Sequence record: NC_019410.1
Direction: 5' to 3' (one strand)
DNA length: 64,000 bases
Shown: positions 1 to 64,000 of the stretch, in pieces
Numbering within the stretch: position 1 is the first letter of the stretch
Layout of the letters: each line of letters begins with the position of its first letter
Program-made: the position numbers and the translations under genes
The notes under the pieces: model-generated
Databases searched by the model: none
What the model was told of the DNA's origin: nothing
Seen by the model: the letters and a program-made list of their open reading frames with translations, nothing else

Positions 1-2
1 GG

Positions 3-779
3 GCTCTGGGCGAAGTTTTGTGGGACTACTATGACTTGCATTATTTCAAGCGCAAGCGGTCCGAGTGGAAGTACCAAAGATTTGCTTTGGTTTATCAACA
101 ACTTGCCGACGCGGCCTCGGACACCTCCATCGCGTCCAAGTTTCAGACCTACGATCACCTGCCCCACCTGGAGCCGAAGGTGCTCAAGGCCCGGCTTGAC
201 GCGGGTCACGCCGACGAGCGCGGGCGGCCGATTCCGGACCGCAAGGAGCACTTCCGGCGGGTGGTGGTCAGCGTCGACTCGGCCAACAAGCCCGGCGCCC
301 GCAACGACTACAGCGTCGCCCAGGTCTGGGGGGAGACCCACGCCCGCAAGCACTACCTGATCTACCAGGAGCGCAAGAAGGTCGACATCACCGGCCTGAC
401 CGAGATGATCGAGCGGGTGGCCAAGCGCTACGAGGTCGACGCCATCCTGGTCGAAGACAAGGGCAACGGCACCGCCTACATCCAGGCGCGGGGCCAGACC
501 GACAGCCAGCGGCGGCTCGCCCCGGCCCCGATCGAGGCGATCCAGGTCCCGAGCACCTATTCCAAGGAGTTCCGCTTCAACGAGATCGTCCCGATGATCG
601 AGGCCGGCGAGGTCTTCCTGCCGGGCAAGGCCCCGTGGCTCGACCTGCTGATCCGCGAAATCGGTCAGTTCCCCGAAGGCGCCCATGACGACCAAGTCGA
701 CGCCATGACGCAGTACCTCCGCTGGGCCAAGTCCAAGCGCACGCGGTTCGGCGCGCGCAAGGTCGGCTCGATGGGCTGA
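3..779 (+). CDS. terL: Terminase large subunit, C-terminal nuclease domain (5' truncated by window edge)
   Basis: Frame open from position 3; motifs VVVSVDSA, AILVEDKGNG, SKEFRF, HDDQVDAMTQYL typical of TerL RNaseH-like domain. Confidence 0.9.
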   Translation, partial: ALGEVLWDYYDLHYFKRKRSEWKYQRFALVYQQLADAASDTSIASKFQTYDHLPHLEPKVLKARLDAGHADERGRPIPDRKEHFRRVVVSVDSANKPGARNDYSVAQVWGETHARKHYLIYQERKKVDITGLTEMIERVAKRYEVDAILVEDKGNGTAYIQARGQTDSQRRLAPAPIEAIQVPSTYSKEFRFNEIVPMIEAGEVFLPGKAPWLDLLIREIGQFPEGAHDDQVDAMTQYLRWAKSKRTRFGARKVGSMG

Positions 780-852
780 CGAGGCCCGTTAACCACGTTT
801 GTTAACCTCCGCCGGGGCCTTAACCCTAACACGGCGAGGGTTAACAGGTCCA

Positions 853-990
853 GGGACCCTTCGAAATTAACCTTTCGGGGACCCTGGGAAATCGTAAGGC
901 AGGGACCCTGGCCATTTTCCGGCTGGGGACCCTGGCAAATTCACCGCCGGGGACCCTCCGAAATTCATCCTCGGGGACCCTGGCAAATCA
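853..990. repeat. Six tandem GGGACCCT-core repeats, 24-25 bp period
   Basis: GGGACCCT at 853, 878, 902, 926, 950, 974, most followed by (G/C)AAAT. Confidence 0.9.
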
Positions 991-1001
991 AGGAGCCGGC
1001 G

Positions 1002-1193
1002 ATGGCCGAATTTCTCGCCCTGATCCCCAACCTCGCGCCGTTCCTGGTCTGGGGAATCCTCCTCTGGATCGCCGCCGAGGTGGTCTGGAGCGTCTGCCTC
1101 TGGGTCTATGGCCTGCGGACCCTGTTCAAGTTGCACCGCGATGATCTGGCCGAGGCGATCAGCTTCGAGCGGGCCTTGAGCCCCTTCGACTAG
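1002..1193 (+). CDS. Small membrane protein (63 aa)
   Basis: AGGAG SD upstream; hydrophobic N-terminal half. Confidence 0.7.
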   Translation: MAEFLALIPNLAPFLVWGILLWIAAEVVWSVCLWVYGLRTLFKLHRDDLAEAISFERALSPFD

Positions 1194-1212
1194 GCGCGGC
1201 CTGCCGACCTAA

Positions 1213-1236
1213 GTCACGGACTGTAGGTTTCGTGAC
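1213..1236. promoter_or_regulatory. Dyad operator GTCACG(G)-N10-TCGTGAC
   Basis: Matches dyads at 31525, 31665, 37602, 54931, 56995, 58865. Confidence 0.65.
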
Positions 1237-1276
1237 AAGGTGAGATATTCCACAACGATTTCAAAGGCTTACTGCG

Positions 1277-1525
1277 ATGTCGATCCGCACGTTCTTCCAC
1301 GATCTGGCCGTCCGTTTCGTCGTTTTGGGGTGGATTTTTGCCCGAAAACCGCTGAAATGGGCTCCAAAAGGGCATAATTTTCAGCCTAAACCGCCGGTCC
1401 AGGTCGGCGCCCTGGCGGCCGGCTCGCTCCTCGCCCTCAGTCTGGCGCTCGGCGGGCTCTGGTTCCGCTTCACGTTTCCGGACAAAAGTCAAGTGGTCTC
1501 GCGCCGGCCGCAGGCTATGTCATAG
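1277..1525 (+). CDS. Small membrane protein (82 aa)
   Basis: ORF with two hydrophobic segments. Confidence 0.55.
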   Translation: MSIRTFFHDLAVRFVVLGWIFARKPLKWAPKGHNFQPKPPVQVGALAAGSLLALSLALGGLWFRFTFPDKSQVVSRRPQAMS

Positions 1526-1586
1526 ACCGTGGGCTTCGTGACCAGATCACGCTTCCGTTACCGCTCCAGCCCTTGTGAGGCCTCGG

Positions 1587-1691
1587 ATGTTCGCCTTTCT
1601 CCGCCGGCTCAGCCTCGCCGCCGTCCATGGCGTGCTCTGGGCGATCCTCCTGGCGATGCTCGCCCTGGGCGGGCCGCGCCGCCCGCTCTAA
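1587..1691 (+). CDS. 34-aa hydrophobic peptide MFAFLRRLSLAAVHGVLWAILLAMLALGGPRRPL (not in ORF track)
   Basis: ATG 1587, TAA 1689-1691, GAGG upstream, GC-ending codons. Confidence 0.6.
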   Translation: MFAFLRRLSLAAVHGVLWAILLAMLALGGPRRPL

Positions 1692-1772
1692 AGCGTCATA
1701 TCTGACGCCTAAGGCCCCCTAAGGCCTCATCTGTGAGACATTCAACGCCCTCGTGTTCCTCTGAACGCGGGG

Positions 1773-1885
1773 GCGTTTTGACGTCGGCGCATTTTTGACT
1801 TGACGCGCGAGCGTTTTGACGCGGGCGCATTTTTGATTCGACGGGCGAGCGTTTTGACGTCCGAGCATTTTTCAACTTGACGTCG
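1773..1885. repeat. Three 38-bp tandem repeats (GCGTTTTGACG...GCATTTTT...)
   Basis: GCGTTTTGAC at 1773, 1811, 1849. Confidence 0.9.
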
Positions 1886-2101
1886 TTCCATTTACCGGGA
1901 GCGCCTTAGGGTTAACGCCGGCCGCCGAGCCCTGGGGCGATTTACCACCGCCACGTTAACCTAACGCCTGTTAACCTATCGGTTGTTAAGGTTAACGCCC
2001 CGTTAGGGTTAACGCCCCTTAACCCTGCCCGCGTTAAGGTTAACGCGCCCCGGCCCAGGCCCTACCCGTTAACCTTAACCGCCCGACCCCCGCGCCCAGG
2101 C

Positions 2102-2137
2102 CATACCCGGTAGGGCCTGACGGCCCTACCGGGTATG
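2102..2137. repeat. Perfect 16-bp inverted repeat with 4-nt loop
   Basis: CATACCCGGTAGGGCC-TGAC-GGCCCTACCGGGTATG. Confidence 0.9.
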
Positions 2138-2190
2138 ACCCCGCGCCCCGGCGGAGGCCAGGGACCGCCCCGGCGCTTTTTCGCGCCCCG

Positions 2191-2222
2191 TTTACCTTTT
2201 GTTAACGTCTGGCCTCTAGGGT
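2191..2222 (+). promoter_or_regulatory. CtrA-box early promoter
   Basis: TTTA-N7-TTAAC, TAGGGT -10-like 15 bp after start of second half-site. Confidence 0.75.
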
Positions 2223-2270
2223 CGCCCTTGTCCCCGCCGCACTCCCGCGCCGGGCAAGGAGCTTCCCGCC

Positions 2271-2456
2271 ATGGTCCCCGACTCGATCATGAACCCCCGC
2301 GACCACTTCCACCGCCTGCGCGAGGAAACCGCCCGCGCTCTGGTCGAGGCCTTCGCCGAATCCGACCCCGGCGAGGATTACCGCGCCGAGGAAAAGGCCG
2401 GCGCGTGGGTTGTCGCCTATTACGACGCGGCGGGCGAATTCGTCGCCTATCTCTAG
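2271..2456 (+). CDS. Early hypothetical protein (61 aa)
   Basis: AAGGAG SD, phage-like codon use. Confidence 0.75.
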   Translation: MVPDSIMNPRDHFHRLREETARALVEAFAESDPGEDYRAEEKAGAWVVAYYDAAGEFVAYL

Positions 2457-2480
2457 CCGCCTTCGCCCCCTGGCGCCGCG

Positions 2481-2512
2481 TTAACGGTTTGTTAACATGT
2501 CGGCGCCAGGGT
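2481..2512 (+). promoter_or_regulatory. CtrA-box early promoter
   Basis: Perfect TTAA-CGGTTTG-TTAAC then CAGGGT. Confidence 0.8.
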
Positions 2513-2555
2513 CGCCCTAGCCCGGCGCGTCGCCGCGCCTTCGGAGAAAACCGCC

Positions 2556-3359
2556 ATGCTCTACACCCCCGCCGCCCGCCGCCTTCGCGGCTATCGCGAA
2601 ACCGCCGCGAAGAACGCCGAAATTCACGCCCGCCCGCACATGGCCGGCAACGTCGCCGGCTACAACGAGTCGGTGTGGCCGACGACGGCGCTAGGCGTCG
2701 CCGCCAAGGCCGGCGCCTTCAAGCGCCCCGAAACCGCCGGCAACTGGTCGGAGGATCGCAAAGCCTATTACGCCCCCGCGTGGCCGGCCGGCTGGCGCGT
2801 GCTGGGCACGGCCGAAGAGGTCTGCCGCAAGGAAGGCTCGCGCCGGGTGGAACATTCCGGATGGTACACGACGCCCGACGACTACAGCGCCACGCTTTCG
2901 GGCTATGTGCTGCAAATCCCCGCCCGCGACGGCCGCCCGCAATACGTCGCCGGGACCGCCCATAGTGAATGGGACGGGGTGACCCTCTACCCCGCCGACC
3001 GCTACGACAACCCGCTTGACGCGGCGAGCGCCGCCGACCGTCACGCCGAACGCGACGCCGAAGAGGAACGCGAATATCAAACCGCGTGGCAAGCGGGCCA
3101 GCGCTACGCCGAACTCGGCGCCGAAGCCAAGGAGGCCCGCAAGGAAGCGCTGGCGATCCTCGCCGAACGCCGCAAGGTCAAGGGGCTGGAAACCCCCGCC
3201 TTGTGCGGCGCGATCCGGGCGCAAGTCGCGGCCCTGCTAGGCCGGATCGAAGAGGCGCGCGCCTCGCGCGCCAAGCTCAAGGAAGGCGAGGACTCGCGCC
3301 TCATGTTCTACCCCTCCGCCGCCATGGTCGCGGCCTTCAATGACGGCGCGGCGTCGTGA
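2556..3359 (+). CDS. Early hypothetical protein (267 aa)
   Basis: GGAG SD; long ORF with normal composition. Confidence 0.85.
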   Translation: MLYTPAARRLRGYRETAAKNAEIHARPHMAGNVAGYNESVWPTTALGVAAKAGAFKRPETAGNWSEDRKAYYAPAWPAGWRVLGTAEEVCRKEGSRRVEHSGWYTTPDDYSATLSGYVLQIPARDGRPQYVAGTAHSEWDGVTLYPADRYDNPLDAASAADRHAERDAEEEREYQTAWQAGQRYAELGAEAKEARKEALAILAERRKVKGLETPALCGAIRAQVAALLGRIEEARASRAKLKEGEDSRLMFYPSAAMVAAFNDGAAS

Positions 3360-3565
3360 AGGTCGCCCGCGATAGCTTCGCCGTGTTCTGGACCCTCCCG
3401 CAAGGCGGGGTCCAATTTCACGCCGACATAAAACGGGCGCTCTATCCGACCGCCCGCGACGCCGCCCGCGCTTTTAGCGCCATGTTCCCCCGTGACCGGG
3501 TCCGGAGCGTCCGCGACGCCTCCGGCCGCTTCCTGGCCTTCAAGGAGTCCGCCCCGTGCGCCTGA
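3356..3565 (+). CDS. Early hypothetical protein (69 aa)
   Basis: GTGA overlap with upstream stop. Confidence 0.7.
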   Translation: MKVARDSFAVFWTLPQGGVQFHADIKRALYPTARDAARAFSAMFPRDRVRSVRDASGRFLAFKESAPCA

Positions 3566-3837
3566 CAAGCTACAACGTCAACGGAACCGGCTTTAAGGGC
3601 GGCTCCGCCCCGCCCGTCCCCGCCCAAGGCCTGACCGGTCACGCCGACGGCTTGAACCTTTGGGTTCCCTCGCGCGAGCATATCGCCGCCATGCTCCCGC
3701 AACGCTGGCGCCACGCCTTCGCCCGCGCGTCGTTTTGGTATGACGCGCACGACAATAAAAAGCCGTGTCGCGCCGACCTCTACGACTCGCGCGGCCGGTA
3801 CCTGACTCAGGTCTGGGCGCACCCGGTTTTCAGCTAG
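3556..3837 (+). CDS. Early hypothetical protein (93 aa)
   Basis: AAGGAG SD before GTG. Confidence 0.75.
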   Translation: MRLTSYNVNGTGFKGGSAPPVPAQGLTGHADGLNLWVPSREHIAAMLPQRWRHAFARASFWYDAHDNKKPCRADLYDSRGRYLTQVWAHPVFS

Positions 3838-3844
3838 GCCAGGA

Positions 3845-3872
3845 CGCCCCGGAAAATCTTCCGGGGCGTTTA
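3845..3872 (+). terminator. Hairpin terminator overlapping next promoter
   Basis: ACGCCCCGGAA...TTCCGGGGCGT followed by T-rich tract. Confidence 0.65.
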
Positions 3873-3900
3873 CCTTTTGTTAACCTCTGGCCTCTAGGGT
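3869..3900 (+). promoter_or_regulatory. CtrA-box early promoter
   Basis: TTTA-CCTTTTG-TTAAC, TAGGGT at 3895. Confidence 0.75.
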
Positions 3901-3958
3901 GACTTTCGCCGCCGGGCAATCCCGCCCGCCGGACCCTCTTTCAAGGATTGCTCCCGTC

Positions 3959-5008
3959 ATGACCTCTCATTCCATGGTCGCGCACCGTTGGGCGCAGGAC
4001 GACGAGAACGGCCGCACCGCGCGCGGCTTCAACATGTATTTCGAGCGCTACGGGCGCGGCGCCGACCGCGTCAACGTGATTTTTTCCTACGGGACTCACT
4101 TCCCGGCCGCCGCCTTCGTGACCGACGCGCACGGCCGCCGCGTGGTTCTGGTGACGACTCGCGGCTACAGCGTTTCGACCGCGAAACACCTTTCCCACAT
4201 CCGCCGCGCCATCCCGTCCGGGACCCCCTGCTTTTCCGTGCCGCACGTGTCGCGGATGCACAAGCCGGGCGGGTCGGGCGACTTCCACGGGGACAACCTG
4301 CGCGCCTATGTCGAGAGCGCCGCCGGCCTCGCCGAAAAGGCCAAGCGCGCCCGCGTCAACGGCCCTTGGCTGCTTAGCCAAGCCCGCGAAACCCTCGCCG
4401 AAGCGCAACGCTACGCCGACGCCTTCAAGCTGAAAACCAAGGTTCCGGCCTTGGAAGACGTCGCCGGCCAATGGGCGAAGATGACGGCCGCCAAGGCGCG
4501 GGCCGAAGCCAAGGCCAAGCGTGACGCCGAAAAGGCCGCCAAGGCGCGCCGCGAAGCCGAACGGCTCGCCGACGCCGAAGCCTTCGCCGCTTGGATGCGC
4601 GGCGAGCGCCAGAGCGCCCCGTTTAGCTACCGGGTGCGCGATGACGGGACCGTCTATCTTCGCCGCTTCCGGGGCGTGGTCCGCGACCTGCGCAGCCAAG
4701 AGCGCGACGGCTCGCGCGTCGATGAACTGCAAACCTCGCAAGGCGCGGCCGTGCCGTGGGAACACGCGGTCAAGGCCTTCCGGTTCATCAAGCTTTGCCG
4801 CGAACGCGGCGAGAGCTTCCACCGCAACGGCCGGGTGATTCGCGTCGGACACTTCCAAGTTGACGCGATCAGCCCGAACGGGGACATGACGGCCGGTTGT
4901 CACCGGTTCGCGTGGGATGAAATCGAACGCCTCGCCAGGGCCGAAGGGGTTTTCGACCTCCCCGCCGACGCTGGCGCCGTCGAAACCCGGCAAGCCGAAC
5001 CGGCCTAA
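3959..5008 (+). CDS. Early hypothetical protein (~349 aa)
   Basis: ATG 3959 after AAGGA; ORF-track start at 3899 lies within the promoter. Confidence 0.85.
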   Translation: MTSHSMVAHRWAQDDENGRTARGFNMYFERYGRGADRVNVIFSYGTHFPAAAFVTDAHGRRVVLVTTRGYSVSTAKHLSHIRRAIPSGTPCFSVPHVSRMHKPGGSGDFHGDNLRAYVESAAGLAEKAKRARVNGPWLLSQARETLAEAQRYADAFKLKTKVPALEDVAGQWAKMTAAKARAEAKAKRDAEKAAKARREAERLADAEAFAAWMRGERQSAPFSYRVRDDGTVYLRRFRGVVRDLRSQERDGSRVDELQTSQGAAVPWEHAVKAFRFIKLCRERGESFHRNGRVIRVGHFQVDAISPNGDMTAGCHRFAWDEIERLARAEGVFDLPADAGAVETRQAEPA

Positions 5009-5063
5009 GCCTCCCCGCCCCTCTCGCGCCCCGGCTCCCCGCCGGGGCGTTTTCGTGTACGCG

Positions 5064-5095
5064 GTAACCTTTTGTTAACTTCTGGCCTCTAGGGT
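5064..5095 (+). promoter_or_regulatory. CtrA-box early promoter
   Basis: GTAA-CCTTTTG-TTAAC, TAGGGT at 5090. Confidence 0.75.
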
Positions 5096-5143
5096 GACTT
5101 TCGCCGCCGGGCAATCCCGCCCGCCGGCCAAGGATCGCAGACT

Positions 5144-5443
5144 ATGAATCTTTTCGTTGTCGCCATTGACCCCGCCCTCATCCCTTCGGCCGCCGGCTTC
5201 GTGGTCGCCTCCCCCTACGGGTGCGGCAAGTGGCGCGCGTGCGTCGGGAGCGAGGCGGACATGATCGCGCTTCGCGACAAGATGCGCCGCGCGCACCCGG
5301 CCCCGGAAGGCTACAGCGTCCAGCCCCTGGCGTCGTTCCTGGCCTATCTGGAGACGGTCGGGGATAGCCCTTATGACCGGTTCCGCGCCCATGACGCCGC
5401 CGCCCGCATCCTTGACACCCTGACGACGCATCTCGCCGCCTAG
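5144..5443 (+). CDS. Early hypothetical protein (99 aa)
   Basis: AAGGA SD. Confidence 0.8.
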   Translation: MNLFVVAIDPALIPSAAGFVVASPYGCGKWRACVGSEADMIALRDKMRRAHPAPEGYSVQPLASFLAYLETVGDSPYDRFRAHDAAARILDTLTTHLAA

Positions 5444-5501
5444 CCCCGCCAAGCCCCCGGCCGCGCGCCGGGGGCGCTTTCCCTCGAAAGGATCGCCGAC
5501 C

Positions 5502-5813
5502 ATGACAACCCGTCTTATCGCCGTTCGCGGCCCGACCGCCGCCGAACTCGCCGACCCGTCCAGCCGCGCGGGCGGCGCCGAAGTCGTTTTCGAGCGCCGC
5601 GACCGCGAAGGCCGCACGCGCCTTGTGTTCGCCTCGACCTGCTACGGCTCATATCAGCAATGGGGCGAAACCCGCGACGTGCTCGCCGACAACGTCGAGG
5701 CGGTCACGCTCTGGGCCGAAGGCATGGCGGCCGTTGCCGCCCTCATCGACGAGAGCGACGACGACGACGAGAGCGACGACGCCCCGGCCGAAGATGACGA
5801 CGGGGAGGCGTGA
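5502..5813 (+). CDS. Early hypothetical protein, acidic tail (103 aa)
   Basis: AAGGA SD; Asp/Glu-rich C-terminus. Confidence 0.8.
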   Translation: MTTRLIAVRGPTAAELADPSSRAGGAEVVFERRDREGRTRLVFASTCYGSYQQWGETRDVLADNVEAVTLWAEGMAAVAALIDESDDDDESDDAPAEDDDGEA

Positions 5814-5816
5814 GCC

Positions 5817-6236
5817 ATGCGCACAACCAAGGCTCAACGCTTCGCCGCCATCGCCTTTGACGCCCTGGCCAAGGCCCTAAGCGAGCCGCGCCAAGCCGTC
5901 GCCCGCGTGACCAAATGGGAGGGCGCGGGCCATAGCTTCGCCAACCTGCAACGCGATTATGAGCGGTACGGCCCCGGCGCCCGCTCATGGTTCGGCCGGG
6001 CTGAAATGCGCTTCTTTGGGACGCGCCTAGAGGCCGCGCCGCTGGATTTCCCGGCGCTGGGCTGCACCCTCTTTCTGACCTCCGAAACCCCGCCCGGCGC
6101 CGGCCGGGTCTGGACCCTTCGCGCCTATGTCTGGGCTTCGGCCGATATCACCACGCTAACCCATGGCGACGAAACCGACGCGGCGACCGCGCAAGCGGCC
6201 TTTGACCTGCTTTGGCGGGTCCTTTCCGGACAGTAA
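5817..6236 (+). CDS. Early hypothetical protein (139 aa)
   Basis: GGAGG SD, operon spacing. Confidence 0.8.
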   Translation: MRTTKAQRFAAIAFDALAKALSEPRQAVARVTKWEGAGHSFANLQRDYERYGPGARSWFGRAEMRFFGTRLEAAPLDFPALGCTLFLTSETPPGAGRVWTLRAYVWASADITTLTHGDETDAATAQAAFDLLWRVLSGQ

Positions 6237-6264
6237 CCTTTTGTTAACTTCTGCCCGCTAGGGT
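6233..6264 (+). promoter_or_regulatory. CtrA-box early promoter
   Basis: GTAA-CCTTTTG-TTAAC, TAGGGT at 6259. Confidence 0.75.
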
Positions 6265-6314
6265 CTTCTTGCGGCCGGGCAATCCCGCCCGGCCGCATCT
6301 TGGAGACAGCGCCC

Positions 6315-6587
6315 ATGACCCGCGCTCAAGCCCTCGCCGACATGAACGCCCTTCCCGGTATCATCGCCTCCTTTGAGCGCGAGACGGGCGAATATCGCGT
6401 GACCCTGCGCTTTGGCCCGCTCCCCATGGGGCGCGGCGCCCAAGAGTGGATGCGCGCGCGCCGCGAAGCCGTCGCCAGCTACAGCGACGACAAGGCCGAC
6501 GCCCTGGCCACCGCCCGCGACATGTCCGCCCGCTGGGAGGCGATGAGCGCCGAAGAGCGTTCGCGCCTCTATCACAACCCCGCCTAA
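6315..6587 (+). CDS. Early hypothetical protein (90 aa)
   Basis: GGAG SD before ATG 6315. Confidence 0.8.
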   Translation: MTRAQALADMNALPGIIASFERETGEYRVTLRFGPLPMGRGAQEWMRARREAVASYSDDKADALATARDMSARWEAMSAEERSRLYHNPA

Positions 6588-6653
6588 GACCCCGCGCGCC
6601 GCCCTGGCCTTCGCCGGGGCGGCTCCCTCAACCCCTCGCAAGGATCGCACCCC

Positions 6654-6938
6654 ATGACCGCCCGTAAGCCCCTGACCAAGGAACAAAAGGCCCGCCGCCG
6701 CGCGACCCGCCGCGCCGCCCGCCTCAACTGGTCGGATGAGCGCCGCGCTCGCGAATTCGAGCGTCAAGCCCGCTTCTTCCTGATGATCGCCACCCGCGCC
6801 CAAGGCGCCGGCCAAGGCCAGGAAGCCGCCCGCCTCGCCACGGTCGCACAACGCAAGGTGACTAACTGGCGCATGGCGCAGGCCTGCGCCCGGATTAACG
6901 CCCTGGCCGCGCATCCGTTCGCGGCCGTGGTCGCCTAA
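6654..6938 (+). CDS. Early basic hypothetical protein (94 aa)
   Basis: AAGGA SD; Arg/Ala-rich. Confidence 0.75.
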   Translation: MTARKPLTKEQKARRRATRRAARLNWSDERRAREFERQARFFLMIATRAQGAGQGQEAARLATVAQRKVTNWRMAQACARINALAAHPFAAVVA

Positions 6939-6951
6939 GGAGGCCCGCCCG

Positions 6952-7134
6952 ATGACGCACCCTCACGCCCTGGCGCTGATCGCCCTCGCCGAAAAGGTGT
7001 TACCGCTTACCCGGCTGCACCCGCTCGACCAACGCGCCGCCGCCGTCGATCTAATCGGCGACCTCTACCGCCTCGCCGACGATATCGACGCGACCCCGCA
7101 AGCCCCCGCCCTGACGCAACCGAAGGCCGCCTAA
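6952..7134 (+). CDS. Early hypothetical protein (60 aa)
   Basis: AAGGAGG SD. Confidence 0.8.
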   Translation: MTHPHALALIALAEKVLPLTRLHPLDQRAAAVDLIGDLYRLADDIDATPQAPALTQPKAA

Positions 7135-7137
7135 GCC

Positions 7138-7728
7138 ATGAACCCGAACCGCTACCGCCTCGCGCCCCGCGACCGCTTCAGCCGTGAGCTTGCCGAAACG
7201 CTCTATCAGGCGGCCGAAGCCGTCGCCCGCGTGATTCCGCTCATGCCGGAGTCCGCCCCCGATGAGCGCCGCGCGCTGGGCAAGGTCCGCGCCGACCTTC
7301 TAACCCATAGCGCCGGCGCCCTTGTTCCCAAGCCGCCGGCCGCCGTGCTCGAAACCCTCGTTTGGGTTGTCGAGATGGCGCAAGATCGCGCGACTAACGC
7401 CGATTTCAACACCGCCCAAGAAGGACTCGACGAGCACGAGTCCCTAGCCTTTGTCGCCGACTGGCTGGAAGCCGAAGGCCAGGACGTGACGCCGATTCGC
7501 AACGCGCAACCGTCCGCCGACGCCCTGGCCGAACTCGCCGCCCGCCGCGACGCCGAACAAGCGGCGCTAGACGCCTTGGAGGCCGAAGCCCTGGCCGAAG
7601 CGCCGGGCGACGTGATCACCGACGCCTTGCGCCCCTATCTGGGCGCCGCCCTGGCCGAAAACCACGCCGACGACGTGCTAGACGCCCTCACGCGCGCCGG
7701 CTTCCAAATCACCCGCAAGGAGGCCTAA
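7138..7728 (+). CDS. Early hypothetical protein (196 aa)
   Basis: Operon spacing, helical composition. Confidence 0.8.
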   Translation: MNPNRYRLAPRDRFSRELAETLYQAAEAVARVIPLMPESAPDERRALGKVRADLLTHSAGALVPKPPAAVLETLVWVVEMAQDRATNADFNTAQEGLDEHESLAFVADWLEAEGQDVTPIRNAQPSADALAELAARRDAEQAALDALEAEALAEAPGDVITDALRPYLGAALAENHADDVLDALTRAGFQITRKEA

Positions 7729-7733
7729 AGCCC

Positions 7734-8312
7734 ATGACCGACTCCGCCAAGATCACCGGCGCGCTCGCGCTACTCGCCATCGCGGCCGATAATCTCCGCC
7801 AAGGCCCGGCCATGTCCAAGGCCGCCGACAACGTCACCAACGTCTGTAACTACGCCCTGACGCGCGCGACCATGCTCAAGGCCGCCGACCAAATCGGCGA
7901 GGCGCTGGAGGCGCTGGGCGCCCTGCAAGCGGGCGGCTATGTGATCGCCCGCCGCCGCGACGTTTTCACCGATGCGGGCGAGAAGCTGGGCGACCTGTTG
8001 GCGGCGCTTTATGACGCCGTCCCGAACTACGCCGTAAGATCGCAGCGCCTCGCCGACGCCCTGAGTCCCGCGCGAAATTACGTCTATCAGCCCCGGTTCC
8101 GGGTCAAGCTGGACGCCGCGCCCGGCGCGCTTTTGACCGACTGCGACACGGGCGCAACGGTCTATTTCCAGCCGGGCGACGACGCCGACGCCTTCCGGGC
8201 CGAATTCGCCCCGTGGGTTCACGCCGCCAACGTGACGGCCGAAGGCGCGGCCCTGGCCTCGATGATGAACCCGACCGCCGAAGAGTATTTCAGCCCCGCC
8301 ACGGGGGTCTAA
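7734..8312 (+). CDS. Early hypothetical protein (192 aa)
   Basis: AAGGAGG SD. Confidence 0.8.
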   Translation: MTDSAKITGALALLAIAADNLRQGPAMSKAADNVTNVCNYALTRATMLKAADQIGEALEALGALQAGGYVIARRRDVFTDAGEKLGDLLAALYDAVPNYAVRSQRLADALSPARNYVYQPRFRVKLDAAPGALLTDCDTGATVYFQPGDDADAFRAEFAPWVHAANVTAEGAALASMMNPTAEEYFSPATGV

Positions 8313-8317
8313 CGCCC

Positions 8318-8620
8318 GTGGCCCTGACCTTCGCCCCGCAATCGACGCGCTACGCCGTGGAAGTCCCCGAACGCGACTTTCTGGCCCTGACCCGCGCCGA
8401 GGAAATTCTAGCCCCTGGCCCCTATCTGGAGCCGTCGCTTAGCGAGCGTTTGGAGGCGCAAGCCGGCGTTTGGGATGTCGAGTATAACGGCCATTTCGGC
8501 GCGGCCGTTTACTTGACGCTCGACGTTGACGCCGACTCCCCGGCCGCCCGCGACGCCCTGGCCTCGATCATCGCCGACCAACTGGCCAAGGCCAAGGCGT
8601 GGAAGCGCCAGCCCGCCTAA
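8318..8620 (+). CDS. Early hypothetical protein (100 aa)
   Basis: GTG 5 nt after upstream stop; ORF-track start at 8213 overlaps upstream gene. Confidence 0.7.
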   Translation: MALTFAPQSTRYAVEVPERDFLALTRAEEILAPGPYLEPSLSERLEAQAGVWDVEYNGHFGAAVYLTLDVDADSPAARDALASIIADQLAKAKAWKRQPA

Positions 8621-8730
8621 GTCATCATTCCTATCGTCTATGACTTGTCACCGGCCGAACTCTTGCCCGGTGACAGTCTGGGCAAGTAAAGCTCACTCTG
8701 GATTTTATGACTTAGCGCAAAGGATTGAAA

Positions 8731-8805
8731 TTGCTCGAAAAATTCCTCGAAGCTCACAAAGTTGTTTTCTGGCTGCTTTTGCTGGCCTGTTTGTGGCGCT
8801 TTTAA
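8731..8805 (+). CDS. 24-aa hydrophobic peptide MLEKFLEAHKVVFWLLLLACLWRF in low-GC patch
   Basis: AAAGGA SD 6 nt before TTG 8731; stop TAA forms first half of CtrA box. Confidence 0.45.
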   Translation: MLEKFLEAHKVVFWLLLLACLWRF

Positions 8806-8834
8806 CGGTTTGTTAACCCCTGGCCCTCTAGGGT
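8802..8834 (+). promoter_or_regulatory. CtrA-box early promoter
   Basis: Perfect TTAA-CGGTTTG-TTAAC, TAGGGT at 8829. Confidence 0.8.
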
Positions 8835-8888
8835 CGAATTCCCGGCGCGGCAATCCCGCCGCCCGGCCTTCCTTCGGAGCTTCTGATC

Positions 8889-9335
8889 ATGTTCGCTTCC
8901 GTGACCCTTCCCGCCCATGACGCCCAAGGCCTGAGCCTCGAAACCGTCCACATGGTTTTCGCCCGCGAACTGGCGCAACATTTCGACCACGTGATTTCCG
9001 CCCCCGTGGTCGAAAGCTGGCGCGACGAGGACACCGGCGCCGACCACGCGCAAGCCGCCGTTTGCTTCACCGTCTCGGCGACCCCCGCCGCGTGGGAAGC
9101 CAAGGGCGGGCGCCTCGCGCGCCGGCTGGAAAACCTCGCCGCGCGCTATGCCGCCGACTGCGACGCCCCGGCCCTGACTGTCACCCACTGCGACGGCCAA
9201 ACGGTCTATGTCGGCGCTCTGGAAGCCCTGGCGCGCCCCGCCCCGGTGCAAGGCCCGACCCGTGAGGCGGACCCGGCTTTCCTCCCCCGCCAGCGTGAGG
9301 ACAAGGCCGCCCGCTTCGATCGCCTGACCGCCTAG
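8889..9335 (+). CDS. Early hypothetical protein (148 aa)
   Basis: GGAG SD. Confidence 0.8.
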   Translation: MFASVTLPAHDAQGLSLETVHMVFARELAQHFDHVISAPVVESWRDEDTGADHAQAAVCFTVSATPAAWEAKGGRLARRLENLAARYAADCDAPALTVTHCDGQTVYVGALEALARPAPVQGPTREADPAFLPRQREDKAARFDRLTA

Positions 9336-9393
9336 CCCCTGGCCTCCCCCTAGCGCACCGCCCCTAGAAAGGCGGTGCGCTTTTCTGTGTCTG

Positions 9394-9426
9394 TTTACTT
9401 GTTGTTAAGGAATAGCCTGCTAGTGT
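9394..9426 (+). promoter_or_regulatory. Degenerate CtrA-box early promoter
   Basis: TTTA-CTTGTTG-TTAA, TAGTGT at 9421. Confidence 0.6.
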
Positions 9427-9477
9427 CCCCTTGTTGGCGGACGCATCCCGCGCCCGCCCCTTTCTGGATCGCTCCCC

Positions 9478-9870
9478 ATGGCTCGCCCCTCTGACCTGCT
9501 CAACGTCAACGCCGCCCGCGTCCTGGCTTGCCTTGAGCCTATCGCCGCCGCCGCTAAGACCGCCCCGGCCGCCGACCGCGCCGCCCTTTCCTACCTGCTC
9601 GACGCTGGCGAGTATGTCGCCGCGTGGCGCCGCAACCTCACGGAAACCGACCGCCGCAAGGCCTATGGCGCGGCCTGCGCCGCCGAAGCCCTGGCGCTCG
9701 CTAACGCCTATCAGCCCGCCACCCTGCAAGGCGGCGCCGTCCGCCGCGCTCTGGGCGCCTATGCCGCCGCCCTAAAGGTCCTGCTAGACGGGGAGCCGGT
9801 CAAGGCGGTGCGCGCCGCCGAAGGCGCGGCGCTTTCGGTCCGCGCTCGCTACGCCAACACCCGCCTTTAA
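9478..9870 (+). CDS. Early hypothetical protein (130 aa)
   Basis: Ala-rich helical ORF. Confidence 0.75.
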   Translation: MARPSDLLNVNAARVLACLEPIAAAAKTAPAADRAALSYLLDAGEYVAAWRRNLTETDRRKAYGAACAAEALALANAYQPATLQGGAVRRALGAYAAALKVLLDGEPVKAVRAAEGAALSVRARYANTRL

Positions 9871-9898
9871 CCTCTTGTTAACACCTCCCGGCTATGGT
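9867..9898 (+). promoter_or_regulatory. CtrA-box early promoter
   Basis: TTAA-CCTCTTG-TTAAC, TATGGT at 9893. Confidence 0.8.
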
Positions 9899-9924
9899 CG
9901 GGAGGTCGCAAGGAGACACCCGAC

Positions 9925-10119
9925 ATGACCCGCCCCGGCCCCGCCTCGCTCCTGACCCCGCAAGCCCGCTTCTCGTCGCCGCGCGTCCTGATCCTTCCGG
10001 GCGCGGCTCCCATGCCGATTCGCCAGCCGCGCGGCCTTTGCGCCGTCGAGTGCGTCGCCCTTGGCGTGACGCTGGGCGCGGCGCTCTACCTCGCCGCCCG
10101 CGTGTTCGGTCTGGTCTGA
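9925..10119 (+). CDS. Small protein with C-terminal TM (64 aa)
   Basis: AAGGAG SD; hydrophobic C-terminus. Confidence 0.7.
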   Translation: MTRPGPASLLTPQARFSSPRVLILPGAAPMPIRQPRGLCAVECVALGVTLGAALYLAARVFGLV

Positions 10120-10153
10120 CCAGACCCCCGCCCCGCCCCCGGTCGGACCGGTC

Positions 10154-10182
10154 GGGGGTGTGTCCCATAATGACACACCCCC
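10154..10182. repeat. Perfect 11-bp inverted repeat
   Basis: GGGGGTGTGTC-CCATAAT-GACACACCCCC. Confidence 0.85.
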
Positions 10183-10565
10183 GCCACCTAGTATCTTTTT
10201 TGATTCGGAGGGACCCAAAGGCCCCCTACGTTAACCATTTTTGGCGGCGCCCCCCGGCGCCTACGGATCATTTTGAAAAATCGCGTTGACAAAACCGGCA
10301 ATCAACGTCAAGGATCGTGACGTCGAGCAGCCCTGCCCGACACGGGCGGCCCGCCCCCCATTCGCCGCCCGACGGCCCCATCTCCGACGTCCACCGGGGG
10401 TGGGGCCTTTTCATTTTCCAGCCGGGGGACCCAAGGCCCCCTGGCTTTGTAAATCGGATCGCCAAAAGGTCCCTCCAAAAATTTTCAAAACCAGAAACGC
10501 CCGGTTGACACTTCCAGACTTGGCTTCTAAGTGTTGCGCGACGACACGCAATCGAGGAGCCCGTC

Positions 10566-11312
10566 ATGACCGACGACATCACCAACGCCACCCCCTACCA
10601 CAAGTTCACGCCCTACGACTGGCGCGGCTATATCGAGTTCCCGGCCACGGTCGATCTGGCCAAGCTGGTCCAGACCGTCTACGCCCGCTCGACCCCCAGG
10701 GGCCTGGGCTTCCTCCACTTCACCCCCGGCGATCTGGACGAGGGCCGCGTCACCACCGCCATCTATGACGCCCAGGAACGCTTCACCGAGGCCGAAGCCC
10801 AGTCGGCGCTCGACTTCAACGGCGAGCCCCGCGACAGCCGTCACCGCTTCTTCGACTTCGACTATGTCGACGGCCGGGCGGTGAAGTTCAACCTCTACCG
10901 CGACCTCAACGATCGCCGCTTCTACTGCGAACTCGACTGGTACGACCATTCCGAGTATGACGTCTTCGATCTGGTCGCCACCCTGCGCGACCTGTCCGAC
11001 GCCGACACCAAGGCCTATCTCGACGCGGTCGCCGCCGCCAAGGCCCAGAAAAAGGCCGACGAGTTCGCCGCGACCGAAGCGCGCGCCCTCCTCTTGGTCC
11101 GCGCCCTGAAAAACGTCATGGGCGGCTCGGAGACCATCCCCCGCGAGGAGTTCTATCGCCGCTACGGCGGCAAGCCGAGCGTCATGTACGCCGCCGACGC
11201 CCAGGATCGCCCCTATTTCGACTACGCGTTCAACCGCGACCACACCATTGTCACCGTCCGGCCGGACGAGGGCGGCGAGGCCCTCTACGCCCGCGACGCC
11301 GTCCCGGCCTGA
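10566..11312 (+). CDS. Hypothetical protein (248 aa)
   Basis: GAGGAG SD, TTGACA promoter ~10504. Confidence 0.85.
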   Translation: MTDDITNATPYHKFTPYDWRGYIEFPATVDLAKLVQTVYARSTPRGLGFLHFTPGDLDEGRVTTAIYDAQERFTEAEAQSALDFNGEPRDSRHRFFDFDYVDGRAVKFNLYRDLNDRRFYCELDWYDHSEYDVFDLVATLRDLSDADTKAYLDAVAAAKAQKKADEFAATEARALLLVRALKNVMGGSETIPREEFYRRYGGKPSVMYAADAQDRPYFDYAFNRDHTIVTVRPDEGGEALYARDAVPA

Positions 11313-11316
11313 TCCC

Positions 11317-11544
11317 ATGAGCGACGAACGCGGCCCCGGCCACACCAAGTTCTACGCCTCCGAGGACGGCAAGCACGTCATGCGCTGCCTGAACAACGAC
11401 CCGGCCTGGGTCAGTCCGGTCGTCCATGACGAGGCGCCGCTGCCGGCCTGGAAGATCGCCTCGATGTTGCAGGACGCCTATAATCTCGGCAAGCGCGAGC
11501 AGCAGGAGATCATCCGCCGCGCCCTTGGAGTTCCCGGACGATGA
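11317..11544 (+). CDS. Hypothetical protein (75 aa)
   Basis: ATG 4 nt after upstream stop. Confidence 0.75.
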   Translation: MSDERGPGHTKFYASEDGKHVMRCLNNDPAWVSPVVHDEAPLPAWKIASMLQDAYNLGKREQQEIIRRALGVPGR

Positions 11545-12227
11545 CCGAACTGACCCTTGGCGAGCGCTATGCGCGGGAGGCCCTGGCGGTCGCCCTGTTT
11601 GGCCAGCGCCGCACGTCCTCGTCGATCGGCGGCGCGCCGGCCTCGCTCTGGCACGAGATCGCGCCCCAGCAGCGCGGAAGCTGGCGCGAGCAGGCCGATC
11701 GCCTCGTCGCCGAGCAGGCCGGGGACGCCACGGCCGTCACCAAGGACCAGAAGCGCAAGCTGGAGCGCTGGGAAGGCGAACTGCTCGCCCTGGCCAGCGG
11801 CCTGGACCCGGACGGCTATCACGACGCCAAGGACCACCGCGCTGAGCGCGATATCGCCTCCTACTACCAGGAGATGCAGCCCTACGACTACAAGCTCTCC
11901 AACGAGGTGCTGCTGAACGCCCACTCGCACGCCGACGCCCTCGGCCTGGACCTCCCGGCGTTTCCGGCCAACTATTTCTCGTCCCAAGCGGTCGAGTCGG
12001 TCAGGACACGGCAACTGACCGACTGGGAAGCGGCCATGATGGCGATCCTACATGGCGAGGCCGAGATCACCGCCTCCAACTGGTCGAGCTACAAGTTCAT
12101 CGTGCCGTTCCAGTATCGCTTCTCTGACAAGCAGATCGTGGAGATCGCCCTGAAGGCCCAATCCTTCGACGGCGTCCCGGCAAGATCGCCGGCCGACCGT
12201 CGCCGCTACAAGGTGGAAACCCTCTGA
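11541..12227 (+). CDS. Hypothetical protein (228 aa)
   Basis: ATGA overlap. Confidence 0.8.
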   Translation: MTELTLGERYAREALAVALFGQRRTSSSIGGAPASLWHEIAPQQRGSWREQADRLVAEQAGDATAVTKDQKRKLERWEGELLALASGLDPDGYHDAKDHRAERDIASYYQEMQPYDYKLSNEVLLNAHSHADALGLDLPAFPANYFSSQAVESVRTRQLTDWEAAMMAILHGEAEITASNWSSYKFIVPFQYRFSDKQIVEIALKAQSFDGVPARSPADRRRYKVETL

Positions 12228-12523
12228 TGCGCCGCTTTTCTATCCTGACCCTCACGGCCGCCGCGATCGCCCTGGGCTGCGTCGCCAGTCTCACCGCCTG
12301 CGCCGAGCAGACCAAGGTGGACGATCAGGTCTACGCCACGCTGGAGAACGGCTGCGTCGTCCACAAGATCGTCCGCCAGGAGAAGGGCAGCATGTTCATC
12401 GAGGAGGTCTACACCACCGTCTGCCCGAACGGGGCGACCCGGACGGAGTGGGAGACGACCAAGATGGTCGGCAAGACGGTGACCGTCGAAAAGCACGCCA
12501 CCGAAACCCCGGCGACGCGCTAA
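12227..12523 (+). CDS. Putative lipoprotein (98 aa)
   Basis: Signal peptide with LTAC lipobox-like motif. Confidence 0.75.
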   Translation: MRRFSILTLTAAAIALGCVASLTACAEQTKVDDQVYATLENGCVVHKIVRQEKGSMFIEEVYTTVCPNGATRTEWETTKMVGKTVTVEKHATETPATR

Positions 12524-13059
12524 TGACCGCCGCCCTGACCCTCTCGCGCCGCTTCACCCCCACCGACCTCTCCGGGGCGATGAAGATGGTCGCCCCTTAC
12601 GGCATCCTGGCCGATCCCCGCGCCGCCAGCCTCGCCGCCTCCATGGGGTTCGCCTCGGGCGACGCCCGGCACGAAGACACCATCCTGGGCCTCAAGGTCC
12701 TGCTGTTCAAGAACGTCCCGATCTGGACCGAGGCGGTGCTGACCCTGGCGCCCGAGCCGCCGCTGGGCGAGGTCCTGCGCTTTCTGATCCTCGGCCGCGC
12801 CGCCCACACCCGGTTCATCGCCCGCCGGGCCGAGGCCTGGGGCTGGCGCGAGCAGTACGATCCGATGTTCGCCACGCCCGAGAACTACTGCGCCCTGCGC
12901 GACCAGTTCCAGGCCGACTTCCCCGAGCGCCACTTTGGTGGGACCCACGGACTGAACAAGCAGGGCCTCGCCGATCTCCTGGCCCGCGACGACGTCTTGG
13001 ACGTCCAGTTCCACGTCCCCGCCGCCCCGGCCGACGCCATTGTGGCTGAAATTGACTGA
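12523..13059 (+). CDS. Hypothetical protein (178 aa)
   Basis: TAATG overlap. Confidence 0.8.
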   Translation: MTAALTLSRRFTPTDLSGAMKMVAPYGILADPRAASLAASMGFASGDARHEDTILGLKVLLFKNVPIWTEAVLTLAPEPPLGEVLRFLILGRAAHTRFIARRAEAWGWREQYDPMFATPENYCALRDQFQADFPERHFGGTHGLNKQGLADLLARDDVLDVQFHVPAAPADAIVAEID

Positions 13060-13067
13060 AGGTAGAC

Positions 13068-13376
13068 ATGAAATCCCCCAGCACGCCTGAAGAAAAGGCG
13101 CTCGAAGCCGCGCGCAAGGCGCGGACCGACGCTGCCGTGGCGGCGTTCACCTCGATCGAGCGCTACGACGCCTACGTCAAGGCTCAGTTCGACAAGGACC
13201 TGAAGGCGGGCCTGTGGGGTGGCTACAACTATGCCACGGCGGAGCCCCGCAAACCTGTGTCGTGGGAGCAGGTGCGCGCCTACTACGTTCGTAATTTCCT
13301 CTATCATCTCGATCACCTCTGCTTGATGTTCGGGTTGGAGCCGGCCGAAATCATCGCGCGCCTGGAGGGAGCATGA
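13068..13376 (+). CDS. Hypothetical protein (102 aa)
   Basis: GAAGG SD. Confidence 0.75.
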   Translation: MKSPSTPEEKALEAARKARTDAAVAAFTSIERYDAYVKAQFDKDLKAGLWGGYNYATAEPRKPVSWEQVRAYYVRNFLYHLDHLCLMFGLEPAEIIARLEGA

Positions 13377-13744
13377 GCGTCAACTACCATATCGAGCGCG
13401 CCGTCCGGGCGCCGGAGAAAGGCTTCGTCCAGGTCCGCCACATCGGGCAGTGGGCCAACGGCCGTTTCCTCTTTCAGGGCGCGACCTTCCGGACCACGCG
13501 GGCGTGGCGCGACCATCTCCGGACCCTGACGGACGACGAGCGCATCGTCAGCGAGAACGGCGTGGTCATGAGCCCGAGCGAGTTCTGGAACATGGTCGGT
13601 CAGACCCTGGCCAACGACACCACGCTCGACTACGCTTTGAACGTCGCCCAGGGCTTTGAGCAATACAGCCTCGCGCGCGGCTTCCTGGAGGGTCGCTTCT
13701 GGATGGACGGTCCCTTCGCCTTCACCAGCAACGAGTTCCATTGA
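13373..13744 (+). CDS. Hypothetical protein (123 aa)
   Basis: ATGA overlap. Confidence 0.8.
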   Translation: MSVNYHIERAVRAPEKGFVQVRHIGQWANGRFLFQGATFRTTRAWRDHLRTLTDDERIVSENGVVMSPSEFWNMVGQTLANDTTLDYALNVAQGFEQYSLARGFLEGRFWMDGPFAFTSNEFH

Positions 13745-14169
13745 TGCCCGGATTTTTCGCCCGCCTGCTTTACCGGATCGCCGGCGTCGCCCCGATTAGC
13801 ACGCCGAAGACCGCCGCCCTGGTCGCGGCGGTCTGGTGGACGACCCGGATGAATATCGAGGCGGCCGTCGACCCCGGCACGAGCGACGCCGAAAAGCTCC
13901 AACTGGCCGACGCCTTCCAGGACGAGCTTTGCCGGCTGATCGACGGGCGCCTGCGGCGGATCGGCAAGCGTTCCGAGGGGCTGTCGATCGACTTCGACTA
14001 CACGCCCGACCCGCTGCTGGCCGAGGCCTTGCGCAAGGCCGGCGTCTCCCGCAGCGTCTGGAGCGACCTGTGGCTCAACAAGACCCGCATGGTCGTCCAG
14101 TCCCACCAGATCAGCGTCAAGCCCGGACTGGCCGGGCAGCGCTACACCATCCCCATCGGAGAGGTCTGA
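13744..14169 (+). CDS. Hypothetical protein (141 aa)
   Basis: TGATG overlap. Confidence 0.8.
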   Translation: MPGFFARLLYRIAGVAPISTPKTAALVAAVWWTTRMNIEAAVDPGTSDAEKLQLADAFQDELCRLIDGRLRRIGKRSEGLSIDFDYTPDPLLAEALRKAGVSRSVWSDLWLNKTRMVVQSHQISVKPGLAGQRYTIPIGEV

Positions 14170-14471
14170 TGCCCTACTACCGCAAGAAGCCCGTCGTGAT
14201 CGAGGCCATCACCTTCGACGAACTCGTCCAGCATGGCCTTCAGGAGAAGGACGCCGGACGGGGCTCAGCCGTCAAGGGCGTTCCCTGGACGTTCCTCTAC
14301 AAGGGCCAGCCGATCACCCACGAGAACGACGACACCTACATCATCCCGACCCTGGAGGGCTCGATGGCCTTTCGGCGTGGCGACATGCTCATCACCGGCG
14401 TCAAGGGTGAAATCTACCCTTGCGCGATGGAAATCTTCGAGGCTACCTATGAGCAAGTCGACGCCGAGTAA
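14169..14471 (+). CDS. Conserved phage protein (KKPVVIEA...IPTLEG...GEIYPC motif; 100 aa)
   Basis: TGATG overlap; motif common in phage hypothetical proteins. Confidence 0.8.
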   Translation: MPYYRKKPVVIEAITFDELVQHGLQEKDAGRGSAVKGVPWTFLYKGQPITHENDDTYIIPTLEGSMAFRRGDMLITGVKGEIYPCAMEIFEATYEQVDAE

Positions 14472-14718
14472 GGCCGAACTGATGGCGGTTGGCGAGCGCA
14501 AGCACGAAACCTGCCGCTACGGCCGCCTGACCGAGATGTGGACCACCAACCTCGTCACCAACAAGGAGACGGCGGGCGTGGCGCCGCTCTGCACCTTCGA
14601 CCCGCCCGGCGATCTCCCGCCGGCCCTCAAGCGGGTCTGGGGCGGGATCATCGATCTTGACCGCGATTGCGCCGTCTGCCTCGCCCACCGCGAGGTCCCG
14701 CTGGAGCCGCTGCCGTGA
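14449..14718 (+). CDS. Hypothetical Cys-containing protein (89 aa)
   Basis: Fills operon gap; CRY...CTF...CAVC. Confidence 0.65.
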   Translation: MSKSTPSKAELMAVGERKHETCRYGRLTEMWTTNLVTNKETAGVAPLCTFDPPGDLPPALKRVWGGIIDLDRDCAVCLAHREVPLEPLP

Positions 14719-15005
14719 AATCCTGGGACCACCGCGTCTTCTGTCCCTGCGGCCACAACGACGAGCACTATGGCGGCGATCCGGCCCTGGCCGGGTACTG
14801 GTACAAGAACGACGTCTGTCCCCGCTGCGCCACGCGCGGCGATCGCTGGCGCGTCTTCACCGTCCGCTGGGTCTCGCAGGCCAAGCTCTGGGCGCCGTGG
14901 ACCTGGGGCCGGGGCTATTGGGAGGCCGACACCGGCGAGGCGCGCCAGCCCCTGACCGAGGTCTGGCCGGTGCTTGCCGGCAAGGAGGTGGTCCATGCCG
15001 GCTGA
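14715..15005 (+). CDS. Small Zn-ribbon-like protein (96 aa)
   Basis: GTGA overlap; CPC...CPRC. Confidence 0.7.
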   Translation: MKSWDHRVFCPCGHNDEHYGGDPALAGYWYKNDVCPRCATRGDRWRVFTVRWVSQAKLWAPWTWGRGYWEADTGEARQPLTEVWPVLAGKEVVHAG

Positions 15006-15363
15006 CGCCTTGGTCAAGGTCTGGACCTACGACAAGGCCCCGCGCTACCGCGCCAAGCGGGTCATGCGCATGGAGCACCACGCCGCCCCGAGGCCCGTCT
15101 GGGTCGTCGGCCGGCGCCTGCCGCTCCCCTGGCTCAATCTCTACTGGCCGCTGCGCTACTGGTATGTCGAGTTGGGCGAGAAGCCCGTCAAGCTCGCCGC
15201 CGAGTTCAGCACCGCCGAGGCCGCCGCCAAGTTCATCACCACCCAGCCGGACTTCTTCCCCCATCGCCCGGCCGTGTGGCTGGACGCCGTCCACTACTTC
15301 ACCGAGCGGGGCGATCCGGCCATTCTCGGAACCCTCAAGCCCCGCAAGGAGCGTGTCTTTTGA
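14995..15363 (+). CDS. Hypothetical protein (122 aa)
   Basis: AAGGAGG SD before ATG 14995. Confidence 0.8.
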   Translation: MPADALVKVWTYDKAPRYRAKRVMRMEHHAAPRPVWVVGRRLPLPWLNLYWPLRYWYVELGEKPVKLAAEFSTAEAAAKFITTQPDFFPHRPAVWLDAVHYFTERGDPAILGTLKPRKERVF

Positions 15364-16025
15364 GCATCCGGATCGGCGAGCGCCACCTCGAATACACCAC
15401 CGACAAGGTCTACTGGCTCCCGCGCGGCTATTCCAAGCGGAGCGGCCGGTACGTCTATCCGCACCAAGGCTGGTCGTGGACCGAATGGCGCTCGGAGGTC
15501 ACCGACACCTACGAGACCCTGGAACGCGCCCAGCATGCGATCTCCGGCGGCTATCTCAAGGACATGATCAAGAGCCAGGAGATCGTCGACATCGTCATCC
15601 TCCAGGTCCGCACGGTCCGAGAGATCGTCGAGGATCGCACGGTCGTGGCCCATGACCTCGCCGGCAAGCCGCTCGACCGGGCCGAGCCGTCGGTGAGCGC
15701 CCAGGGCCATGTCCTGGAGCCGGGCGCCTATGTCTTCCTCAACTACGACGGCGACGCGGACCCGACCACCTATGCGGTCTACGGCAAGGTCCTGGCCATC
15801 CACGACGACCGCATCAGCCTGTGGGTGATCAACGGGGCCTGGACCATGGTCCTGACCGCCGCCGACGGGACCTTGCGGGTCGCCCCCGACAGCCATGGCC
15901 CCGCCGGGCGCGAGGTCTTCATCCTCTATGCTGGCGAGCCGCCCAATCCCTTGACCGGATCGGACTTCTACACCGACCAGTTCAACGCCTATCTCAAGTT
16001 GCGCGGCCTGGAAGCTGCCGCCTGA
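15360..16025 (+). CDS. Hypothetical protein (221 aa)
   Basis: AAGGAG SD before TTG. Confidence 0.75.
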   Translation: MSIRIGERHLEYTTDKVYWLPRGYSKRSGRYVYPHQGWSWTEWRSEVTDTYETLERAQHAISGGYLKDMIKSQEIVDIVILQVRTVREIVEDRTVVAHDLAGKPLDRAEPSVSAQGHVLEPGAYVFLNYDGDADPTTYAVYGKVLAIHDDRISLWVINGAWTMVLTAADGTLRVAPDSHGPAGREVFILYAGEPPNPLTGSDFYTDQFNAYLKLRGLEAAA

Positions 16026-16033
16026 AGGATGCC

Positions 16034-16648
16034 ATGACCGACTCACCGCTGCACCCGACCGACCGCGCCATCCTCGACCTCCTCCAGGAGGAGGCGGCCG
16101 AGACCCTGCTGGAATTCGCCCCGGTGATCAGCCGGCTGGTCAAGATCGCCTCCAAGGTCAAGCGCTTTGGCAACGGGACCAACCCGTTCGAGCCGGGCGC
16201 CAAGCCCAATCTCGAACTCCTGGAGGACGAGATCGGAGACCTGGAGGCCCTGGTCGACCTCCTGGCCGAGCGGGGCCTGATCTCGCGCGAGCGGATCGCC
16301 GCGCGCAAGGTCTGGAAGCGCGGCATGCTCAAGACCCACAAGACCCTGCCGCCGGACGCCTTCTCGGTCGAGAACCTCCCGCCGCTCGGCGCCGTGCCGG
16401 GCCTTGACCTGGACCCGTCCAATCCCATTGTCGCTTTGGCGGCTGACATCCGCACCGGCGGCTATACCGCCCTCTTCGGCGGCCACGCCCCGTCGGCCGA
16501 GCCGCCCGCGCCGGGCAAGCCGCTCTACATCCGCTACATCGACAGCCAGTCGATCCACTCCAACCGCTTCCTGTCCTGGGAAGAACTGAGCAGCGCCGAC
16601 CGCCAGCGGTGGAACGACGCGGCCAAGGCCGGCAAGATCGCCCCGTAA
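16034..16648 (+). CDS. MazG-like nucleotide pyrophosphohydrolase-fold protein
   Basis: LQEEAAE...KVKRFG...LLEDEIGDL motif. Confidence 0.65.
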   Translation: MTDSPLHPTDRAILDLLQEEAAETLLEFAPVISRLVKIASKVKRFGNGTNPFEPGAKPNLELLEDEIGDLEALVDLLAERGLISRERIAARKVWKRGMLKTHKTLPPDAFSVENLPPLGAVPGLDLDPSNPIVALAADIRTGGYTALFGGHAPSAEPPAPGKPLYIRYIDSQSIHSNRFLSWEELSSADRQRWNDAAKAGKIAP

Positions 16649-16658
16649 CGAGGACCCC

Positions 16659-17219
16659 ATGACCCAGCTTCTCCCCGACACCCTCTATGTGACCTCCCAC
16701 GAGGGTCCCGAATACAGCGCCACGACCCAGGAGGGCCTGCCCGACGCCGTGCGCTACACCCGCTTCGACCACGACCAGCACATCAAGGCCGCCAAGATGC
16801 TCCTGGCCGGCGCGACGATCCACGAGGCCCACGGGCAGTACGGCATCGCCGCTGGTCTGAAGGCGGCCGTGACCGAGGCGGGCGTCAACATCGTCGGCGA
16901 GGCCACCGACATCCTCAAGGCCCAGGAACTGACGATCGCCCAGTTGCGCCGCCAGCGCAACGACCTCCTGGTCGCCAACAACCACTATCTGGCCGACGCC
17001 CGCGCCGCGCGGGCTGGCGAGCCGTCCCCGCCGGTGACGCCGGAGGTCGCCGACGCCATCCGGGCGATCGGGATCGACGCTCTTCAGCGCAAGGCCAAGG
17101 ACTACCTGGAGGACTACGAGTACCGGGGCGAGTTCGGGACCTTCCAGCCCGGTCCGCAGGAACGGATCGTGCTCGACGATCTCCTGCAAGGCTTCCTGGC
17201 CCTGATCACCGAGGCCTGA
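16659..17219 (+). CDS. Hypothetical protein (186 aa)
   Basis: GAGGA SD. Confidence 0.8.
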   Translation: MTQLLPDTLYVTSHEGPEYSATTQEGLPDAVRYTRFDHDQHIKAAKMLLAGATIHEAHGQYGIAAGLKAAVTEAGVNIVGEATDILKAQELTIAQLRRQRNDLLVANNHYLADARAARAGEPSPPVTPEVADAIRAIGIDALQRKAKDYLEDYEYRGEFGTFQPGPQERIVLDDLLQGFLALITEA

Positions 17220-17220
17220 G

Positions 17221-17448
17221 ATGGACGAAGCGGCCATCCGAGAGGAGTTCGAGCGCCGGATGTTGACGCTGATGCGCAACGCCCCGCCCGGCTATGTCCA
17301 AGCCGCGCTGGAGCGCCGCCCGGATGGACGCTATGTCCAGATGACCATCCAGCGCAACTACCGTCACTTCCGGATCGGCTTCGAGATGGGCTACATCGCC
17401 CGCGCCAAGGACGACGCCCTGAAGGGCATGAAGAAGGCGAAACGATGA
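17221..17448 (+). CDS. Hypothetical protein (75 aa)
   Basis: Operon spacing. Confidence 0.75.
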   Translation: MDEAAIREEFERRMLTLMRNAPPGYVQAALERRPDGRYVQMTIQRNYRHFRIGFEMGYIARAKDDALKGMKKAKR

Positions 17449-17660
17449 CTCCCTACGCCTACTACCTTCCGGCCCTGCGGCGGATGCGGCACGCGCTGCA
17501 CGATATCCGCGATCGCGGCATCCGGTCCTGGGCCGCGATCCAGTACAAATTCCTGGAGAACCGCCTGCGGGATCAATGCCCGACGGAGGCCGACATCGCC
17601 AATCTCGAACTGCACATGACCGATGAGGATCGTGCGCGTGGACAACCGGCGGCGGCATGA
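17445..17660 (+). CDS. Hypothetical protein (71 aa)
   Basis: ATGA overlap. Confidence 0.75.
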   Translation: MTPYAYYLPALRRMRHALHDIRDRGIRSWAAIQYKFLENRLRDQCPTEADIANLELHMTDEDRARGQPAAA

Positions 17661-17875
17661 TCCCTTACGACCTGCGCCAGCAGCATGACGAATGGGGCAA
17701 CGCCGAGCACCTCCTGTCGCCGCTCGACGCGGGCAAGCTGCGCGACAACGACTGGCGCCGCGTCTCGGGCGATTGCGTTTGCGAGACCTGTGGCAAGCTC
17801 TACTACGACCACCCGCCCGTCCTGGGCGCGCTCTGGCTCAACCGCCTCTGCTCGGGCGAACTGGTGAAGCTCTGA
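17657..17875 (+). CDS. Small Zn-finger-like protein (72 aa)
   Basis: ATGA overlap; CETCGK...HP...LC. Confidence 0.75.
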   Translation: MIPYDLRQQHDEWGNAEHLLSPLDAGKLRDNDWRRVSGDCVCETCGKLYYDHPPVLGALWLNRLCSGELVKL

Positions 17876-18042
17876 TGAAGGACGAAAAAGACATCAAGGA
17901 CGCCTTCGCCCTGATCGGGGTGATCGCGCTGATCATCATCCTGTCGACGGTCTTTCTCGGGGTCGCGCGCCGCTATGGCTGGACCGAGCCGAAGCTGGAC
18001 CTGAATCTGGACCCGCCCGAAACTGTGAGGCCCATTCGATGA
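17875..18042 (+). CDS. Small membrane protein (55 aa)
   Basis: TGATG overlap; one TM segment. Confidence 0.7.
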   Translation: MKDEKDIKDAFALIGVIALIIILSTVFLGVARRYGWTEPKLDLNLDPPETVRPIR

Positions 18043-18245
18043 TCAATCCCGACGGCGTTCTGATCAAGACCTGGGAGGTCCACTGCCGGGCCTGCCAGGA
18101 ACCCTATCTGGGCATCCGGGGCGACATGTCCCAGGCCCAGGCGGAGCTTCGCAAGATGGGCTGGCGCACGCGCGGCGGGCGCTGGGTCTGCGCCGTCTGC
18201 GAGCCGGGCGTGCCAATCGGCCACCGGTGGACAGATGAGCCCTGA
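18039..18245 (+). CDS. Small Zn-finger-like protein (68 aa)
   Basis: CRAC and CAVC pairs; GWRTRGGRWVC. Confidence 0.75.
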   Translation: MINPDGVLIKTWEVHCRACQEPYLGIRGDMSQAQAELRKMGWRTRGGRWVCAVCEPGVPIGHRWTDEP

Positions 18246-18336
18246 ATGTCTTACCTGTCGTCCATATAGGGCCATTGCGCCTTACCTGTAAGGCGCCCGG
18301 AAATGGGCTAGTCGCGGTCACGCGCCCTCTGGAGGG

Positions 18337-18540
18337 CTACTTTTCCATGAATTTCCGCACCTGGAGGTAGCGCCCGAGCAGGTCGTGCAGCACCTCGGCT
18401 TCCCGGAGCGTGATGATCTGCTCGCCGAGCGAGGTCGGCCCCTCCAGGGCGACCAGTACCTGATCGTCGACCGCGTCCTCGATCGTCACCACGATGGGAT
18501 TGCCAAGTTCGTTGACGAAGGCCTTCTGAAGCTGTCGCAC
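18337..18540 (-). CDS. Hypothetical protein (67 aa)
   Basis: AAGGAG SD on minus strand, follows BTLCP gene. Confidence 0.7.
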   Translation of the reverse strand: MRQLQKAFVNELGNPIVVTIEDAVDDQVLVALEGPTSLGEQIITLREAEVLHDLLGRYLQVRKFMEK

Positions 18541-18544
18541 GGTG

Positions 18545-19300
18545 CTACTCCTTGAGGTAGCCGGCGGCGATCGCCTCGGCCCTGGTGTTGGCTTTGCTCA
18601 GGACCGAATAGCCCCGCGCCTGGATGAAACGGACGTCCTCGTAAAGCTGGACCTCCAGCTTGCCGTCGAGCGCGATGCGCCCCAGCCGGACGGGCGAGGC
18701 CACGAAGGGCGCCGGCTCGCCATCCTTCCAGACGTTGACCTCGACCTCACCGCGATCGGCCGTCGCCACTACCAGCGAGGCGTGGCCGCCGATCCAGTTG
18801 GGGTTCCAGATTTCTAGCCACATCGTGTCGCCGCCCGCGCCGGCGTCGGCCAAGCGGCGCGCCAGCGTCAGGGCGTAGTCCTCACAGTCGCCGCAGAAGG
18901 CGTTTTCGGCCCAGAAATCGCCCGTCTGGTACATCGTGCGGTCAGAAGTGTACTGAAAAGTGCTTCTGAGCGCCTTGTCTTGCTCAAAAACCTCCGAAAA
19001 TGCCAATTTTCGACCCTTTCTGACCTCGCAGAGGGGATTTTTGGCCCATTTTTCGCAGAAAACCCGCAGATCGGGGATCGCCACCGCCACTTCGCCGCCA
19101 TAATCGGGCGTTTCGCCGCCCGAGCCGCTGGATTTGGGGTCGGCGGGGCATTGGTGGTCGACGGCGGCCGGCGCGGTGACGAACGGGAGGTCCTGGCCCG
19201 GCGCGGCGAGGGAAAGAGCGTTCCAGGCGAACCAGCCCAGGCCGCCAAACAGGATCGTTGCGATCGCGACGACGACAAGCCAGAAACGCATGATCGACAC
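18545..19300 (-). CDS. Membrane-anchored transglutaminase-like cysteine protease (BTLCP/LapG-like)
   Basis: N-terminal TM; GDCEDYA and GHASLVV catalytic motifs. Confidence 0.75.
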   Translation of the reverse strand: MSIMRFWLVVVAIATILFGGLGWFAWNALSLAAPGQDLPFVTAPAAVDHQCPADPKSSGSGGETPDYGGEVAVAIPDLRVFCEKWAKNPLCEVRKGRKLAFSEVFEQDKALRSTFQYTSDRTMYQTGDFWAENAFCGDCEDYALTLARRLADAGAGGDTMWLEIWNPNWIGGHASLVVATADRGEVEVNVWKDGEPAPFVASPVRLGRIALDGKLEVQLYEDVRFIQARGYSVLSKANTRAEAIAAGYLKE

Positions 19301-19363
19301 CCCTTAAGTGTCATTAACCATGACACAAGATGTCGTGAATCGCAACATTCGCGCATAAGAAGA

Positions 19364-19396
19364 GCCCCGCCTGTCGTGATTCCAGGCGGGGCTCGT
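19364..19396 (-). terminator. Intrinsic terminator of divergent minigene transcript
   Basis: GAGCCCCGCCTG...CAGGCGGGGCTC then TTCTT on minus strand. Confidence 0.7.
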
Positions 19397-19460
19397 GCTG
19401 CTTAGGAGAAACAGAAGAGAAGAGGTCGATCCCTGGGTGGCGGATCAACCTCTCGACAGT

Positions 19461-19472
19461 TTACTTGAGCAT
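19461..19472 (-). other. Minigene Met-Leu-Lys-stop with strong SD
   Basis: Minus strand AAGGAAGGAG-6nt-ATG CTC AAG TAA. Confidence 0.55.
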
Positions 19473-19534
19473 ACCGGTCTCCTTCCTTGGTCTGGTCTGT
19501 CTGGCGGCCTTGAACGGCCCCTTGTGAAGATTTG

Positions 19535-19563
19535 AAGCTAAACCGGCAACGAAACGGCGTCAA
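19535..19563 (-). promoter_or_regulatory. Sigma70-type promoter, minus strand
   Basis: TTGACG-N17-TAGCTT. Confidence 0.65.
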
Positions 19564-19577
19564 GACCTAAATGTGCT

Positions 19578-19610
19578 GATTCACGACTTCGAATGTCGTG
19601 AATCTTGACA
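19578..19610 (+). promoter_or_regulatory. Portal promoter with GATTCACGAC-N7-GTCGTGAATC dyad abutting TTGACA
   Basis: TCGTGAATCTTGACA 19596-19610. Confidence 0.7.
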
Positions 19611-19718
19611 ACCGGGCGTTAACCATGCCATTTTCCCGCCTACCTGCCCCACCGGTAGGGCCTCCAACGTCAACTTGGGGAGGATGCGTGCGTCCTCCCC
19701 TCCTTCTCCGGGCGCCGC

Positions 19719-21617
19719 ATGGCCGGTCAGACGCCGAACTCCCTGAACATCTCGCGGGTCGCCCGCGCGACCTCGCAGGCCATCTATCTGGTCACCCATC
19801 CCGAGTACCAGCACTGGCGCTCGGAGTGGACCAAGCTGCGTGACGTCCTGGCGGGTCAGCGCGAGATCAAGCGCAAGGGCGAGGCCTATCTGCCGGCCAT
19901 GAAGGGTGCCGACAAGGACGACTACAAAATCTACCTGGAGCGGGCGACCTTCTTCAACATGCTCGCCCAGACGCGCGATGGCATGACCGGCATGGTCTTC
20001 CGCCGCGACCCGTCGATCAAGAACCTGCCGCCCAAGTTCAAGGACGCCGTGCGGCGCTTCGCCAAGGACGGCTCCTCGCACGCCACCTTCGCCAAGGCGG
20101 TCCTGTCGGACCAGTCGGGCATTGGCCGCTACGGCGTCTTGGTCGACGTCACCGATTCCCCGGTCCGCAACGCCCAGCCGTCGAGCTTCGCGGTTGGCTA
20201 CGCGGCCGAGAACATCCTCGACTGGGACGAGGTGGTCGACACCGCCGGCTTCTATGTCCCCAGCCGCGTCCTGTTGCGCGAATTCGTCCGCGACCTGCGC
20301 TGGAAGAGCGATATCGAGCCCCTGACCACCGCCAAGGCCCGCAAGGCGCGCGCCGAGGCCCTGGCCTCCGGCTCCTCGTCCAGCCCCCTGGTGCGCCAGA
20401 CCGCCCGCACCCTGGGCGGCTACAGCTACATCACCGTCTATCGGGAACTGAAGCTCGAAGAGATCGAGTGGCCGTCCGGCGAGGTCAAGCCCGCCTACGT
20501 CCAGTACCTCTACGAAGAAGACCCCGAGTCGACGCCGATCGCCCGCCTCGTCCCCAATGTCCGGGGCGAGCCGCTCGACTTCATCCCCTTCAAGTTCTTC
20601 GGCGCCTCGGGCAACACCGCCGACGTCGAAAAGCCGCCGCTGCTCGACATCTGCGACCTCAACCTGTCGCACTACCGCACCTACGCCGAACTCGAATACG
20701 GCCGTCTGTTCACCGCCCTGCCGGTCTATTACGCGCCGGGCACCGACAGCGAGGGCACCGGCGAATACCACATCGGCCCGAACATGGTCTGGGAAGTCCC
20801 GCAAGGCTCCGAGCCGGGCATCCTGGAATATACTGGTCAGGGCCTGAAGGCCCTCGAAACCGCCCTCAACGACAAGGAGCGGCAGATCGCCGCGATCGGC
20901 GGTCGGATGATGCCCGGCGCCTCCAAGTCGGTGTCGGAGAGCAACAACCAGACGACCCTTCGCGAGGCCAACGAGCAATCGCTGCTCCTCAACATCATCC
21001 AGGCCTGCGAGGCGGGGATGACCGACGTCGTCCGCTGGTGGCTGATGTGGCGCGACGTGCCGCTCGCCGAGACCGAGAACCTGCGCTACGAGATCAACAC
21101 CGACTTCCTGTCGACGCCGATCGGCGCGCGCGAGATGCGGGCGATCCAGCTTATGGCCAACGACGGCCTGCTGCCCGATCCGGTCTTCTACGAGTACATG
21201 CGCAAGGCCGAGGTCATCTCCTCGGACATGACCTTCGAGGAGTTCCAGGAACTGCGCGCCGATCCGGATTCGTTCATCAACAACCCGGACGCCCAGGCCC
21301 GTCAGCGCGGCTTCACCAACCGCAGCCAGGAACTCGAACAGACCCGCATGGCGCGCGAGGCCGACTTCACCCAGCAGAAGATCGACATCCAGGAGCGCGC
21401 CGTGGCGGTCCAGGAAGGGCACGCCGAAGTCGCCCACGCCGTGGGTTCGACCTCGGTTTCCGCCTCGCGCAAGCTGGGCGATCCCGAGCAGGCCCAGCCG
21501 GCGAAGGCCGAGCAAGCCCAGATCGCCAACCAGCGCCGCCAGATCAGCAACGCCGCCGCCACCCCGCCGGCGGCGCCGGGCGCTCCGCCCGCCCCGAACC
21601 CGAGGACCGCCCGATGA
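19719..21617 (+). CDS. Portal protein (DUF4055-like)
   Basis: 632 aa; HPEY...W...YL.RA.FFN and KPPLLDICDLNLSHYR motifs; position upstream of head genes. Confidence 0.85.
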   Translation: MAGQTPNSLNISRVARATSQAIYLVTHPEYQHWRSEWTKLRDVLAGQREIKRKGEAYLPAMKGADKDDYKIYLERATFFNMLAQTRDGMTGMVFRRDPSIKNLPPKFKDAVRRFAKDGSSHATFAKAVLSDQSGIGRYGVLVDVTDSPVRNAQPSSFAVGYAAENILDWDEVVDTAGFYVPSRVLLREFVRDLRWKSDIEPLTTAKARKARAEALASGSSSSPLVRQTARTLGGYSYITVYRELKLEEIEWPSGEVKPAYVQYLYEEDPESTPIARLVPNVRGEPLDFIPFKFFGASGNTADVEKPPLLDICDLNLSHYRTYAELEYGRLFTALPVYYAPGTDSEGTGEYHIGPNMVWEVPQGSEPGILEYTGQGLKALETALNDKERQIAAIGGRMMPGASKSVSESNNQTTLREANEQSLLLNIIQACEAGMTDVVRWWLMWRDVPLAETENLRYEINTDFLSTPIGAREMRAIQLMANDGLLPDPVFYEYMRKAEVISSDMTFEEFQELRADPDSFINNPDAQARQRGFTNRSQELEQTRMAREADFTQQKIDIQERAVAVQEGHAEVAHAVGSTSVSASRKLGDPEQAQPAKAEQAQIANQRRQISNAAATPPAAPGAPPAPNPRTAR

Positions 21618-21940
21618 GCTACCTCCTGTCGCCCTACAAGGCCCCCGCGCCTGAAGCGGTCGCCGCCCACGCCAAGACCCTCCTGGCCCAGCAGGGCTAC
21701 AGCGCCCGCGACGCCCTGATCGGGCGCTGCCAGGAAGCGAGCGTCGATCTGGCCCGCACCGCCGGTCTCAACGCGGCCGAAGCCGCCGAGGTCGGTGAGG
21801 AAATCGCCGGCCTGAACCGGCTGATCGGCGAACTGCAAGACGTCAAAGCCAAGCTGGAGGCCGAGGGCCGCAGCGCCTACGAAGCCGCCGCCCTCAACGC
21901 CGCGACGGCCGTCTATCTGTCGCGCGGCCTGACGCCGTAA
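21614..21940 (+). CDS. Hypothetical protein (108 aa)
   Basis: ATGA overlap with portal stop. Confidence 0.75.
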   Translation: MSYLLSPYKAPAPEAVAAHAKTLLAQQGYSARDALIGRCQEASVDLARTAGLNAAEAAEVGEEIAGLNRLIGELQDVKAKLEAEGRSAYEAAALNAATAVYLSRGLTP

Positions 21941-21959
21941 CCCTAGCTTGTAGAGTAAC

Positions 21960-22139
21960 ATGCCCTCGCGCTACGATTCCCTTGAAGACCTGATGCACGA
22001 CCTCGATCACGAGGGCATCGTGGACGACGGCTTTGGCGAACTGGACGAGGAGGACCTGTCCCTTCTCGTCCCGCCGGGCAAGAAGACCGCGCCCGCGCCG
22101 GCCGCCAAAAAGCGGGGCCGTCCCAAGAAGGCGACCTGA
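21960..22139 (+). CDS. 59-aa acidic protein with C-terminal AT-hook (KKRGRPKK); not in ORF track
   Basis: ATG 21960, TGA 22137-22139. Confidence 0.65.
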   Translation: MPSRYDSLEDLMHDLDHEGIVDDGFGELDEEDLSLLVPPGKKTAPAPAAKKRGRPKKAT

Positions 22140-22378
22140 TGCGCCACGCCTCCGCCCGCTGGAATGTCCTGACCGTCCGCCTGGACGACGTCGCCCATTG
22201 GGTCGACGAGGTCGACGTGGTCATCACCGATCTGGAGACGGGCGAGCACCCGCGCGGCGAGGACGGCGAGTTCCTCCCCATCCTGGCGGCGACCCCCGAA
22301 GCCATCACCCTCTACAACGGCCATGCCATCGCCGGCCGCTACGAGATCACCTCCAGCCTTGAGGCGCCCCGTGTCTGA
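22139..22378 (+). CDS. Hypothetical protein (79 aa)
   Basis: TGATG overlap. Confidence 0.75.
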   Translation: MRHASARWNVLTVRLDDVAHWVDEVDVVITDLETGEHPRGEDGEFLPILAATPEAITLYNGHAIAGRYEITSSLEAPRV

Positions 22379-22544
22379 GACGACCCTGATCGGCGACCCG
22401 AACGCCGAGCGGACCATCGAGGTCCTGGCCATGCACCCCGACGAGGCCGCGAGCTTCGTCCCCACGCCCGAGCAGGCCGCCAAGATCGCGGCGGGCGACA
22501 TGATCATCGGGATCATCCGCTACGGCCCGCCGCCGACGTCGTGA
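22371..22544 (+). CDS. Hypothetical protein (57 aa)
   Basis: GAGG SD before GTG. Confidence 0.65.
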   Translation: MSETTLIGDPNAERTIEVLAMHPDEAASFVPTPEQAAKIAAGDMIIGIIRYGPPPTS

Positions 22545-22553
22545 ATCTTGACA
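22539..22553 (+). promoter_or_regulatory. TCGTGAATCTTGACA promoter motif
   Basis: Exact copy of recurrent motif. Confidence 0.7.
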
Positions 22554-22604
22554 CACCATGTCAGGTGTGATGACGTAGCCCTCGTTAACCACGAGGGCTT
22601 TTCC

Positions 22605-22862
22605 ATGACCACCGCCGTCGACATCCAAGCCGCCGGGCACAACCTGATCGTCTACCTGACGGACATCTATGTCGTCGACGGCGAAGCCCAGGAGCGCGAC
22701 TCCATCGAGTTCGTCCGCAAGGGCGCCAAGCGGACCTTCCATGTTCACCAGACCCGCGACCTCTATGTGACCGAGGTCCGCGACGCCGAGACCGATCTCA
22801 ACGCCCTGATCGACGCCGGCGACGAGGCGGCGGCCCGCCAGTACATCGCCGAGGCGACTTAA
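22605..22862 (+). CDS. Hypothetical protein (85 aa)
   Basis: GAGG SD before ATG 22605. Confidence 0.75.
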   Translation: MTTAVDIQAAGHNLIVYLTDIYVVDGEAQERDSIEFVRKGAKRTFHVHQTRDLYVTEVRDAETDLNALIDAGDEAAARQYIAEAT

Positions 22863-23053
22863 GTTCATAGCGGCGCCGATTGCCCAGCGGGCGCATGCCG
22901 GACACGCGCTGGGAAACCAAATCGGCCGCGATGCGCGCGAAGGCTTTTGATGTAGGGCCGGGACGCGTCAACAGGTGGCGCCGGCCTCTGGGTTCCAGGG
23001 GTTCCTTTCAGCCTGAATCGCGGCAAGTCCGGGCTCCTTTCCCAGAGGGCTCC

Positions 23054-23632
23054 ATGAGCGACGATTTCGACAAGCGTTTCGACGAGATGAAGGCGGCCCT
23101 GGACGGCGTCGCGCCGGGCCAGCTTCGGCTCCCCTTCCCCGGATCGGCCTCGGCTTCGGCCGAGGAATTGATCCGTCGCTTCTCGGCCCTCAATCCCACC
23201 CCGGCCTTCGTGCTCGGGGCGGCCGTCAAGCTCTCGGACGCCCCGCCCGAGCCGCTGCTGCGCGACGGCCACGCCGACGAGGTCTTCGTCGACCTGCCGT
23301 TCGACCACAAGACGGTGGCCGACTGCAAGGCCAAGTTCGTCGACAGCCAAAAGGTTCTCCAGGGCTTTTCGGGCGGGGCGGTCGAGGAAGCGGCGCCCAA
23401 GATCACAATCCAGGTCTATCTCAAGAACGGGCAGGTGCGCGAGTACGACGTCGACACCCAGGCCGCCGCCCGCGAGCACGCCTACGAGATCATCCAGACC
23501 GGCTACCGCGCCGTCGACGAGACCGACCCCACCGTCCTGACCCACTGGCCGCCGCACGAGATCAAGAAGGTCAAGATCAAGGCCCCCGCGCCGTGGACGA
23601 CCCGCTTTTTCGACCGCGTGCGGGGCACCTGA
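23054..23632 (+). CDS. Hypothetical protein (192 aa)
   Basis: GAGG SD before ATG 23054. Confidence 0.8.
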   Translation: MSDDFDKRFDEMKAALDGVAPGQLRLPFPGSASASAEELIRRFSALNPTPAFVLGAAVKLSDAPPEPLLRDGHADEVFVDLPFDHKTVADCKAKFVDSQKVLQGFSGGAVEEAAPKITIQVYLKNGQVREYDVDTQAAAREHAYEIIQTGYRAVDETDPTVLTHWPPHEIKKVKIKAPAPWTTRFFDRVRGT

Positions 23633-23868
23633 TGTCCACCGCGCTCGACGCCGTCCTCGCCCGGATCGAGTCCGGCGAGCCCTTTACCTATGCCGGCCTG
23701 AGCGCGGTCAACGACGCGGCCGGTGGGAACGAGGCGCGCGACCGGCTGGCCGACCGCACCATCCAGAAGTACCGCCGCAAGGGCTGGATCACCTTCACCC
23801 GCGAGGGCCGCTACGTGGTCTGGCGTCCGACGCCGGCCGGCGCCGCCCAGTTCAACCTCCAAGCTTAG
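23632..23868 (+). CDS. Small winged-helix-like protein (78 aa)
   Basis: TGATG overlap; DRTIQKYRRKGWITFTREG resembles wHTH recognition helix and wing. Confidence 0.6.
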   Translation: MSTALDAVLARIESGEPFTYAGLSAVNDAAGGNEARDRLADRTIQKYRRKGWITFTREGRYVVWRPTPAGAAQFNLQA

Positions 23869-23878
23869 GAGCCCGTCC

Positions 23879-24262
23879 ATGTGCGTTGTTTCCGCCGTGA
23901 TGGACTACGGCCGCCGTCAATGGCCCGACCTGCTGGGTCCGGGCGGTCCGACCATCGTGCCGGGCGTGGATCAGCCCTGGTTCGAGATCGTCTCGCCCGG
24001 CCTGCCGCCGGCCCCGGTCCATCCCCGCCCCAAGGTCCCGACCCGCGCCGAGATCGAGGCTTTCCGCCGGCTGGTCCAGGCCGCCAATGAATTTGACCAG
24101 CAGACCGGCCAGCCGCACTGCGAGGACCCCGAGAAGATCAAGCTGCTCGACGCGATCAACAAGCTGGCCGATCGCCTCGACGCCATCGAAAAGCGTCTCG
24201 CCGCCCAGGACAGCGCCGACGCCGAGGACGCGGCGGCGATCACCGCCTCGGTCAAGACGTGA
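23879..24262 (+). CDS. Hypothetical protein (127 aa)
   Basis: AGGAG SD; MCVVSAVMDYG start. Confidence 0.8.
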   Translation: MCVVSAVMDYGRRQWPDLLGPGGPTIVPGVDQPWFEIVSPGLPPAPVHPRPKVPTRAEIEAFRRLVQAANEFDQQTGQPHCEDPEKIKLLDAINKLADRLDAIEKRLAAQDSADAEDAAAITASVKT

Positions 24263-24504
24263 GCGTCTTCGATCTCCCGGCCGACGGCTTTGATCGCCGC
24301 AAGCCGCTCTATCGGGTCTTCAACATCGACGGCGAGAAGCAGTGGTGGACGGTGATCGCCGCCCTCAACGCGCCGGGCCGCCGCTGCACCAAGCAGGAGG
24401 CCATGGGCTGCGAGGACTATGTCGCCGCCCATGCCTGGGCCGAGCACTTCTGGAACTGTTACGCCGCCACTGGCAAGGCGACCATCTACGAGAGCACGCG
24501 ATGA
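24259..24504 (+). CDS. Hypothetical protein (81 aa)
   Basis: GTGA overlap. Confidence 0.75.
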   Translation: MSVFDLPADGFDRRKPLYRVFNIDGEKQWWTVIAALNAPGRRCTKQEAMGCEDYVAAHAWAEHFWNCYAATGKATIYESTR

Positions 24505-24785
24505 AACTCACCGTCAGCGGTCAGGACATGAGCGGGACCGAGACCGTCTATCTGATGCTGGTCCCCCGCGTGGGCGTGCGCCTGGAGAGCGACAAGCCCG
24601 TCACCCTGACCTTCGATCCGCTGCCCGGCGCGGCCGGCGCCGTCAGGGTCGATCCCAAGACCCCCCTGACCCTGGCCGAGAACCCCAAGCCGAGCGAACT
24701 GCGGCTGCTGCCGGCCGGCGCCGAGCAGGTCTTCTACCTCAACGCCAATGGCCGCTGGATGGTGACCTTCCGGGAGGAGCCGTGA
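24501..24785 (+). CDS. Hypothetical protein (94 aa)
   Basis: ATGA overlap. Confidence 0.75.
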   Translation: MKLTVSGQDMSGTETVYLMLVPRVGVRLESDKPVTLTFDPLPGAAGAVRVDPKTPLTLAENPKPSELRLLPAGAEQVFYLNANGRWMVTFREEP

Positions 24786-25021
24786 AACCGGCCCAGCCCA
24801 TGCCCAACGGCATGCCGTTCGGGCGCGACGGCTTTCCGCGCGTCGAGAAGATCGACGCGGTGCGCAACATCGTCACCTTCCATACCGGTGAGACGTCCCC
24901 GATCACAAGTTACCTCGCCGGCGGCGAGGAGGTCGGCAACCCGCTGCGCGCCCAGGTCATCGTCTGCGGCCCCTATCGCGGCAAGTGGCTGGTCATTCCG
25001 GTCGAGGAGGGTGACATTTGA
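24782..25021 (+). CDS. Hypothetical protein (79 aa)
   Basis: GGAGGAG SD, GTGA overlap. Confidence 0.75.
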   Translation: MKPAQPMPNGMPFGRDGFPRVEKIDAVRNIVTFHTGETSPITSYLAGGEEVGNPLRAQVIVCGPYRGKWLVIPVEEGDI

Positions 25022-25257
25022 GCCGCCCCCGCAGCGTCACCGAAGTCCTCTGCGACGACTTCCGCGCCCTCCTGACCACGGGCTTCTACGTCACCGACGA
25101 GCATGGCGAGGTCCATGGGCCGGGCACCCCGCTGGGCGATGCGGCCCTGGCGGCGACCAAGGCGTGGCGCGGCGATCTCTGGAAGGCCTTCCGCCCGATC
25201 GACGACAGCATGTGCCCGGTCCGCGTCCACGAGCGCGAAGCCGCCAAGCGTCCGTGA
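25018..25257 (+). CDS. Hypothetical protein (79 aa)
   Basis: GAGGAGG SD, TTGA overlap. Confidence 0.75.
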   Translation: MSRPRSVTEVLCDDFRALLTTGFYVTDEHGEVHGPGTPLGDAALAATKAWRGDLWKAFRPIDDSMCPVRVHEREAAKRP

Positions 25258-25625
25258 CCCACCGTCCCTCGGCCTATCTCCGGACCCCGCCGATGCGCTA
25301 TCCCGGCCCTTCCGGCTTCGATGAACGGCTGCACCGGGCCGACGGCCGGCCGACGCGGCTTTTGGTCGCGCCGCATCTGGCCTGGGCGCTCCACCAGCTA
25401 CGGCGCTATGGTTCGCCGATCGACTGGCTCCTGCCGGTGACGCGCGAGGGCCTCGCCTCGCCGGGCGATCGTCCGTTCGGCCAGAAGACGGTGCGTCTCA
25501 AGCTCGGCCGCCGGAGGCTGACCCGCCTGGGTGACTATCTCGAATACATGCAGTTCGCGAGCGATGCGGACCTTGCAACCTACAGGCAATGGCTGAAGGA
25601 GACGCCGATTTTTCCGGTGTCGTGA
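25254..25625 (+). CDS. Hypothetical protein (123 aa)
   Basis: GTGA overlap. Confidence 0.7.
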   Translation: MTHRPSAYLRTPPMRYPGPSGFDERLHRADGRPTRLLVAPHLAWALHQLRRYGSPIDWLLPVTREGLASPGDRPFGQKTVRLKLGRRRLTRLGDYLEYMQFASDADLATYRQWLKETPIFPVS

Positions 25626-25634
25626 TTCTTGACA
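25620..25634 (+). promoter_or_regulatory. TCGTGATTCTTGACA promoter motif
   Basis: One-base variant retaining GANTC. Confidence 0.7.
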
Positions 25635-25670
25635 CCCTATGTCGTCTGTGGTGACATCCGCTCGTTAACC

Positions 25671-26033
25671 ATGACGGGCTCCCCGATGATCCGCCTGACC
25701 AAGTCCCAGCACTACACCAACACGGCCGAGAACGACCGTAGCTGGTACCTGGACCCGACCCTGAAGTTCGAGGTCCATGCCCTTCCGATCGTGGCCGAGG
25801 GGCAAAAGTGCGGCTATCCGTCGGCGGGCGCCCTGGTCTGTATGAATGGCGAGGCCCACTATGTCGACGAGGACGTCGACACCATCCTGACCCTGATCAA
25901 GATCGCCCGCGCCCCGCACCTCTACCCCCTGCAAGACTCGAACGGTCGCCTGATCAATCGTGACGCCTTGATCTATCTGGGATTCTCGAACGGCGCGTTC
26001 GACTACGGCCTGATGAGCGGGGTGGACGCGTGA
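25671..26033 (+). CDS. Hypothetical protein (120 aa)
   Basis: ATG just downstream of promoter. Confidence 0.7.
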   Translation: MTGSPMIRLTKSQHYTNTAENDRSWYLDPTLKFEVHALPIVAEGQKCGYPSAGALVCMNGEAHYVDEDVDTILTLIKIARAPHLYPLQDSNGRLINRDALIYLGFSNGAFDYGLMSGVDA

Positions 26034-26710
26034 TCGGCAACCTCATCGCGCTTCGTCAGAACGAAGCCCTGGCCCTGGCGCGCGGCGTGCTGTCGAGCCC
26101 CGATCCGGTCGGTCACATCACCCGCAAGCTGGCCCAGGCCCTGGTCGACGAAGCCGCGCTCTACGAGGACCGGCGCCTCGCCTTCATGCACCCGTCGATC
26201 CTCTGCGCCAACGGCGAGTATTACGATTTCACCGATCCGGACGCCTTTTCCTGGGACATCGAGGTGATCGCCGCCGGCCTGCGCGCCCCGCGCTTCACCG
26301 CCCAGACCCGGAGTCTCGGGACCTATTCGATCCTCCAGCACTCGGTCCTGGCCAGCTACATCGTCCCCAAGGGCTTCGAACTGGAGGCCCTGCTGCACGA
26401 CGCCCAGGAGAGCGTGCTCGGCGACAAGGCCACGCCGTTCAAAATCCTCCTGCCCGACTACAAGCACTACGAGGACGCGGCCGAGCGCGCCGTGCGGCGC
26501 AAGTACGGCCTGCCCGAGACGATGTCGCGCGAGGTCAAGCACGCCGACGTCGTCATGCTCGCCACCGAGAAGCGCGACATCATGCCCAACCCCGAGGACG
26601 AGTGGGAAATGCTCAGGGATATCAAGCCCTTGGACTTCCCGATCGAGGTCTGGGACGTCGAGCACGCCCGCAAGGTCTTCCTCGAACGCTTCGCCGATCT
26701 GACGGCCTGA
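26030..26710 (+). CDS. HD-domain phosphohydrolase (YfbR/5'-deoxynucleotidase-like)
   Basis: YSILQHSVL...ALLHDAQESVLGD...KHADVVMLATEKRD. Confidence 0.8.
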   Translation: MIGNLIALRQNEALALARGVLSSPDPVGHITRKLAQALVDEAALYEDRRLAFMHPSILCANGEYYDFTDPDAFSWDIEVIAAGLRAPRFTAQTRSLGTYSILQHSVLASYIVPKGFELEALLHDAQESVLGDKATPFKILLPDYKHYEDAAERAVRRKYGLPETMSREVKHADVVMLATEKRDIMPNPEDEWEMLRDIKPLDFPIEVWDVEHARKVFLERFADLTA

Positions 26711-26749
26711 CGTCCGCTCCTGACGTAGAACGATACGAGAACATCCGCT

Positions 26750-27274
26750 ATGCGCAATGTCACCCTCACCCTGGATGGTCCGATCGCTGTCGGCAAGTCG
26801 CGCCTGCTGCGCACCATCGCCTTCGCCCTGGAGAAGACCTATCCGGGCAAGTTCGCCTTCACGGGCGACGTGGTCGACTGCGCGCCCCTGGCGGTCAACA
26901 CCATCGAGCCGATGACCATCACCGTGGTCGAGAAGACCGACGGCCGCGCCTATCCCGCGACCCAGGCCGCGCTCCTGAGCGCCGAGACGGCGCGCGTACT
27001 GACCGCCGGCCTGACCAGCGACGAACTCGTGGCCGAAATCTCCAAGGCCGTCGGCGCCGCCGCTCGCGCCGGCCTGAGCCGCGCGGTGATCGGCAAGGAC
27101 ATCGTGCGCGGGGTCTCCGACTGGAACGGCGACGCCAACGACACCGTGATCGGCCGGGCCGCCAAGCAGGCGCGCGCCGCCGGCTACGCGGTCAAGAAGG
27201 GCATGGATGGCGACCTCGTCATCGAGTGGAAGACCAAGGTCGCCCCGCCCTTCGCCGGCTATCTGGATCGCTGA
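26750..27274 (+). CDS. Hypothetical protein (174 aa)
   Basis: N-terminal GPIAVGKS resembles a degenerate P-loop. Confidence 0.75.
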   Translation: MRNVTLTLDGPIAVGKSRLLRTIAFALEKTYPGKFAFTGDVVDCAPLAVNTIEPMTITVVEKTDGRAYPATQAALLSAETARVLTAGLTSDELVAEISKAVGAAARAGLSRAVIGKDIVRGVSDWNGDANDTVIGRAAKQARAAGYAVKKGMDGDLVIEWKTKVAPPFAGYLDR

Positions 27275-27278
27275 GCCG

Positions 27279-27482
27279 ATGTCGACCCGCATCCAGCCGC
27301 ATGACCTTCGCCTCCAGTCGGCGATCGCCGACTTTCACGAGCGCAACCTGATGTGCCCGGAGCCGGACTGCGACTGGGGCGTGATCGAGACCGGGGAAGA
27401 GGACCCCGACACCTGCATCCCCATCACCAAGACCTGTCCGGTGTGCGCCGGCCGGGGCTTCCTGCCGAAGAAGGCCGCCTGA
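27279..27482 (+). CDS. Small Zn-ribbon protein (67 aa)
   Basis: CPEPDC...CPVCAGRG. Confidence 0.7.
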   Translation: MSTRIQPHDLRLQSAIADFHERNLMCPEPDCDWGVIETGEEDPDTCIPITKTCPVCAGRGFLPKKAA

Positions 27483-28540
27483 TGACCGACATCTACGCCC
27501 CCGATCTCTGCATCTACCACGGCAACTGCGCCGACGGGTTCACCGCCGCCTGGGCGGTCTACCGCCGCTTCGAGGGCGCGGTGCAGTTCCTGCCCGGCGT
27601 CTACGGCCGCCAGATCAGCGACGACGTCGTGCTGGGTCGCCACGTCCTGCTGGTCGACTTCTCCTTCAAGAAGGAGGAGTTGAAGCGCATCGCCCAGATC
27701 GCCGCCTCGGTGACCATCATCGACCACCACAAGTCGGCGGCCGAGGACCTCAAGGACTTCATCGTCTCCGAGGCGCTGATGGACCTGACCCCGGCCGAAT
27801 ACGCCGAACTCTGCCATTTCGCCGGGCGCCTGCCGATCCGCGCCCTGTTCGACATGGACCGCTCGGGCGCGGGCATGACCTGGGACTTCTTCCACCGCGC
27901 CACCCCGCGCATGAAGATCATCGACTATGTCGAGGACCGCGACCTGTGGCGCTTCAACCAGGAAGGCTCGCGCGAGGTCTCGGCCTACATCTTCGCCCAC
28001 GACTACCGCTTCGACAACTGGGACGCCCTGGCCGGCGAGATCGAGATCGACCTCCCGACGGTGATCGCCGCCGGGGCGGCGATCGAGAAGAAGCACCACA
28101 AGGACATCGGCGAGCTTCTGCGCCAGACCCAGCGCGAGATGATCATCGGCGGCTACCGCGTGCCGGTCGCCAACATGCCCTACACCCTGGCCAGCGACGC
28201 GGCCAACAAGATGGCCTCCACCCCGCGCGCCGACGGCACCCTGCCGGCCTTCGCCGCCTGCTACTTCGACAACAACGCCGGCAAGCGGGCCTTCTCGCTG
28301 CGGGCGATCGACGGCGGCGCCGACGTCTCGCAGATCGCCAGCCAGTACGGCGGCGGCGGCCACGCCAAGGCCGCCGGCTTCTCGGCCGACCAGGGCTGGG
28401 AGGGCGAGGGCGACGAGGCCTATGACGCGTGGCTCAAGACCAGGGTCGCCGCCAGCATCGCCGAGCTTGAGGCCGGCAAGGGCATCCCCGGCGAACTGGT
28501 CGAGGTCGAGTTCGCCAAGCGTCGGGCGGGGACGGCGTGA
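27482..28540 (+). CDS. DHH/DHHA1 family phosphoesterase
   Basis: YHGNCADG, LLVDF, IIDHH, GGGGHAKAAGF. Confidence 0.85.
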   Translation: MTDIYAPDLCIYHGNCADGFTAAWAVYRRFEGAVQFLPGVYGRQISDDVVLGRHVLLVDFSFKKEELKRIAQIAASVTIIDHHKSAAEDLKDFIVSEALMDLTPAEYAELCHFAGRLPIRALFDMDRSGAGMTWDFFHRATPRMKIIDYVEDRDLWRFNQEGSREVSAYIFAHDYRFDNWDALAGEIEIDLPTVIAAGAAIEKKHHKDIGELLRQTQREMIIGGYRVPVANMPYTLASDAANKMASTPRADGTLPAFAACYFDNNAGKRAFSLRAIDGGADVSQIASQYGGGGHAKAAGFSADQGWEGEGDEAYDAWLKTRVAASIAELEAGKGIPGELVEVEFAKRRAGTA

Positions 28541-28713
28541 CCGAGACCCGCACCCGGATCGCCAAGGCCGTCCACACCCTCGTCAAGGTGCTGACGGCCC
28601 CCGACGTCCCCGACGAACTGACCAAGAAGCTCGTCCTCGAAAACATCAAGCGCGCCCGCTGGGAACTCCAGGAGATCGAGCGCATCTGCCAACAGGAGAT
28701 CGCCGGTGGCTGA
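28537..28713 (+). CDS. Hypothetical protein (58 aa); not in ORF track
   Basis: GTGA overlap, GC-ending codons. Confidence 0.65.
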   Translation: MTETRTRIAKAVHTLVKVLTAPDVPDELTKKLVLENIKRARWELQEIERICQQEIAGG

Positions 28714-29170
28714 TCTTGACGCCCTTCCGGCTCCGCCCGAGCCGCCGGCCTACGATTTCCGGGACGATCACAACCTCGTCCCCCGCGCCCGGATGATCGC
28801 CGACGGCCTCCTGGCCGGCCGCCACATCCTCCACGGCGACGAGCACACCCTGGCGCGCGCCGTGATCGTGCTGCTGGAGGAGCGGGAGAAGAAGGCCAAT
28901 TCGCCCTGCACCTTGATCGTCGTCGAGGGCGTGGTCGAGCGCGATCGACTGCAAAAGCTGCTCGATCCGACCACCAAGGCCTTCCACGTCATCACCCCGA
29001 TGCAGCGCGGCGACGCCACGCGGGGCCGGCGCTATGCGGCGATCTTCGTCCGCTATCCCTCGGCCGCGTGGTTCGACGCCAAGAACGTCGAGACTCACCA
29101 GTTCCAGGCCTGGGAACGCGAGCACCTCTTTCCCCGCCTCCTCAAGGGCGGTCACTTCCAGCACATCTAG
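28706..29170 (+). CDS. Hypothetical protein (154 aa)
   Basis: AGGAG SD. Confidence 0.75.
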   Translation: MADLDALPAPPEPPAYDFRDDHNLVPRARMIADGLLAGRHILHGDEHTLARAVIVLLEEREKKANSPCTLIVVEGVVERDRLQKLLDPTTKAFHVITPMQRGDATRGRRYAAIFVRYPSAAWFDAKNVETHQFQAWEREHLFPRLLKGGHFQHI

Positions 29171-29176
29171 GACCCC

Positions 29177-29341
29177 ATGCAACAGCCCGAAACCATCACC
29201 GTCGACGTCCAGCCGGCCGAAGTCCCCGCGCCCAAGCCGCGCCCGCGCGCCAAGGTCCACGAGCCCCAGCGGTTCAACACGTTCAAGGCCGCCCTGTTCG
29301 GCACCACGTCCCTGATCCAGATCACCCGCTACGCCGGATGA
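29177..29341 (+). CDS. Hypothetical protein (54 aa); not in ORF track
   Basis: AGGA SD, ATGA overlap with next gene. Confidence 0.6.
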   Translation: MQQPETITVDVQPAEVPAPKPRPRAKVHEPQRFNTFKAALFGTTSLIQITRYAG

Positions 29342-29607
29342 ACCCCTCCCGCCGCCGCGCGATGCTGGCCCAGATCGAGACCTGCAAGCAGTCGAGCTTG
29401 GTCGTCGAGGAGGCGACCAAGCACTGGCGGCGCGATTACGAGGCCTATCACCACGTGATGGTCTCCGGGCAGGTGGGGCGCTATTCCGAGGAGGCCCTGA
29501 AGGCGCTTACCCTTCAGGCCTCCGCCACCTACGAGGCGCTCTTGGACGCGCTCCGCGTACACGCCAACAACCTCGAACGCCTGCGTTCGCTGCGAGGCCA
29601 TTTCTGA
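29338..29607 (+). CDS. Hypothetical coiled-coil protein (89 aa)
   Basis: ATGA overlap. Confidence 0.7.
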   Translation: MNPSRRRAMLAQIETCKQSSLVVEEATKHWRRDYEAYHHVMVSGQVGRYSEEALKALTLQASATYEALLDALRVHANNLERLRSLRGHF

Positions 29608-30047
29608 TGCGCTACTACCTCGACACCGAGTTCAACGGCTTTGGCGGGGAACTGATCTCCCTGGCCCTGGTCCGCGAGGACGGCAACTGGCTCTATCTGA
29701 TCTACGAGCCGACCCAGCCGATCGATCCTTGGGTCGCCGAGAACGTCATGCCGATCCTGCACCTGCCGGGCCTGCTGCCGATCCACGTCAACCAGGAGGC
29801 CGGGGCCGAGTTCATCGCCCACTTCCTGGCCGGCGACGACGCGGTCGAGATCATCACCGACTGGCCCGACGACATCCGCTATTTCTGCCAGTCGATCATC
29901 TCCGGACCGGGCATGATGTCGCGCCTCGTCCCGAGCCTGAAGTTCTCGATGATCCGCGCCGACGCTTACCCGACCACCCTGCCGGGCGCGGTGCAGCACA
30001 ACGCCGTCTGGGATGCGCGCGCCCTGCGCCACCTCATGCTCTCGTGA
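29607..30047 (+). CDS. DEDDh 3'-5' exoribonuclease-like protein
   Basis: YLDTEF...ISLALV...HNAVWDARAL. Confidence 0.8.
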   Translation: MRYYLDTEFNGFGGELISLALVREDGNWLYLIYEPTQPIDPWVAENVMPILHLPGLLPIHVNQEAGAEFIAHFLAGDDAVEIITDWPDDIRYFCQSIISGPGMMSRLVPSLKFSMIRADAYPTTLPGAVQHNAVWDARALRHLMLS

Positions 30048-30574
30048 GGCCCACGGCTCGGCGCCGGCGCAAGAAGCCGGCGCGCAACTTCCGGATGATG
30101 GCGGCGACCTCGACCACGAGCGTCGCCACCCACCGCACCTATCCCGGCAAGCTGATCTCGCCCGCCCCCGGCCACTGCCGCTGGTGCCAGGGCGCCATCC
30201 TCAAGCCGGACGGCTCGATCAATCGCCGCAAGACCTTCTGCTCGCAGGTCTGCGTCTCCCACTACCTGCTGCGCGCCGATCCCGCCGAGATGCGCCGCCA
30301 CGTCTTCTTCCGCGACCAGGGCGTCTGCGCCATGTGCAAGAAGCGTTGGCTCTACCTCGACGACGCGTGGCAGGCCGACCACATCGAGCCCCTCTTCCTG
30401 GCCTTCGGGGACCTCGCCTACTGGGAGCCGGAGAACGTCCAGGTCCTCTGCACCGACCCCTGCCACAAGCAGAAATCGGCCGACGACATGCGCAAATACG
30501 GCTTCGTCCTGAAGCTGACGCGCGAGCAGAAAAAGCCCCAGGAGCGGCGCCGGTTAGCCGAAAGGTTGGGTTAA
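30044..30574 (+). CDS. HNH endonuclease with Zn fingers
   Basis: CRWC, FCSQVC, RDQGVCAMC, ADHIEP...NVQVLC...CHKQKS. Confidence 0.85.
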   Translation: MRPTARRRRKKPARNFRMMAATSTTSVATHRTYPGKLISPAPGHCRWCQGAILKPDGSINRRKTFCSQVCVSHYLLRADPAEMRRHVFFRDQGVCAMCKKRWLYLDDAWQADHIEPLFLAFGDLAYWEPENVQVLCTDPCHKQKSADDMRKYGFVLKLTREQKKPQERRRLAERLG

Positions 30575-30589
30575 GTCAAGCGCGTAGTG

Positions 30590-30627
30590 TCGTGAATCTT
30601 GACATTCGGCGTATTTTTTGCTAGGTT
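30590..30627 (+). promoter_or_regulatory. Scaffold promoter TCGTGAATC-TTGACA-N17-TAGGTT
   Basis: Motif with canonical spacing. Confidence 0.75.
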
Positions 30628-30732
30628 CCCCAGCATCCCGATAGAGGTTGGCATATCCCGACGCCGCCAGCCGTCTCGCAACGCGACGGGTCGTCGCCCA
30701 TACCACGGGGTCCGTGGGAAGAGAGAAACTGT

Positions 30733-31524
30733 ATGCCTGTTCTGTCCTACGATACGCTCGACATGGTCCCCGAGGGCCTGCGCGAGTTCGCAAAGCAAGT
30801 CGACGGCAGCGAGAAGTTCCAAGTGAACGTCGTCAGCGCCGCGAAGATCGACGAGTTTCGCGACAACAACATCAAGATTTCGAAGGAGCGCGACGCGCTC
30901 CTGGAGAAGGTGGCCCGGCTGGAGCCGATCGTCGGCGAAGACCCGGACGCCTTCAGCGCCAAGCTGACGGAACTGCAAGCGATCGCCCAGCGCGTCGCCG
31001 ACGGTGACCTGAAGGAAGGCCGCGCCCTCGAAGAAGCGCTCCAGAAGCGCACCGAGGAGATGCGGAAGCAGTACGACGACCGTCTTCAGCAGACGGGCAA
31101 GGAACGGGCTGCGTGGCAGGCCAAGCACGATGAACTGGAGCGCCGGTTCAAGCAGTCGCTGGTCAGCAACGCGATCACCGCCGCCGCGATGGCGCAGGGC
31201 TCGGGCATCGACCCGACCGCGATCACCGAGGTGGTTCGCTCGGGCCTGGACGTGTTCAAGGCCGACGATCAGGGCCGTCTGACCCCCTATGTGGGCGACG
31301 CTCCGCTCTACGGCGCCGACGGTGTCACGCCGATGACGCCGAAGGAATGGCTGCAAAAGCTGAAGGAGGAGAAGCCGTTCTTCTTCCTCAACAGCAGCGG
31401 CGGCGGGGCCGGCGGCGACAAGACCAAGACGGTTCACGGCGTCACGCCGGAGCGTCTGAAGGGCATGTCGGCGGCCGAGCGTCTGGCCATCGCCAATGGC
31501 GAGAAGTCGGCGCGGCTGCGCTAA
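30733..31524 (+). CDS. Capsid scaffolding protein
   Basis: Coiled-coil 263 aa immediately upstream of MCP; TPKEWLQKLKEEKPFFF. Confidence 0.75.
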   Translation: MPVLSYDTLDMVPEGLREFAKQVDGSEKFQVNVVSAAKIDEFRDNNIKISKERDALLEKVARLEPIVGEDPDAFSAKLTELQAIAQRVADGDLKEGRALEEALQKRTEEMRKQYDDRLQQTGKERAAWQAKHDELERRFKQSLVSNAITAAAMAQGSGIDPTAITEVVRSGLDVFKADDQGRLTPYVGDAPLYGADGVTPMTPKEWLQKLKEEKPFFFLNSSGGGAGGDKTKTVHGVTPERLKGMSAAERLAIANGEKSARLR

Positions 31525-31690
31525 GTCACGAAACCCTGGTTTCGTGATCTGATCTAGGCCCTTCGGGGCGGAGTTGCCGGGCTCTCTTGCAAAAGCCCGG
31601 ACCGATTTCGCCCGCACGGGCCAGAGCTTGAGCGCCGATCCTGGCGATCGCTCGAACAAGTCAAGTCATGAAACCCTGGTTTCGTGACAA
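31523..31690. promoter_or_regulatory. Two dyad operators (31525-31548, 31665-31688) in MCP leader
   Basis: AAGTCA(C/T)GAAACCCTGGTTTCGTGA direct repeat 140 bp apart, each self-complementary. Confidence 0.75.
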
Positions 31691-31787
31691 GAGAATTCCC
31701 TCGGTGACGGCCGGTCGACCGAGGGGCAGACCGAGACGGGGTCCGTCTCTCAACCAGACCGGTGCGAACACCAAGAGGAGCAAGCCA

Positions 31788-32723
31788 ATGGCTGCTGTGA
31801 CCCTGCTGCAAGCGTCCGAAATGGCGCTCGGCAACGACGAAGTCAAGCGCGCCGCGATCATCGAACTTTTCGCGACGCCCGACATCCTGCGCGTGATCCC
31901 GTTCCTGGACATCCAGGGCGGCGCGTACACCTACCTGCAAGAAGGCCAGCTCTCGGGCGTCGCCTTCCGGGGTATCAACGAGTCCTACGACACGTCGACC
32001 GGCGTGATCAACCCGCAAGTCGAGCGCCTGCGCATCGTCGGCGGTGACCTGGACGTCGACAAGTCCCTGCTGAAGACCCACGGCGCCAACGTGCGTTCGC
32101 AGCAGGAGCGCATGAAGGTCAAGGCCCTGAGCCTGTACCTCGCCGGCAAGATCATCAACGGCGACTCGGAAGCCGACCCCCGCGAGTTCGACGGTCTGCG
32201 CAAGCGCATCACCGGTTCGCAACTGTTCCCGGCTGGCTCGACCTCCGGCGGCGACGCCCTGTCGCTGGCCGTCCTGGACGAAGCCATCGACGCGGTCGAC
32301 GGCGCCACGCACCTGATCATGTCGAAGCGCATGCGCAACCTGCTCGCGCAGTCGGCCAACAACCCCAACGTCACCGGCTACGTGACCTGGGACAAGGACG
32401 AGTTCGGCATGCGCGTGATGCGCTACGCTGACCTGCCGATCCTGGTCACCGACTACGACGACAAGAACCAGCAGGTCATCGACTTCAACGAAGCCTGCCC
32501 TGGCGGCGGCTCGGCGGTCGGCACCTCGATCTACGTCGTCAACATCGGCGACGAAGGCGTGGTCGGCCTCCAGAACGGCGTCATGGAGATCGAAGACCTC
32601 GGCGAGATCGACGCCAAGCCGGTTCTGCGCACCCGCGTCGAATGGCTGGTCTCGCTGGCCGTCCTGAGCGGTCGCTCCGCCGCTCGCGTCTGGGGCATCA
32701 AGAAGGCCGCCGTCACCCGCTAA
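31788..32723 (+). CDS. Major capsid protein (311 aa)
   Basis: GAGGAG SD; HK97-like composition; INGDS...EFDGL motif; gene order. Confidence 0.85.
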   Translation: MAAVTLLQASEMALGNDEVKRAAIIELFATPDILRVIPFLDIQGGAYTYLQEGQLSGVAFRGINESYDTSTGVINPQVERLRIVGGDLDVDKSLLKTHGANVRSQQERMKVKALSLYLAGKIINGDSEADPREFDGLRKRITGSQLFPAGSTSGGDALSLAVLDEAIDAVDGATHLIMSKRMRNLLAQSANNPNVTGYVTWDKDEFGMRVMRYADLPILVTDYDDKNQQVIDFNEACPGGGSAVGTSIYVVNIGDEGVVGLQNGVMEIEDLGEIDAKPVLRTRVEWLVSLAVLSGRSAARVWGIKKAAVTR

Positions 32724-32799
32724 GGGTGATGGCTCAGGGGGCTCCGGCCCCCTGACCTTCCTGGTCCTCTCCACCCCCATCTAAGCAGGAAATCCCCAG

Positions 32800-33246
32800 A
32801 TGGAATCCAAGATTCGTCACCAGTACGACGCGCTCCTGGCGCTTCAGCCGGTCGGCACCGCTGCGGTGACCGCCGACGGCTCGTCCGTCAACGCGGTGGA
32901 CATCTACCGCATCGCCAACGGTCGCGGCGACGTCGCCGGCCGCTACGGCATCGGTTCGTTCGACATCGTGTTCTACTTCAAGTCGGCCGTCACCGGCGGC
33001 GCGACCCCGGAGACCTACACGATCAACGTCGTGACCACCGACGCCGACGGCGCCAACCCCGTGGTGCAGGAGACCTTCACGGTCGAAAGCACCATGATCG
33101 GCGATCCCTACGTCCTGGCCTTCCACCCGGCCACGCTGAAGCTGAAGGACGCCGACGCCGCCAAGGTGAAGCTGACCATCGACGTGGCCGGCACCGCGCC
33201 GTCGCTCGACTTCTACGCCTTCGTGGCCCCGCACTCGCACCAGTAA
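32800..33246 (+). CDS. Minor capsid/decoration protein
   Basis: Beta-rich 148 aa directly after MCP. Confidence 0.65.
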   Translation: MESKIRHQYDALLALQPVGTAAVTADGSSVNAVDIYRIANGRGDVAGRYGIGSFDIVFYFKSAVTGGATPETYTINVVTTDADGANPVVQETFTVESTMIGDPYVLAFHPATLKLKDADAAKVKLTIDVAGTAPSLDFYAFVAPHSHQ

Positions 33247-33281
33247 TGGGCGAGCCGGGTTCCCGGCGTTTGGTCAAAGTC

Positions 33282-33314
33282 AACCCCCGGACCTCGGTCC
33301 GGGGGTTTTCTTTT
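33282..33314 (+). terminator. Intrinsic terminator
   Basis: CCCCGGACC-TC-GGTCCGGGG followed by TTTTCTTTT. Confidence 0.8.
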
Positions 33315-33335
33315 GGGTGCTGCGGCCCAGAAATG

Positions 33336-33350
33336 TCGTGAATCTTGACA
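33336..33350 (+). promoter_or_regulatory. TCGTGAATCTTGACA promoter motif
   Basis: Exact copy. Confidence 0.65.
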
Positions 33351-33438
33351 CAAGGGCCGTTTCATGCCAGAAGTCAAGTCTCTTTTGAGCGCGGCGTTGA
33401 AGGGCCGTGCCGGTCTCCCCCGAAACGGAAAATCCCCC

Positions 33439-33822
33439 ATGAGCAACAAGAACCTCGTGCCCGTCTACTCGCCGGAAGGCAAGAAGGAACTGCACACCCG
33501 CCTGAACGCCTACGACCTCGTCAATGGCGCGGGCTGGACCTGGAAGCCGGGTGTCGAGACCACGCCGGCCGCGATCCCGCCCTACCGCGCTCCGCCCGTC
33601 GGCGCTGAGCCGGCCCAAGCCGTGCTGGACCGCGCCGGTCACCGCAACGACCGCACCCTGACCGAGGTGGTTGGCGCCGATGACGCCGACGCTGATCTGG
33701 ACGCCGCCGAGGACGAAGTCGTCGAGGACGCCGCCGACGAGGCTCCGGTCGCCGAAGAAGCCCCCGCCGCTCCTGCCGCCCCGGCGGCGCGCGGTCGCGG
33801 CCGCAAGCCCACGGCGGCCTAA
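33439..33822 (+). CDS. Hypothetical virion-module protein (127 aa), acidic linker and GRGRK tail
   Basis: ATG 33439; similar architecture to 47576-47842. Confidence 0.75.
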   Translation: MSNKNLVPVYSPEGKKELHTRLNAYDLVNGAGWTWKPGVETTPAAIPPYRAPPVGAEPAQAVLDRAGHRNDRTLTEVVGADDADADLDAAEDEVVEDAADEAPVAEEAPAAPAAPAARGRGRKPTAA

Positions 33823-33825
33823 GCC

Positions 33826-34107
33826 ATGGTGGAACTCGGCTACTTCAGCAAGACCTGGGTGGTGGACGTCACTGCTGCCTCCGACGTCTTCGCCAATCCC
33901 GGCAACGGGCAGACCTTCATGCTGCGCGCCGACCGCAAGATTCACATCGCGCGGTCGGTGGACAACAACGCCGAGGCCACCACGGGCGACTGCCTCCTCC
34001 TGGCCGACGAGCCCGCCAGCTTCGCTATGGAAGTCGGCGGCTCGATTGCCTTCATCCTGGCCGACGGCGAGACCGACGGCAAAATCTTCATCACCCAGGT
34101 GAACTAA
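33826..34107 (+). CDS. Putative structural protein (93 aa)
   Basis: Operon spacing. Confidence 0.75.
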   Translation: MVELGYFSKTWVVDVTAASDVFANPGNGQTFMLRADRKIHIARSVDNNAEATTGDCLLLADEPASFAMEVGGSIAFILADGETDGKIFITQVN

Positions 34108-34110
34108 GCC

Positions 34111-34503
34111 GTGGCGAACCAGTCCTACAAGCTGCACGACGTGATCATCGCCTACGTCAAGGCCAGCAACCCGGAACTCGGGCTGCTGACCGCCGCTCCG
34201 AACCCGGACGGCACCGGCGTGGTCGAGCCCAACAGCGTCTACGGCTACGGACGTCAGCCCATCACGTTCGGCACGACCGTGCGCATGACCGGCGTCGACG
34301 CCGGCAAGTCCTCGATCTCCAACACCGTGCCGATCGTCTTCGGCCCGACCGTCACCGACGGCTGGCCGACGGTCACCCACTGGGGCGTGTTCGACGAGAA
34401 CGGCGACCTGCTCGACTATGGCCCGCTGCCGGCGACCCGCACCCTGCCGGTCGGCGACTCGATCTCGTTCGGCGTGGGGGCGGTGCAACTCCGCTACGCC
34501 TAA
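34111..34503 (+). CDS. Putative fibre/minor structural protein (130 aa)
   Basis: SNTVPIVF...WPTVTHWGVFD...G motif of small siphophage fibre-associated proteins. Confidence 0.7.
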   Translation: MANQSYKLHDVIIAYVKASNPELGLLTAAPNPDGTGVVEPNSVYGYGRQPITFGTTVRMTGVDAGKSSISNTVPIVFGPTVTDGWPTVTHWGVFDENGDLLDYGPLPATRTLPVGDSISFGVGAVQLRYA

Positions 34504-34506
34504 GCC

Positions 34507-36450
34507 ATGGCCCGCGTCTGGACCGCACGCGCTGGCGCCCTGGTCCGCTCCGAAGCGGTCCTGGTCTCCAATCTCCAGCAGGCGACCGAGTTCGTCGGCG
34601 AGATCGCGTTCGACGCCACCCTCAAGCCCTATTCGGGGCAGTCCTCCACCATCGTCGCCGAGTTCGGCCTCGATGGCGACTCGGTCTGGTGGCCGGGCTA
34701 TCCGGTCGCGTTCGATCCGCCGTTCCTGATCATCGGCGAGTTCGGGCTGAGCCTGTCGAAGGGCGCCTCGTCGATCTTCCCGTTCGAGTTCGACCGGGGC
34801 ATCGACGACAAGACCTCCCTGGTCCAGGCCCTGAACGACGCCGGCTACACGGGCGGCGGGGGCGGCACGCCCTTCGATGACAGCTTCGACATCGTCCTGA
34901 GCGACGGCGACGAGGATGTCTCGCAAGGCGCACTGGACCTCACCGGCCTGTCGGTCGGCGAGTCGATCGTCAATCTCGACGTCCTGCTCGGCAAGCTGAT
35001 CCCGCCGATGCCGCCGGCCTTCCCGAACGGCACCCTGTCGATCAGCAACACCGCCGGCAACGACCCGCGACTGGCGAGCGGCTTCACCGACAACATCGGC
35101 TCGGGCCTGACGGCGGGGACCTCGGTCACCCGCATCACCGCCACCGGCGTCTCGACCTTCGCCTTCAACGACGTCGGTCCGGGCAATGACGGCGTCCTCC
35201 AGGCCCTGCTCAATGGCGCGGTCGCCGCCACCCGTACCCTGACCGGCGCCGACGAGGGCAACTATTCGGGTCTGGTGATCGCCGACCAGAAGGACTACCC
35301 GACCGACCGGCCGGGCTTCTGGAAGTCGATGGACGTCAGCCTCAACCTCCTAGCGGTCCCGGTCGGGGTCGACAAGATCAGGCTGAACCATACGGCGGCG
35401 GGCCAGACCAACGAGGTAGTGTTCATCCGCGACACCTTGACGGCGGTCCCTACGGTGAGCGCTGGCAGCGTCGTCCAGGAAAACGCCGGCACCTTGGCCT
35501 ATTCGTCGGGTGTGCCGCACTACGGCACCGGCGCGACCCTGACGGTGGGCCTGTCGTTCAACAACCTCGCGGGGGAGACCTATTACGGCGGCACGGACCC
35601 GGTGACGATCTCCGGCTCCAACTCGATCATGTCGAACAAGACGCTGAGCTACGGCGCGATCGGGTTCACTACGCCGTTTGCGCGCAACACCACCGCCGCC
35701 CAGGCGATCACCCCCCAGTCGGTCGCCATCGACGGCACCAACGTCCACACCTCGGGCGTGATCCAGGGCACGGCCCGCAACGTCAACGGTGCTTCGTCCA
35801 CGGTGACTCTGTCCTCGACGGTGATCCTGGTCAAGCGCGGGACGGCGACGGGCAAGCTCGACGAGCTTTCGATCCCGGTTTCGGGCATGGGCTCCACGCC
35901 CAACGGCCTCAACGCCATCCGCGTTGGCCTGGGGGCGGGCGACACCCCGGCCGGCACGCCCCAGTCCTGGGACCAGACCGCCGCCCTGGCGACCCACGAA
36001 GCCGCCTGCGTGGCCGGGATCATCGGGCACAACACGACCAACTACGCCACCGGCTACCTCCCGCAGGGACCGAACCTCTCGGTGGGCCGGACCGGGGCGC
36101 AGTACATCACCCTGTCGTTCAAGCGCGCGGCGCGCTCGACGTTCCGGATCGCGCTTTCCGGCTCCTACGCCGGCTGCTGGATCAAGCTGCCCGGCGTGTC
36201 GACCGCCCAGCCCAACGCCCCCAACGGCTGGTGGAACGCGTTCCAGGCCTATGACGGCGCCGGCATCCCCGGCGAAGCGGGCGACCCGAACGCCGGCTGC
36301 GCCCTCGGGGCGGTCATGAACGGCGCCTCGGGCACCTTCCAGATCACCTTCGGTACGGAGTCCTCGACCAACGCGACCAACAACGAAATCCTGGTCCGCC
36401 TGAAGTTCAACTCCGGGCAGACGCTCACCGCGCTGTCGTTCACGAACTAA
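34507..36450 (+). CDS. Putative structural protein (647 aa)
   Basis: Thr/Gly/Ser beta-rich composition. Confidence 0.75.
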   Translation: MARVWTARAGALVRSEAVLVSNLQQATEFVGEIAFDATLKPYSGQSSTIVAEFGLDGDSVWWPGYPVAFDPPFLIIGEFGLSLSKGASSIFPFEFDRGIDDKTSLVQALNDAGYTGGGGGTPFDDSFDIVLSDGDEDVSQGALDLTGLSVGESIVNLDVLLGKLIPPMPPAFPNGTLSISNTAGNDPRLASGFTDNIGSGLTAGTSVTRITATGVSTFAFNDVGPGNDGVLQALLNGAVAATRTLTGADEGNYSGLVIADQKDYPTDRPGFWKSMDVSLNLLAVPVGVDKIRLNHTAAGQTNEVVFIRDTLTAVPTVSAGSVVQENAGTLAYSSGVPHYGTGATLTVGLSFNNLAGETYYGGTDPVTISGSNSIMSNKTLSYGAIGFTTPFARNTTAAQAITPQSVAIDGTNVHTSGVIQGTARNVNGASSTVTLSSTVILVKRGTATGKLDELSIPVSGMGSTPNGLNAIRVGLGAGDTPAGTPQSWDQTAALATHEAACVAGIIGHNTTNYATGYLPQGPNLSVGRTGAQYITLSFKRAARSTFRIALSGSYAGCWIKLPGVSTAQPNAPNGWWNAFQAYDGAGIPGEAGDPNAGCALGAVMNGASGTFQITFGTESSTNATNNEILVRLKFNSGQTLTALSFTN

Positions 36451-36459
36451 GGGACGGCC

Positions 36460-37158
36460 ATGGCGATCAACAGCACTGAACTCGTCGACCGGCTGATCAA
36501 GCTGGTCGCCTTCGGGGTCACCAAGACCGGCAAGGCCTCCGACAAGTCCGGCTCGAACGAATCGATCCCTTCCCCGACCGTGGTGTTCCCCGAGAACATC
36601 TGGAACGAGAAGGGCCTGCTTCCGGCCCTGCCGCCGGCGGCCGACACGCCTCAGGTCAAGGTCTATTCGGGCGCCACGCGCATCCGGGCGACCGCCGACC
36701 CGACCGCCCAGCCCAACGAGACGTGGCTGGCGACCTCGACCTACGGGACGCCGTCGACGCGGCTGACCAATTTCATCGCTCCCTCGGTGGGCGGCTCGGG
36801 CTACGCGGCCCGCGTCTTCATCGGGGACCCCAACACCGGCCCGGCGGCCCGTATCTTCCCCGACACCACGGGCGAGGAATGGACCTTCGACTATATCGCC
36901 GGCGTCCTCAACTTCCCGACCGCCGTGCCGGGCTCCAAGACCGCCACGATCGGCACGGGGTCCGTCAGCATCGCGGCCAACGGCATCTATCTCGAACTCT
37001 ACCGCTACATCGGGGCCACCGGCGGCGGCGGAGGCGGGGTCGACCCCGGCAGTCTCGGCACCATGGCCTACCAGGACGCCGACGCAGTCGACATCACCGG
37101 AGGCGACATCAGCAACGTCGTCTTCACCAACGTCACCATCGACGGTGGAACCTTCTAA
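36460..37158 (+). CDS. Putative structural protein (232 aa)
   Basis: LGTMAYQDADAVDITGG fibre-like C-terminal repeat. Confidence 0.75.
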   Translation: MAINSTELVDRLIKLVAFGVTKTGKASDKSGSNESIPSPTVVFPENIWNEKGLLPALPPAADTPQVKVYSGATRIRATADPTAQPNETWLATSTYGTPSTRLTNFIAPSVGGSGYAARVFIGDPNTGPAARIFPDTTGEEWTFDYIAGVLNFPTAVPGSKTATIGTGSVSIAANGIYLELYRYIGATGGGGGGVDPGSLGTMAYQDADAVDITGGDISNVVFTNVTIDGGTF

Positions 37159-37177
37159 CCCCCAGGAGCCCTGAACC

Positions 37178-37594
37178 ATGGCCTCTCTCGTCTACAACTC
37201 CATGCTGCACGATCTGGTCAATGGCGACATCGCCTTTGACACCGACACCTTCAAGGTGATGCTGGTGACCTCGGCCTACACGCCGAACAAGGACACCCAC
37301 ACCCGCAAGAACCAAGTCACCAACGAAGTGACCGGCGCGGGCTACACCGCTGGCGGGCAGACCTCGGCCGTGACCATCACGCCCGACACCGCCAACGACC
37401 GCGAGGACCTGTCCTTCGCCACGGTCACCTGGACCAGCGCCACCATCACCGCCCGCGCGGCCGTGATCTACAAGGACACCGGCACGGCCACGACCTCGCC
37501 GCTGATCGCCTATGTCGACTTCGGCACGGACGTGTCGTCGACCAACGCGAACTTCGCCGTGTCGTTCTCGTCGCCGCTGCGCTTCCAGAACTAA
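37178..37594 (+). CDS. Putative fibre/minor structural protein (138 aa)
   Basis: FKVMLVT...NEVTGAGYTAGG...ITARAAVIYKD motif. Confidence 0.75.
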   Translation: MASLVYNSMLHDLVNGDIAFDTDTFKVMLVTSAYTPNKDTHTRKNQVTNEVTGAGYTAGGQTSAVTITPDTANDREDLSFATVTWTSATITARAAVIYKDTGTATTSPLIAYVDFGTDVSSTNANFAVSFSSPLRFQN

Positions 37595-37601
37595 GCCCTA
37601 A

Positions 37602-37625
37602 GTCACGATCCCAGAGGATCGTGAC
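37602..37625. promoter_or_regulatory. Dyad operator GTCACGA-N10-TCGTGAC
   Basis: Extended perfect dyad CTAAGTCACGATCC...GGATCGTGACTTAG upstream of giant fibre gene. Confidence 0.75.
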
Positions 37626-37667
37626 TTAGTCCGCCTCCTCGTCTCCGCCGCCTCAAGGGTCTTCGCG

Positions 37668-40600
37668 TTGGTCGATATCGTCGCCGGCACGCCTGTGTCC
37701 GTCTCCTATTCGGGGGCGTCGACGACCTATGTCGCGGCGGAAACGGGCCTGATGACCGTCCACCTGTGGGGCGGTGCGGGCGCGGGCGGCTATTACGCCA
37801 ACGGCGCAGGCAACCCCAACAAGTACGGTGGCGCCGGCGGCTACGCCACGCTCAACTTCCTGGTCCAGGAAGGCGACGTCCTGACGATCGAGGTCGGCCA
37901 GGGAGGGCAGGTCCCCACCGGCTCGGGCACCACGGTAACGGCGGGCGGCTCCGGCGGCTGGCCCGATGGGGGCTATGGGGGTAAGTCGACTAGCGCCTGG
38001 GTTGGCCTGGGCGGTGGCGGTGGCTCGACCCGTCTCTACCGCAATGGCGAACTGATTGGCGTCGCCGGCGGCGGCGGCGGCGCGACCGGCTTCTACCACG
38101 GCGGCAACGGCGGCGGCATGGTCGGTTTGGCCTCGGCCGACGCCTCCTCGGGCGCGGGCGGCACCCAGAGCGCGGGCGGCACCGCCGGCTCGGGCACCCT
38201 GGCGATCCAGACCGGTCTAGGATTCCAAGGCGGGCGCGGTGGCGCGACCGCCTCGACCGCCCACGCCTATGCCGGCGGTGGCGGCGGCGGCGGGCTCTAT
38301 GGCGGCGCCTCCAACGGCGGCGGCTCCGGCGCGCACGGATCGGGCGGCGGCGGCTCGGGCTATATCAACCAGAACCTCCTCTACTCTGGCCGTCTCCAGG
38401 CGGGCCGCATCGACGCGCTCGGCGTGCCGTTCGATGTCGCCGGCATCCGCCCGGCCGGCGTCGCCGAGGGTGGCACGGGTCCGACGGTCGCGAGCACCGG
38501 CTGGGGCTCGATCACGCCGGGCGGCGACGGTTTCGCCTATCTGTCCCTCACCTCCGTGGCCTCGGCGACGGCCTTCCCGACCTCGGGTACGACCACGCTG
38601 GCCTATAGCGGCTCCCGGCAGGTCTATACGGTCACCCAGCTTTCCACCGTCGACATCGAGATGTGGGGCGGCGGCGGCGGCGGCGGCTTCTACACCTCTG
38701 GCGGGGCCTCGCCGCGCTATGGCGGCGCGGGCGGCTACACCAAGTTCACCAAGGTCCTGTTCCCCGGCGATATCGTCGAAATCGAGGTCGGTCAAGGCGG
38801 TCAGGCCCCGACCGGGGTCGGCGGCAATATCGGCGGCTTTGGCGGCTGGCCCAACGGCGGCGACGGCGGACGCTCGTCGGTTAACTCCGCCACCAACATG
38901 GGCGGCGGCGGCGGCTCGACCAACATCTATGTCAACGGACGTCTGCTCGGCGTCGCCTCGGGCGGCGGTGGCTCGACCGGTTTCTACAACGGCGGCAATG
39001 GCGGGGGCAAGTGGGGTCTTGCCGACGCCGCCGCCGCATCCGGCACGGCGGGCACCTGGGCGCGGGACAACAGCACTGGCACGGGCCTGGGGCGCGGCTT
39101 CTTCCTGCGCGGCGGCCATGGCTCGCCCAACGAATCGCGTGACGTCGCCCATCCCAACGCGGGCGCGGGCGGCGGCGGCGGCTACTGGGGCGGCGGCGGC
39201 GCGCGCGGCGGCTCGGGCACCCACGGCGCGGGTGGCGGCGGCTGCGGCTTCATCAACGGCGACCTGACCTGGAACCGCGACTATCAATGGGGCACGCAAG
39301 GCACCGGCCAGCCCTATACGGGCGGGGCCTACACTAGCGGCGTGGCCGTCGGCGGCACCAGCGGCAATACCGCCGGCTCGACGACCAATGGCGGCGACGG
39401 CCAGATCGTCTTCACCGTCACGGCCGCCAGCACCACGACCCTGCCGTCCGACAAGAACGCGCTGACCTATAGCGGCGCGGTCCAACACTATGTCGTCCCC
39501 ACCGCCGGCGTCATTGACCTGAAGATGTGGGGCTCGGGCGGCGGCTCGGCCGTGCGTTCCACCGGCACGCCGGGACGTGGCGGCGGCGGCGGCTGCACGC
39601 AGGTTCCCTTCATCCCGATCAAGCCGGGCGATATCGTCACGTTCGCCGTGGGGCAAGGCGGCCGAGGCGCGGTCGACGCCAACTCCATCTCGCCCGGCGG
39701 CTGGCCCAACGGGGGCTATTCGGGTCCGTCGGCCTCGGCCGGCGGCGGCGGCGCCAGCCTGTGCTACCTCAATGGCGAGCTAGTCGCGGTCGCCGGCTCC
39801 GGCGCGGGCGCGGGCATCTCCAACGGGGGTTTCGCCGGCGGCGCGGCCTCGTGCGATCCGGGCTACGTCAACTTCACCTCCCACGGGGGCACCCAGACCA
39901 CGGCGGGCTGGTGCCCCACGCGTGTCCTCGAAGGCACCACCTACGGCACCTACATGCTGGGCGGCGATGGCCAGATCGACGGCGTCGCCCCCAACAACGT
40001 CAACGTCAATACCGGCGGCGGCGGCGGCGGTGGCTACTATGGCGGCGGTGGCAACGCCACCAACTCCAGTCGCTATTGGGGCGGCGGCGGCGGCTCGGGC
40101 TACATCAACCCGAAGTTCGCTGGCACCATCATTGGCGCGACCAGCGTCAACGCCGCCAACAACACCGATCCCGACTATGTCGCAGGCGTCGGCGTCGCGG
40201 GCGTCGGCTCGACGACCTACGCCAATCCCGTCACCAACGGCGGCGATGGCCGGATCGTCTTTACCTATGACACGCCGCCCAATCTGGTAGAAAGCCTGAC
40301 CACGGCGGTGCCCGTCGACGGGGCGGTCAAGACCTACATCGTCGGCGCCGACGGTGATCTCGTCCTCGACCTGTGGGGCGGCGGCGGCGGCGCGGCGACC
40401 ATTCTGGGCGGCGGTGGCAGCGAGCGCGGCGGCGGCGGCGGCTATGTCGGCGGCACCTATCCGGTCACCGCCGGGCAGGTCATCCGGTTCTATAATGGGC
40501 GCGGCGGCGGCGGCGGGGTCTATACGAGTGGCACGGCCACGGCGCTGGTGGGGACCGGCGGTCCAAGCGGCTGGCCCGATGGCGGTGCAGGCGGCTATTA

Positions 40601-43600
40601 TGCCGGCGCGGGATCGAATGGCATCCTGGCGGGCGCTGGCGGCGGCTCCTCGCGTGTCTATGTCGACGACCAACTGATCCTCGTGGCCGGTGGCGGCGGC
40701 GGCGGCGGCGCGGGCACCACCACGACCACGCCGGGCGGCGGCGGCGGCTCGACGGGCGGCGACTCCGATGCGCCTGCGGGCCGCAACTTCGGGGCCACTC
40801 AGGCACGTGGCGGCTATAACTCCAACCGTCCGACCGATACGGTTTCGTCGGGTGGTCTCTTCCGAGGCGGCGCGGGCTATCTCTCGGGTGGTTCAAGCAG
40901 CATCAGCGCTCAATCGGCGGGCGGCGGCGGCGGCGGCGGCCTATTTGGCGGCGGCGGCTCGGGTAGCTCGGTCACCTATATTGGGGGCTCGGGCGGTTCC
41001 GGGTTCATCTTCGACGGGCTGGTGGTCTCGAAGAAGGACCCCTATCGCGCCGATGTCATCGCCCAGATGTCCTTCGAGTCCGGCGCGGTCGTCGCCGACG
41101 GGCGAGTGTGTGAAATCCAGCCGATCGACACTCCGCCGACGGCGGTCACCACCTCGCCCAAATATGGAGCCTATTGCGGTAACTATCCTGGCAGCGGTCA
41201 TAGCACCATGCCCGTGCCGGCCTTTGGCCTGCAAAACTTCACGATCGAGGCGTGGTTCAATCCGTCCTCGCTCGGCAACGGGGTTCTCTTTGCCTATGGC
41301 AACAGCGGTGTCGGCGGTTTTTCGCTGCACTACGCTTCCACCACGCTTTACCTGCGCCACAATGGCGACGCCGCCACCGATGTAACTTGGGCTGACACGG
41401 GCCGCACCGCCAATGTCTGGGCGCACTATGCCGTCGTCCGCGACATGGCCGGCACGCGCGTCTACAAGGACGGCCGGCTGGTTATGTCCTATGCCAACTC
41501 GATTGGCACGACCTTCACCGCCACCCAACTGACCCTGGCTAACTATACCGGAGCCTCGGGGGCCAGCACGCGCTTTTCGGGCCGGATCGACGAGTTCCGC
41601 GCCACCCTGGGCGCGTGCCGGTATGTCAAGCCGTTCGTTCCCTCGTCGTTCGCGGCGCCCCTGTCGACCCCGCTCCCGACCCTAACGACCATCACCCAGG
41701 CCCCGCAGGGCTCGTCGGGCAACGCCGCCAATAATACCGATACGAACTATATCGCTGGACGCGGCGTCGGCGCTCAGACGCGCCAAACCGCCGGCACCGC
41801 CCCGTCGGGCGGCGATGGTCAGATCAGTTATTTCATCGCCACCTCGACCATCTCGGCGTCCGGGCCGATCGGCACGGTCACGGTCTCGGGCCTGACCGAC
41901 GCCGCCGCCGGCGCCTTCTATCCCCTGCCCGGCGTGGGCTCGGTCGTCGTCGAGCCCTACACGGGCGCACGCGTCAACTACGAGGTCACCGAGGCCGTCG
42001 GCGCGCGAATCAAGGTCGAGATGTGGGGCGGCGGGGGCGGCGGCAGTTCGGCCAACACCGCCCTGACCACCAATGGCGGCGGCGGCGGCGGCTATACGGT
42101 CATCGAACTTGATCTCGTCCAGGGCGATCGGATCACCGTCCAGACGCCGTCGGGTGGCGCGGGCGGCGTCAACGCCGGTAGTGGCTCGGCGATCAACCTC
42201 GGCGGCTATCCCGACGGCGGCGATGGTTATCGTCCGGCCTTCACGGCGCTCAACTGCGGCGGCGGCGGCTCGGCGCGCCTGTGGGCGCAAGGCAATCTAG
42301 CGGCGGTCGCTGGCGGCGGCGGCGGCGCGGCCTATGGCGGCGGCGGCTATGACTTCCCTGGCGGCGCGGGCGGCGGCAACCTCGGCGGTCCGGGCGCCTA
42401 TGATGGCGTCAACGCTCCCTTCCCCAATGGCGGCGGTACCCAGATCGCCGGCGGCGCGGGCACGGCGAACGGTTTCAATGGAGCCTCGCTGCAAGGCGGG
42501 CACGGCGGCGTCACTCCCAGCGTCGCCAACAACGGCTGCGGCGGCGGCGGCGGTTATTACGGTGGCGGCGGCGGCGGCGCCTATAAGGCGGGCGGCGGCG
42601 GCTCGGGCTACGTCAACACCGGTCTGCCGGGCTACCGCACGGGCTCGACTACGGGCGGCTCTGGCAACCTGCCGGCCGGCATGTCTTCGCCTAACTACGT
42701 CTCGGGCATCGGCGTCGGCTCGAACGGCAAGGGTGGGGCGTTCACCAACGGCGGCAATGGCCGGATCGTCATTTCGGTCATCACCCCGACGCCGGGCAAT
42801 GCGTCGGGGTCGATCGGCACCGTCAACGTCTCGGGTCTGGACGAGTTCGGCCTGTTGATCGGCGTTCCGACGGGTGATCTCGACACCATCGATGTCGTGG
42901 TTCCGGTCGGGCAATCGGGCCAGCCCGGTTTCGCCGAAGGCCCGCTGACCACCATCGGCGTGGGTCCGGCTGAGACGATCCCCCAGGCCCAGGCCGTCGT
43001 CATCGTTCCGATCAACGATCAGACCTCGATCCTGATCGAGCCGCCGATCAACGCGCCGCTGGAGGTCCCTGGCGAAGGGATCGGCGAACTTGACACGATC
43101 CTCGTCTCGCCGTTCGATTCGACCCAGACGGCCGGCGTCGCCTTCGATGCGGCGGACGTGCCGACCATCACCCTGGTCGCCCCCGAGGCCGAAGCGGTCG
43201 AGATTCCGCCGGTCCTGACGTCGGGCGACATCGGCACGGTCATCGTCACCGCGCCCGAGGCGACCACCCAGGTCATCCCGCCGGTCGAGACCAGCGGCGA
43301 CATCGGCACCATCACCGTCGTGACGGTGACGGGCGAGGCGTCGTGGAACAACAACGTCTCGGCCTCGGGCGACATCGGCACGATCATCGTTACCGTGCCC
43401 GACGTCGTGGCCGTGGGCGACGATCTGGCCGAAGGGCTGATCGGCACGATCACGGTGATCGCGCCCGAGGGCGTGGCGCTCCAGGACGCCAATGTCGCGG
43501 CCGACATCGGCACCATCTCGGTCTATCCGATCGAAGGCGGTCAACCCGGCGACGCGGTCGGCGACATCCCCTATATCCAGGTGGTCACGCCGGGCGCGAC

Positions 43601-46061
43601 GGTCAACGCCTCGTCGGGCGACGACATCTCGCTCTACGCCGACATCGGCACGATCTACGTCCTCCAGGTCTACGGCCAGGGCTTCTGGATTTCCGAGGAC
43701 AACTACGTCCACGCCCTGCCCGATCCGCTGATCGTCACCACCACCGCGCCGGAAGGCTCGGCGCGCGGCGACGTCCATATCGTCCAGCCGCTGCCGACCA
43801 TCGTCGTCACCGCGCCGGTCCCGGTCGCGGCGGGTAACGCCCTGGCCGACGCCTATACGGGCGACTTCATCATCCTGGTCGCCGCGCCGGTTCCGCAAAC
43901 GGAACTGAACGCGAACGTCAACGTCTCGATGCCGCCGCCGATCGTCATCAACGGCAATGACGCGGAAGCCTCGCTTGACCTGAGCGTGCCGTTCAGCGAC
44001 ACGGCGGTGTTCGTTACCGGCCCTGAGGCTCTGGGCCTGGGCTTCCACGGCGGCGAGATGGGACCGCCGATCGTGGTCACCCCGCCGCAGGGCGGCCCGG
44101 AGATTTCGGTCGAAATCTTCGTCGATCCCGGCACGATCCTGGTGGAGGCCCCGCGCTTCCACTATATCCCCCCGATCACGGTGTTCCCGCCCGAAGGCGT
44201 GGCCCTCGACGCCAAGTCGGCCGAGGCTTCCGGTGATTTGGGGACCATCACCATCGGGGTCCCGACCGGCGGCTACCAAGCCAACGTCGCCATCAACCTG
44301 CCGCTGCCGACGATCTTCGTCAACGTCCCGCAGGTCGTGGTCTTCGCCTCGGTCGCCGTGTCGGGCGACATCGGGACGATCACCCTCACCCCGCCGGCCG
44401 CCACCCTGACTGCCGGCGCGGACGCGGCCTTCACCCTGCCCGGCCCGATCGTTGTCACCGCGCCCGAGGCGACGGCGACGGCGGGCACGGCGGCGGCGAC
44501 CTCTGGCGCCCTGACCACGATCACCCTCACCCCGCCCGAGGGCTCGGTCTCGACCGGCGCGGCGGCGGCGACCTCGGGCGCGATCGGCACGATCCTCGTC
44601 TCGCCGTTCGACGGCAGCGTCTTCATCTCCTATCCGGGCAATGCGTCGGGCGCGATCGGCACGATCGTCGTCACGCCGCCGGCCGCGACCGTCTCCAACG
44701 GCCGCAATCTGTCGATCGCCCTGCCCGGCCCGATCATCGTCACCCCGCCTGCGGCCCAGCCTCAGGCTGGCGCGGCGCTCTCCGGCGACATCGGTACGAT
44801 CGTCGTCACCAACCCGGATGGTCAGGGCACCGGCGACACCGTGCTGGCCTCGGGCGCGATCGGCACGATCGTCGTCACCACCCCGGACGGCGCGGCAACC
44901 GGGCGGGGCCTGGGCACGGGCGCGATCGGCACGATCGTCGTCACCCCGCCGGCCGCGACCCTGACCACCGGCGCCAACAAGGCCGCCGCCCTTCCCGGCC
45001 CGATCATCGTCACCCCGCCGGTTGGCGTGGGCCGCGTCCCCGCCGCCGGCACGGGCGATCTGGCGACGATCACCATCACCAGCACGCCCGAAGCCACCCT
45101 TTCGGTGGGCCAGGACATCGCTGGTCAGATCGGCACGATCAGCATCATCCCGCCCGAGGCGCTGCCGCAGGGCTCGGTGTTCGTCGACCCGACCGACGAA
45201 ATGGTCGTGCAGGTCCTGCCCCCGCAGGCCATCCTCTTCCGCGAGGCCACGGTCATCGTCGGCTTCCCGACGGTGTATCTGGTCGCGCCCGAGGCGATCA
45301 CCTATTCGCTGGCCGAATTCGCCTCGATCACCCTGCTGCCGCCGGACGCCTATGTCGACGTCCCGCTCCCGCTGGGCAAGAACCGCATCCGCTACCGCCG
45401 CAACAACACCGCTGGCCTTACTCCGACCAGCCTGCGTCCCAACGAGATCGCCCTGAACGAGACCGACGGCCTGCTGTTCACGCGCGACGGCGCCGGCGCG
45501 GTCAAGGCTACCCCGCTGGGCTTCCTGACCGGCGCGGGCGTGCCGCCGCCGATCACCGACAACGGCAAGGTCCTGTCGGGCGGCCTGTCCTGGGAGACGC
45601 CGAACACCCGCTACCTCCTGCCGGTCCGCAACGCGCCGCCGGCTGGCGCGCGCATCGCCCTGGGCGAGGGCGTGGTGGGCGTTACGACCTTCACCCCGAC
45701 GGTCGACGTCACCTACACGCGTCCGTTCTTCGTGGCCAAGACCATCGACATCCAGGCGCTGTCGGTGGATGTGGTGGGCGCCGCCGCCGCCACGGCCGAA
45801 CTGGGCCTGATCGGCTGGTCCCTGTCGGGCGTGCCCGGCGCGACCCTGGCGCTCGGTACGGTCAGCACCGCGACCACCGGCGTCAAGACGGCGACCGGCA
45901 CGGCCGTGACCTTGACGCCGGGCTGGTACGCCTCCACCTTCAAGGTCACCGGCGCGGCGGGGGCGTCGTTCCGGGCTCCGACCGCACCGACGGCGATCGC
46001 GCCGGACCTCACCGTGACGCCGGGCGCCCCGGCGCCGGTCATGGCAGACCTGGAGGCCTAA
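37668..46061 (+). CDS. Giant glycine-rich, LamG/lectin-domain fibre (head-filament candidate), 2797 aa
   Basis: Five Gly-rich modules each starting xMW/xLWGGGG, LamG motif (FTIEAWF...WAHYAVVRD...GRIDEFR), SGDIGTIxVxxP repeats. Confidence 0.85.
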   Translation: MVDIVAGTPVSVSYSGASTTYVAAETGLMTVHLWGGAGAGGYYANGAGNPNKYGGAGGYATLNFLVQEGDVLTIEVGQGGQVPTGSGTTVTAGGSGGWPDGGYGGKSTSAWVGLGGGGGSTRLYRNGELIGVAGGGGGATGFYHGGNGGGMVGLASADASSGAGGTQSAGGTAGSGTLAIQTGLGFQGGRGGATASTAHAYAGGGGGGGLYGGASNGGGSGAHGSGGGGSGYINQNLLYSGRLQAGRIDALGVPFDVAGIRPAGVAEGGTGPTVASTGWGSITPGGDGFAYLSLTSVASATAFPTSGTTTLAYSGSRQVYTVTQLSTVDIEMWGGGGGGGFYTSGGASPRYGGAGGYTKFTKVLFPGDIVEIEVGQGGQAPTGVGGNIGGFGGWPNGGDGGRSSVNSATNMGGGGGSTNIYVNGRLLGVASGGGGSTGFYNGGNGGGKWGLADAAAASGTAGTWARDNSTGTGLGRGFFLRGGHGSPNESRDVAHPNAGAGGGGGYWGGGGARGGSGTHGAGGGGCGFINGDLTWNRDYQWGTQGTGQPYTGGAYTSGVAVGGTSGNTAGSTTNGGDGQIVFTVTAASTTTLPSDKNALTYSGAVQHYVVPTAGVIDLKMWGSGGGSAVRSTGTPGRGGGGGCTQVPFIPIKPGDIVTFAVGQGGRGAVDANSISPGGWPNGGYSGPSASAGGGGASLCYLNGELVAVAGSGAGAGISNGGFAGGAASCDPGYVNFTSHGGTQTTAGWCPTRVLEGTTYGTYMLGGDGQIDGVAPNNVNVNTGGGGGGGYYGGGGNATNSSRYWGGGGGSGYINPKFAGTIIGATSVNAANNTDPDYVAGVGVAGVGSTTYANPVTNGGDGRIVFTYDTPPNLVESLTTAVPVDGAVKTYIVGADGDLVLDLWGGGGGAATILGGGGSERGGGGGYVGGTYPVTAGQVIRFYNGRGGGGGVYTSGTATALVGTGGPSGWPDGGAGGYYAGAGSNGILAGAGGGSSRVYVDDQLILVAGGGGGGGAGTTTTTPGGGGGSTGGDSDAPAGRNFGATQARGGYNSNRPTDTVSSGGLFRGGAGYLSGGSSSISAQSAGGGGGGGLFGGGGSGSSVTYIGGSGGSGFIFDGLVVSKKDPYRADVIAQMSFESGAVVADGRVCEIQPIDTPPTAVTTSPKYGAYCGNYPGSGHSTMPVPAFGLQNFTIEAWFNPSSLGNGVLFAYGNSGVGGFSLHYASTTLYLRHNGDAATDVTWADTGRTANVWAHYAVVRDMAGTRVYKDGRLVMSYANSIGTTFTATQLTLANYTGASGASTRFSGRIDEFRATLGACRYVKPFVPSSFAAPLSTPLPTLTTITQAPQGSSGNAANNTDTNYIAGRGVGAQTRQTAGTAPSGGDGQISYFIATSTISASGPIGTVTVSGLTDAAAGAFYPLPGVGSVVVEPYTGARVNYEVTEAVGARIKVEMWGGGGGGSSANTALTTNGGGGGGYTVIELDLVQGDRITVQTPSGGAGGVNAGSGSAINLGGYPDGGDGYRPAFTALNCGGGGSARLWAQGNLAAVAGGGGGAAYGGGGYDFPGGAGGGNLGGPGAYDGVNAPFPNGGGTQIAGGAGTANGFNGASLQGGHGGVTPSVANNGCGGGGGYYGGGGGGAYKAGGGGSGYVNTGLPGYRTGSTTGGSGNLPAGMSSPNYVSGIGVGSNGKGGAFTNGGNGRIVISVITPTPGNASGSIGTVNVSGLDEFGLLIGVPTGDLDTIDVVVPVGQSGQPGFAEGPLTTIGVGPAETIPQAQAVVIVPINDQTSILIEPPINAPLEVPGEGIGELDTILVSPFDSTQTAGVAFDAADVPTITLVAPEAEAVEIPPVLTSGDIGTVIVTAPEATTQVIPPVETSGDIGTITVVTVTGEASWNNNVSASGDIGTIIVTVPDVVAVGDDLAEGLIGTITVIAPEGVALQDANVAADIGTISVYPIEGGQPGDAVGDIPYIQVVTPGATVNASSGDDISLYADIGTIYVLQVYGQGFWISEDNYVHALPDPLIVTTTAPEGSARGDVHIVQPLPTIVVTAPVPVAAGNALADAYTGDFIILVAAPVPQTELNANVNVSMPPPIVINGNDAEASLDLSVPFSDTAVFVTGPEALGLGFHGGEMGPPIVVTPPQGGPEISVEIFVDPGTILVEAPRFHYIPPITVFPPEGVALDAKSAEASGDLGTITIGVPTGGYQANVAINLPLPTIFVNVPQVVVFASVAVSGDIGTITLTPPAATLTAGADAAFTLPGPIVVTAPEATATAGTAAATSGALTTITLTPPEGSVSTGAAAATSGAIGTILVSPFDGSVFISYPGNASGAIGTIVVTPPAATVSNGRNLSIALPGPIIVTPPAAQPQAGAALSGDIGTIVVTNPDGQGTGDTVLASGAIGTIVVTTPDGAATGRGLGTGAIGTIVVTPPAATLTTGANKAAALPGPIIVTPPVGVGRVPAAGTGDLATITITSTPEATLSVGQDIAGQIGTISIIPPEALPQGSVFVDPTDEMVVQVLPPQAILFREATVIVGFPTVYLVAPEAITYSLAEFASITLLPPDAYVDVPLPLGKNRIRYRRNNTAGLTPTSLRPNEIALNETDGLLFTRDGAGAVKATPLGFLTGAGVPPPITDNGKVLSGGLSWETPNTRYLLPVRNAPPAGARIALGEGVVGVTTFTPTVDVTYTRPFFVAKTIDIQALSVDVVGAAAATAELGLIGWSLSGVPGATLALGTVSTATTGVKTATGTAVTLTPGWYASTFKVTGAAGASFRAPTAPTAIAPDLTVTPGAPAPVMADLEA

Positions 46062-46065
46062 GACC

Positions 46066-46734
46066 ATGCCGACCAACATCAACATGGCGCCGGACACCAC
46101 CCTGCTGGCCGATATCCTCCTCAATGGCGGAGCCGGCGCGCCGGCGGACCTGGAGGATGGCGAACTCTATATCGACGAGGCGGGCCGCAAGCTCTATGTC
46201 GAGACCGTGGTCGGCGTCCAGGCCATTCCGCTCGACGTCGGCTATGTCCCGCGCCGCCCCAGCGGCACGCCGCTCGACTACGTGGTCAACAAGACCGAGA
46301 CCGGGGCCGAGTGGGGGCCGCTGGAAGGCGGGGCCGGCGGCTCGCCGTTCGACGCGGCCGAGTTCCGCATCCCCGGCTTGGCTCCCACGGGCCTGGACAC
46401 GGTCGTCATGCCCGGTGCCTCCGGAGGCCTGGGACTGTTCGAGATGCCGATCCAGGACGTGCTCCTGAGCATCCGCGTACACGCCTCTGCGGGCGCGGGG
46501 TCCGTGACCGTGGCGCTCTACCCGTTCAACGGCTCGCTCGGCTCGCTGATCTTCACCCAGACCCTGACTTTCGCCGCCCCCGAGTCCCAGGTCGTGCCCG
46601 TGTCCCAGCCCCTGACGCCGGGCATCTACGCCTGGGTCTGGACCGGGACCGATGGCTTGACCCTAGATGCGGTCAAGGGCTCGCTCCCGTGGGCGACGCG
46701 CGAGCAAACCCATCCCGTGGCGATGAAGTTCTAA
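46066..46734 (+). CDS. Fibre-associated protein, paralogue of giant-fibre C-terminus
   Basis: PADLEDGELYIDE...LTPGIYAW. Confidence 0.75.
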   Translation: MPTNINMAPDTTLLADILLNGGAGAPADLEDGELYIDEAGRKLYVETVVGVQAIPLDVGYVPRRPSGTPLDYVVNKTETGAEWGPLEGGAGGSPFDAAEFRIPGLAPTGLDTVVMPGASGGLGLFEMPIQDVLLSIRVHASAGAGSVTVALYPFNGSLGSLIFTQTLTFAAPESQVVPVSQPLTPGIYAWVWTGTDGLTLDAVKGSLPWATREQTHPVAMKF

Positions 46735-46736
46735 CG

Positions 46737-47513
46737 ATGGCGATCCAGAACCCCCATTCCACCACGCCCGGCACCATGCCGCACCTGACGCCCGGCGAGA
46801 TCGGCGTCAACAAGGCCGACGACATCCTCTGGTTCCGCTCGCAGGGGCGCCGCGTGCCGATCATCCTGAGCGATCTTGACCGCGCCCCGCCGGCGGACGG
46901 CTATGTCGGCGCTCCCCTGACTCTGGTCGACGGCGCGCCGGCCTGGAATGTCAAGCTCTTGCCGTCCTCGATCGTCTCCGGCGCGGTCAAGGTCGATCTC
47001 CCGCCCGCCGCCGGCCTGCACGCCGTGCCGAGCGTCCTGCTCCAGGGCCTGGGGGCCGATCGCGTCCTGGCGACCAATGATCTGGACCTCACCCCCTTCT
47101 ATGTCCGCTCCGACTCCATCACCCTGACCCATCTGGCCTTCAGCGTGCGCTCGGCCGGCGCGCCGGCCATGCGCGTGGGGATCGTCGACAGCTTCGGCGT
47201 CGTCCAGGCCGACATCCTGGTCGCCGCGCCGGTCGTGGGCGCCAATGTCGTGGCCCTCTCGCCGGTCCTGACCCTCCAGCGCGGCGTCTACCGCACCATC
47301 CTGGCGACGACCGGGGCGGTGACGGTGGGGATCGCCACCGGCGCGCGCATGGAACAGGGCTGGGACATCATCGCCGACGCGCCGTCGTTTATCCGGGGCT
47401 ACAGCGGTAGCAAGAACACTGGCGGCGGCATCGGGAGCCTGCCAGCGCTCACCCCGCGCCGCGACCCCGCGCCGGGCCAGGATCACGCCGTCCTCCTGCG
47501 CTGGACGGCGTGA
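46737..47513 (+). CDS. Fibre-associated protein, paralogue of giant-fibre C-terminus
   Basis: PHLTPGEIGVNKADDIL...TPFYV...LQRGVY. Confidence 0.75.
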   Translation: MAIQNPHSTTPGTMPHLTPGEIGVNKADDILWFRSQGRRVPIILSDLDRAPPADGYVGAPLTLVDGAPAWNVKLLPSSIVSGAVKVDLPPAAGLHAVPSVLLQGLGADRVLATNDLDLTPFYVRSDSITLTHLAFSVRSAGAPAMRVGIVDSFGVVQADILVAAPVVGANVVALSPVLTLQRGVYRTILATTGAVTVGIATGARMEQGWDIIADAPSFIRGYSGSKNTGGGIGSLPALTPRRDPAPGQDHAVLLRWTA

Positions 47514-47545
47514 ATCTTGACACTCGGTCGAAATGCGGTTAACCT
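47508..47545 (+). promoter_or_regulatory. Promoter GCGTGAATC-TTGACA-N17-TAACCT
   Basis: Variant of recurrent motif with canonical spacing. Confidence 0.65.
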
Positions 47546-47575
47546 GCGCGCTCATCTGGAGTTTCGAGCGCCATC

Positions 47576-47842
47576 ATGGCCGAGCTTGTCCGCATCTATC
47601 ACCCCGAGACGAACGAGCCGTTCGACGTGATCCCGTCGACCGCCGAACGTCTGCGCCTGGGTCAAGGTCTGGACGGTCTGGTGTGGCTCTCGCAGCCCTT
47701 CTCCCGCGCCGCTGCCGAAGAGCCGGCGCCGGAAGCCCCCAAGGGGCGAGGTCGTAAGCGCGTCGCCGCGCCCGTCTCGGACGAAGCCGAAGACGATGGC
47801 TGGCGTGACGCGCCGACCGAGGACGCTTCCGAAGCCGCGTAA
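47576..47842 (+). CDS. Hypothetical protein (88 aa)
   Basis: V.IYHPE...GRGRK architecture like 33439 gene. Confidence 0.75.
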   Translation: MAELVRIYHPETNEPFDVIPSTAERLRLGQGLDGLVWLSQPFSRAAAEEPAPEAPKGRGRKRVAAPVSDEAEDDGWRDAPTEDASEAA

Positions 47843-47886
47843 GGCGCTTCCCCGTCCACTCTGCTGAAATTCGGTCTCAGTCCCAT

Positions 47887-47962
47887 GTCGGTCTAGCTCA
47901 TGGGGTAGAGCGGCGGTCTCCAAAACCGCGCGTGGCAGGTTCGAGTCCTGCGACCGGCGCCA
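47887..47962 (+). tRNA. tRNA-Trp (CCA)
   Basis: Cloverleaf, TTCGA T-loop, encoded CCA. Confidence 0.9.
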
Positions 47963-47967
47963 TTTCC

Positions 47968-48042
47968 GCGTCCATCGTATATGGGTTATTGCTTCGCGTT
48001 GCCAACGCGACGAACCGGGTTCGAGTCCCGGTGGACGCTCCA
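47968..48042 (+). tRNA. tRNA-Gly (GCC)
   Basis: Anticodon arm CGCG-TTGCCAA-CGCG, U73 CCA. Confidence 0.9.
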
Positions 48043-48048
48043 ATCCAG

Positions 48049-48122
48049 GCGGATATAGCTCAAAGGGAGAGCTACTGCCTTCCAAGCAGAAGATGCGGGT
48101 TCGAGCCCCGCTATCCGCTCCA
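48049..48122 (+). tRNA. tRNA-Gly (TCC)
   Basis: Cloverleaf, encoded CCA. Confidence 0.9.
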
Positions 48123-48143
48123 AAATTTTCTTCCACGACAAGC

Positions 48144-48172
48144 TTGACAGCCGCCGAGATTTGTGAGAGCCT
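48144..48172 (+). promoter_or_regulatory. Promoter TTGACA-N17-GAGCCT for Glu/Asp tRNA unit
   Basis: Same TTGACA-N11-TTGTGAGAGCCT layout as 48941. Confidence 0.65.
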
Positions 48173-48181
48173 TCAACCATT

Positions 48182-48244
48182 ATGACGCACCTCCTGACCC
48201 GTTACGAACGCGAGGCCACCGGCCTCGATACCACCACCGCCTAA
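48182..48244 (+). CDS. Near-leaderless 20-aa leader peptide MTHLLTRYEREATGLDTTTA
   Basis: ATG at predicted transcription start; overlaps hairpin plus U-tract before tRNA-Glu. Confidence 0.5.
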   Translation: MTHLLTRYEREATGLDTTTA

Positions 48245-48278
48245 AAGCGGTTCTGGTAACCGAGGCCTTTTGTCATGT

Positions 48279-48356
48279 GGCCCGGTCGTCTAGCGGTTTG
48301 CAGGATTCGTGACTTTCAATCACGAGAGCGGAGTTCGAGTCTCCGTCGGGCCTCCA
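48279..48356 (+). tRNA. tRNA-Glu (TTC)
   Basis: Cloverleaf, encoded CCA. Confidence 0.9.
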
Positions 48357-48379
48357 CCCCCAAAGCCTCCTCTGAGCTT

Positions 48380-48454
48380 GGTGCGTTCGTATATCGGTCA
48401 ATACTCCGGATTGTCGATCCGGCAAGAGGGGTTCGATTCCCCTACGCACCGCCA
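48380..48454 (+). tRNA. tRNA-Asp (GTC)
   Basis: Cloverleaf, G73 CCA. Confidence 0.9.
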
Positions 48455-48465
48455 GGGCTTTCCCA

Positions 48466-48624
48466 ATGCCGCTTCAGTCGGGTTCGAGCGACGCCGTCGT
48501 CTCGCACAACATCGCCAAGCTGATCGACGAGGGCTACTCCAGGGAGCAGGCCGTTGCGATCGCTCTCTCCCAGGCGCGCAAGCCGCGCCGTCCGAAGGTC
48601 TCGCGCGGCTCGCGCCGGCGCTGA
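48466..48624 (+). CDS. 52-aa conserved small phage protein ([21 protein letters not shown])
   Basis: Recognisable small-protein motif; not in ORF track. Confidence 0.7.
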
Positions 48625-48695
48625 CCTCGCCTCGCTAAAGCACCCCCAGGTTCCCGGCCTCGTCGTGAGGTCGCCTGCGGTCGCGCGAGGCTTCT

Positions 48696-48920
48696 ATGAC
48701 CTTTCTTGATCTTCGTTCGCAGTCGAGCACCGCGCTCCTGCGCCATGTGTCTTCCCGATCCCCGATGGCGGAAGCGGCTCGCACCGAGTTGCTGACCCGA
48801 GGCCTCGTCCCGCTCCTCACGCGACACAACGGCTGGCGCCTCGCCCCGAGCGAGCCCTTTCCGCAGCATCTCATCCCGCGCCCCGATCCGCTCGCGAGGT
48901 TCACGTGGCGGGCGGGATGA
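48696..48920 (+). CDS. Hypothetical protein (74 aa)
   Basis: GAGG SD. Confidence 0.5.
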   Translation: MTFLDLRSQSSTALLRHVSSRSPMAEAARTELLTRGLVPLLTRHNGWRLAPSEPFPQHLIPRPDPLARFTWRAG

Positions 48921-48940
48921 AGATTTTTCTCATGACGTGC

Positions 48941-48969
48941 TTGACATCCGTCTAAAGTTGTGAGAGCCT
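48941..48969 (+). promoter_or_regulatory. Promoter TTGACA-N17-GAGCCT for Pro-Ser tRNA unit
   Basis: Duplicate layout of 48144 promoter. Confidence 0.65.
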
Positions 48970-49064
48970 GTCCAACGTCACGGATCACGACACTCCTCGG
49001 AGTGCAAAAGCGCGATCCTTCGTTATTCCCAGGGCCGTCAGCGGGCGGCCGTTCGAGAGCCATC

Positions 49065-49202
49065 ATGTTCGCCTTGTCGCATAACAGCCTGAGCACGAAA
49101 GCCGCCTCCCCGGCGACGCTTTCGCTTGCGCTGCCGGCGACGGCCACGAAGCCCTCGACCAAGCCGACCACCTCGGCCTCGCACTCGACGGATCACCTCT
49201 AG
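49065..49202 (+). CDS. 45-aa leader peptide of Pro/Thr/Lys/Leu/Ala/Ser tRNA operon
   Basis: Residues 8-39 exclusively P/T/K/L/A/S; followed by alternative helices and terminator. Confidence 0.65.
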   Translation: MFALSHNSLSTKAASPATLSLALPATATKPSTKPTTSASHSTDHL

Positions 49203-49267
49203 GGTATCTCGTCTCGGGTGCAGGCCTTGGAGCCGCACCCGCTACCAACATCCTGTTGACCTAGCGC

Positions 49268-49305
49268 AAGGCGGCTCCCAGCAAGGAGACCGCCTTTTCT
49301 TTTTC
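49268..49305 (+). terminator. Attenuator terminator before tRNA-Pro
   Basis: AAGGCGGCTCC...GGAGACCGCCTT plus TTTTCTTTTT. Confidence 0.8.
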
Positions 49306-49316
49306 GCGTTGATCAT

Positions 49317-49392
49317 CGGGGTGTAGCTCAGTCGGTAGAGCGCTCGGTTCGGGACCGAGAGGCCGTGGGTTCGAGTCCCGCCACCCAGACCA
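49317..49392 (+). tRNA. tRNA-Pro (CGG)
   Basis: Cloverleaf, encoded CCA. Confidence 0.9.
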
Positions 49393-49399
49393 ACGCCAT

Positions 49400-49474
49400 C
49401 GGGATGTAGCTCAGCGGTAGAGCGCGCGGCTGGGGGCCGCGAGGCCGCAGGTTCGAGACCTGCCACCCCGACCA
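49400..49474 (+). tRNA. tRNA-Pro (GGG)
   Basis: Cloverleaf, encoded CCA. Confidence 0.9.
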
Positions 49475-49479
49475 ACAAT

Positions 49480-49552
49480 GCTGCTGCGCCTGGATCGGCG
49501 CCGGCCCCTTGGTATGGGGAAGTAGAAGGTTCAATTCCTTCCAGCAGCACCA
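49480..49552 (+). tRNA. tRNA-Thr (GGT)
   Basis: CCCC-TTGGTAT-GGGG arm, G1C2 acceptor; reduced D-arm. Confidence 0.75.
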
Positions 49553-49557
49553 ACAAC

Positions 49558-49627
49558 GCCGATGCCTCTAGGAGGACACGTCTTTCGTAATGACGTCAGG
49601 TGGGTGCGATCCCCACTTTCGGCTCCA
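49558..49627 (+). tRNA. Degenerate tRNA-Thr (CGT), possibly pseudogene
   Basis: CGTC.TTCGTAA.GACG arm, T-loop TGCGATC, weak D-arm, ends CCACCA. Confidence 0.5.
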
Positions 49628-49662
49628 CCAAGATGATCGAGGAGAGATCAGACGAAACAAAT

Positions 49663-49749
49663 GGATGTGTCACCTCAGTGGCGAGAGGACCGGGCTCTTA
49701 ATCCGGCAGCGAAAGCTCATCGTGGGTTCGAGTCCCACCACATCCTCCA
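49663..49749 (+). tRNA. tRNA-Lys (CTT) with long variable arm
   Basis: CCGGG-CTCTTAA-TCCGG; 15-nt V region; U73. Confidence 0.85.
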
Positions 49750-49754
49750 ATAAT

Positions 49755-49844
49755 GCACGAGTGACCCGAGCGGCGAAGGGCGTCGACTTTTAATCGACTG
49801 GGCGTCCAGCCTCACCGAGGGTTCGAGTCCCTCCTCGTGCTCCA
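49755..49844 (+). tRNA. tRNA-Lys (TTT) with long variable arm
   Basis: GTCGA-CTTTTAA-TCGAC; 18-nt V region; U73. Confidence 0.85.
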
Positions 49845-49850
49845 AGATGT

Positions 49851-49936
49851 GCGAAAGTGGCGGAACAAGGTAGACGCACCGGTCTCAGGTACCGGCGGCT
49901 TCGGTCATGAGGGTTCGAGTCCCTCCTTTCGTACCA
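49851..49936 (+). tRNA. tRNA-Leu (CAG)
   Basis: Class II cloverleaf. Confidence 0.9.
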
Positions 49937-49943
49937 ACGACAT

Positions 49944-50028
49944 GCCGGTCTGGCGGAAATGGCAGACGCAGTGGCTTCAAGTCCCACCGCCTTCGGGCGT
50001 CCCGGTTCGATGCCGGGGACCGGCACCA
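49944..50028 (+). tRNA. tRNA-Leu (CAA)
   Basis: Class II cloverleaf. Confidence 0.9.
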
Positions 50029-50034
50029 AAATGA

Positions 50035-50122
50035 TGCGAAGTGGCGGAATTTGGTAGACGCACCGGCATGAGAGGCCGGCGCCCTTCGGGGCGTGAGGGT
50101 TCGAGTCCCTTCTTCGCGACCA
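50035..50122 (+). tRNA. tRNA-Leu (GAG)
   Basis: Class II cloverleaf; A32. Confidence 0.9.
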
Positions 50123-50212
50123 AAGACGAGATTATGCCGGACGGCGCAGGCGCGCGGGGGAGGTTGTGTCCCTCCTTGGCTCCGATCGTTACGGAGGTTC
50201 GGTTCCAGTTAC

Positions 50213-50283
50213 GGGGTATGCGCAGGGCGCAGGCATCCTTTGCAAGGAAGTCGGGGTGGGTTCGAGTCCCACATACTCCACCA
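50213..50283 (+). tRNA. tRNA-Ala (TGC)
   Basis: G3:U70 pair, A73 CCA; short D-arm. Confidence 0.8.
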
Positions 50284-50287
50284 ACAC

Positions 50288-50375
50288 GGTAGGTTGGCTG
50301 AGAGGCCGAAGGCGCCCGTTTCGAAAACGGGAGAACCGCAAGGTTCCGTGGGTTCGAATCCCACACCTACCTCCA
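50288..50375 (+). tRNA. tRNA-Ser (CGA)
   Basis: Class II cloverleaf. Confidence 0.9.
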
Positions 50376-50379
50376 ACAT

Positions 50380-50467
50380 GGATGTATGGCTGAGAGGCCG
50401 AAGGCGCCCGCTTGGAAAGCGGGTGAACCGCAAGGTTCCGTAGGTTCGAATCCTACTGCATCCGCCA
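50380..50467 (+). tRNA. tRNA-Ser (GGA)
   Basis: Class II cloverleaf. Confidence 0.9.
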
Positions 50468-50471
50468 ACAT

Positions 50472-50558
50472 GGTAGGTGGTTCCGGCCTGGGGCCGGACC
50501 CGGTTGCTAACCGGCCGGAGCCGCAAGGCTTGGGGTTCGATTCCTCCTCCTACCGCCA
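50472..50558 (+). tRNA. tRNA-Ser (GCT)
   Basis: Class II cloverleaf. Confidence 0.85.
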
Positions 50559-50598
50559 ACATCTCCCAGGCCTATAGCCTGGGAGGGTTTGGACATAA

Positions 50599-51087
50599 TC
50601 AGGCGTGGTTCGGAAACTCGGCGATCTCAATCCCAGGCGAGGCGCTGACGACCAACCAGTAAGCTCCGGTCCAGCGCAAGACAACCGCAGGCGGATAGGC
50701 CGGGGCCAAGGGGGTGAGCACGGATGCCGGATCGGCTACGATAGAATCGGGCAACGGAACGATCAAGGCTGGACCGGTTTTCGCCGTCGCAGGATCACCA
50801 TAACCGGAAGCGAAGACGGGGGTCTGAACGCCAGCGTCAGCCAATATGCCGAGGATAATAGGCATAGCTAAGGGCGCACTCTGCGGAGCATGTGTCCCAC
50901 GAGAGAATGTGATGAAAAGTTCGTCTCCTACTTCCTTCGCGGCAGTAAGGAATCCATATCTTGCGGCATAGTCGGCTGCTCCGAATTCAGGAGAGACTTG
51001 GCTTACGAGATGGACGCGCTGCTCTCCGTTCGGGTTGACGATTTGAATCGAAGCCTCAATACCTCGGTTCATCGTGATTGCGGTCAT
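50599..51087 (-). CDS. Lower-GC hypothetical protein inserted antisense within tRNA array (162 aa)
   Basis: GGAG SD before ATG on minus strand; A/T-ending codons; hairpin at 50563-50585. Confidence 0.65.
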   Translation of the reverse strand: MTAITMNRGIEASIQIVNPNGEQRVHLVSQVSPEFGAADYAARYGFLTAAKEVGDELFITFSRGTHAPQSAPLAMPIILGILADAGVQTPVFASGYGDPATAKTGPALIVPLPDSIVADPASVLTPLAPAYPPAVVLRWTGAYWLVVSASPGIEIAEFPNHA

Positions 51088-51189
51088 AAGTATCTCCAGC
51101 GGCTGGATGCCGCAGTGCGATGCCTAAAGTCGAGTTTTCGACGTGTCCAGCCCCTTTGAAGTTGACACCCGCGACGCGGCCTGTCATAC

Positions 51190-51410
51190 GTCACGACAGA
51201 GCGAACACCCCCCGGCCGGGTTTGTTGTCATACCGGGTCGTCACGCCCCGTCGGGGCTCTAGTAGCTCTTCGTGTGGAGTTTTCCGCCTCCCTCCCAGAC
51301 AAGGAGGCGGACCCAACCAACATCGCGATCTCCCGTGATCGTCGGCGACGGGCGCCGTCAGAGACCTTTGCCTGCGCGGCTCCGCTGCGGCCCTGGTCTC
51401 GTCCCGACCA
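51190..51410 (+). ncRNA. Candidate structured ncRNA ending in ACCA
   Basis: TTGACA promoter ~51163; no credible ORF; nested helices GTCGG/CCGAC, GACGG/CCGTC, GAGACC/GGTCTC; T-run after. Confidence 0.4.
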
Positions 51411-51429
51411 AATTTTTTCGTCGTGGTGC

Positions 51430-51458
51430 TTGACACTGCGAAACTGTTCTGCTAGGGT
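51430..51458 (+). promoter_or_regulatory. Promoter TTGACA-N17-TAGGGT for Tyr-Arg tRNA unit
   Basis: Canonical spacing. Confidence 0.75.
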
Positions 51459-51465
51459 TCACGTC

Positions 51466-51564
51466 ATGAGCAAGACCTATCGTCAATTTGTGCGCCAGAT
51501 TCAGGTCGTCCGGAATATCCGGGCGGGCCGCTCGCGCATGGCTGACGAAGGGTTCAGGGACTAG
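51466..51564 (+). CDS. Leaderless 32-aa leader peptide MSKTYRQFVRQIQVVRNIRAGRSRMADEGFRD
   Basis: Residues 5-19 exclusively Y/R/Q/F/V/I/N; ATG at predicted +1. Confidence 0.7.
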   Translation: MSKTYRQFVRQIQVVRNIRAGRSRMADEGFRD

Positions 51565-51594
51565 GTCCCACACCACGTTCAACCAGCTTTCGAG

Positions 51595-51633
51595 AGGCCC
51601 GCCTGGAAACCCCAGGCGGGCCTTTTTTCTTTT
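51595..51633 (+). terminator. Attenuator terminator before tRNA-Tyr
   Basis: AGGCCCGCCTGG/CCAGGCGGGCCT 12-bp stem plus TTTTTTCTTTT. Confidence 0.85.
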
Positions 51634-51666
51634 CCACTTTCGATCACGGAGATCGCCAACAGACAC

Positions 51667-51751
51667 GGATGCTTAAAGCTGGAGGGCTCCAGCCGGGGAC
51701 TGTAAATCCCCTCTCTTCGGAGGAGTGGTTCGATCCCACAAGCATCCACCA
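51667..51751 (+). tRNA. tRNA-Tyr (GTA)
   Basis: Class II cloverleaf. Confidence 0.85.
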
Positions 51752-51756
51752 ACCAC

Positions 51757-51832
51757 GGACTCGTAGCTCAGCAGGTAGAGCGCCGGCTTGAAACCCCGGA
51801 GGTCGGAGGTTCGACTCCTCCCGTTTCCACCA
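51757..51832 (+). tRNA. tRNA-Phe (GAA)
   Basis: Cloverleaf, encoded CCA. Confidence 0.85.
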
Positions 51833-51837
51833 ACAAC

Positions 51838-51913
51838 GCCCGATGAGCCAGATGGGAAGGCGCCGCCGTGACATGGCGGGATTGAGAAGGTTCGATTCCT
51901 TCATCAGGCACCA
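51838..51913 (+). tRNA. tRNA-Val (GAC)
   Basis: CCGCC-GTGACAT-GGCGG; G32. Confidence 0.85.
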
Positions 51914-51915
51914 AT

Positions 51916-51991
51916 GCAAGTGTAGCTCAGTTGGTAGAGCAGCGGACCGATAATCCGCCCGTCCCTGGTTCGAGTCCAGGCATTTGCACCA
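51916..51991 (+). tRNA. tRNA-Ile (GAT)
   Basis: Loop CCGATAA (C33). Confidence 0.85.
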
Positions 51992-51998
51992 GTTCTGA

Positions 51999-52073
51999 TG
52001 TGGCATAGCTCAGGGGTAGAGCGCGCGCTTGATAAGCGTGAGGTCGGGGGTTCGAAGCCCTCTGCCACTACCA
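51999..52073 (+). tRNA. tRNA-Ile (GAT)
   Basis: Cloverleaf, encoded CCA. Confidence 0.9.
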
Positions 52074-52106
52074 GTTTCCAGGCCGGCGGAGATGCGCCGA
52101 ACCTGA

Positions 52107-52182
52107 TGGCGTTTAGCATAGTGGGAGTGCAGGGGTGTCACATACCTCGATCGAACTGGTTCGATTCCAGTAACGCCAACCA
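52107..52182 (+). tRNA. tRNA-Val (CAC)
   Basis: Loop GTCACAT. Confidence 0.8.
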
Positions 52183-52187
52183 AATGT

Positions 52188-52261
52188 TGAGGGTTCGTCT
52201 AACGGTAGGACGGCTGGGTCTGGTCCAGCTAATCTAGGTTCGAGTCCTAGCCCCTCATCCA
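52188..52261 (+). tRNA. tRNA-Gln (CTG)
   Basis: GCTGG-GTCTGGT-CCAGC. Confidence 0.85.
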
Positions 52262-52268
52262 AGTTTGT

Positions 52269-52342
52269 TCTCGGGTGGTCTAATGGTAAGACATCTGGTT
52301 TTGGTCCAGAGGATTGGGGTTCGATTCCTTGGCCGAGAACCA
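52269..52342 (+). tRNA. tRNA-Gln (TTG)
   Basis: TCTGG-TTTTGGT-CCAGA. Confidence 0.85.
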
Positions 52343-52357
52343 ACTACTTGAGTTTAT

Positions 52358-52432
52358 TCCAGTCAATGCACAAGGTGTGCAGCGGCACTGTTAATGCCTG
52401 TGAGCCCGGTTCGATTCCGGGGTCTGGAGCCA
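52358..52432 (+). tRNA. tRNA-Asn (GTT)
   Basis: GGCA-CTGTTAA-TGCC, G73 CCA. Confidence 0.85.
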
Positions 52433-52458
52433 ACACGCCGGCCGAGGCCGGCACATGC

Positions 52459-52541
52459 GCCCTGGTAACCGAGGGGGATTACGAATCCCTTAGTCGTAGC
52501 AGGAGTTGAAAAGGGTGGTTCGAATCCACTCCAGGGTGCCA
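52459..52541 (+). tRNA. tRNA-Arg (ACG)-like, D-armless with 23-nt variable region
   Basis: 7-bp acceptor, 8-nt connector, GGGGA-TTACGAA-TCCCT, canonical T-arm, CCA. Confidence 0.65.
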
Positions 52542-52548
52542 AATTCAC

Positions 52549-52631
52549 AGCGCGCAGGCCGAGCAGGATCATCGTCAGGCGTCGCCCTCCGAAGGCGAAG
52601 AGGCCCGGTTCGAGTCCGGGGCGCGCTGCCA
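52549..52631 (+). tRNA. tRNA-Arg (CCG) with enlarged D region
   Basis: TCGCC-CTCCGAA-GGCGA; 26-nt D region. Confidence 0.8.
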
Positions 52632-52634
52632 TCC

Positions 52635-52712
52635 GCGCGGGTAGCTCAATGGACCCAGAGCAGCCGTCTTCTACACGGTGGGTTGGGGGTTCGAATCCCT
52701 CCCCGTGCGCCA
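52635..52712 (+). tRNA. tRNA-Arg (TCT)
   Basis: Cloverleaf, encoded CCA. Confidence 0.9.
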
Positions 52713-52749
52713 AACTTGACAGGCGATGTCGAATCGCCGAGGATCAAAC

Positions 52750-53047
52750 CGTAGGCCTCTTCCCGTGGGCCTGACATATACGTCCGCCAGCACTGCCATT
52801 CCGCGTCAGCGGGCGCGGCGCGAGGAAGGGTTAACCCCTCGTTGTCACGCAGTCGGGTGGTGTGGACGTCCCAACGTGATCTTCGAACGCGGCATGCCGT
52901 GGAGGGGTGATCGGATGGCGAACCAAGGGACACCTTCTTATCCTGGCCTGGGTCGCATGAGGCTCCGCTGGGAGAAACGGCCTGACCCGACCGGAGGTGC
53001 GTTCAGGATGCCGGCTCCCCATGCCAGAGCCTCGTGGACTAGGGTCT
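52750..53047 (+). ncRNA. Candidate ~300-nt structured ncRNA
   Basis: TTGACA-N17-GAGGAT promoter at 52716; long-range complementarities; no credible ORF. Confidence 0.45.
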
Positions 53048-53070
53048 GAAATTTTTCTGGCGCTGATGTG

Positions 53071-53203
53071 TTGACACTCCTCGGAGGCTCGGCTAAAACC
53101 AGCAGCGTCAGAGCGGCGTTGGACCACGAGGTCCGCCGCGAGCTTCTGCGTTGTCGTCAGGAACGGCCCGCCAGCAATCCCGCTGGCGGGTCGTTTCGTT
53201 TTG
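53071..53203 (+). ncRNA. Promoter plus ~95-nt small RNA ending in CAATCCCG-loop hairpin
   Basis: TTGACA-N17-TAAAAC; hairpin GGACC/GGTCC; 11-bp stem 53164-53193 with T-rich tail. Confidence 0.55.
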
Positions 53204-53239
53204 GGCGCAATGCGACGTTCAGTCCAACCATGGGTAGTG

Positions 53240-53277
53240 TCATGAATCTTGACTTTCGGCGCTTATTCCGGTAGCTT
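53240..53277 (+). promoter_or_regulatory. Promoter TCATGAATC-TTGACT-N17-TAGCTT
   Basis: Variant of recurrent motif. Confidence 0.7.
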
Positions 53278-53322
53278 TCCCGACATCAGCAAACGCTCAC
53301 AAGTCGGGGACCGAGAGCCGTC

Positions 53323-53739
53323 ATGTCGCAAGACCACAACGGCTCGTCCTCGGGCCAAGAACGCATCTACCAGAAACTGGATGAGCTTGGCTCCATGCAC
53401 GCGCGCACCCGTGAAGATATTGCCCGCATCCAGGAGATGATGCGAGCGGTCGGTTCGTCGCAGGAGCGGATCGAAAAGCGCCAGGACCATTTCGAGCGCG
53501 AAATCTGGCGTGAGATGGAAGATCGCGCCGCGCGCACGAGCGCCCAACTCGACGAGATCAAGAGCCACACCAACCTGCGCATCGAGGAGATCGAGGCCAA
53601 GGTCGACACGATCCGCGAGGAACGGATCGCCGAGAAGGCCCAGTGGCGCGGCCCCGAGAAGGCCATCGCCGCCCTGGTCGCCGTCGCCGGGGCCATCGCC
53701 GCCTTCGCCACGATCCTCACTTTCCTGAAGGGACACTAG
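53323..53739 (+). CDS. Coiled-coil protein with C-terminal TM (138 aa)
   Basis: Heptad-like composition, hydrophobic tail. Confidence 0.75.
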   Translation: MSQDHNGSSSGQERIYQKLDELGSMHARTREDIARIQEMMRAVGSSQERIEKRQDHFEREIWREMEDRAARTSAQLDEIKSHTNLRIEEIEAKVDTIREERIAEKAQWRGPEKAIAALVAVAGAIAAFATILTFLKGH

Positions 53740-53846
53740 GACTTATAGTCAAGCTTGGGTGCCTGCGGCCAGAAGTCGCGCTTCTTGACACCCGATCTGG
53801 GCCGGCATAACCATAGGGCCATCGTTCCTGGGTGGAGTTTTCCCTA

Positions 53847-54053
53847 ATGGCTGTCGCGCTTACTGTCGTCTCGGTTGAGACCGAATCTACCATCCAAGGT
53901 GTTGACCCCGACGCGGCGCATGTCCGCCTGATCGAGGTCCTGCATACCGCCGCAGAAGCGGGTCTTGGGGAAATGACGTTGGAAGTCAAAGCGGAGATCG
54001 CGGCGCTGCTCCAGCAGGCGTCCGTGGAACTCTCCCACTGCCGGCCGGTGTAG
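53847..54053 (+). CDS. Hypothetical protein (68 aa)
   Basis: GGAG SD before ATG 53847. Confidence 0.55.
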   Translation: MAVALTVVSVETESTIQGVDPDAAHVRLIEVLHTAAEAGLGEMTLEVKAEIAALLQQASVELSHCRPV

Positions 54054-54087
54054 GGGTCCCGTAAATCGCCATCCCAGAGGGAGCGAC

Positions 54088-54954
54088 GTGTCCGAGTCTG
54101 CTGAGTTCAACCCGCTCGACCAAAATCAGTTCCCTCCTCGCCTCACCAAGGCTGCTGCGCGACAGGCGCGGCGCCAGGAGCGCAGCCAGAAAAAGGACCC
54201 CACGGCCAACAAGCCGAACTACAAGGCGCTCGAAGCCAAGACCGAACGCCAACGGCGCTATATCCAGGCCCTCAAGGCGGGTGAAAGCGTCATCGCCATT
54301 GGCGGGGCCGGCACGGGGAAGACCTACATCCCGTCCCGGCTCTTCGCCAAGAAGCTGATCGAGGCGAAGATCGAACGCCTGATCATCGCCCGCGTCACCG
54401 CCTCGCGTCCCAAGCACGCCCTGGGCTTCCTGCCCGGCAAGCTGGAAGCCAAGCTCGCCCCGTGGCTCGTCCCGGTCATCGAGGGCGTCAAGGCCGAGAT
54501 GAACGCCCAGACCTACACTCAGTTGCAGGAAGCCGGCAAGATCGAGTTCGCCTCGTTCGAGCACATGCGCGGCCGGACCTTCGCCGAGTGCTGCGTCCTC
54601 CTCGACGAGGCGCAGAACGCCGACTACAAGGACCTGAAGATGGTCCTGACCCGCTGGGGCGAGAACGCCCAATACGCGGTCACCGGCGACATCGACCAGA
54701 TCGACGTCGACGACTCGGGCCTGGAGACGGTCGTCGACATCGTCGAGACCCACGATATCCCGATCCACGTGATCGAGTTCACCGACGAGGACGTGGTCCG
54801 CTCGCCCATGGCCAAGGCCTGGGTCAAGGCGTTCTCCGCCCATGAGGGCAAGGACGAGCGGGCGCGGCGCTTCCACCGCCCCACTGTCAGGAATCTTGAC
54901 GTCCTGCCGGCTTTTATCGATAATGGCCGAGTCACGAAACCCGTGGCGTCGTGA
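54088..54954 (+). CDS. phoH: PhoH-family ATPase
   Basis: GGAGTGKT Walker A, LGFLPG, MRGRTF, LLDEAQN, GDIDQID, VVRS. Confidence 0.92.
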   Translation: MSESAEFNPLDQNQFPPRLTKAAARQARRQERSQKKDPTANKPNYKALEAKTERQRRYIQALKAGESVIAIGGAGTGKTYIPSRLFAKKLIEAKIERLIIARVTASRPKHALGFLPGKLEAKLAPWLVPVIEGVKAEMNAQTYTQLQEAGKIEFASFEHMRGRTFAECCVLLDEAQNADYKDLKMVLTRWGENAQYAVTGDIDQIDVDDSGLETVVDIVETHDIPIHVIEFTDEDVVRSPMAKAWVKAFSAHEGKDERARRFHRPTVRNLDVLPAFIDNGRVTKPVAS

Positions 54955-54955
54955 C
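54887..54955 (+). promoter_or_regulatory. Promoter (TCAGGAATC-TTGACG-N17-GATAAT) and dyad (54931-54955) inside phoH 3' end
   Basis: Both motif classes adjacent, upstream of head-tail genes. Confidence 0.65.
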
Positions 54956-54971
54956 AAAGACGTAGCGCACC

Positions 54972-55493
54972 ATGGCCTTCACCTTCGTTGTTGAGACTGG
55001 CGCCGGCGACCCGGCCGCGAACTCGTACTGCGACGTGCAGTTCGCGGACGACTACATCTACGCCAATGTCTACGCCAACACCGCCTGGGACGCGCTGGAT
55101 CAGGACGGCAAGGAACGTTTTCTGGTCCGGGCGTCCAAGTACCTCGACCGCACGATCGCCTGGGCCGGGGAGAAGGTCGACGAGGATTCCGGCCTGCGCT
55201 GGCCGCGCGCCGGGGTCTATGACATCGACGGCTTCCTGATCCCCAGCGACGCGATCCCCCAGCAACTCATGGAGGCCACCGCCGAGATGGCGGCGGCCCT
55301 CATGAACAACGACTGGACCTCGCCGCAGACCACGCGCGGCATGAAGGAAATCCAGGTCGACGTCATCGAACTGAAGTTCGACAGCGAAATCCAGCGCGGC
55401 TCCATGCCCGACATCGTCATGTCGATCCTCGAAGGTCTGGGGGTCGTCAAGACCGGCACCCGCCCGGCCTTCAAGAAGATCATTCGCCACTAA
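54972..55493 (+). CDS. Head-tail adaptor protein
   Basis: ANSYCDVQFADDY...ASKYLD...LRWPR motif; gene order. Confidence 0.75.
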   Translation: MAFTFVVETGAGDPAANSYCDVQFADDYIYANVYANTAWDALDQDGKERFLVRASKYLDRTIAWAGEKVDEDSGLRWPRAGVYDIDGFLIPSDAIPQQLMEATAEMAAALMNNDWTSPQTTRGMKEIQVDVIELKFDSEIQRGSMPDIVMSILEGLGVVKTGTRPAFKKIIRH

Positions 55494-55885
55494 TGGCCCT
55501 CGAAGCCTTCATCCGTTCCCAGGTCGTCATCGCCTTCAACCAGCTTGACGACATCGCCAAGCGCTGGACCTACGTCCAACGCTCGGGCGATCCGGTGCGT
55601 GATGTCGAGAGCGGCGTGACCACCTATCCTTCCACCGAGATCGTCATTCCCAAAGCGGTCAAGGTGCGGTTCAAGAAGGACGAGAAGGACGCCCACGGCC
55701 AGACCCTGGTGGGCGAGAAGGTCCTGTTCCCCCGCGTCTTCCTGCCGGGCGACTTCGAGACCGCGACCTCCGACTACCTCGTCGACCAGAACGGCATCAT
55801 CTGGGAGATCATGAGTGACCTGGGCGACCCGGCCTCGGCGCTGGCGATGTTCCAGGTCCGCAGCACGCGGAAGAAGACCCCGTGA
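55493..55885 (+). CDS. Head closure protein
   Basis: Gene order, beta-rich 130 aa. Confidence 0.6.
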   Translation: MALEAFIRSQVVIAFNQLDDIAKRWTYVQRSGDPVRDVESGVTTYPSTEIVIPKAVKVRFKKDEKDAHGQTLVGEKVLFPRVFLPGDFETATSDYLVDQNGIIWEIMSDLGDPASALAMFQVRSTRKKTP

Positions 55886-56355
55886 AGTCGGGCGGAGCCA
55901 AGCTCAGCTTCTACACCGACGGGAACCTGGAGGCGGCGTTCAAGCGCTTCTTCGCCACCGCCGAGAAGCGCTATGACGAGCGGGCCGATCGCCTGCTGAT
56001 CAAGCTGAACGAACTGATCCTGGCCCGCACCCCGGTGTGGGAGGGCGACACCATCCATAACTGGCGCTGGTCGACGCGTGCCCCGGACATGCGCCACGAG
56101 GCCCCGCTAGACAACGGCGATCCGGGCCGCACGAGCGAGATGGACCTGGGCCAGGAGCCGCGCCGCCGCGTCAACGAGACGCGCCCCCGCCAGTCGCTGG
56201 CCGGCGCCCTGCGCGCCAAGGAGCCGATCGACATCTATCTGACCAACACCGCCGAGAGCGCGGTCGATCTCGAATACGGCCTGCTCCCGACCAGGGCGCA
56301 GAGCCGAAACAAGATGGGGATGGTCCGAATCTCGATTAAAGAGGTGTTCGGATGA
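55882..56355 (+). CDS. Tail completion/neck protein (HK97 gp10-like)
   Basis: RTPVWEG...NW...IYLTN...AVDLEYG motif. Confidence 0.7.
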   Translation: MKSGGAKLSFYTDGNLEAAFKRFFATAEKRYDERADRLLIKLNELILARTPVWEGDTIHNWRWSTRAPDMRHEAPLDNGDPGRTSEMDLGQEPRRRVNETRPRQSLAGALRAKEPIDIYLTNTAESAVDLEYGLLPTRAQSRNKMGMVRISIKEVFG

Positions 56356-56426
56356 TCCCCGCCTTCATCATCCTGCCGCGCGTCTATCTCGCCGCGTGGC
56401 TGTCGTTCTGGCTGGGAGAGGACTGA
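56352..56426 (+). CDS. 24-aa hydrophobic peptide MIPAFIILPRVYLAAWLSFWLGED
   Basis: GAGGT SD; ATGA and TGATG overlaps with both neighbours. Confidence 0.6.
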   Translation: MIPAFIILPRVYLAAWLSFWLGED

Positions 56427-56881
56427 TGCTCGAACACGACATGCTCCGGCAAGTCCTGGAGCAGCAGGCCGTCGCCGCCGCCCCGACGATCGGGCTGAAG
56501 CTGAACTTCGACAACTCCGAATTCGTCCAGCCCAAGGACGGCGCGCACTGGGCCGAGTTCTGGGTCCAGACGGGCAACACCGTGCCCTGCGAGGTCGCTG
56601 GCCCGCGCGGCTACGAAAAGACCTCGGGCCTGATCCAGTTCACGCTCAAGGCCCCCGAGGAAGAAGGCAACGGCGCGATCCTCAAGAAGGCCGGCGCGCT
56701 CAAGAAGGTCTTCAACCGCCGCCAATGGGTCGTGGCGCCGGACGGCTATGTCACCCTCGACCCGATCTCGGTCCAGTCGCACGGCAAGCCGATCGACGGC
56801 TTCTATAATGTCGTGGTCTGGGCGACCCTCTGGTTCTACCACCGCGATCCCGACGCCGACGATCGCTGGATTCGCGGTTGA
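56426..56881 (+). CDS. Tail terminator protein
   Basis: FDNSEFVQP...GLIQF...P..EG motif; precedes tail tube. Confidence 0.7.
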   Translation: MLEHDMLRQVLEQQAVAAAPTIGLKLNFDNSEFVQPKDGAHWAEFWVQTGNTVPCEVAGPRGYEKTSGLIQFTLKAPEEEGNGAILKKAGALKKVFNRRQWVVAPDGYVTLDPISVQSHGKPIDGFYNVVVWATLWFYHRDPDADDRWIRG

Positions 56882-56890
56882 CCGCGTCTT

Positions 56891-57018
56891 TCACGCCGGC
56901 TAAGGTCGTGAATCTTGACATTTCCCAAAGTCTAGGGTAGGGTCACCACACTTGCGATGCAGGGCCGGGTCGGCACGCTCGCTGACCCCCTTTTGTCACA
57001 AAACCGTGGATTGGTGAC
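56891..57018 (+). promoter_or_regulatory. Tail promoter TCGTGAATC-TTGACA-N17-TAGGGT plus dyad at 56995-57018
   Basis: Both motif classes present. Confidence 0.75.
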
Positions 57019-57024
57019 CTGCCC

Positions 57025-58857
57025 ATGGCTGCATCGTTCTTCGCCGACTCCAACCGCGCGCGGATGCGCTACATCAAGGAGAACAACGTTGTCTGGGGCG
57101 TGACCCCCGCCAGCGGCGTCTCCCGTGAACTGCGGTACACCGGCTCCACCGTCAACGCCCAGAAGGACACGACCCTCTCGGAAGAAATCCGTGCTGACCG
57201 CATGGTGTCCGAGATCGTCGAGGTCGCCGCGCGCACGACGGGCGAAATCAACATCGAATTCTCGGCCGGCTCGCACGACGACCTGCTGGAAGCCTTCATG
57301 TACGGCGCCTGGACGCGCCCGATGACCTTCGACTCGGTCCAAGGCGTCTCGCTCGAATGGGCCGACACCGACACCCTGTACGTCAAGGGCAAGAACGTCA
57401 CGCCCTACTTCTTCGCCGGCCGCCGCGTCCGTACCCAGGGCTTCATCAACGTCGCCAACAACGGCTACTGGCAGATCGACACGATCACCTTCAACGCCGG
57501 CGCCAACCGCACCGAGATCAACATGTCGACGTCGACCGCTGTCGCTGAGCGCGGCACGGCCTACTCGGCGCTCTACGACGCCAACGACGTCATCGTGCTG
57601 AACAACACCGCCATCCGCGCCGGCACCGGCGGCGAGGCGGCGTTCGACTCCAACGGCACCAACGCCTTCGCTGCGGCGATCGCGGCGGGCCAACTGTCGG
57701 TCGGCCAGAAGATTTTCGTCGAAGGCCTGGGCTTCGAGACCGGCACGGTCGTCCTGGCTGGTCTGCCGACCGCCGGCGCCCGCGTCCAGATCAGCGACGG
57801 CGTCAAGACGGTTCCCTTCCAGTTCGGCGGTTCGGCGGCTCAGCCGACCGTGGTCGTCGCCCTGGGCGCCGACGAGACGGAGACCGCTCAGAACCTCGCC
57901 GACGCGATCAACAAGCTGCGCGTGCGCAAGCAACTGGAAGTCGGGGCCTCGGCCGCGACCGGCACCGTGACCCTGCGCAACCTGCTGGTCACCGGCGGCT
58001 CGATCATCGAGACCGTGGCCGACGCCAACGTCACCGTGACCAACTTCTCGGGCGGCGACGCCTCGCTGCGCGGCGTGTTCACGATCGAAGCGCTGACCGA
58101 CGACAAGATCACCGTCAACCCGGCGCCCGCGACCCTGGCCAACACGACGGCCAAGGTCAACATCAAGGGCTCGATGCTCCGTAACCCGTTCGACCCGGAC
58201 GTGATCACGGCGCAGTCGTTCACCTTCGAGACCGGCTTCGAGGACGTCGACCAATACTACCTCGCCGACGGCATGCGGATCGGCACGGTCGCGCTGAACA
58301 TCGCGGCCAACTCGATCCTGACGGGCTCGTTCGGTCTGCAAGGCCGCGCCTCGACCCGTCAGAACACCTCCAAGCTCGGCGAAGCGCCCTACACCGCGCT
58401 CCAGACGACCGCGACGCCCGTGGCCAACGCCACCGTCAACGTCGGCAAGATCGCCATGAACGGCGAAGAACTGTCGACCGCCGTGCAGTCGATCGCCATC
58501 AACGGCACGAACAACCTGCGTGACCAGATGGCCGTGGGCTACAAGTTCCCCGCCGGCATCGGCGCGGGCCGCATGGAAATCTCCGGCTCGCTGGTCGCCT
58601 ACTTCGCCGACGGCAACCTGTGGGACAAGTTCATCAACCACGAGACCGTCTCGGTGAGCTTCCCGCTGACCGACGTGCTGGGCAACCACTACGAGTTCAC
58701 GATCCCGGCGGCGAACTTCTCGACCGACACCGTGAACCCGGCCGGCGGCAACCAGGACATCATGGAGAACCTGGAATACACCGCCAAGCGCGACCCGGTC
58801 ACCGACTGCCAGTTCCAGATCGACCGCTACTCCTCGATCTTCGCGAACACGAACTAA
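57025..58857 (+). CDS. Major tail tube protein with inserted domain(s)
   Basis: LRYTGSTVN...SEEIRADR...GEINIEFS and ISGSLVAYF motifs; 610 aa. Confidence 0.85.
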   Translation: MAASFFADSNRARMRYIKENNVVWGVTPASGVSRELRYTGSTVNAQKDTTLSEEIRADRMVSEIVEVAARTTGEINIEFSAGSHDDLLEAFMYGAWTRPMTFDSVQGVSLEWADTDTLYVKGKNVTPYFFAGRRVRTQGFINVANNGYWQIDTITFNAGANRTEINMSTSTAVAERGTAYSALYDANDVIVLNNTAIRAGTGGEAAFDSNGTNAFAAAIAAGQLSVGQKIFVEGLGFETGTVVLAGLPTAGARVQISDGVKTVPFQFGGSAAQPTVVVALGADETETAQNLADAINKLRVRKQLEVGASAATGTVTLRNLLVTGGSIIETVADANVTVTNFSGGDASLRGVFTIEALTDDKITVNPAPATLANTTAKVNIKGSMLRNPFDPDVITAQSFTFETGFEDVDQYYLADGMRIGTVALNIAANSILTGSFGLQGRASTRQNTSKLGEAPYTALQTTATPVANATVNVGKIAMNGEELSTAVQSIAINGTNNLRDQMAVGYKFPAGIGAGRMEISGSLVAYFADGNLWDKFINHETVSVSFPLTDVLGNHYEFTIPAANFSTDTVNPAGGNQDIMENLEYTAKRDPVTDCQFQIDRYSSIFANTN

Positions 58858-58864
58858 GGGCTTA

Positions 58865-58888
58865 GTCACGATTCCCCCGAATCGTGAC
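58865..58888. promoter_or_regulatory. Dyad operator GTCACGA-N10-TCGTGAC
   Basis: GTCACGATTC-CCCC-GAATCGTGAC. Confidence 0.75.
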
Positions 58889-59008
58889 AGCCCCCACCCG
58901 CTTCCCCCGATAGACCAAAGTCCCCAGGACAGAAGTCTCAGCGCTGAGCAGGGCCGCCCGGAAATCGGGGCCGGGCGGCCCACCCTCCCCGATACGGAAT
59001 CCCCGAAC

Positions 59009-59437
59009 ATGACCGACAAGATCAAGATCGACATGCTGGACCTCTTCTCGACCGATCGCGAGTCGGAAGAAGCGGGCGTCTGGATTTACCTGGACGAGGC
59101 CGAGCAGACCGGTTTCAAGATTCGCGCCCTGGGCGCCAAGGCGGTCCTCGACCTGCGCGAGGAACTGACCAAGAAGTACCAGTCTCTGATCCGCGCGGGC
59201 GGCAAGCTCCCGGACGAGAAGGTCGAGGAAATCAACCTGAAGGTCATCGCCGGCGGCGTGCTGGCGGACTGGAAGGGCATCATCGTCGGCGGCGAGGAAA
59301 TCCCCTACAGCGCCGAGGCGGCCTACACGGTCCTGAGCAACCCGAAGCTGGGCAAGATGTCCGCCTTCATCGCTCAGCACTCGATGGACGCCCAGAACTA
59401 TCGCGACGACGCCCGTGAGGACGCCGCAAAAAACTAA
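59009..59437 (+). CDS. Tail assembly chaperone (G)
   Basis: Between tail tube and tape measure; E..GVW motif; ends in slippery site. Confidence 0.85.
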   Translation: MTDKIKIDMLDLFSTDRESEEAGVWIYLDEAEQTGFKIRALGAKAVLDLREELTKKYQSLIRAGGKLPDEKVEEINLKVIAGGVLADWKGIIVGGEEIPYSAEAAYTVLSNPKLGKMSAFIAQHSMDAQNYRDDAREDAAKN

Positions 59438-59904
59438 CGGCGGCTCTGGAGTTCACGCTCAGCCAGAAGCACGGGGGTAGCGGGCGCGTCAAGTCGGCGG
59501 CCCGCGCCCCCAATGCCGAATCGCCTGACGACTGGCTGGCGCGGATCAAGGCTCAGAACTCCGGCCCTCCGCCGAGCGCGGACGACGAGTTCGACCTGAA
59601 CGCAGAGCCGAAGGGGATTGAGCCCTATCCGGACCTCCTGTGGGTCTGGGACGGTTTCTGGCGCCTCTCGAACAAACGCCCCAACGGCATGTCTGGCCCG
59701 ATGCGGATTCCGACCTCGGAGATCGAGGCTTTCACCCGCATCCGGCGCTGGGACTACGCCAAGAGCAACGAATTCCTGTTCTACGTCGACATGATGGACG
59801 AGGTCTACATGGCCCACGTCGCCAAGGTCCTCGAAGAGCAGGAGCGCCAGCGAGAAACCGCCGCCAACAAGCCCCCGATCCACAATAAGCGGGGCCGCCG
59901 ATAG
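59009..59904 (+). CDS. Tail assembly chaperone GT fusion via -1 frameshift at A AAA AAC (59428-59434)
   Basis: -1 frame read open by eye from 59428 to TAG 59902-59904; WDGFWRLSNKR...IPTSEI motif. Confidence 0.85.
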
Positions 59905-59909
59905 GATCA

Positions 59910-62900
59910 ATGGACAGCGAAGCCCTCAAGCTTAAGATCGATTCCTCGCAAGCGCGTACCGACCTGGACGCGCTTGCGAAGTCCCTCGACCGCGCGTCCA
60001 AGGCCGCCGGCGCCATGCAGTCGAACCTCGCCAAGGGGGTCGACAAATCTAACGAGGCCCTGTCGCGCGGGGCCAAGAACATCGAGAAGTTCGCCCGCGT
60101 CACGGCGGAACTCTCGAAGGTCAAGCTGTCGGGCGATCCCGCCAAGCAGTTGACCGAATTCGCCAACGCCGTCTCGGCCGTGGCGCGCGCGCGCGAGATC
60201 AGCGCCGCCAAGCTCAATGGCCTGTCGAAGTTCGTCCAGGTCGGCGCGGCTATCTCCAAGCTGCGGTTCACCGGCGAGTCCTTCTCGGGTCTGCACGCCC
60301 TGACCCAGGCGATGGACGAGGCCGGGCGCGCCCGCGCCGTCAGCGCCGCCAAGCTCAAGTCGTTCGTCGACTACATGGAAGTCGCCGCGCGCGCCTCGCG
60401 CCTGCGCTTCTCGTCCCAGACCTCCGAAGCCCTGAAGTCCCTGGCCAGCGCCATGGATGCGGTCGCGCGTTCGCGCGTGGTCAGCCCCCAGAAGCTGGCG
60501 GCCTTCAAGGAACTCTTCGCCACCCTGGCCACCGCCAAGGGCGTGCCGAACGCCGGCGCGATCGCCCGCGACCTCGACACCATCGCCGGGGCCGCCTCGC
60601 GCGCCGCCAAGGCCATGGCGGAACTCAAGGGCGCGCGCTCGGGCATGGGCTCGATGCGCGCCTCGGGCGGGGCCGGCGGCGGCGGCGGGATCGCCTCGGG
60701 CGCCTCCTCGAACGTCAAGCGCTTCAACGAGGAAGTCGCCAAGGTCAAGGGACACACCGACAACGCCTCCAAGGGCGTCGATGGGCTCGGCAAGGGCCTG
60801 GGCCTTCTGACCGGCCGCTTCAACCTCTCCTATCAGGCGGGCACGCTGTTCTCGGCGCTGTTCTCGTCCTTCACCTTCGGCCAACTGGTCAAGGGCATCT
60901 ACGACACCACGGTCTCGTTCCAGAAGCTGAACAAGGCCATGCTGTTCGTCACCGGCACCTATGCCGGCGCGCACAAGGCGACGCAGGACTTCATCGACAT
61001 CTCGGTGCAACTGGGCGCGTCCGTCGAGGACAACGCCGACGCCTACTCGCGCTTCGCCATCTCGTCGGCCGCCGCCGGACTGAAGCTGGCTGACGTCAAC
61101 AAAATCTACAAGTCCACCCAACTTGCCCTGACCGCCGTCGGCGCCAACAGCGAGCAGGTCGGCTACGCCTTCTACGGCCTGTCGCAGGCCATGGCGAAGG
61201 GCAAGATTTCGTCCGAAGAGTTCAACCGCCAGATCGGCGAGCAAATCCCCGGCAACGCCCAGGCGGGGGCGCGCGCCCTGTCCAAGCTGACCGGGCAGCA
61301 GAAGTCGGTCGCCGACCTCTTCGACGAGATGCGCAAGGGCACGCTCCAGTCGGCGCCGTTCCTCAAGGCCTGGGCCGACGAGATCAACCGCATGTTCGCC
61401 CCGCTGCTGCCGGAGGCCGAAAAGCGCCCTGACTTCCAACTGAACAAGCTCAAGACCGCCTTCTCCCTGTGGAAGAAGGAAGTCGGCCAGTCGCAGTTCA
61501 TCGGCGCTCTGACCACCCAGTTCAAGAAGCTCTCGGACATGCTGATCGTGGTCGAGGGCGACCACTATGTCCTGACGGAGCGCGGACGCAAGCTCGCCGA
61601 CTCGTTTGGCAAGGGACTGGCCCAGGCCGTCAACATTCTCGGCAACGCCCTGGCGTGGCTGGCGGACAACCTCGACAAGGTCGTCGCCGTGATCAAGGTG
61701 ATCGGAGCCCTGGCGATCGGCAACGAGTTCGCCAAGTGGGGCCGGCAGGTCGCGGCCTTCGCCGACAACATGCTGGGCGTCAAGCGGGCGATCGAGGAAG
61801 TCTCGGTCGCCGAGACCACCGCCTCGGGTAAGCGCGCGGTGACCTCCAAGGCCGGGGCGGTCAACGCCGTCTCGACCGTGGCGTCCGATCGCATGGCGAT
61901 GGCGACCAACCGCACCCGTAACGCGGTGATGGGCGGCACCTTCGTCGCCAATGCGGTGGCTCCTGCCGTGCGTCAGTCGCCGCAGTTCTCGCAACTCTCC
62001 TACCTGACCGGCAACCCGACCTCGCCCACGCGGGGCGCGCCGACGTTCGGCCGCCGCCAGCCCTATACCGGCACCATGACCTTCGACGCGCGCCCGGCGG
62101 GCCGGGCCGGTGGCATGGGCGGCCTGTTCGCCGCCATGGGTTCGGGCGCGGCGACCGCCGCCACCGGAGCCTTCACGGGCCTGCGCAAGGCGCTCAACGT
62201 CCTGCCCGGCGTCGCCCTCGGCGCGGCGGTCGCCCTGGCGATCTTCGGCAACAGCATCACCAAGCTGAACGACAAGGCCGTCTCGTACAACAACATCGCC
62301 GCCGGAGCCCTGGGCACGGCGGGCGACGAGATCGGCAACGGCATGACCGGGCTGATCAACGGCATCCGGGGTCTTTTCGGCGCCCAGCAGAAGGCCCAGG
62401 GCACCGGCGATTGGCTGGTGGACCTCTCTGCCACGCTGATCGTCTTCGGCAAGGCCATCTTCACCCTGGCGACCACGCTCGGTAAAATCCTCGGCACGCT
62501 GATGGCCAATGTCATCATCCCGTGGATCGAACTGGGCCAAAAGGTCGCTTCGGGCGACCTGAAGGGCGCGGCGGGCAAGGCCGGCGAGGTCCTGATGGGG
62601 CAGATCGGCAAGGGCAATCGCGAGCGCTGGGCCGAACTGGGTAAGGAACTGGGCAAGGACTGGGGCAAGGCCCTGGACTACGCGGGCACGCGCCAGTCGA
62701 TCGTCAACGGCGCCCTGAAGTCGGCGGCCGGCGACAGCGCCGCCCAGCAGGGGGCCAACGCCGCCGAGAAGATGACCGAGGCGGCTCTGGCGCAGATGAA
62801 GGCCGCCGACCAGCAGGCCCTCGCCGCCGCCGACTTGAAGGACGCCACGGCGAACTTCAAGAAGGACCTGGAGCCGCTCAACTTCAACGACCTCTTCAAG

Positions 62901-64000
62901 CGCGCCGCCGCCCTGGCCGACGGCAGCTTCGCGCGCACCGCCGCCGCGTCCAAGCCGGGTGGCATGATGGCGCCGCCGGCCGTGGCGACGCAACAGACCG
63001 CCGCCGCCGTCAAGGCGACCATCGCCTCGATGGGCGATCGCGTGTACGCGACGGCCGGGCAGCATCTCGGTCAGACCGAGGCCAAGGACGCCGCGTCCCT
63101 GCAAGCCTACTTCAAGGCCAACGGCGTCACCATCGATCCCAAGAAGCTCTCCTGGTGCGCGGCCTTCGTCAACGCCGTCCTGGCCCAGAACGGGCTCTCG
63201 GGCTCGGGCTCGCTGGCGGCCTCGTCCTTCAAGGACTATGGCGACGAGGTCTCGCGCACCGACGCCCGCAAGGGCGACATCGTCGTCCTCAAGCCCCAGG
63301 CGGCGGGCGCGACCGGTCACGTCGGCTTCCTCGACGGCTTCGACCGCCACGGCAATGTGCGGGTGCTGGGCGGCAACCAGGGCGCGGCCGGCGGCGGCGG
63401 CGTCAACGTCTCGACCTTCGCCTCCAATCAGGTCGTCTCCTTCCGCCGCACGGGCAGCGGCGGGGCCTCCAACTTCCTGGGCGGCGGCATCACCGAGGCC
63501 CAGGGCGAAGAAGGCGGCTCGCGCTACGAGCGCCGGATGAACGCCTTCAAGGCGCTCGGGACGATCACCGGCCAAGCCTCGCCGGCCGCCGACGCCCTGG
63601 CCGACTACCAAGGCAACCTCGAAAAGCTGCGCGACATCATCGTCTCGGAAGAGAAGCTGCTGAAGGACGTCGGGGCCGACGGCCAGTCGTTCTTCAACAA
63701 GACGAACCTGGAAGCCCTGGTCGCCGCTCAGAAGAAGTGGAACCGCTCGATCGTCGAGGCGCTCAACCCGATCGCCAAGGAAGCCCGGACCCTGTCTGAG
63801 GCCAACGACGTCCTGCAATTGCGCGCCAAGGGCCTGTCGCAGGAAGCCGACTGGCAAGAGCGTCTGACCGAACTGCGCAACTCCGGCATCAATGTCGACC
63901 TGATGCAGGATGAGGCCAAGTGGACCCAGTACCTGAACGAGTTGAAGAAGCAGGGCCTGGAGATCGACGTCAAGGCCCTGCAACTGAAGCCGGACGAACT
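59910..64000 (+). CDS. Tape measure protein (3' truncated by window edge) with internal NlpC/P60-like domain
   Basis: ATG 59910 after AGGA; Ala-rich helical repeats, EEFNRQIGEQIPG motif; WCAAFVN...GHVGF...LGGNQ at ~63150-63400. Confidence 0.88.
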   Translation, partial: MDSEALKLKIDSSQARTDLDALAKSLDRASKAAGAMQSNLAKGVDKSNEALSRGAKNIEKFARVTAELSKVKLSGDPAKQLTEFANAVSAVARAREISAAKLNGLSKFVQVGAAISKLRFTGESFSGLHALTQAMDEAGRARAVSAAKLKSFVDYMEVAARASRLRFSSQTSEALKSLASAMDAVARSRVVSPQKLAAFKELFATLATAKGVPNAGAIARDLDTIAGAASRAAKAMAELKGARSGMGSMRASGGAGGGGGIASGASSNVKRFNEEVAKVKGHTDNASKGVDGLGKGLGLLTGRFNLSYQAGTLFSALFSSFTFGQLVKGIYDTTVSFQKLNKAMLFVTGTYAGAHKATQDFIDISVQLGASVEDNADAYSRFAISSAAAGLKLADVNKIYKSTQLALTAVGANSEQVGYAFYGLSQAMAKGKISSEEFNRQIGEQIPGNAQAGARALSKLTGQQKSVADLFDEMRKGTLQSAPFLKAWADEINRMFAPLLPEAEKRPDFQLNKLKTAFSLWKKEVGQSQFIGALTTQFKKLSDMLIVVEGDHYVLTERGRKLADSFGKGLAQAVNILGNALAWLADNLDKVVAVIKVIGALAIGNEFAKWGRQVAAFADNMLGVKRAIEEVSVAETTASGKRAVTSKAGAVNAVSTVASDRMAMATNRTRNAVMGGTFVANAVAPAVRQSPQFSQLSYLTGNPTSPTRGAPTFGRRQPYTGTMTFDARPAGRAGGMGGLFAAMGSGAATAATGAFTGLRKALNVLPGVALGAAVALAIFGNSITKLNDKAVSYNNIAAGALGTAGDEIGNGMTGLINGIRGLFGAQQKAQGTGDWLVDLSATLIVFGKAIFTLATTLGKILGTLMANVIIPWIELGQKVASGDLKGAAGKAGEVLMGQIGKGNRERWAELGKELGKDWGKALDYAGTRQSIVNGALKSAAGDSAAQQGANAAEKMTEAALAQMKAADQQALAAADLKDATANFKKDLEPLNFNDLFKRAAALADGSFARTAAASKPGGMMAPPAVATQQTAAAVKATIASMGDRVYATAGQHLGQTEAKDAASLQAYFKANGVTIDPKKLSWCAAFVNAVLAQNGLSGSGSLAASSFKDYGDEVSRTDARKGDIVVLKPQAAGATGHVGFLDGFDRHGNVRVLGGNQGAAGGGGVNVSTFASNQVVSFRRTGSGGASNFLGGGITEAQGEEGGSRYERRMNAFKALGTITGQASPAADALADYQGNLEKLRDIIVSEEKLLKDVGADGQSFFNKTNLEALVAAQKKWNRSIVEALNPIAKEARTLSEANDVLQLRAKGLSQEADWQERLTELRNSGINVDLMQDEAKWTQYLNELKKQGLEIDVKALQLKPDE

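Follow-up and report, generated by a model that had tools for sequence, protein, structure and literature searches.

A stem-loop element behind the CtrA-box promoters of Caulobacter phage CcrKarma and related phages

What do the stem-loops just behind the CtrA-box promoters of this phage DNA do, and are they sites of antitermination? The window, meaning the whole stretch of 64,000 nucleotides that was analysed, corresponds to bases 1-64000 of Caulobacter phage CcrKarma (100% identity), and all of the leader hairpins lie within its direct terminal repeat (DTR, 10.25 kb). An earlier note on this DNA had proposed that a constant loop on a compensating stem marks a protein-recognised RNA element, such as a boxB/nut-like site. 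The hairpin element behind phage CtrA promoters is real and undescribed, and it resembles a structure for protection or recognition of the 5′ end more than an antitermination site of the lambda type.

Promoters and leader hairpins of the terminal repeat

Fifteen matches to the box TTAA-N7-TTAAC/G were found in the window relative to 0.69 expected, every one of them below 9.9 kb, and eight CtrA-box promoters, all on the + strand, were identified in the Karma DTR. Promoter 1 (2191..2222), 5′ of gp004, has the CtrA box TTTACCTTTTGTTAAC (2191-2206) and the -10 TAGGGT (2217-2222), and promoter 2 (2481..2539 including its hairpin) has its box at 2481-2496 and the -10 CAGGGT at 2507-2512. Promoter 3 (3869..3900, -10 TAGGGT at 3895-3900) lies 5′ of gp008 and adjoins a terminator at 3842-3871, and promoter 4 (5064..5095, -10 at 5090-5095) lies 5′ of gp009 right behind a terminator at 5026-5050. 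Promoter 5 (6233..6264, -10 at 6259-6264) precedes gp012-gp017 and promoter 6 (8802..8834, -10 at 8829-8834) precedes gp018. Promoter 7 (9393..9426), with a box ending in TTAAG and the -10 TAGTGT (9421-9426), is located 5′ of gp019 behind a terminator at 9352-9381. Promoter 8 (9867..9906, box 9867-9882) represents a second architecture, class B, and has no leader hairpin. The phiCbK gp005 and gp018 promoters, orthologues of promoters 2 and 6, are bound and activated by CtrA (PMC9437464). The CtrA site of CtrA-activated promoters is usually at -35 (PMC11264516).

The three terminators named above and a fourth at 10374-10407 are the strong ones; they are located at operon ends, and for three of the four the next promoter lies immediately 3′. 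The early operons had been thought to contain several internal terminators, but the sole internal candidate is a weak one at 5453-5475, within the gp009-gp011 unit. The leader hairpins themselves lack a U tract and none was called in the terminator scan, so that they do not look like terminators.

Six of the eight promoters are followed by a hairpin with the loop AAUCCC (four copies), ACUCCC or AUCCC; of the other two, one has a different hairpin loop and one an inverted repeat that brackets the -10. The six promoters with stem-loops described in the earlier note are therefore present, although the promoter total is eight. The positions it gave for the loops also hold, with CAATCCCG on the + strand at 3917, 5112, 6280 and 8851 and the variants CACTCCCG at 2240 and CATCCCG at 9444, each in a hairpin 3′ of a TTAA-N7-TTAAC/G box. 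Nine copies of CAATCCCG occur in the window (3.47 expected), a number reached by none of 100 shuffles.

Hairpin 1 (2233..2254) pairs CCCGCCGC with GCGCCGGG around ACUCCC with one C.C mismatch, and the hairpin of promoter 2 (2524-2539, GGCGCG/UCGC/CGCGCC) belongs to another loop family. Hairpin 3 (3909..3932, 46.4 bits) has the loop AAUCCC at 3918-3923, and hairpin 4 (5103..5128, 48.7 bits), with the loop at 5113-5118, is its duplicate; units 3869 and 5064 show no difference up to the end of the hairpin and thus represent recent duplicates that are not independent. Hairpin 5 (6270..6297, 51.6 bits) has a perfect stem with the loop AAUCCC, comprising 10 G/C pairs, in agreement with the 10 bp counted earlier, and an additional U-A pair, and its stem starts at the predicted +1. 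Its folding z-score is -3.66, within a modest single-sequence range of 0.0 to -3.7 for the hairpins. Hairpin 6 (8842..8866, 38.2 bits) has the loop AAUCCC and a 1-nt bulge, and the fourth pair of its inner stem GCGGC/GCCGC is C-G for G-C, the swap that had been reported there. Hairpin 7 (9436..9458) consists of GGCGGACGC and GCGCCCGCC around AUCCC, with one A.C mismatch that is repaired to G-C in BL10, BL57 and RBC8. The inverted repeat of promoter 8 (9883-9906) has 8-bp arms ACCUCCCG and CGGGAGGU around the -10 GCTATGGT; in class B the 5′ arm is upstream of the predicted start and hence absent from that promoter's own RNA. All of these features are on the + strand.

Stem pairing is maintained by selection

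When the best hairpin with a start 4-12 nt past the -10 was taken for each Karma promoter, six of the eight reached -11 kcal/mol or lower, relative to 21.5% of random genome positions (promoter hairpins against genome background, Mann-Whitney p = 3e-4). Between a Karma arm and its own partner 7.5 of 9 positions are paired, and 4.4 of 9 when arms are swapped between paralogues (p = 0.0014). The same swaps within each of 13 genomes gave 7.2-8.2 of 9 for own arms and 4.2-6.6 for swapped arms in all 13 (p 0 to 0.03). Across 26 distinct AAUCCC hairpins, 88.5% of cells are paired, relative to 33-53% with slid partners, and the observed covariation was reached by 0 of 500 shuffles. At pair 7-28, for example, 12 sequences have GC and 8 have CG, and compensation is also seen where Karma has A.C and BL10 has G-C, and in an additional A-U pair of BL57_6461. 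Pairing rather than stem sequence is conserved, in line with the earlier remark that the stems differ yet stay paired, and the covariation in homologues that had been named as a test is present in the AAUCCC hairpins of related phages. None of the 26 distinct copies departs from the 14-nt core GGC-AAUCCC-GCC, whereas their outer stems and flanks differ, and the asymmetric loop of the core is always in the sense orientation. Mismatches were G.U in five cases and A.C in three, without a clear strand signal, so that action as RNA rather than DNA is not proven by this comparison.

A catalogue of 148 CtrA-box promoter units from 13 related phages places the -10 at 10-11 nt past the box and, in the main loop families, the hairpin start at 5-11 nt past the -10 hexamer, which corresponds to a predicted position of +1 to +4, the extreme 5′ end of the mRNA. 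The search of Caulobacter phages that had been suggested thus recovered the element in Shapiro-, Poindexter- and Colossusviruses. The suggested Rfam search gave no known family, with tRNAs alone reaching the gathering score of Rfam 15 in the window and nothing relevant in region 2150-10000 at E up to 10. The Bertelyvirus CcrSC, which infects the same host, is without such hairpins. Promoter and hairpin form repeated cassettes, with 8 units in Karma and about 20 each in Colossus and CcrPW. Colossus-type phages have about 20 promoters each, with loops AUCCC, ACCCC, AUCGG or CGG and a stem that abuts the Shine-Dalgarno sequence, directly adjoining CUGGAG.

Orthologous leaders can carry an identical hairpin with a freely variable spacer to the ATG, or can exchange the loop family and retain a hairpin. 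The gp004 leader orthologues have the loops ACUCCC, GAUCCC, ACUUCC, AAUCCC or CCAG, the BL57 gp012 leader has GGGCGGGGG/AUCG/CCCCCGCCC, and some loop families are only 3-4 nt long. The AAUCCC loop is therefore not obligatory, and of the proposed protein-recognised element with an invariant loop it is the stem-loop with a constant loop that stands. The most frequent cassette family is recognizable by the (A)AUCCC loop with its GC closing pairs; either a putative factor reads this loop, or recombination among cassettes keeps it uniform.

gp013 and other sites with the same loop

The gene for gp013 (6654..6938, + strand, 94 aa) lies in the same repeat as the hairpins and encodes an N-terminal arginine-rich stretch at residues about 9-33. 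The protein, which carries KEQKARRRATRRAARLNW, is conserved across all Shapiro- and Poindexterviruses, and Colossus and CcrPW have it as RQRRAAARLNWSDEKR. The sampled regions of CcrSC, the hairpin-less phage, and of Brevundimonas phage Bajun yielded no homologue. Searches with gp013 returned no Pfam or PDB relative and a PHROGs match of unknown function, and its likeness to the lambda N peptide is a putative one. Judged from its sequence, gp013 is a candidate loop-reading partner, a lead rather than a test, and its co-occurrence with the hairpins follows phylogeny.

The same loop is also found away from the DTR promoter set. An annotated rho-independent terminator after the tRNA cluster (53167..53190, + strand) has a hairpin top of GC-AAUCCC-GC and the tail UCGUUUCGUUUU. 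One hairpin of phage Bajun has the same top, its stem being a different one (GAGGC/GCCUC), and in a chromosomal leader of Caulobacteraceae the AAUCCC core stands on an unrelated stem. Among 119 sampled viral hairpins with the stem GCCGGGC/GCCCGGC the AAUCCC loop was seen once, indicating no general preference.

A proposed 5′-terminal leader structure and its alternatives

The explanation we tentatively favor is that each hairpin is the 5′-terminal stem-loop of a pre-early mRNA, placed in a repeated promoter-leader cassette. There it would probably serve to protect the mRNA and to insulate the ribosome-binding site, and a partner specific for the loop may exist as well. The cassette runs from a CtrA box at -35 through the -10 TAG(G/T)GT, both of which are evident in the sequence, to a spacer of 5-11 nt and a GC hairpin with 5-13 bp; a brief pyrimidine-rich stretch then leads to the Shine-Dalgarno sequence and the start codon. 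Transcription by host RNA polymerase with CtrA~P would start about 7 nt past the -10, giving a predicted RNA 5′ end 0-4 nt ahead of the stem. A paired 5′ end may hinder 5′-end-dependent attack by RppH and RNase E, and the hairpin may keep the neighboring ribosome-binding site from alternative pairings. By analogy with ompA and T7 gene 10, early messages would then be long-lived and well translated from the moment a swarmer cell receives the terminal repeat.

Stem-loops at the 5′ end, such as those of ompA and the T7 gene 10 leader, are established mRNA stabilizers. They share with the phage element a stable hairpin, in the phage predicted to lie a few nucleotides from the 5′ end, a highly expressed message and an accessible ribosome-binding site behind it. 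Their function depends on pairing and not on what the stem sequence is, in keeping with the covariation and exchangeable loops seen here. In contrast, the phage hairpin belongs to a cassette present in 8-20 copies per genome and stands behind a cell-cycle-regulated promoter, its commonest version has the invariant 14-nt top, and its 5′ end is a predicted one. A pure stabilizer does not need an invariant asymmetric core. The loop on the terminator at 53167 and on the Bajun hairpin also speaks against the leader explanation, as do the class B 5′ arm, which is outside its own RNA, and CcrSC, which manages without hairpins.

One alternative, which we regard as somewhat unlikely, is an RNA operator. 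In this case a protein, encoded by phage or host, would bind to the GGC-AAUCCC-GCC top while the leader is nascent or once it is mature, and would thereby control every early unit jointly, by processive antitermination (N/boxB-like, or TAR-like given the 5′-terminal position), translational repression or timed decay. The invariance of the core against variable outer stems and flanks, the sense-oriented asymmetric loop and the recurrence of the top in Bajun on a different stem all favor it, as do the weak terminator inside the gp009-gp011 unit and gp013, the sole candidate protein seen, which is conserved with the hairpin phages and was not found in the sampled CcrSC and Bajun regions. Against this, loop families are swapped at orthologous leaders, including loops of 3-4 nt, gp013 has no relative of assigned function, its N likeness is a putative one, and its co-occurrence is phylogenetic. 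The resemblance to lambda nut consists of a promoter-proximal RNA hairpin in early transcripts, a constant loop on a variable stem and a small Arg-rich early protein nearby. However, the 5-nt purine-rich GNRA-like loop of the boxB type is absent, the loops being pyrimidine-rich (AAUCCC, AUCCC, ACUCCC, ACUUCC and similar, 5-6 nt in the commonest versions) on stems of 5-13 bp. No conserved boxA (CGCUCUUA-like) was found beside the hairpins, whose flanks differ among leaders; a loose CU-rich tract occurs in some, such as CCCUCUUUC after 3932, and in neither unit 2191 nor unit 5064. A lambda-type nut site, with few sites ahead of read-through terminators, was not supported, and neither was the antitermination reading first given to these hairpins, since every promoter has a single hairpin, at the predicted extreme 5′ end, and strong terminators close the units, mostly directly before a new promoter, rather than following a single nut; no homology of gp013 to N was detected either. 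That the hairpin is an attenuator or a pause site, terminating or halting transcription ahead of the first gene, is highly improbable: a pyrimidine-rich stretch does follow the GC hairpin in several leaders (e.g., CCUUCCUUC after 8866), but the U tract and terminator calls are lacking, the Colossus-type stem lies directly against CUGGAG, and reporters that contain the promoter region of phiCbK gp018 show strong expression (PMC9437464).

It is also unlikely that the element acts as DNA, with the inverted repeat at about +1 to +25 (around the -10 in class B) serving as operator of a shut-off repressor, or through the non-template strand or a cruciform that tunes the open complex or promoter escape. 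Class B repeats bracket the -10 with their 5′ arm ahead of the start, the BL57_6461 palindrome reaches the -10 hexamer and bases predicted to be untranscribed, orthologues keep the entire hairpin sequence beyond pairing, and the excess of G.U is not clear, all of which would suit DNA. Yet the three non-Watson-Crick pairs of class B are all G.T on the + strand, CcrPW 16022 has tandem G.U pairs where Colossus has G-C, and at 53167 the same hairpin top works in a terminator and thus in RNA. A dimeric-repressor operator, which has symmetric conserved half-sites and a free spacer, did not fit, as here the half-sites differ between families and co-vary and the asymmetric 6-nt spacer is invariant. 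Alternatively, the loop could be a by-product of cassettes that spread and are homogenized by recombination in the manner of T4-type promoter/stem-loop cassettes, any stable hairpin sufficing and AAUCCC being the most successful copy, which we consider improbable. Signs of recombination at modules were found in the repeated promoter/stem-loop cassette, including the identical units 3869 and 5064, whole-cassette replacement at orthologous genes (gp018 in Karma and Rogue, gp004 over five loop families), and a chimeric promoter-gp013 junction with a duplicated block in Ccr29. DTR gene content varies at cassette borders (PMC9437464), and the single AAUCCC among the sampled viral hairpins also agrees with a by-product. 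Homogenization would, however, be expected to erase the divergence of outer stems and flanks as well, and the core occurs on unrelated stems at 53167, in Bajun and in the Caulobacteraceae leader.

Promoter/stem-loop cassettes termed PeSL were reportedly described in T4-type phages by Arbiol et al. in 2010. These are likewise repeated modules of early promoter and stem-loop; they reportedly lie on either side of small, variable genes of the early class and seem to promote the shuffling of genes. In T4, however, the stem-loop reportedly precedes the promoter as the previous gene's terminator, whereas here it follows the promoter within the leader, and the promoters depend on the host regulator CtrA.

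A bolder version of the RNA-operator idea, and a long shot, is that the GGC-AAUCCC-GCC top is a specific RNA recognition site, by which the CtrA-driven pre-early transcripts of phiCbK-like phages would all obey a single switch, acting post-transcriptionally or on elongation, for example through gp013 in an N/boxB- or Tat/TAR-like manner. If true, the design may be a general solution for genes on the first DNA to enter a cell. The processive antitermination system conAn of the conjugative plasmid pLS20 (PMC6294495) is similarly a regulatory layer on genes of the first DNA entering a new cell, though its target is one long operon with numerous terminators and it works through a protein and RNA pair of its own, and no sequence or protein related to that system was found here. 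An identical hairpin is located just 5′ of the ribosome-binding sites of DUF2958 and RadC genes in integrative/conjugative elements of Burkholderiales and Xanthomonadales, which may be compared in this respect, and likewise before a small gene in a Caulobacteraceae genome.

Leader hairpins behind CtrA-box promoters

A 7.7-kb region was 100% identical to CcrKarma (JX100811) with matching coordinates, and the window therefore corresponds to genome bases 1-64000. The hairpins are situated in the direct terminal repeat (DTR) of this phage, which spans 10,254 bp and contains 20 small genes, all on the + strand; Pfam and PHROGs gave no function for gp004-gp020, except for one DUF. The DTRs of phiCbK-like phages are dense in CtrA-binding sites, the phiCbK gp005 and gp018 promoters are bound by CtrA and require it for activity, and the CtrA boxes have been interpreted as a sign that the phages sense the host cell cycle, with 'lytic deferment' (PMC9437464). 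In the GC-rich window (66% GC for the genome), 15 TTAA-N7-TTAAC-like boxes were observed versus 0.7 expected, every one of them below 9.9 kb. Such boxes delimit eight promoter units in the DTR, named here by the start of the box, and not six as the earlier note had counted. The DTRs of phiCbK, Magneto, Swift, Rogue, Ccr2, Ccr5, Ccr29, CcrBL10, BL57, RBC8, CcrPW, and Colossus were compared with that of Karma, and across the 148 CtrA-box units catalogued in these 13 phages a -10-like hexamer, TAG(G/T)GT, lies 10-11 nt 3' of the box. This spacing places the box at -35, which is the position given for most CtrA-activated promoters (PMC11264516).

Six units carry a hairpin of the described type just 3' of the -10 (2233-2254, 3909-3932, 5103-5128, 6270-6297, 8842-8866, and 9436-9458). 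The constant loop that had been reported was found at each of its positions, with CAATCCCG (9 copies in the window versus 3.5 expected) at 3917, 5112, 6280, and 8851 and variants at 2240 and 9444. Unit 2481 instead has a hairpin with a UCGC loop, and unit 9867 an 8-bp inverted repeat that brackets the -10 (9883-9906). Units 3869 and 5064 share one sequence through the hairpin and hence are not independent. Single-sequence folding beat shuffles only moderately (z 0.0 to -3.7), as expected at 66% GC, and is too weak as evidence alone; hairpins starting 4-12 nt after the -10 were far stronger than those at random genome positions (Mann-Whitney p = 3e-4). The GC hairpin of the main loop families begins 5-11 nt 3' of the hexamer. 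For a transcription start some 7 nt 3' of the -10, this predicts a stem beginning at +1 to +4; that the 5' arm is transcribed is a prediction from promoter geometry. The 8-nt CAAUCCCG has its exact complement, CGGGAUUG (51877-51884), in the tRNA-Val gene (51838-51913); one match of this type is within chance expectation.

Selection for pairing and exchange of loops

The leader hairpin is real and under selection for pairing. In an alignment of 26 distinct AAUCCC hairpins (A1), the 10-bp stem was paired in 88.5% of cells, compared to 33-53% when partners were slid by 1-3 columns, in agreement with the earlier observation that the stems differ yet stay paired. Twelve sequences have G-C at pair 7-28 and eight have C-G, swaps also occur at pairs 10-25 and 11-24, and none of 500 shuffles matched the observed covariation. 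Because the A1 sequences are related, a within-genome arm-swap control was added. Own arms were paired at 7.2-8.2 of 9 positions versus 4.2-6.6 of 9 with the 3' arms of paralogous units, in 13/13 genomes (p 0 to 0.03). Individual compensations point the same way: the A.C mismatch of Karma hairpin 7 (numbered along the DTR) is G-C in BL10, BL57, and RBC8, and the BL57 hairpin BL57_6461 has a stem lengthened by matched extra bases.

The core GGC-AAUCCC-GCC is unchanged in 26/26 A1 copies, and the outer stems and both flanks are variable. A covariance model built from A1, a search suggested in the earlier note, recovered only four Karma copies in the 64 kb, at 38-52 bits, with the next matches below 20 bits; the Rfam half of that search produced no match to a family for the leader hairpins. 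Among the matches below 20 bits was an annotated rho-independent terminator (53167-53190) that lies behind the tRNA cluster and is topped by GC-AAUCCC-GC. It reads CCCGCCAGC-AAUCCC-GCUGGCGGG followed by a U-rich tail, and its orthologues have the loops AAUCCC (BL57), AUCCC (Rogue), and UUCCC (BL10).

Two loop families predominate in the catalogue, AAUCCC (47 units, 17 distinct hairpins) and AUCCC (19 units, 5 distinct hairpins). Further families are ACUCCC, ACUUCC, GAUCCC, AACCC, ACCCC, and ACACC, along with AUCGG and CGG in Colossus-type phages and UCGC, CUGGAAA, and CCAG in other phages. Colossus and CcrPW each have about 20 such promoters, followed by hairpin-CUGGAG-ATG with almost no spacer. 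Loop families have been exchanged between orthologous leaders: the gp004 leader has ACUCCC, GAUCCC, ACUUCC, AAUCCC, or CCAG depending on the phage, and the BL57 gp012 leader is a GGGCGGGGG/AUCG/CCCCCGCCC hairpin. The distantly related Brevundimonas phage Bajun has one AAUCCC-topped leader on a different stem (GAGGC/GCCUC). Bertelyvirus CcrSC, which shares its host with Karma, has another promoter type and no GC leader hairpin in the region compared (L277:6000-23000; L-numbers denote the other loci compared). A TTAAG-GTTAAC box lies a long way upstream in its early promoter, which continues with CTGTTGACA…TATGCGAGA; the leader is short and lacks structure, with GGGAGACACCCC-ATG at its end. AAUCCC was also considered as a universally favored hexaloop, and occurred in 1 of 119 sampled viral hairpins on the stem GCCGGGC/GCCCGGC. 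Loop exchange, the hairpin-free CcrSC, and the lack of a general loop preference count against an obligatory AAUCCC loop. Searches of IMG/VR and JGI metagenomes returned known isolates and chance matches, and no further relatives.

Ccr29 gives direct evidence of recombination at these cassettes. It contains a duplicated gp013-gp018 block (L008:9825-12400), and at its left junction (L008:9780-9830) a gp019-type promoter and leader start (…CTCCTTG) are fused to the gp013 coding sequence, with TTG in place of the gp013 ATG and with the hairpin and Shine-Dalgarno (SD) sequence gone.

Candidate roles of the hairpin

The best-supported reading is that of a 5'-terminal stem-loop in a repeated, recombining promoter-leader cassette, and the element is most likely of a known kind, the 5' leader stem-loop. 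In this position it would protect the 5' end against RppH/RNase E-type decay and leave the neighboring ribosome-binding site free. Such a job is likely by analogy with the hairpins of the ompA and T7 gene 10 messages; stabilization as the account of the element is plausible, and we hold it tentatively. It leaves the invariant loop unexplained, which may be read by a factor or retained by cassette turnover. That the invariant loop is purely a by-product of this turnover appears improbable. The earlier note had proposed an RNA element recognized by a protein. For this reading, the invariant 14-nt core stands and a loop-specific partner is possible, but the loop is swapped at orthologous leaders, and a protein that reads the loop is on balance unlikely. 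One possible RNA-binding candidate, judged from its sequence, is the small early protein gp013 (6654-6938; also L031:16094-16393 and L032:14919-15218), with an Arg-rich N-terminal stretch, which we take to resemble the lambda N peptide, and then a conserved LNWSDE(R/K)R. It is encoded in every phage with (A)AUCCC hairpins (Shapiro-, Poindexter-, and Colossusviruses, including Colossus and CcrPW) and was undetected in the regions sampled from CcrSC and Bajun; Pfam, PDB, and named PHROGs contained no relative.

A role at the DNA level, such as a dimer operator, is less likely again. Mismatches by strand were five G.U versus three A.C, a count that favors neither RNA nor DNA, with C.C the most frequent (16). 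Four points favor a single-stranded role of the + strand over a dimer operator: the asymmetric spacer is the invariant part, the half-sites co-vary, tandem G.U pairs in CcrPW stand in place of G-C in Colossus, and the hairpin top is shared with a terminator. A likeness of ATCCC to a DnaA box was set aside: reviews give no consensus for that box, and the flanks are unlike those of its classical form. Attenuation is highly improbable, as the leader hairpins have no U tract and none was called by the terminator scan. The boxB/nut-like antitermination site of the earlier note finds no support in the features that define nut sites: boxA is absent, the loop is of the wrong kind, and there is a single site per promoter. 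The several internal terminators it was to bypass reduce to one weak candidate (5453-5475); the four strong terminators are at unit ends, three directly followed by the next promoter and the fourth behind the last unit.

Several pairing partners were rejected. GGAU-type SD sequences are enriched in the DTR (3/6 hairpin-led genes versus 6/86 others), which would allow AUCC of the loop to pair with GGAU, but about half of the AAUCCC leaders have GGAG or GGAA, and GGAU also occurs in hairpin-less DTR genes. Pairing across the hairpin between the SD and the discriminator (bases that directly follow the -10) appeared in 69/108 folds versus 42/108, and within-genome permutation gave no unit-specific complementarity (p = 0.14-0.93). 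The host sRNA CcnA has the active loop CCCC and the target GGGG (PMC8959179), and thus is unlikely to pair with a UCCC loop.

The CtrA paper (PMC9437464) and the genome paper (PMC3556154) are both silent on any hairpin or stem-loop, and full-text literature searches found no description of this one. The leader element is thus undescribed in the literature searched, and nearly every CtrA-box promoter also carries a conserved structured leader, which confirms the hairpin observation and extends it to the whole phage subfamily. Should message stability depend on the hairpin, or a factor read it, the genes expressed first after injection would gain a second layer of control; if the hairpin is a stabilizer only, it is an ordinary device in unusually systematic use. 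As a compact 25-nt element whose natural variants covary, it also offers a testable handle on mRNA decay and on the early takeover of Caulobacter by phage.

Related elements in and beyond the phages

The 18-mer CCGGGCAATCCCGCCCGG has at least 120 scattered sites in a scanned set of 185,579 reference genomes. At least 16 of these, and roughly 25-30 by common flanks, share one conserved context in Burkholderiales and Xanthomonadales, consisting of a conserved upstream element of roughly 120 nt, the hairpin, a spacer rich in C and U, an SD, and a gene of the DUF2958 or RadC-JAB type. Such genes are typical of integrative/conjugative elements. The hairpin, CCGGGC-AAUCCC-GCCCGG, lies 8-25 nt 5' of the DUF2958/RadC-JAB starts in Variovorax, Luteimonas, Xenophilus, Paucibacter, and others (L086:2629-2700, L076:4691-4750, L135:4527-4590, L101:6460-6535, and about 20 further among the matches listed). 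Rfam had no match at this context, and the hairpin may be a leader element that annotations of integrative/conjugative elements have missed. Downstream genes were about twice as common in the AAUCCC-sense orientation (26 versus 13 distinct contexts among the matches listed, which are non-independent). At one further site, in a Caulobacteraceae MAG (L097:630-735, - strand), TATGGT is followed after 6-7 nt by GUCGCCGGGC-AAUCCC-GCCCGGCGGC, GGAG, and an ATG that opens a 31-aa hydrophobic ORF ahead of an HTH_3 protein. The design resembles the phage leader, but the site has no CtrA box and lies behind two TCACGC-N3-GCGTGA palindromes (operators). As sequence likenesses, these non-phage parallels may reflect convergence or chance.

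In a second type of CtrA promoter, class B, the CtrA box is immediately followed by an 8-bp inverted repeat that brackets the -10: ACCUCCCG-GCTATGGT-CGGGAGGU (window 9883-9906; L004:2907-2932, L004:6274-6298, L011:4293-4316, L276:7556-7579). There are at least 12 distinct versions with fully compensated arms, the non-Watson-Crick pairs are G.T on the + strand in 3/3 cases, and class B is the dominant type in Bajun. The 5' arm is upstream of the predicted start, and the repeat would therefore form a structure in the DNA or the non-template strand, or else an RNA hairpin in transcripts that read through from upstream.

Dense clusters of GTTAAC/TTAAG half-sites with many overlapping CtrA-like boxes and no gene directly 3' are located at 1983-2090 and 790-840. 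They are position-conserved in relatives (L004:2143, L011:2114, L276:5949-6100 and 15851-15990, L277:3097 and 22932), and possibly form a CtrA-binding array that serves some purpose besides promoter activation. At the left end of the repeat, a truncated terminase ORF is directly followed by a stretch (845-990) in which GGGGACCCUGG, each time with an AAAU-like tract behind it, recurs six or seven times at intervals of about 20-24 nt; one idea is a protein-binding array near the packaging end. Finally, an AT-rich island in the 66% GC repeat (8621-8800), between gp017 and promoter 6 and with no annotated gene, holds the inverted repeat TTGTCACCGG ... CCGGTGACA.

Follow-up and report, generated by a model that had tools for sequence, protein, structure and literature searches.

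A recurrent GTCGTGAATC-TTGACA motif in Caulobacter phage CcrKarma: putative phage-specific, non-early promoters with an upstream element abutting the -35

Activator-dependent middle and late promoters of phages include those with the T4 MotA box, those with the dyad at about -55 used by P2 Ogr and P4 Delta, and those of Mu Mor and C. The MotA, Mor and C promoters do without a perfect -35. For work on the Caulobacter cell cycle, phiCbK serves as the standard phage, and the transcription of its host is driven by CtrA, GcrA and CcrM. Promoters of sigma-73, the housekeeping sigma factor of Caulobacter, have the consensus TTGaCgS / GCtANAWC (PMC8144410). Host GcrA boxes lie at -20±1, -30±2 or +5..+30 and none lies upstream of -35 (PMC9976885). 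The context TGAATCT/AGATTCA ranks 32 of 32 for host GcrA binding and served as the 'low' mutant, in which binding was down to the unmethylated level (PMC4647560). In phiCbK-like phages, predicted GcrA sites gave no positional signal (PMC9437464). A description of phiCbK promoters was not found in the searchable literature.

The window analyzed here comprises bases 1-64000 of Caulobacter phage CcrKarma (Karma, NC_019410.1). Nine copies of GTCGTGAATC-TTGACA described in an earlier note were all located, each on the + strand. The pattern GANTCTTGAC had 9 matches in the window against 0.35 expected and a maximum of 2 in 100 shuffles; a 15-mer search allowing up to 3 mismatches gave 15 matches against 0.74 expected. 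Extended to the whole Karma genome, as that note had proposed, the scan found 19 sites, and all 19 lie immediately 5' of a gene or operon and point in its direction. The family is the most over-represented word family of the genome. Its sites belong to the modules for structure, lysis and replication and also stand upstream of terminase-region genes, several of them downstream of terminators. None of the 19 falls within 1-19 kb or 116.4-204 kb, the early small-gene arms, and these arms are equally devoid of the wider family GTCRYG-N4-TTGAC, which has 23 sites in Karma. The exact 17-mer was not found in Caulobacter genomes; among 185,579 genomes the exact motif had 55 matches, about the chance level, with 0 in Caulobacter. 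An Opitutaceae MAG with five exact matches was rejected, its copies being part of a palindromic repeat that lies amid typical bacterial genes. Within IMG/VR, the exact motif is multi-copy in Karma, Rogue and BL10 only.

The individual sites, all on the + strand, differ in their surroundings. The predicted promoter of the portal gene gp043 (19595..19633) consists of GTCGTGAATC+TTGACA and, 17 bp on, a -10 region; its spacer contains TTAACCAT (19619-19626), and it is kept in Rogue, BL10, BL57 and Bajun. A distal half-site TCACGAC (19581..19587) forms TCACGAC-N7-GTCGTGA with it. Further upstream, the divergent gp042/portal region (19332..19382) holds two GTCGTGA(A/T)TC copies without TTGACA (19332-19341 and 19373-19382), the latter within a hairpin loop. 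At three putative promoters the TGA within TCGTGAATC is the stop codon of the preceding gene: that of gp048 (22538..22598; stop of gp047), followed by a hairpin (22577-22598) with TTAACCAC in its loop and a U-run; that of gp057 (25619..25672; stop of gp056), with TTAACCAT downstream; and that of gp080 and a tRNA cluster (47507..47545; stop of gp079), with the variant GGCGTGAATC and the -10 TAACCT. The predicted promoter of the scaffolding gene gp068 (30589..30627) has the -10 TAGGTT at 17 bp, that of gp071 (33335..33373) begins 30 bp past the end of a terminator (33284-33305), and that of gp085 (53239..53277; GTCATGAATC-TTGACT, -10 TAGCTT) lies downstream of another (53160-53197). The copy starting at 54887 is in the 3' end of phoH (gp087) and would serve the head-tail adaptor gene (54886..54924; GTCAGGAATC-TTGACG-17-GATAAT); it and the three stop codons bear out the earlier report of copies inside coding sequence and over stops. 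Lastly, the predicted promoter of the tail tube gene gp093 (56891..56943) has a distal half-site TCACGCC (56891-56897) after a 7 bp gap and the -10 TAGGGT.

GAATC is present at 8 of the nine sites and GATTC at one (25620). The earlier claim that all copies keep GANTC thus holds for the nine listed, by construction, since they had been selected on GANTC. It does not extend to two further members in the window: 51420..51458 (GTCGTG-GTGC-TTGACA, -10 TAGGGT), upstream of the tRNA cluster that starts at 51757, and 53775..53813 (GTCGCG-CTTC-TTGACA, TAACCAT at -10), upstream of gp086. Both are conserved in relatives.

Positions relative to the start are inferred by placing TTGACA at -35..-30. TTGAC is unchanged at 9/9 window sites and 19/19 genome sites. 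TAnnnT or GATAAT follows TTGACA at exactly 17 bp in five of the nine, as the earlier note had observed; the -10 is poor in several members (CCATTT, TGACGT, CAGAAG). A consensus scan of the E. coli type was passed by one site of nine (54896). Over the nine sites and five related phages, identity is 0.81-1.0 over -45..-30. It is about 0.5-0.67 at -29..-22, as also at -46, and 0.75-1.0 (mostly at least 0.8) at -21..-9, in a second conserved block that extends over -21..-7. Such sharply bounded conservation is that of a promoter footprint, and from the sequence we infer that the GTCGTGAATC-TTGACA sites are promoters. Four RNA-seq runs from 2023 contain phiCbK-like sequence, in the form of assembled contigs with flat depth.

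A second motif, GTG-TTGACA-N17-TAGAAG, occurs at about 24 sites and is the one used in the early small-gene arms. It has the same -35 and a strong -10, and lacks the upstream element. The middle/late class proposed in the earlier note is retained as a distinct, non-early class; it is not purely late, because the motif precedes nrdA, an exonuclease gene, a methyltransferase/A1 operon and a helicase gene. Replication genes are reported as early and structural genes as middle or late (PMC10688885). Since the motif stands before both, one factor alone cannot set their timing.

The upstream block reads GTCGTGA in Karma, Rogue, BL10, BL57 and Bajun, (C/G)TGCCAG in Colossus and PW, and is TGACGCA-like in SC. 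TTGACA, TC and TTAACCAT are constant across all phage lineages compared, and G-45 and C-43 are common to them all. Colossus, PW, SC and Karma have the same host; as the block varies among phages of one host, its reader is probably a phage-encoded factor. The TCACGAC-N7-GTCGTGA inverted repeat occurs at four promoters with N7 every time. Both the half-site palindromes and the lineage-specific block fit the TCGTGA-binding phage factor that the earlier note had offered as an option.

Our preferred reading, to which we assign a probability of about 0.55, is that these are phage-specific non-early sigma-73 promoters turned on via a phage-encoded protein at GTCGTGA. They would consist of three parts: a consensus -35 (TTGACA), a variable and often weak -10 at 17 bp, and a 10-bp upstream element abutting the -35. 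In this element, GTCGTGA (-45 to -39) would be the half-site of a DNA-binding protein, probably a dimer, which would switch the promoters on once the early genes have been expressed, and the 3' portion (W)TC would belong to an extended -35 common to the whole phage subfamily. Host CtrA at TTAACCAT may hold the promoters down in the infected swarmer cell. We infer both the identity of the factor as a phage protein and its activating sign. A protein at -45..-39 might also repress.

As to the protein itself, homologues of MotA, Ogr and Mor were not detected. The HTH protein gp151, driven by an early promoter, has the same recognition helix in Karma, Rogue and Bajun and another one in Colossus; matching the motif covariation across these four sequences, it is a candidate factor and only a lead. 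Other candidates were rejected. A 'motA' label in Bajun had suggested gp150, but Karma gp150 and its orthologue have no Pfam or PDB match to MotA, only weak winged-helix signals, and a putative recognition helix that is unconserved between motif-sharing phages. The recognition helix of gp110 (CI/LexA-like) differs between Karma and Bajun. For TgrL, an XRE factor of the phage, and for its paralogues in the host, the published matrices are of the CAAC type and do not match, nor do the ACCC..GGGT-like sites of host RtrC. On inspection of the sites, TGAATC as an ECF-type -35 had no consistent CGT-type -10 at the right distance.

The alternative that survives best, and still an unlikely one, is epigenetic gating as advanced in the earlier note: a sigma-70 cofactor of the GcrA type, be it gp234 or host GcrA, would read the m6A state of GANTC (-40..-36) and then activate the promoters. 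Karma does encode a GcrA homologue outside the window, as the note had anticipated (gp234, 164228-164776, Pfam GcrA E=5e-25). It is full-length, with zinc ligands and sigma contacts intact, and heads an early-type arm. GANTC is found in 19 of the 23 family members, with the single change inside it at N, and is kept at these sites despite being depleted genome-wide (observed/expected 0.26, the lowest of 16 comparable palindromes); its purging elsewhere is a hint that the site itself may matter. Four lineages of phage GcrA, with 63-66% identity to that of Karma, all have N34S and H41D at residues in contact with the methyl groups or with the central base pair, and the phage box departs from the host consensus YGAKTCK exactly at the central base. 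The inferred centre at -38 shares roughly the helical phase of the known -20 and -30 positions, weak -10s would suit a cofactor that promotes open complexes (PMC4647560), and an NPPY methyltransferase-like protein, gp129, is encoded behind one GTCGTGAATC-class promoter.

Against gating stands, first, what is known of host GcrA: TGAATCT departs from the extended context YGAKTCK and is the lowest-ranked of the 32, -38 is outside the known windows, and N is fixed, as A, as strongly as the other four bases, although CcrM has no such requirement. Second, four members lack GANTC, two of them conserved in all GcrA-encoding relatives examined; Bajun, in which no GcrA homologue was found, still has the motif in 7/9 sites (9/11 in the Karma window); and Colossus- and Bertely-type phages share the architecture without a constant GANTC. 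Third, GcrA would explain neither the conserved GTCG (-45..-42) nor the N7 palindromes, whose distal arms lack GANTC in 3 of 4 cases. In the GcrA-encoding Synechococcus phage Ssp-JY42, GANTC is depleted and a recurrent GANTC motif was not found. On the preferred reading, GANTC comes about at the junction of GTGA with ATC, and so would mainly be a side effect of two neighbouring elements and less probably the switch. The AATC linker, present in 18/23 members, is far more uniform than a passive junction requires. A private epigenetic circuit is likewise doubtful: the early phage GcrA, with N34S and H41D in the helix that reads DNA, on sigma-73 would read (methylated) GAATC at -38, and CtrA half-sites would repress in swarmers. 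If true, the phage GcrA would use the one context ignored by host GcrA, and non-early promoters would be activated independently of the host cell cycle.

That no dedicated factor exists, the element being an extended -35 or UP-like sequence for host RNA polymerase or a recombination-homogenised cassette, we hold to be improbable. The consensus -35, the TC-TTGACA, G-45 and C-43 shared by every lineage and the differing temporal classes of the genes behind the motif would agree with it, but the -44..-40 block varies among phages using one host polymerase, its sharp edges persist across phages with diverged flanks, the early class has the same -35 without the element, and the N7 repeats point to a dimeric binder. 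Least credible of all is an operator at which a phage- or host-encoded repressor delays otherwise strong promoters: the element abuts the -35, the accompanying TTAACCAT also suggests negative control, and a consensus -35 with a reasonable TAG-type -10 could suffice unaided at about half of the sites; the poor -10s of several members speak against it.

Predicted CtrA-type half-sites TTAACCAT at 19619, 22585, 25665 and 47539 overlap or adjoin core promoters, and many GTCGTGAATC-class promoters have TTAACCAT inside or right past the spacer. Of 40 TTAACC copies, 13 are within -40..+80 of the 23 promoters, with about 0.5 expected. The CtrA 'lytic deferment' of phiCbK-like phages concerns the same phages (PMC9437464); that description is of full CtrA sites, which form clusters within the terminal repeats, and does not contain the GTCGTGAATC motif, whereas the sites found here are half-site-like and occur in all lineages.

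The resulting map of two classes, early GTG-TTGACA and non-early GTCGTGAATC-TTGACA, would offer handles on timing in a 220-kb phage. The long-standing question of the role of the phage GcrA homologue is narrowed to whether or not it acts at these 19 boxes.

Compared with the GcrA/CcrM sigma-70 promoters (PMC4647560, PMC5887438, PMC9976885), the Karma sites are alike in having GANTC in the promoter, weak -10s and a phage GcrA with its sigma-binding domain intact. They differ in the worst-ranked context, the position at -38, the extra conserved GTCG and the dyad repeats, and in that GANTC or GcrA is missing from some family members and sister lineages. With the sigma-73 consensus promoter (PMC8144410) they share the TTGACA -35 and, at several sites, a TAG-type -10, but add the 10-bp upstream element and variable -10s; the phage early class matches this consensus better. 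The MotA, Ogr, Delta, Mor and C promoters resemble them in a box at a fixed position, in many promoters of one class and in the use of the host main sigma factor. In Karma, too, a shared box keeps a constant distance to the core promoter and is specific to one gene set, and it is partly dyad-symmetric (centre at about -52, four sites). Unlike the MotA, Mor and C promoters, those of Karma keep a perfect -35, which the box abuts instead of replacing.

The analysed sequence is identical to bases 1-64000 of CcrKarma (NC_019410.1; 221,828 bp, genus Shapirovirus), and positions in the window are therefore those of the record. Gene positions were taken from the RefSeq annotation, promoter numbering assumes TTGACA at -35 to -30, and the genome-wide scan combined the window with 64001-213000, the rest of the record being the right terminal repeat. 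The nine copies of GANTCTTGAC reported in the earlier note (starting at 19596, 22539, 25620, 30590, 33336, 47508, 53240, 54887 and 56906) were all recovered, on the plus strand only, against 0.35 expected and at most two in 100 shuffles. They lie directly 5' of the portal gene, gp048, gp057, the scaffold gene, gp071, gp080 with the tRNAs, gp085, the head-tail adaptor gene and the tail tube gene. The structural details given with them were also borne out: site 54887 lies within the 3' end of phoH, the TGA in TCGTGAATC terminates the preceding gene at three sites, and TAnnnT or GATAAT follows exactly 17 bp on at five. Only 54896 passed an E. coli-type promoter scan, and the E. coli-type consensus differs from that of Caulobacter RpoD (TTGaCgS / GCtANAWC; PMC8144410). 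Upstream of the gp048 start codon, after the -10 of the 22539 promoter, lies a strong hairpin (22577-22598; -16.6 kcal/mol, z = -4.5) followed by a U-run; the hairpin contains the predicted start site of this promoter. Transcripts arriving from upstream would terminate here; RNA initiated at the promoter would be without the hairpin 5' arm. For the portal gene gp043 (19788) and the adaptor gene gp088 (55122), RefSeq places the start on a CTG codon. ATG-initiated reading frames begin at 19719 and 54972, respectively, and the Rogue adaptor annotation agrees with the longer, ATG-started form of gp088.

No word family in the Karma genome is more over-represented than the one around GTGAATCTTGAC. 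GANTCTTGAC occurs 20 times in 213 kb, and 19 copies are co-oriented with the gene downstream; the twentieth (201310, GACTC, antisense within a gene) looks like a chance occurrence. Outside the window the motif precedes gp097, gp101, gp142, gp148, the endolysin, exonuclease and helicase genes, nrdA, the methyltransferase/A1 operon and gp327, the last upstream of the terminase genes. No co-oriented site was found in 1-19 kb, nor between 116.4 kb and the terminase region, whose first members lie near 204-206 kb. In full, the consensus reads (a)(a)tGTCGTGAATCTTGACA; G-45, C-43, GA.TC and TTGAC do not vary. A relaxed scan (GTCRYG-N4-TTGAC) added four plausible members without GANTC (51420, 53775, 80632 and 204382), all of which keep C-36; two of them, 51420 and 53775, have conserved counterparts in Rogue, BL10 and BL57. 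The nine confirmed sites thus belong to a genome-wide, subfamily-wide promoter class, of which no description was found in the literature; its activity, the sign of its regulation and the identity of the factor are inferred. The same 16-mer, with variable linker bases, occurs in a palindromic repeat family of Opitutaceae MAG contigs (L070, L073, L095 and L104), where the repeats stand among ordinary bacterial genes; this was judged a coincidence of a repeat family because there is no similarity to the phage.

A second class of about 24 sites, cTGGC-N6-7-wGTG-TTGACA-N17-(c)TAGAAG, occupies 113.8-203 kb (stretches L003-L005 beyond the window), with an entry at 53068-53076 in the window. These sites are followed by a conserved leader, CGACGACAACGArGGAG, and a ribosome-binding site, are co-oriented with the small-gene arms and are confined to these arms of presumably early genes. 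With their good -10 they look like host-type early promoters, which would make the studied motif a distinct, non-early class. In a published time course, replication genes were early and structural and lysis genes middle or late (PMC10688885). Since the motif precedes both groups, its class is not strictly late.

An alignment of the nine sites with the orthologous ones of Rogue, BL10, BL57 and Bajun gave a mean identity to Karma of 0.81-1.0 over -45 to -30. Identity was about 0.5-0.67 both at -46 and over -29 to -22, and 0.75-1.0 (mostly at least 0.8) over -21 to -9. Such a footprint is expected where a free spacer separates a -35 block and its upstream element from a -10 block. At 0.97, the N of GANTC was conserved to the same degree as the other four bases of the site. 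At four promoters (portal, tail tube with one mismatch, methyltransferase/A1 operon and gp327) the arrangement is TCACGAC-N7-GTCGTGA, always with a 7-bp spacer, and in three of them the distal arm lacks GANTC. The upstream element GTCGTGA is thus a predicted half-site. The divergent region between gp042 and the portal gene contains a cluster of further GTCGTGA(A/T)TC copies that have no -35; a copy of GTCGTGATTC there (19373-19382) lies within the loop of a hairpin rich in GC (GCCCCGCCTG ... CAGGCGGGGC).

Of the two options given in the earlier note, a TCGTGA-binding phage activator is the more likely; the GANTC/GcrA interpretation is the less likely, and a reading of the box by a phage GcrA appears improbable. 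Homologues of GcrA were detected in Shapirovirus, Poindextervirus (BL10 among them) and BL57 only; at E up to 1e-3, none was found in Bajun, Colossus, PW, Bertelyviruses and large Brevundimonas phages. Yet Bajun keeps GTCGTGAATC-TTGACA, with GANTC at 7/9 sites in the region examined, a share close to the 9/11 in the Karma window. The phage box also departs from both published rules for host GcrA: the preferred context is YGAKTCK, with AGATTCA, the complement of the phage TGAATCT, last of 32 ranked contexts, and host boxes have their centre at -20, -30 or +5 to +30. Several observations nonetheless favour a phage-GcrA reading. Among the 16 XYNY'X' palindromes, none is as depleted in the Karma genome as GANTC (297 observed, where a first-order Markov model predicts 1126; ratio 0.26), and 24 of the 297 copies have the TGAATCT context. 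The C-terminal domain of phage GcrA retains the zinc ligands and sigma contacts, and all four phage lineages (Karma gp234, the counterpart of phiCbK gp222, L005:228-776 (-); L051, L052 and L053) share N34S and H41D. In host GcrA the residues at these positions border the methyl pockets and contact the central base pair, exactly where the phage box departs from YGAKTCK. The GcrA-encoding 'Synechococcus' phage L054 (67% GC) shows a similar GANTC depletion (47 versus 238 expected). The product of gp129 (L003:37106-37720 (-)), annotated as a DNA methyltransferase, carries an NPPY motif and matches a methyltransferase in PHROG, with no hit in Pfam, NCBIfam or PDB; its gene shares an operon with a T5 A1-like gene, preceded by a full-palindrome motif copy.

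Orthologous promoters in Colossus and CcrPW read (C/G)TGCCAG + GAATC, AATTC, TTTTC or GATTA + TTGACA, and those in CcrSC TGACG(C/T)A(T/A)TTC + TTGACA. Common to the subfamily are T-46, G-45, C-43, an A/T-rich -39 to -37, C-36 and TTGACA; positions -44 and -42 to -40 are lineage-specific. Because this variable block differs among phages of the same host strain (Colossus, PW, SC and Karma), a host reader is unlikely, and a co-evolving phage protein would be the simpler explanation. No exact copy of the 17-mer was found in the host chromosome. As for the protein that would read the half-site, gp151 (HTH_3, 138 aa), driven together with gp150 by a predicted early-class promoter at 120478, has a recognition helix (SKSQITRYLNG) identical in Karma, Rogue and Bajun (42% identity overall) and with three changes in Colossus; from four sequences, it is a candidate half-site reader and no more than a lead. 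TgrL/XRE and RtrC were set aside, as their matrices do not match the motif. The subfamily-conserved gp110 (CI/LexA-like) and gp150 (weak winged-helix signal) were rejected since their presumed recognition helices vary between phages with the same DNA motif; the 'motA' label of the gp150 orthologue in Bajun corresponds to no detectable MotA homology.

Near the promoters, putative words of CtrA half-site type (TTAACCAT) were also found. TTAACC is not enriched overall (40 copies versus about 38 expected); within -40 to +80 of the 23 promoters, however, 13 copies occur against about 0.5 expected. TTAACCAY has 9 of its 13 copies in these promoter windows; of the remaining four, those at 19314 and 98140 stand beside extra GTCGTGAATC copies. 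Such CtrA half-site-like words occur in the spacer or just downstream of many of the promoters; entries in the window are 19619-19626, 22585-22592, 25665-25672, 47539-47544 and 19314-19321. At the portal promoter, TTGACA-N6-7-GTTAACCAT is retained in all lineages examined, even with a different upstream block. The 'lytic deferment' by CtrA was proposed in a study that covered the terminal repeats and did not describe the motif (PMC9437464); the present sites would fit an extension of that idea to the core promoters of morphogenesis genes.

Follow-up and report, generated by a model that had tools for sequence, protein, structure and literature searches.

Transcription attenuators of amino-acid operons, including those that sense several amino acids (thr for Thr/Ile; ilvGMEDA and ilvBN for Leu/Val/Ile) and those of trp, his, leu, and pheA, are the closest kin to the phage element described here. 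They share with it a short leader ORF with regulatory codons, an intrinsic terminator before the first gene, and mutually exclusive helices; the choice between these depends on the ribosome position in the known attenuators and is predicted to do so in the phage element. To our knowledge, regulation of bacterial tRNA genes takes place at their promoters, through growth-rate and stringent control, rather than by attenuation, and we know of essentially no study on the control of tRNA genes in phages. The large tRNA cluster of phiCbK-like phages has been proposed to supplement the host pool for the codons that the phage uses most (Gill et al., 2012; PMC3556154). In that report, the cluster is described as genes plus predicted terminators, gp083 is a hypothetical gene, and no regulation by leader translation is proposed. 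In our literature search, we did not come across any tRNA genes reported to be controlled by a leader peptide.

The window analyzed here is a 64-kb stretch of DNA, bases 1-64000 of the phiCbK-like Caulobacter virus Karma (record NC_019410.1). One locus in it, element B, is quite probably a ribosome-mediated transcription attenuator with a phage tRNA operon under its control, as judged from the sequence and from folding models. The features of element B and of its sister elements A2 and C are summarized in Table 1. The promoter, the 45-aa ORF, and the terminator of the original prediction were confirmed by motif counts, annotation, and folding. The promoter motif TTGAC-N-TGWGAGA is found at two sites in the window, 48941 and 48144 (before another tRNA leader), with 0.07 expected, and CTTGACA is found 16 times vs 3.4 expected. 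The promoter columns of element B are invariant across 10 phages, Colossus and PW included. The 5′-UTR hairpin reads GGACGCC/GGCGTCC in Swift, where both sides of the helix are changed, and it is possibly a pause site or a translation control element.

Table 1. Features of element B and of sister elements A2 and C in the Karma window.
Feature	Position	Strand	Content	Basis or remark
Promoter of element B	48941-48966	+	-35 TTGACA (48941-48946); -10-like box TGTGAGAG (~48958-48966)	Conserved motif
5′-UTR hairpin	49033-49050	+	GGCCGUC-AGCG-GGCGGCC	Alignment; just 5′ of SD-like GAGAG (49055-49059)
Leader ORF of element B (gp083)	49065-49202	+	45 codons + UAG	
Regulatory run of gp083	49086-49190	+	Codons 8-42, all P/T/K/L/H/A/S	Longest such run in six frames
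Segment 1 (3′ end of ORF)	49175-49188	+	Pairs with segment 2; stop codon near hairpin tip	Centroid fold and no-ribosome MFE
Segment 2	49214-49226	+	Pairs with segment 1, or via CGGGUGC (49215-49221) with segment 3	Centroid, MFE
Segment 3	49229-49241	+	GGAGCCGC (49229-49236) overlapping GCACCCG	Predicted folds
Small hairpin	49246-49258	+	CAACA-UCC-UGUUG	Enclosed by the antiterminator
Intrinsic terminator	49268-49305	+	Segment 4 (49268-49278), segment 5 (49286-49296), U-tract to 49305	Folding; GenBank
Putatively regulated tRNA cluster	49317-50558	+	14 tRNA or tRNA-like genes: Pro-CGG, Pro-GGG, Thr-GGU, Thr-CGU, Lys-CUU, Lys-UUU, Leu-CAG, Leu-CAA, Leu-GAG, His-GUG-like, Ala-UGC, Ser-CGA, Ser-GGA, Ser-GCU	ARAGORN default/relaxed and inspection
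Sister element A2	48144-48268	+	Promoter; 20-codon ORF 48182-48244 (MTHLLTRYEREATGLDTTTA); hairpin 48221-48267	Before tRNA-Glu and tRNA-Asp
Sister element C	51429-51630	+	Promoter; ORF 51466-51564; terminator 51592-51626	Before Tyr, Phe, Val, Ile, Gln, Asn, and Arg tRNAs

The leader ORF, labeled hypothetical in GenBank, encodes the peptide MFALSHNSLSTKAASPATLSLALPATATKPSTKPTTSASHSTDHL. As predicted, 38 of its 45 residues, and every residue from 8 to 39, are P, T, K, L, A, or S. This run of 32 residues (35 with His) has a runner-up of 17 residues in all six frames of the window (128,000 residues), over which the frequency of the set is 0.44. The amino-acid set of residues 8-42 is identical to that of the tRNA cluster downstream. 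A match to the cluster is seen for 41 of 44 residues of gp083 and for 31-36 of 44 codons, and the density of cognate codons reaches p = 3e-3 per window. Given the peptide and the codon usage of the phage itself, the probability of finding all 13 Watson-Crick cognate codons is 0.0135, and rare cognate codons are over-represented. The codon matches to 13 anticodons agree with those listed originally, and the five GCC codons lie outside the standard wobble of the phage Ala-UGC. No single codon is repeated in a run, so that one hungry codon may give only a weak signal. In PHROGs, gp083 matched phrog_12742, a family of unknown function; for the leader peptides and their neighbors, PHROGs returned function-unknown families only, and Pfam gave no match.

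ARAGORN called 11 tRNAs in the cluster at default settings, and a relaxed threshold added Ser-GCU (50472-50558). The original count of 13 tRNA genes holds when Thr-CGU (~49557-49630) is taken as the 13th; this tRNA has a reduced D-arm, is kept in four lineages, and is called by ARAGORN in the Rogue and Colossus copies. The count has to be extended by a 14th member, a non-canonical His-GUG-like tRNA at ~50136-50209, which explains the three His codons in gp083. The genome paper and ARAGORN at default settings both suggested that the Rogue group has no Ser tRNAs despite nine Ser residues in the leader. This was overturned with the relaxed threshold, which gave Ser-CGA, Ser-GGA, and Ser-GCU. A tRNA-Ile(AAT) called by ARAGORN proved to be a mis-registered Asn-GUU, and the program also misses a Tyr-GUA.

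The leader ORF is intact in all 15 relatives examined and has been retained in five diverged lineages (Shapiro-, Poindexter-, Colossus-, and Bertelyvirus, and Brevundimonas phages), which share ancestry and hence are not independent inventions. Between genera, the identity of gp083 orthologues falls to 11/39-20/42, yet 33-42 of 38-44 residues belong to the set. Among close relatives, all 12 residue replacements and one 3-aa insertion stay within the set, against a neutral expectation of 50%. In the five lineages, each leader fits its own cluster and not the other clusters. In detail, TGG is found only in the Bertelyvirus leader, where tRNA-Trp belongs to the element B cluster, AAA only in lineages with Lys-UUU, and CGA only in lineages with Arg-ACG. 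We conclude that the predicted match between peptide and tRNA set is real and has been maintained in evolution.

The untranslated region downstream of the ORF (49203-49305) is 94-98% identical to that of Poindextervirus and is better conserved than the ORF itself. The mutually exclusive helices 1:2, 2:3, and 3:4 and the terminator appeared in MFE or centroid folds where they had been predicted, but they are made of five segments, not the four originally proposed. In the centroid fold and the no-ribosome MFE, GGAGCCGC pairs with GCGGCUCC (49271-49278) in the 5′ arm of the terminator and would act as the antiterminator, and the GCACCCG of segment 3 has segment 2 as its partner. The CGGGUGC/GCACCCG pair is also present in Bertelyvirus leaders. 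The Karma terminator is a bulged, GC-rich stem of 11 bp followed by CUUUUCUUUUUC, with a local fold of -18.5 kcal/mol. It was missed by a simple terminator scan but recovered by direct folding and by TransTermHP, whose prediction in GenBank is at 49270-49294. In RBC57, Rogue, and BL10, an A-U pair of the small hairpin between the antiterminator strands is replaced by U-A, a compensatory change. The element B region is 91% invariant among alignable relatives, and compensatory changes are limited to this inner hairpin and the 5′-UTR hairpin; there is almost no covariation for helices 1:2, 2:3, and 3:4, because they hardly vary among these relatives. More distant lineages retain the architecture with different sequences. 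In Colossus (Colossusvirus) and RB23 (Bertelyvirus), the final hairpin of leader B has no good U-tract, suggesting that regulation may in some cases act on a step other than intrinsic termination. Apart from tRNAs and noise, an Rfam search of 46000-54000 at E <= 1 returned nothing: neither a leader family nor the T-box nor any further cis-regulatory family was matched.

The effect of ribosome position was modeled in five lineages by placing the ribosome at different codons and folding only the RNA downstream of it. In four of the five (Karma, Rogue, Colossus, and Kikimora), the terminator was favored with the ribosome at the stop codon. The difference in modeled terminator probability between the stop codon and an upstream stall was 0.14, 0.39, 0.75, 0.39, and 0.06 in the five lineages. 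The modeled switch exceeded 39-40 of 40 shuffles in four lineages; that of Karma was small (0.14) and was equaled by one of 40 shuffles, and RB23 showed no switch. Thus the direction originally proposed, terminator at the stop codon and read-through at an upstream stall, is reproduced by occlusion folding in four lineages but not in RB23, and in Karma the modeled effect is slight. Kikimora gave the opposite state in its MFE under one assumed footprint. Equilibrium folding that allows pairs across the ribosome footprint showed no informative switch, because the ribosome ends up enclosed within hairpins; this result counts against the proposed switch.

These features suggest the following mechanism. 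Transcription would start from the promoter at 48941 and produce a leader, nearly all codons of which are read by the 14 downstream tRNAs, followed by the five-segment RNA. When the cognate aminoacyl-tRNAs are all plentiful, the ribosome would reach the UAG, cover segment 1, and open the stop-codon hairpin. Segments 2 and 3 would then pair, leaving segment 4 free to form the 4:5 terminator, and the tRNA genes would be off. When any sensed tRNA is scarce, the ribosome would lag in codons 8 to ~32 and the long 1:2 hairpin would form. Segment 3 would in turn pair with the 5′ arm of the terminator, and RNA polymerase would read into the cluster. The outcome would be negative feedback on tRNA supply, that is, a tRNA homeostat.

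The pattern had been predicted to recur at 51466; this was confirmed, and the helices there show covariation. Judging from its sequence, element C is a textbook four-segment attenuator with canonical 1:2, 2:3, and 3:4 helices. The core of its leader, YRQFVRQIQVVRNIR, is made up of the seven amino acids of its own cluster and no others, an uncommon composition (F/V/I/Q/R/Y/N). Pairing in its three mutually exclusive helices is 93-99%, and compensatory pairs number 2, 2, and 3, among them a three-way change in CcrSC. IMG/VR pattern scans for further relatives of the C attenuator returned only chance GC-rich matches or already known phages. In A2, the Glu and Asp codons of the leader are conserved in every lineage. 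The composition match of A2 is not significant alone (p = 0.27), with only 2-3 matching codons, its geometry predicts termination upon ribosome stalling at the Glu codons, and outside the Karma group the final hairpin has no U-tract. For want of a significant match and of a clear switch direction, A2 is a weaker attenuator candidate, and we count it only as part of the overall pattern. We infer that at least two tRNA sub-operons, those led by the ORFs at 49065 and 51466, have an attenuator whose peptide fits their own tRNA set, with the ORF at 48182 as a third candidate.

Other readings of the locus have to be weighed against attenuation by codon-specific stalling. A leader with a switchable terminator could report overall translation capacity, such as ribosome availability or global elongation rate, with the composition match being secondary. 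A ribosome-dependent structural switch needs no codon specificity, and the lack of homopolymeric codon runs in gp083 and the few matching codons of A2 would suit such a coupling sensor. It leaves unexplained, however, why each leader fits the set of its own cluster and avoids the other sets, why TGG, AAA, and CGA track the tRNA content, and why rare cognate codons are over-represented, and we regard it as unlikely. It is also improbable, somewhat more so, that ribosome position switches the fold with an output other than intrinsic termination, which could be access of Rho, 5′ processing of the first tRNA (by RNase P or RNase E), or the stability of the precursor, and with a polarity that might reverse in some lineages. 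In Colossus, RB23, and the A2 leaders outside the Karma group, the final hairpin, which ends 10-15 nt ahead of the first tRNA, has no U-tract; this, the opposite state in the Kikimora MFE, and the A2 geometry would all be compatible with another output. On the other hand, canonical GC-rich stems with U-tracts are present in the B leaders of Karma, Rogue, and Kikimora and in every C leader, and four lineages show the homeostatic direction when all codon positions are profiled.

The ORF itself could be questioned in two ways. gp083 carries a CDS annotation and falls into a PHROG, and segments rich in A, S, T, and P are common in GC-rich genomes, as the six-frame frequency of the set illustrates; it might then be an ordinary small low-complexity protein with its own function, whose position and composition are coincidental or due to GC-rich bias. 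We consider this very improbable, since its run is far longer than the runner-up, its composition is conserved whereas its sequence is not, the non-coding RNA past the stop codon varies less than the ORF, and leader C fits its own cluster with quite another composition. Hardly credible is the idea that the antisense ORF 48635-49171 is the translated gene and the plus-strand ORF its shadow. Karma does have this minus-strand open frame of 178 aa, but its frame and length shift among close relatives (61 to 264 aa), Rogue, Kikimora, and RB23 lack it, neither Pfam nor PHROGs returned a match, and it overlaps the annotated and conserved plus-strand gp082.

Returning to codon-specific attenuation, we think it likely on balance that the phiCbK-like phages (Dolichocephalovirinae) run a codon-resolved tRNA homeostat. 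In it, at least two and possibly three sub-operons, each with a leader peptide that samples just the codons served by its tRNAs, are released only upon slow decoding of these codons, as would happen if infection depleted or cleaved the host tRNAs. This would be the first leader-peptide attenuation of tRNA genes and the most multivalent attenuator known. If so, the classical leader-peptide mechanism has been turned to sensing tRNA supply and correcting it directly, a single short peptide integrates the decoding speed of many codons, and large phage tRNA arrays are expressed on demand rather than constitutively. It would also account for several "hypothetical" mini-genes of phiCbK-like genomes and give synthetic biology a compact natural device for sensing how fast particular codons are translated. 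The question of what phages need tRNAs of their own for, and at which times, would become testable, and Caulobacter NA1000 with phiCbK is a tractable system.

Among known systems, phage tRNA clusters have been described in T4, T5, mycobacteriophages, and phiCbK-like phages (PMC3556154), the last entry being the same cluster as that studied here. T-box riboswitches, in which terminator read-through is tied to the state of a specific tRNA, resemble the behavior predicted for element B. They bind uncharged tRNA directly without translation and control synthetase and amino-acid genes in Gram-positive bacteria, whereas the putative sensor of element B is a translated ORF, and the T-box fold was not matched in the element B region (Rfam, E <= 1). 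The pheST operon, with its pheM leader, is similar to what is proposed for element B as a case of leader-peptide attenuation of a translation-apparatus component that senses charged tRNA, but it concerns the synthetase of one amino acid on a bacterial chromosome, whereas element B would concern tRNA genes for many amino acids in a phage. Of the attenuators of amino-acid operons, sister element C shares the canonical layout. Element B differs from them in having five segments and a 1:2 hairpin with the stop codon at its tip, and in read-through as the predicted default without translation. It would sense seven amino acids and 13-14 anticodons within 45 codons without a homopolymeric run, unlike the his or phe leaders. 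Finally, the attenuators of amino-acid operons regulate enzymes (biosynthesis or synthetase genes), whereas element B would regulate tRNAs; the molecules sensed would be the molecules produced, and a direct feedback loop would thus be closed.

By database comparison, Karma is a phiCbK-like jumbo siphophage, and the window matches it at 100% with identical coordinates. GenBank annotates the leader B ORF as gp083, hypothetical protein, and also carries a predicted rho-independent terminator and tRNA genes beyond it. The genome paper lists tRNAs and terminators and does not propose regulation of them (PMC3556154). ORF, 45-aa peptide and codon content all agreed with the original prediction: P, T, K, L, A and S make up 38 of 45 residues and 100% of residues 8-39. 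CTTGACA has 16 sites where 3.4 would be expected, TTGAC-N-TGWGAGA has two sites only (48144 and 48941), each before a tRNA leader, and the promoter boxes of leader B are invariant in an alignment of ten phages. At the level of sequence motifs, the promoter is genuine.

Features of the tRNA region and of relatives' loci
Feature	Coordinates	Remarks
gp080 promoter	47516	CTTGACA
gp080	47576-47842	conserved 88-aa ORF
Element A2	48144-48268	before tRNA-Glu and tRNA-Asp
A2 ORF	48182-48244	20 codons; MTHLLTRYEREATGLDTTTA
Leader B ORF	49065-49202	gp083
Segment 1	49175-49188	last nine codons
Segment 2	49214-49226	CGGGUGC at 49215-21
Segment 3	49229-49241	GGAGCCGC at 49229-36; GCACCCG at 49235-41
Terminator B, folding	49268-49297	plus U-tract; 5' arm bases 49271-78
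Terminator B, GenBank	49270-49294	rho-independent, predicted
Eleven tRNAs	49317-50467	ARAGORN, default settings
tRNA-Thr CGU	about 49557-49630	reduced D-arm
tRNA-Lys CUU	49663-49749	long variable arm
tRNA-Lys UUU	49755-49844	long variable arm
tRNA-His GUG	about 50136-50209	odd T-loop, U37
tRNA-Ser GCU	50472-50558	ARAGORN, relaxed scoring
gp084	50599-51087	minus strand; 162 aa; phrog_28405
Element C	51429-51630	predicted attenuator
Leader C ORF	51466-51564	peptide MSKTYRQFVRQIQVVRNIRAGRSRMADEGFRD; core YRQFVRQIQVVRNIR
tRNA-Tyr GUA	about 51666-51751	class II; missed by ARAGORN
tRNA-Asn GUU	52358-52432	"Ile-AAT" in ARAGORN
Unannotated region	52715-53200	about 480 nt, after last tRNA
Promoters therein	52715; about 53072	CTTGACA; TTGACA
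Strong terminator therein	53160-53197	
Long-arm tRNA-Lys, relatives' loci	L003 7685-7774; L014 3630-3716; L015 (RB23) 1680-1766	
Segment 2 duplication, RB23	L015 1271-1300	14-nt tandem; CCGCTCCGGGTGCC

Cluster B contains genes beyond the ARAGORN calls. The Thr-CGU gene of the original prediction is indeed a tRNA. Karma, Rogue, Colossus and Kikimora all retain it, and ARAGORN recognises the copies in Rogue and Colossus. A further non-canonical gene, His-GUG, is missed or mis-called by ARAGORN and has orthologues in the His tRNAs of Rogue, Colossus, Kikimora and RB23. Once His is counted, the cluster's amino acids {P,T,K,L,H,A,S} are the exact set found in peptide residues 8-42. The two Lys tRNA genes span 87-90 nt. 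Their long variable arm is of class-II type and their discriminator base is U, features that are, to our knowledge, unusual among Lys tRNAs; the long-variable-arm form is kept throughout the subfamily.

This match was compared with chance. In a six-frame translation of the 64 kb, about 128,000 residues in total, no {PTKLAS} run exceeds that of the leader B peptide: it has 32 residues (35 with His), and the runner-up has 17. Cognate codons occupy 28 of the 45 positions of the whole ORF, Thr-CGU and His not counted, a number reached by 0.3% of stop-free windows. When the peptide was fixed and synonymous codons were drawn from phage usage, all 13 Watson-Crick cognate codons were present in 1.35% of simulations; two of the 13, AAA and TTG, account for 6% of the Lys codons and 4% of the Leu codons of the phage.

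The leader B ORF is intact before the orthologous tRNA cluster in five groups: Shapirovirus (Karma, Swift, Magneto, phiCbK, Ccr10, RBC57), Poindextervirus (Rogue, BL10, BL57, RBC8), Colossusvirus (Colossus, PW), Bertelyvirus (RB23, SC, BL47) and the Brevundimonas phages (Kikimora and, though its leader B was not extracted, probably Gurke). Between genera, identity of the peptide is down to 11/39-20/42, whereas the tRNA set still accounts for 33-42 of 38-44 residues; the Kikimora value of 39/44 needs a Thr-CGU-like gene found by alignment and missed by ARAGORN, and is 29/44 on ARAGORN calls alone. Among close relatives, nine core columns vary, and neither any of the 12 alternative residues nor a 3-residue insertion leaves the set, where 50% of single-nucleotide replacements would be expected to stay in it. 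In five lineages, each leader fits its own cluster and not the other clusters. The Bertelyvirus leader B has a Trp codon, and this is the one group whose cluster ends in tRNA-Trp; Karma, Rogue and Kikimora have both the AAA codon and Lys-UUU, and Colossus, PW and RB23 have neither; CGA in leader C is confined to lineages with Arg-ACG. These comparisons indicate that leader codons follow tRNA content. Between Karma and Poindextervirus, identity is 94-98% in the untranslated stretch 49203-49305 but only 79-83% in the 5' UTR, and about 86.5% overall in the aligning part of the 6-kb tRNA region; whole-genome similarity is about 63% (PMC3556154).

Folding reproduced the helices proposed earlier for element B, namely 1:2, 2:3, the antiterminator (3:4) and the terminator. 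Segment 1 is predicted to pair with segment 2 in a long hairpin with UAG near its tip; alternatively, CGGGUGC of segment 2 would pair with GCACCCG, and GGAGCCGC could pair with the 5' arm of the terminator. The ribosome-free minimum free energy structure from 49164 to the tRNA start has 1:2 and 3:4 and lacks the terminator; placing a ribosome at the stop codon gives 2:3 and the terminator instead. The switch measure, obtained over all ribosome positions by subtracting the terminator probability for upstream stalls from the one at the stop codon, was 0.14 in Karma, 0.39 in Rogue, 0.75 in Colossus, 0.39 in Kikimora and 0.06 in RB23; the first four values beat 39-40 of 40 dinucleotide shuffles. 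The predicted five-segment logic of Colossus matches that of Karma with different sequences. SC and BL47 have related segments (CGGGUGC/GCACCCG), and SC shows no switch, the final hairpin being present in its minimum free energy structure with and without a ribosome at the stop codon. RB23, the single lineage whose modelled switch is lost, also carries a segment 2 duplication, which is absent from SC and BL47 (loci L016 and L019).

Element B is most likely a ribosome-mediated attenuator upstream of tRNA genes. Fast decoding of the leader would lead to termination, and slow decoding at any sensed codon to read-through into the tRNA genes, with negative feedback on tRNA supply as the net effect. 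The weak points of this model are the small equilibrium switch effect in Karma, the little covariation in the element's own helices, the poor U-tracts of the Colossusvirus and Bertelyvirus orthologues and the lack of homopolymeric codon runs in leader B. It is very unlikely that the antisense ORF is the true gene; its frame and length shift among relatives and it matches no family. The predicted type of regulation is conserved across the phage subfamily.

The repeat noted at 51466 was confirmed immediately before its own tRNA cluster. After correction of two ARAGORN errors (the missed Tyr gene and the Asn gene, reassigned by alignment), cluster C specifies Y, F, V, I, Q, N and R and no other amino acid. 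In six frames of the 64 kb, this ORF holds the longest {FVIQR} run (11 residues; next longest 9) and the longest {FVIQRYN} run (15; next 13). By its predicted four-segment structure, the leader C RNA is a textbook attenuator. In nine diverged sequences, helices 1:2, 2:3 and 3:4 are 93%, 97% and 99% paired, and 2, 2 and 3 of their pairs carry changes in both partners; CcrSC has an identical G-to-A in segment 2 and the terminator 3' arm and a matching C-to-T in the 5' arm. Folding of the RNA downstream of a placed ribosome left the antiterminator intact for stalls at codon 14 or earlier and freed the terminator arm for a ribosome beyond codon 14 or at the stop. The antiterminator RNA (CGGGCGGGCC) dictates the conserved 'AGRS' residues of leader C. 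Its ATG lies about 10-13 nt past the -10 box, and the mRNA is therefore nearly leaderless.

Mini-ORF A2 has conserved Glu and Asp codons and the promoter type of B, and its stop codon is predicted to fall in the downstream hairpin's loop; taken by itself, the composition match of A2 does not reach significance. By simple geometry, Glu-codon stalls would favour the hairpin and an Asp-codon stall would prevent it. The first tRNA trio (Trp/Gly/Gly) has no mini-leader and is preceded by gp080, whose C-terminus retains Trp (DDGWRD; DESWRS in Colossus); in Kikimora, a P-loop NTPase gene lies directly 5' of the trio. Gene gp084 separates clusters B and C in Karma and Swift only, where the gap is about 1290 nt, versus about 695 nt in Magneto, phiCbK, Ccr10 and RBC57, and its region looks like a lineage-specific insertion. 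The unannotated region may encode an sRNA or another leader, or may hold decayed tRNAs.

Element B matched no Rfam leader or T-box family, and searches of the full-text literature available without subscription yielded no account, for phages or for bacteria, of tRNA genes controlled by a leader peptide. In operation, element B would resemble pheM-pheST and the multivalent thr and ilv leaders, but it differs from these known families in that the regulated genes are tRNAs.
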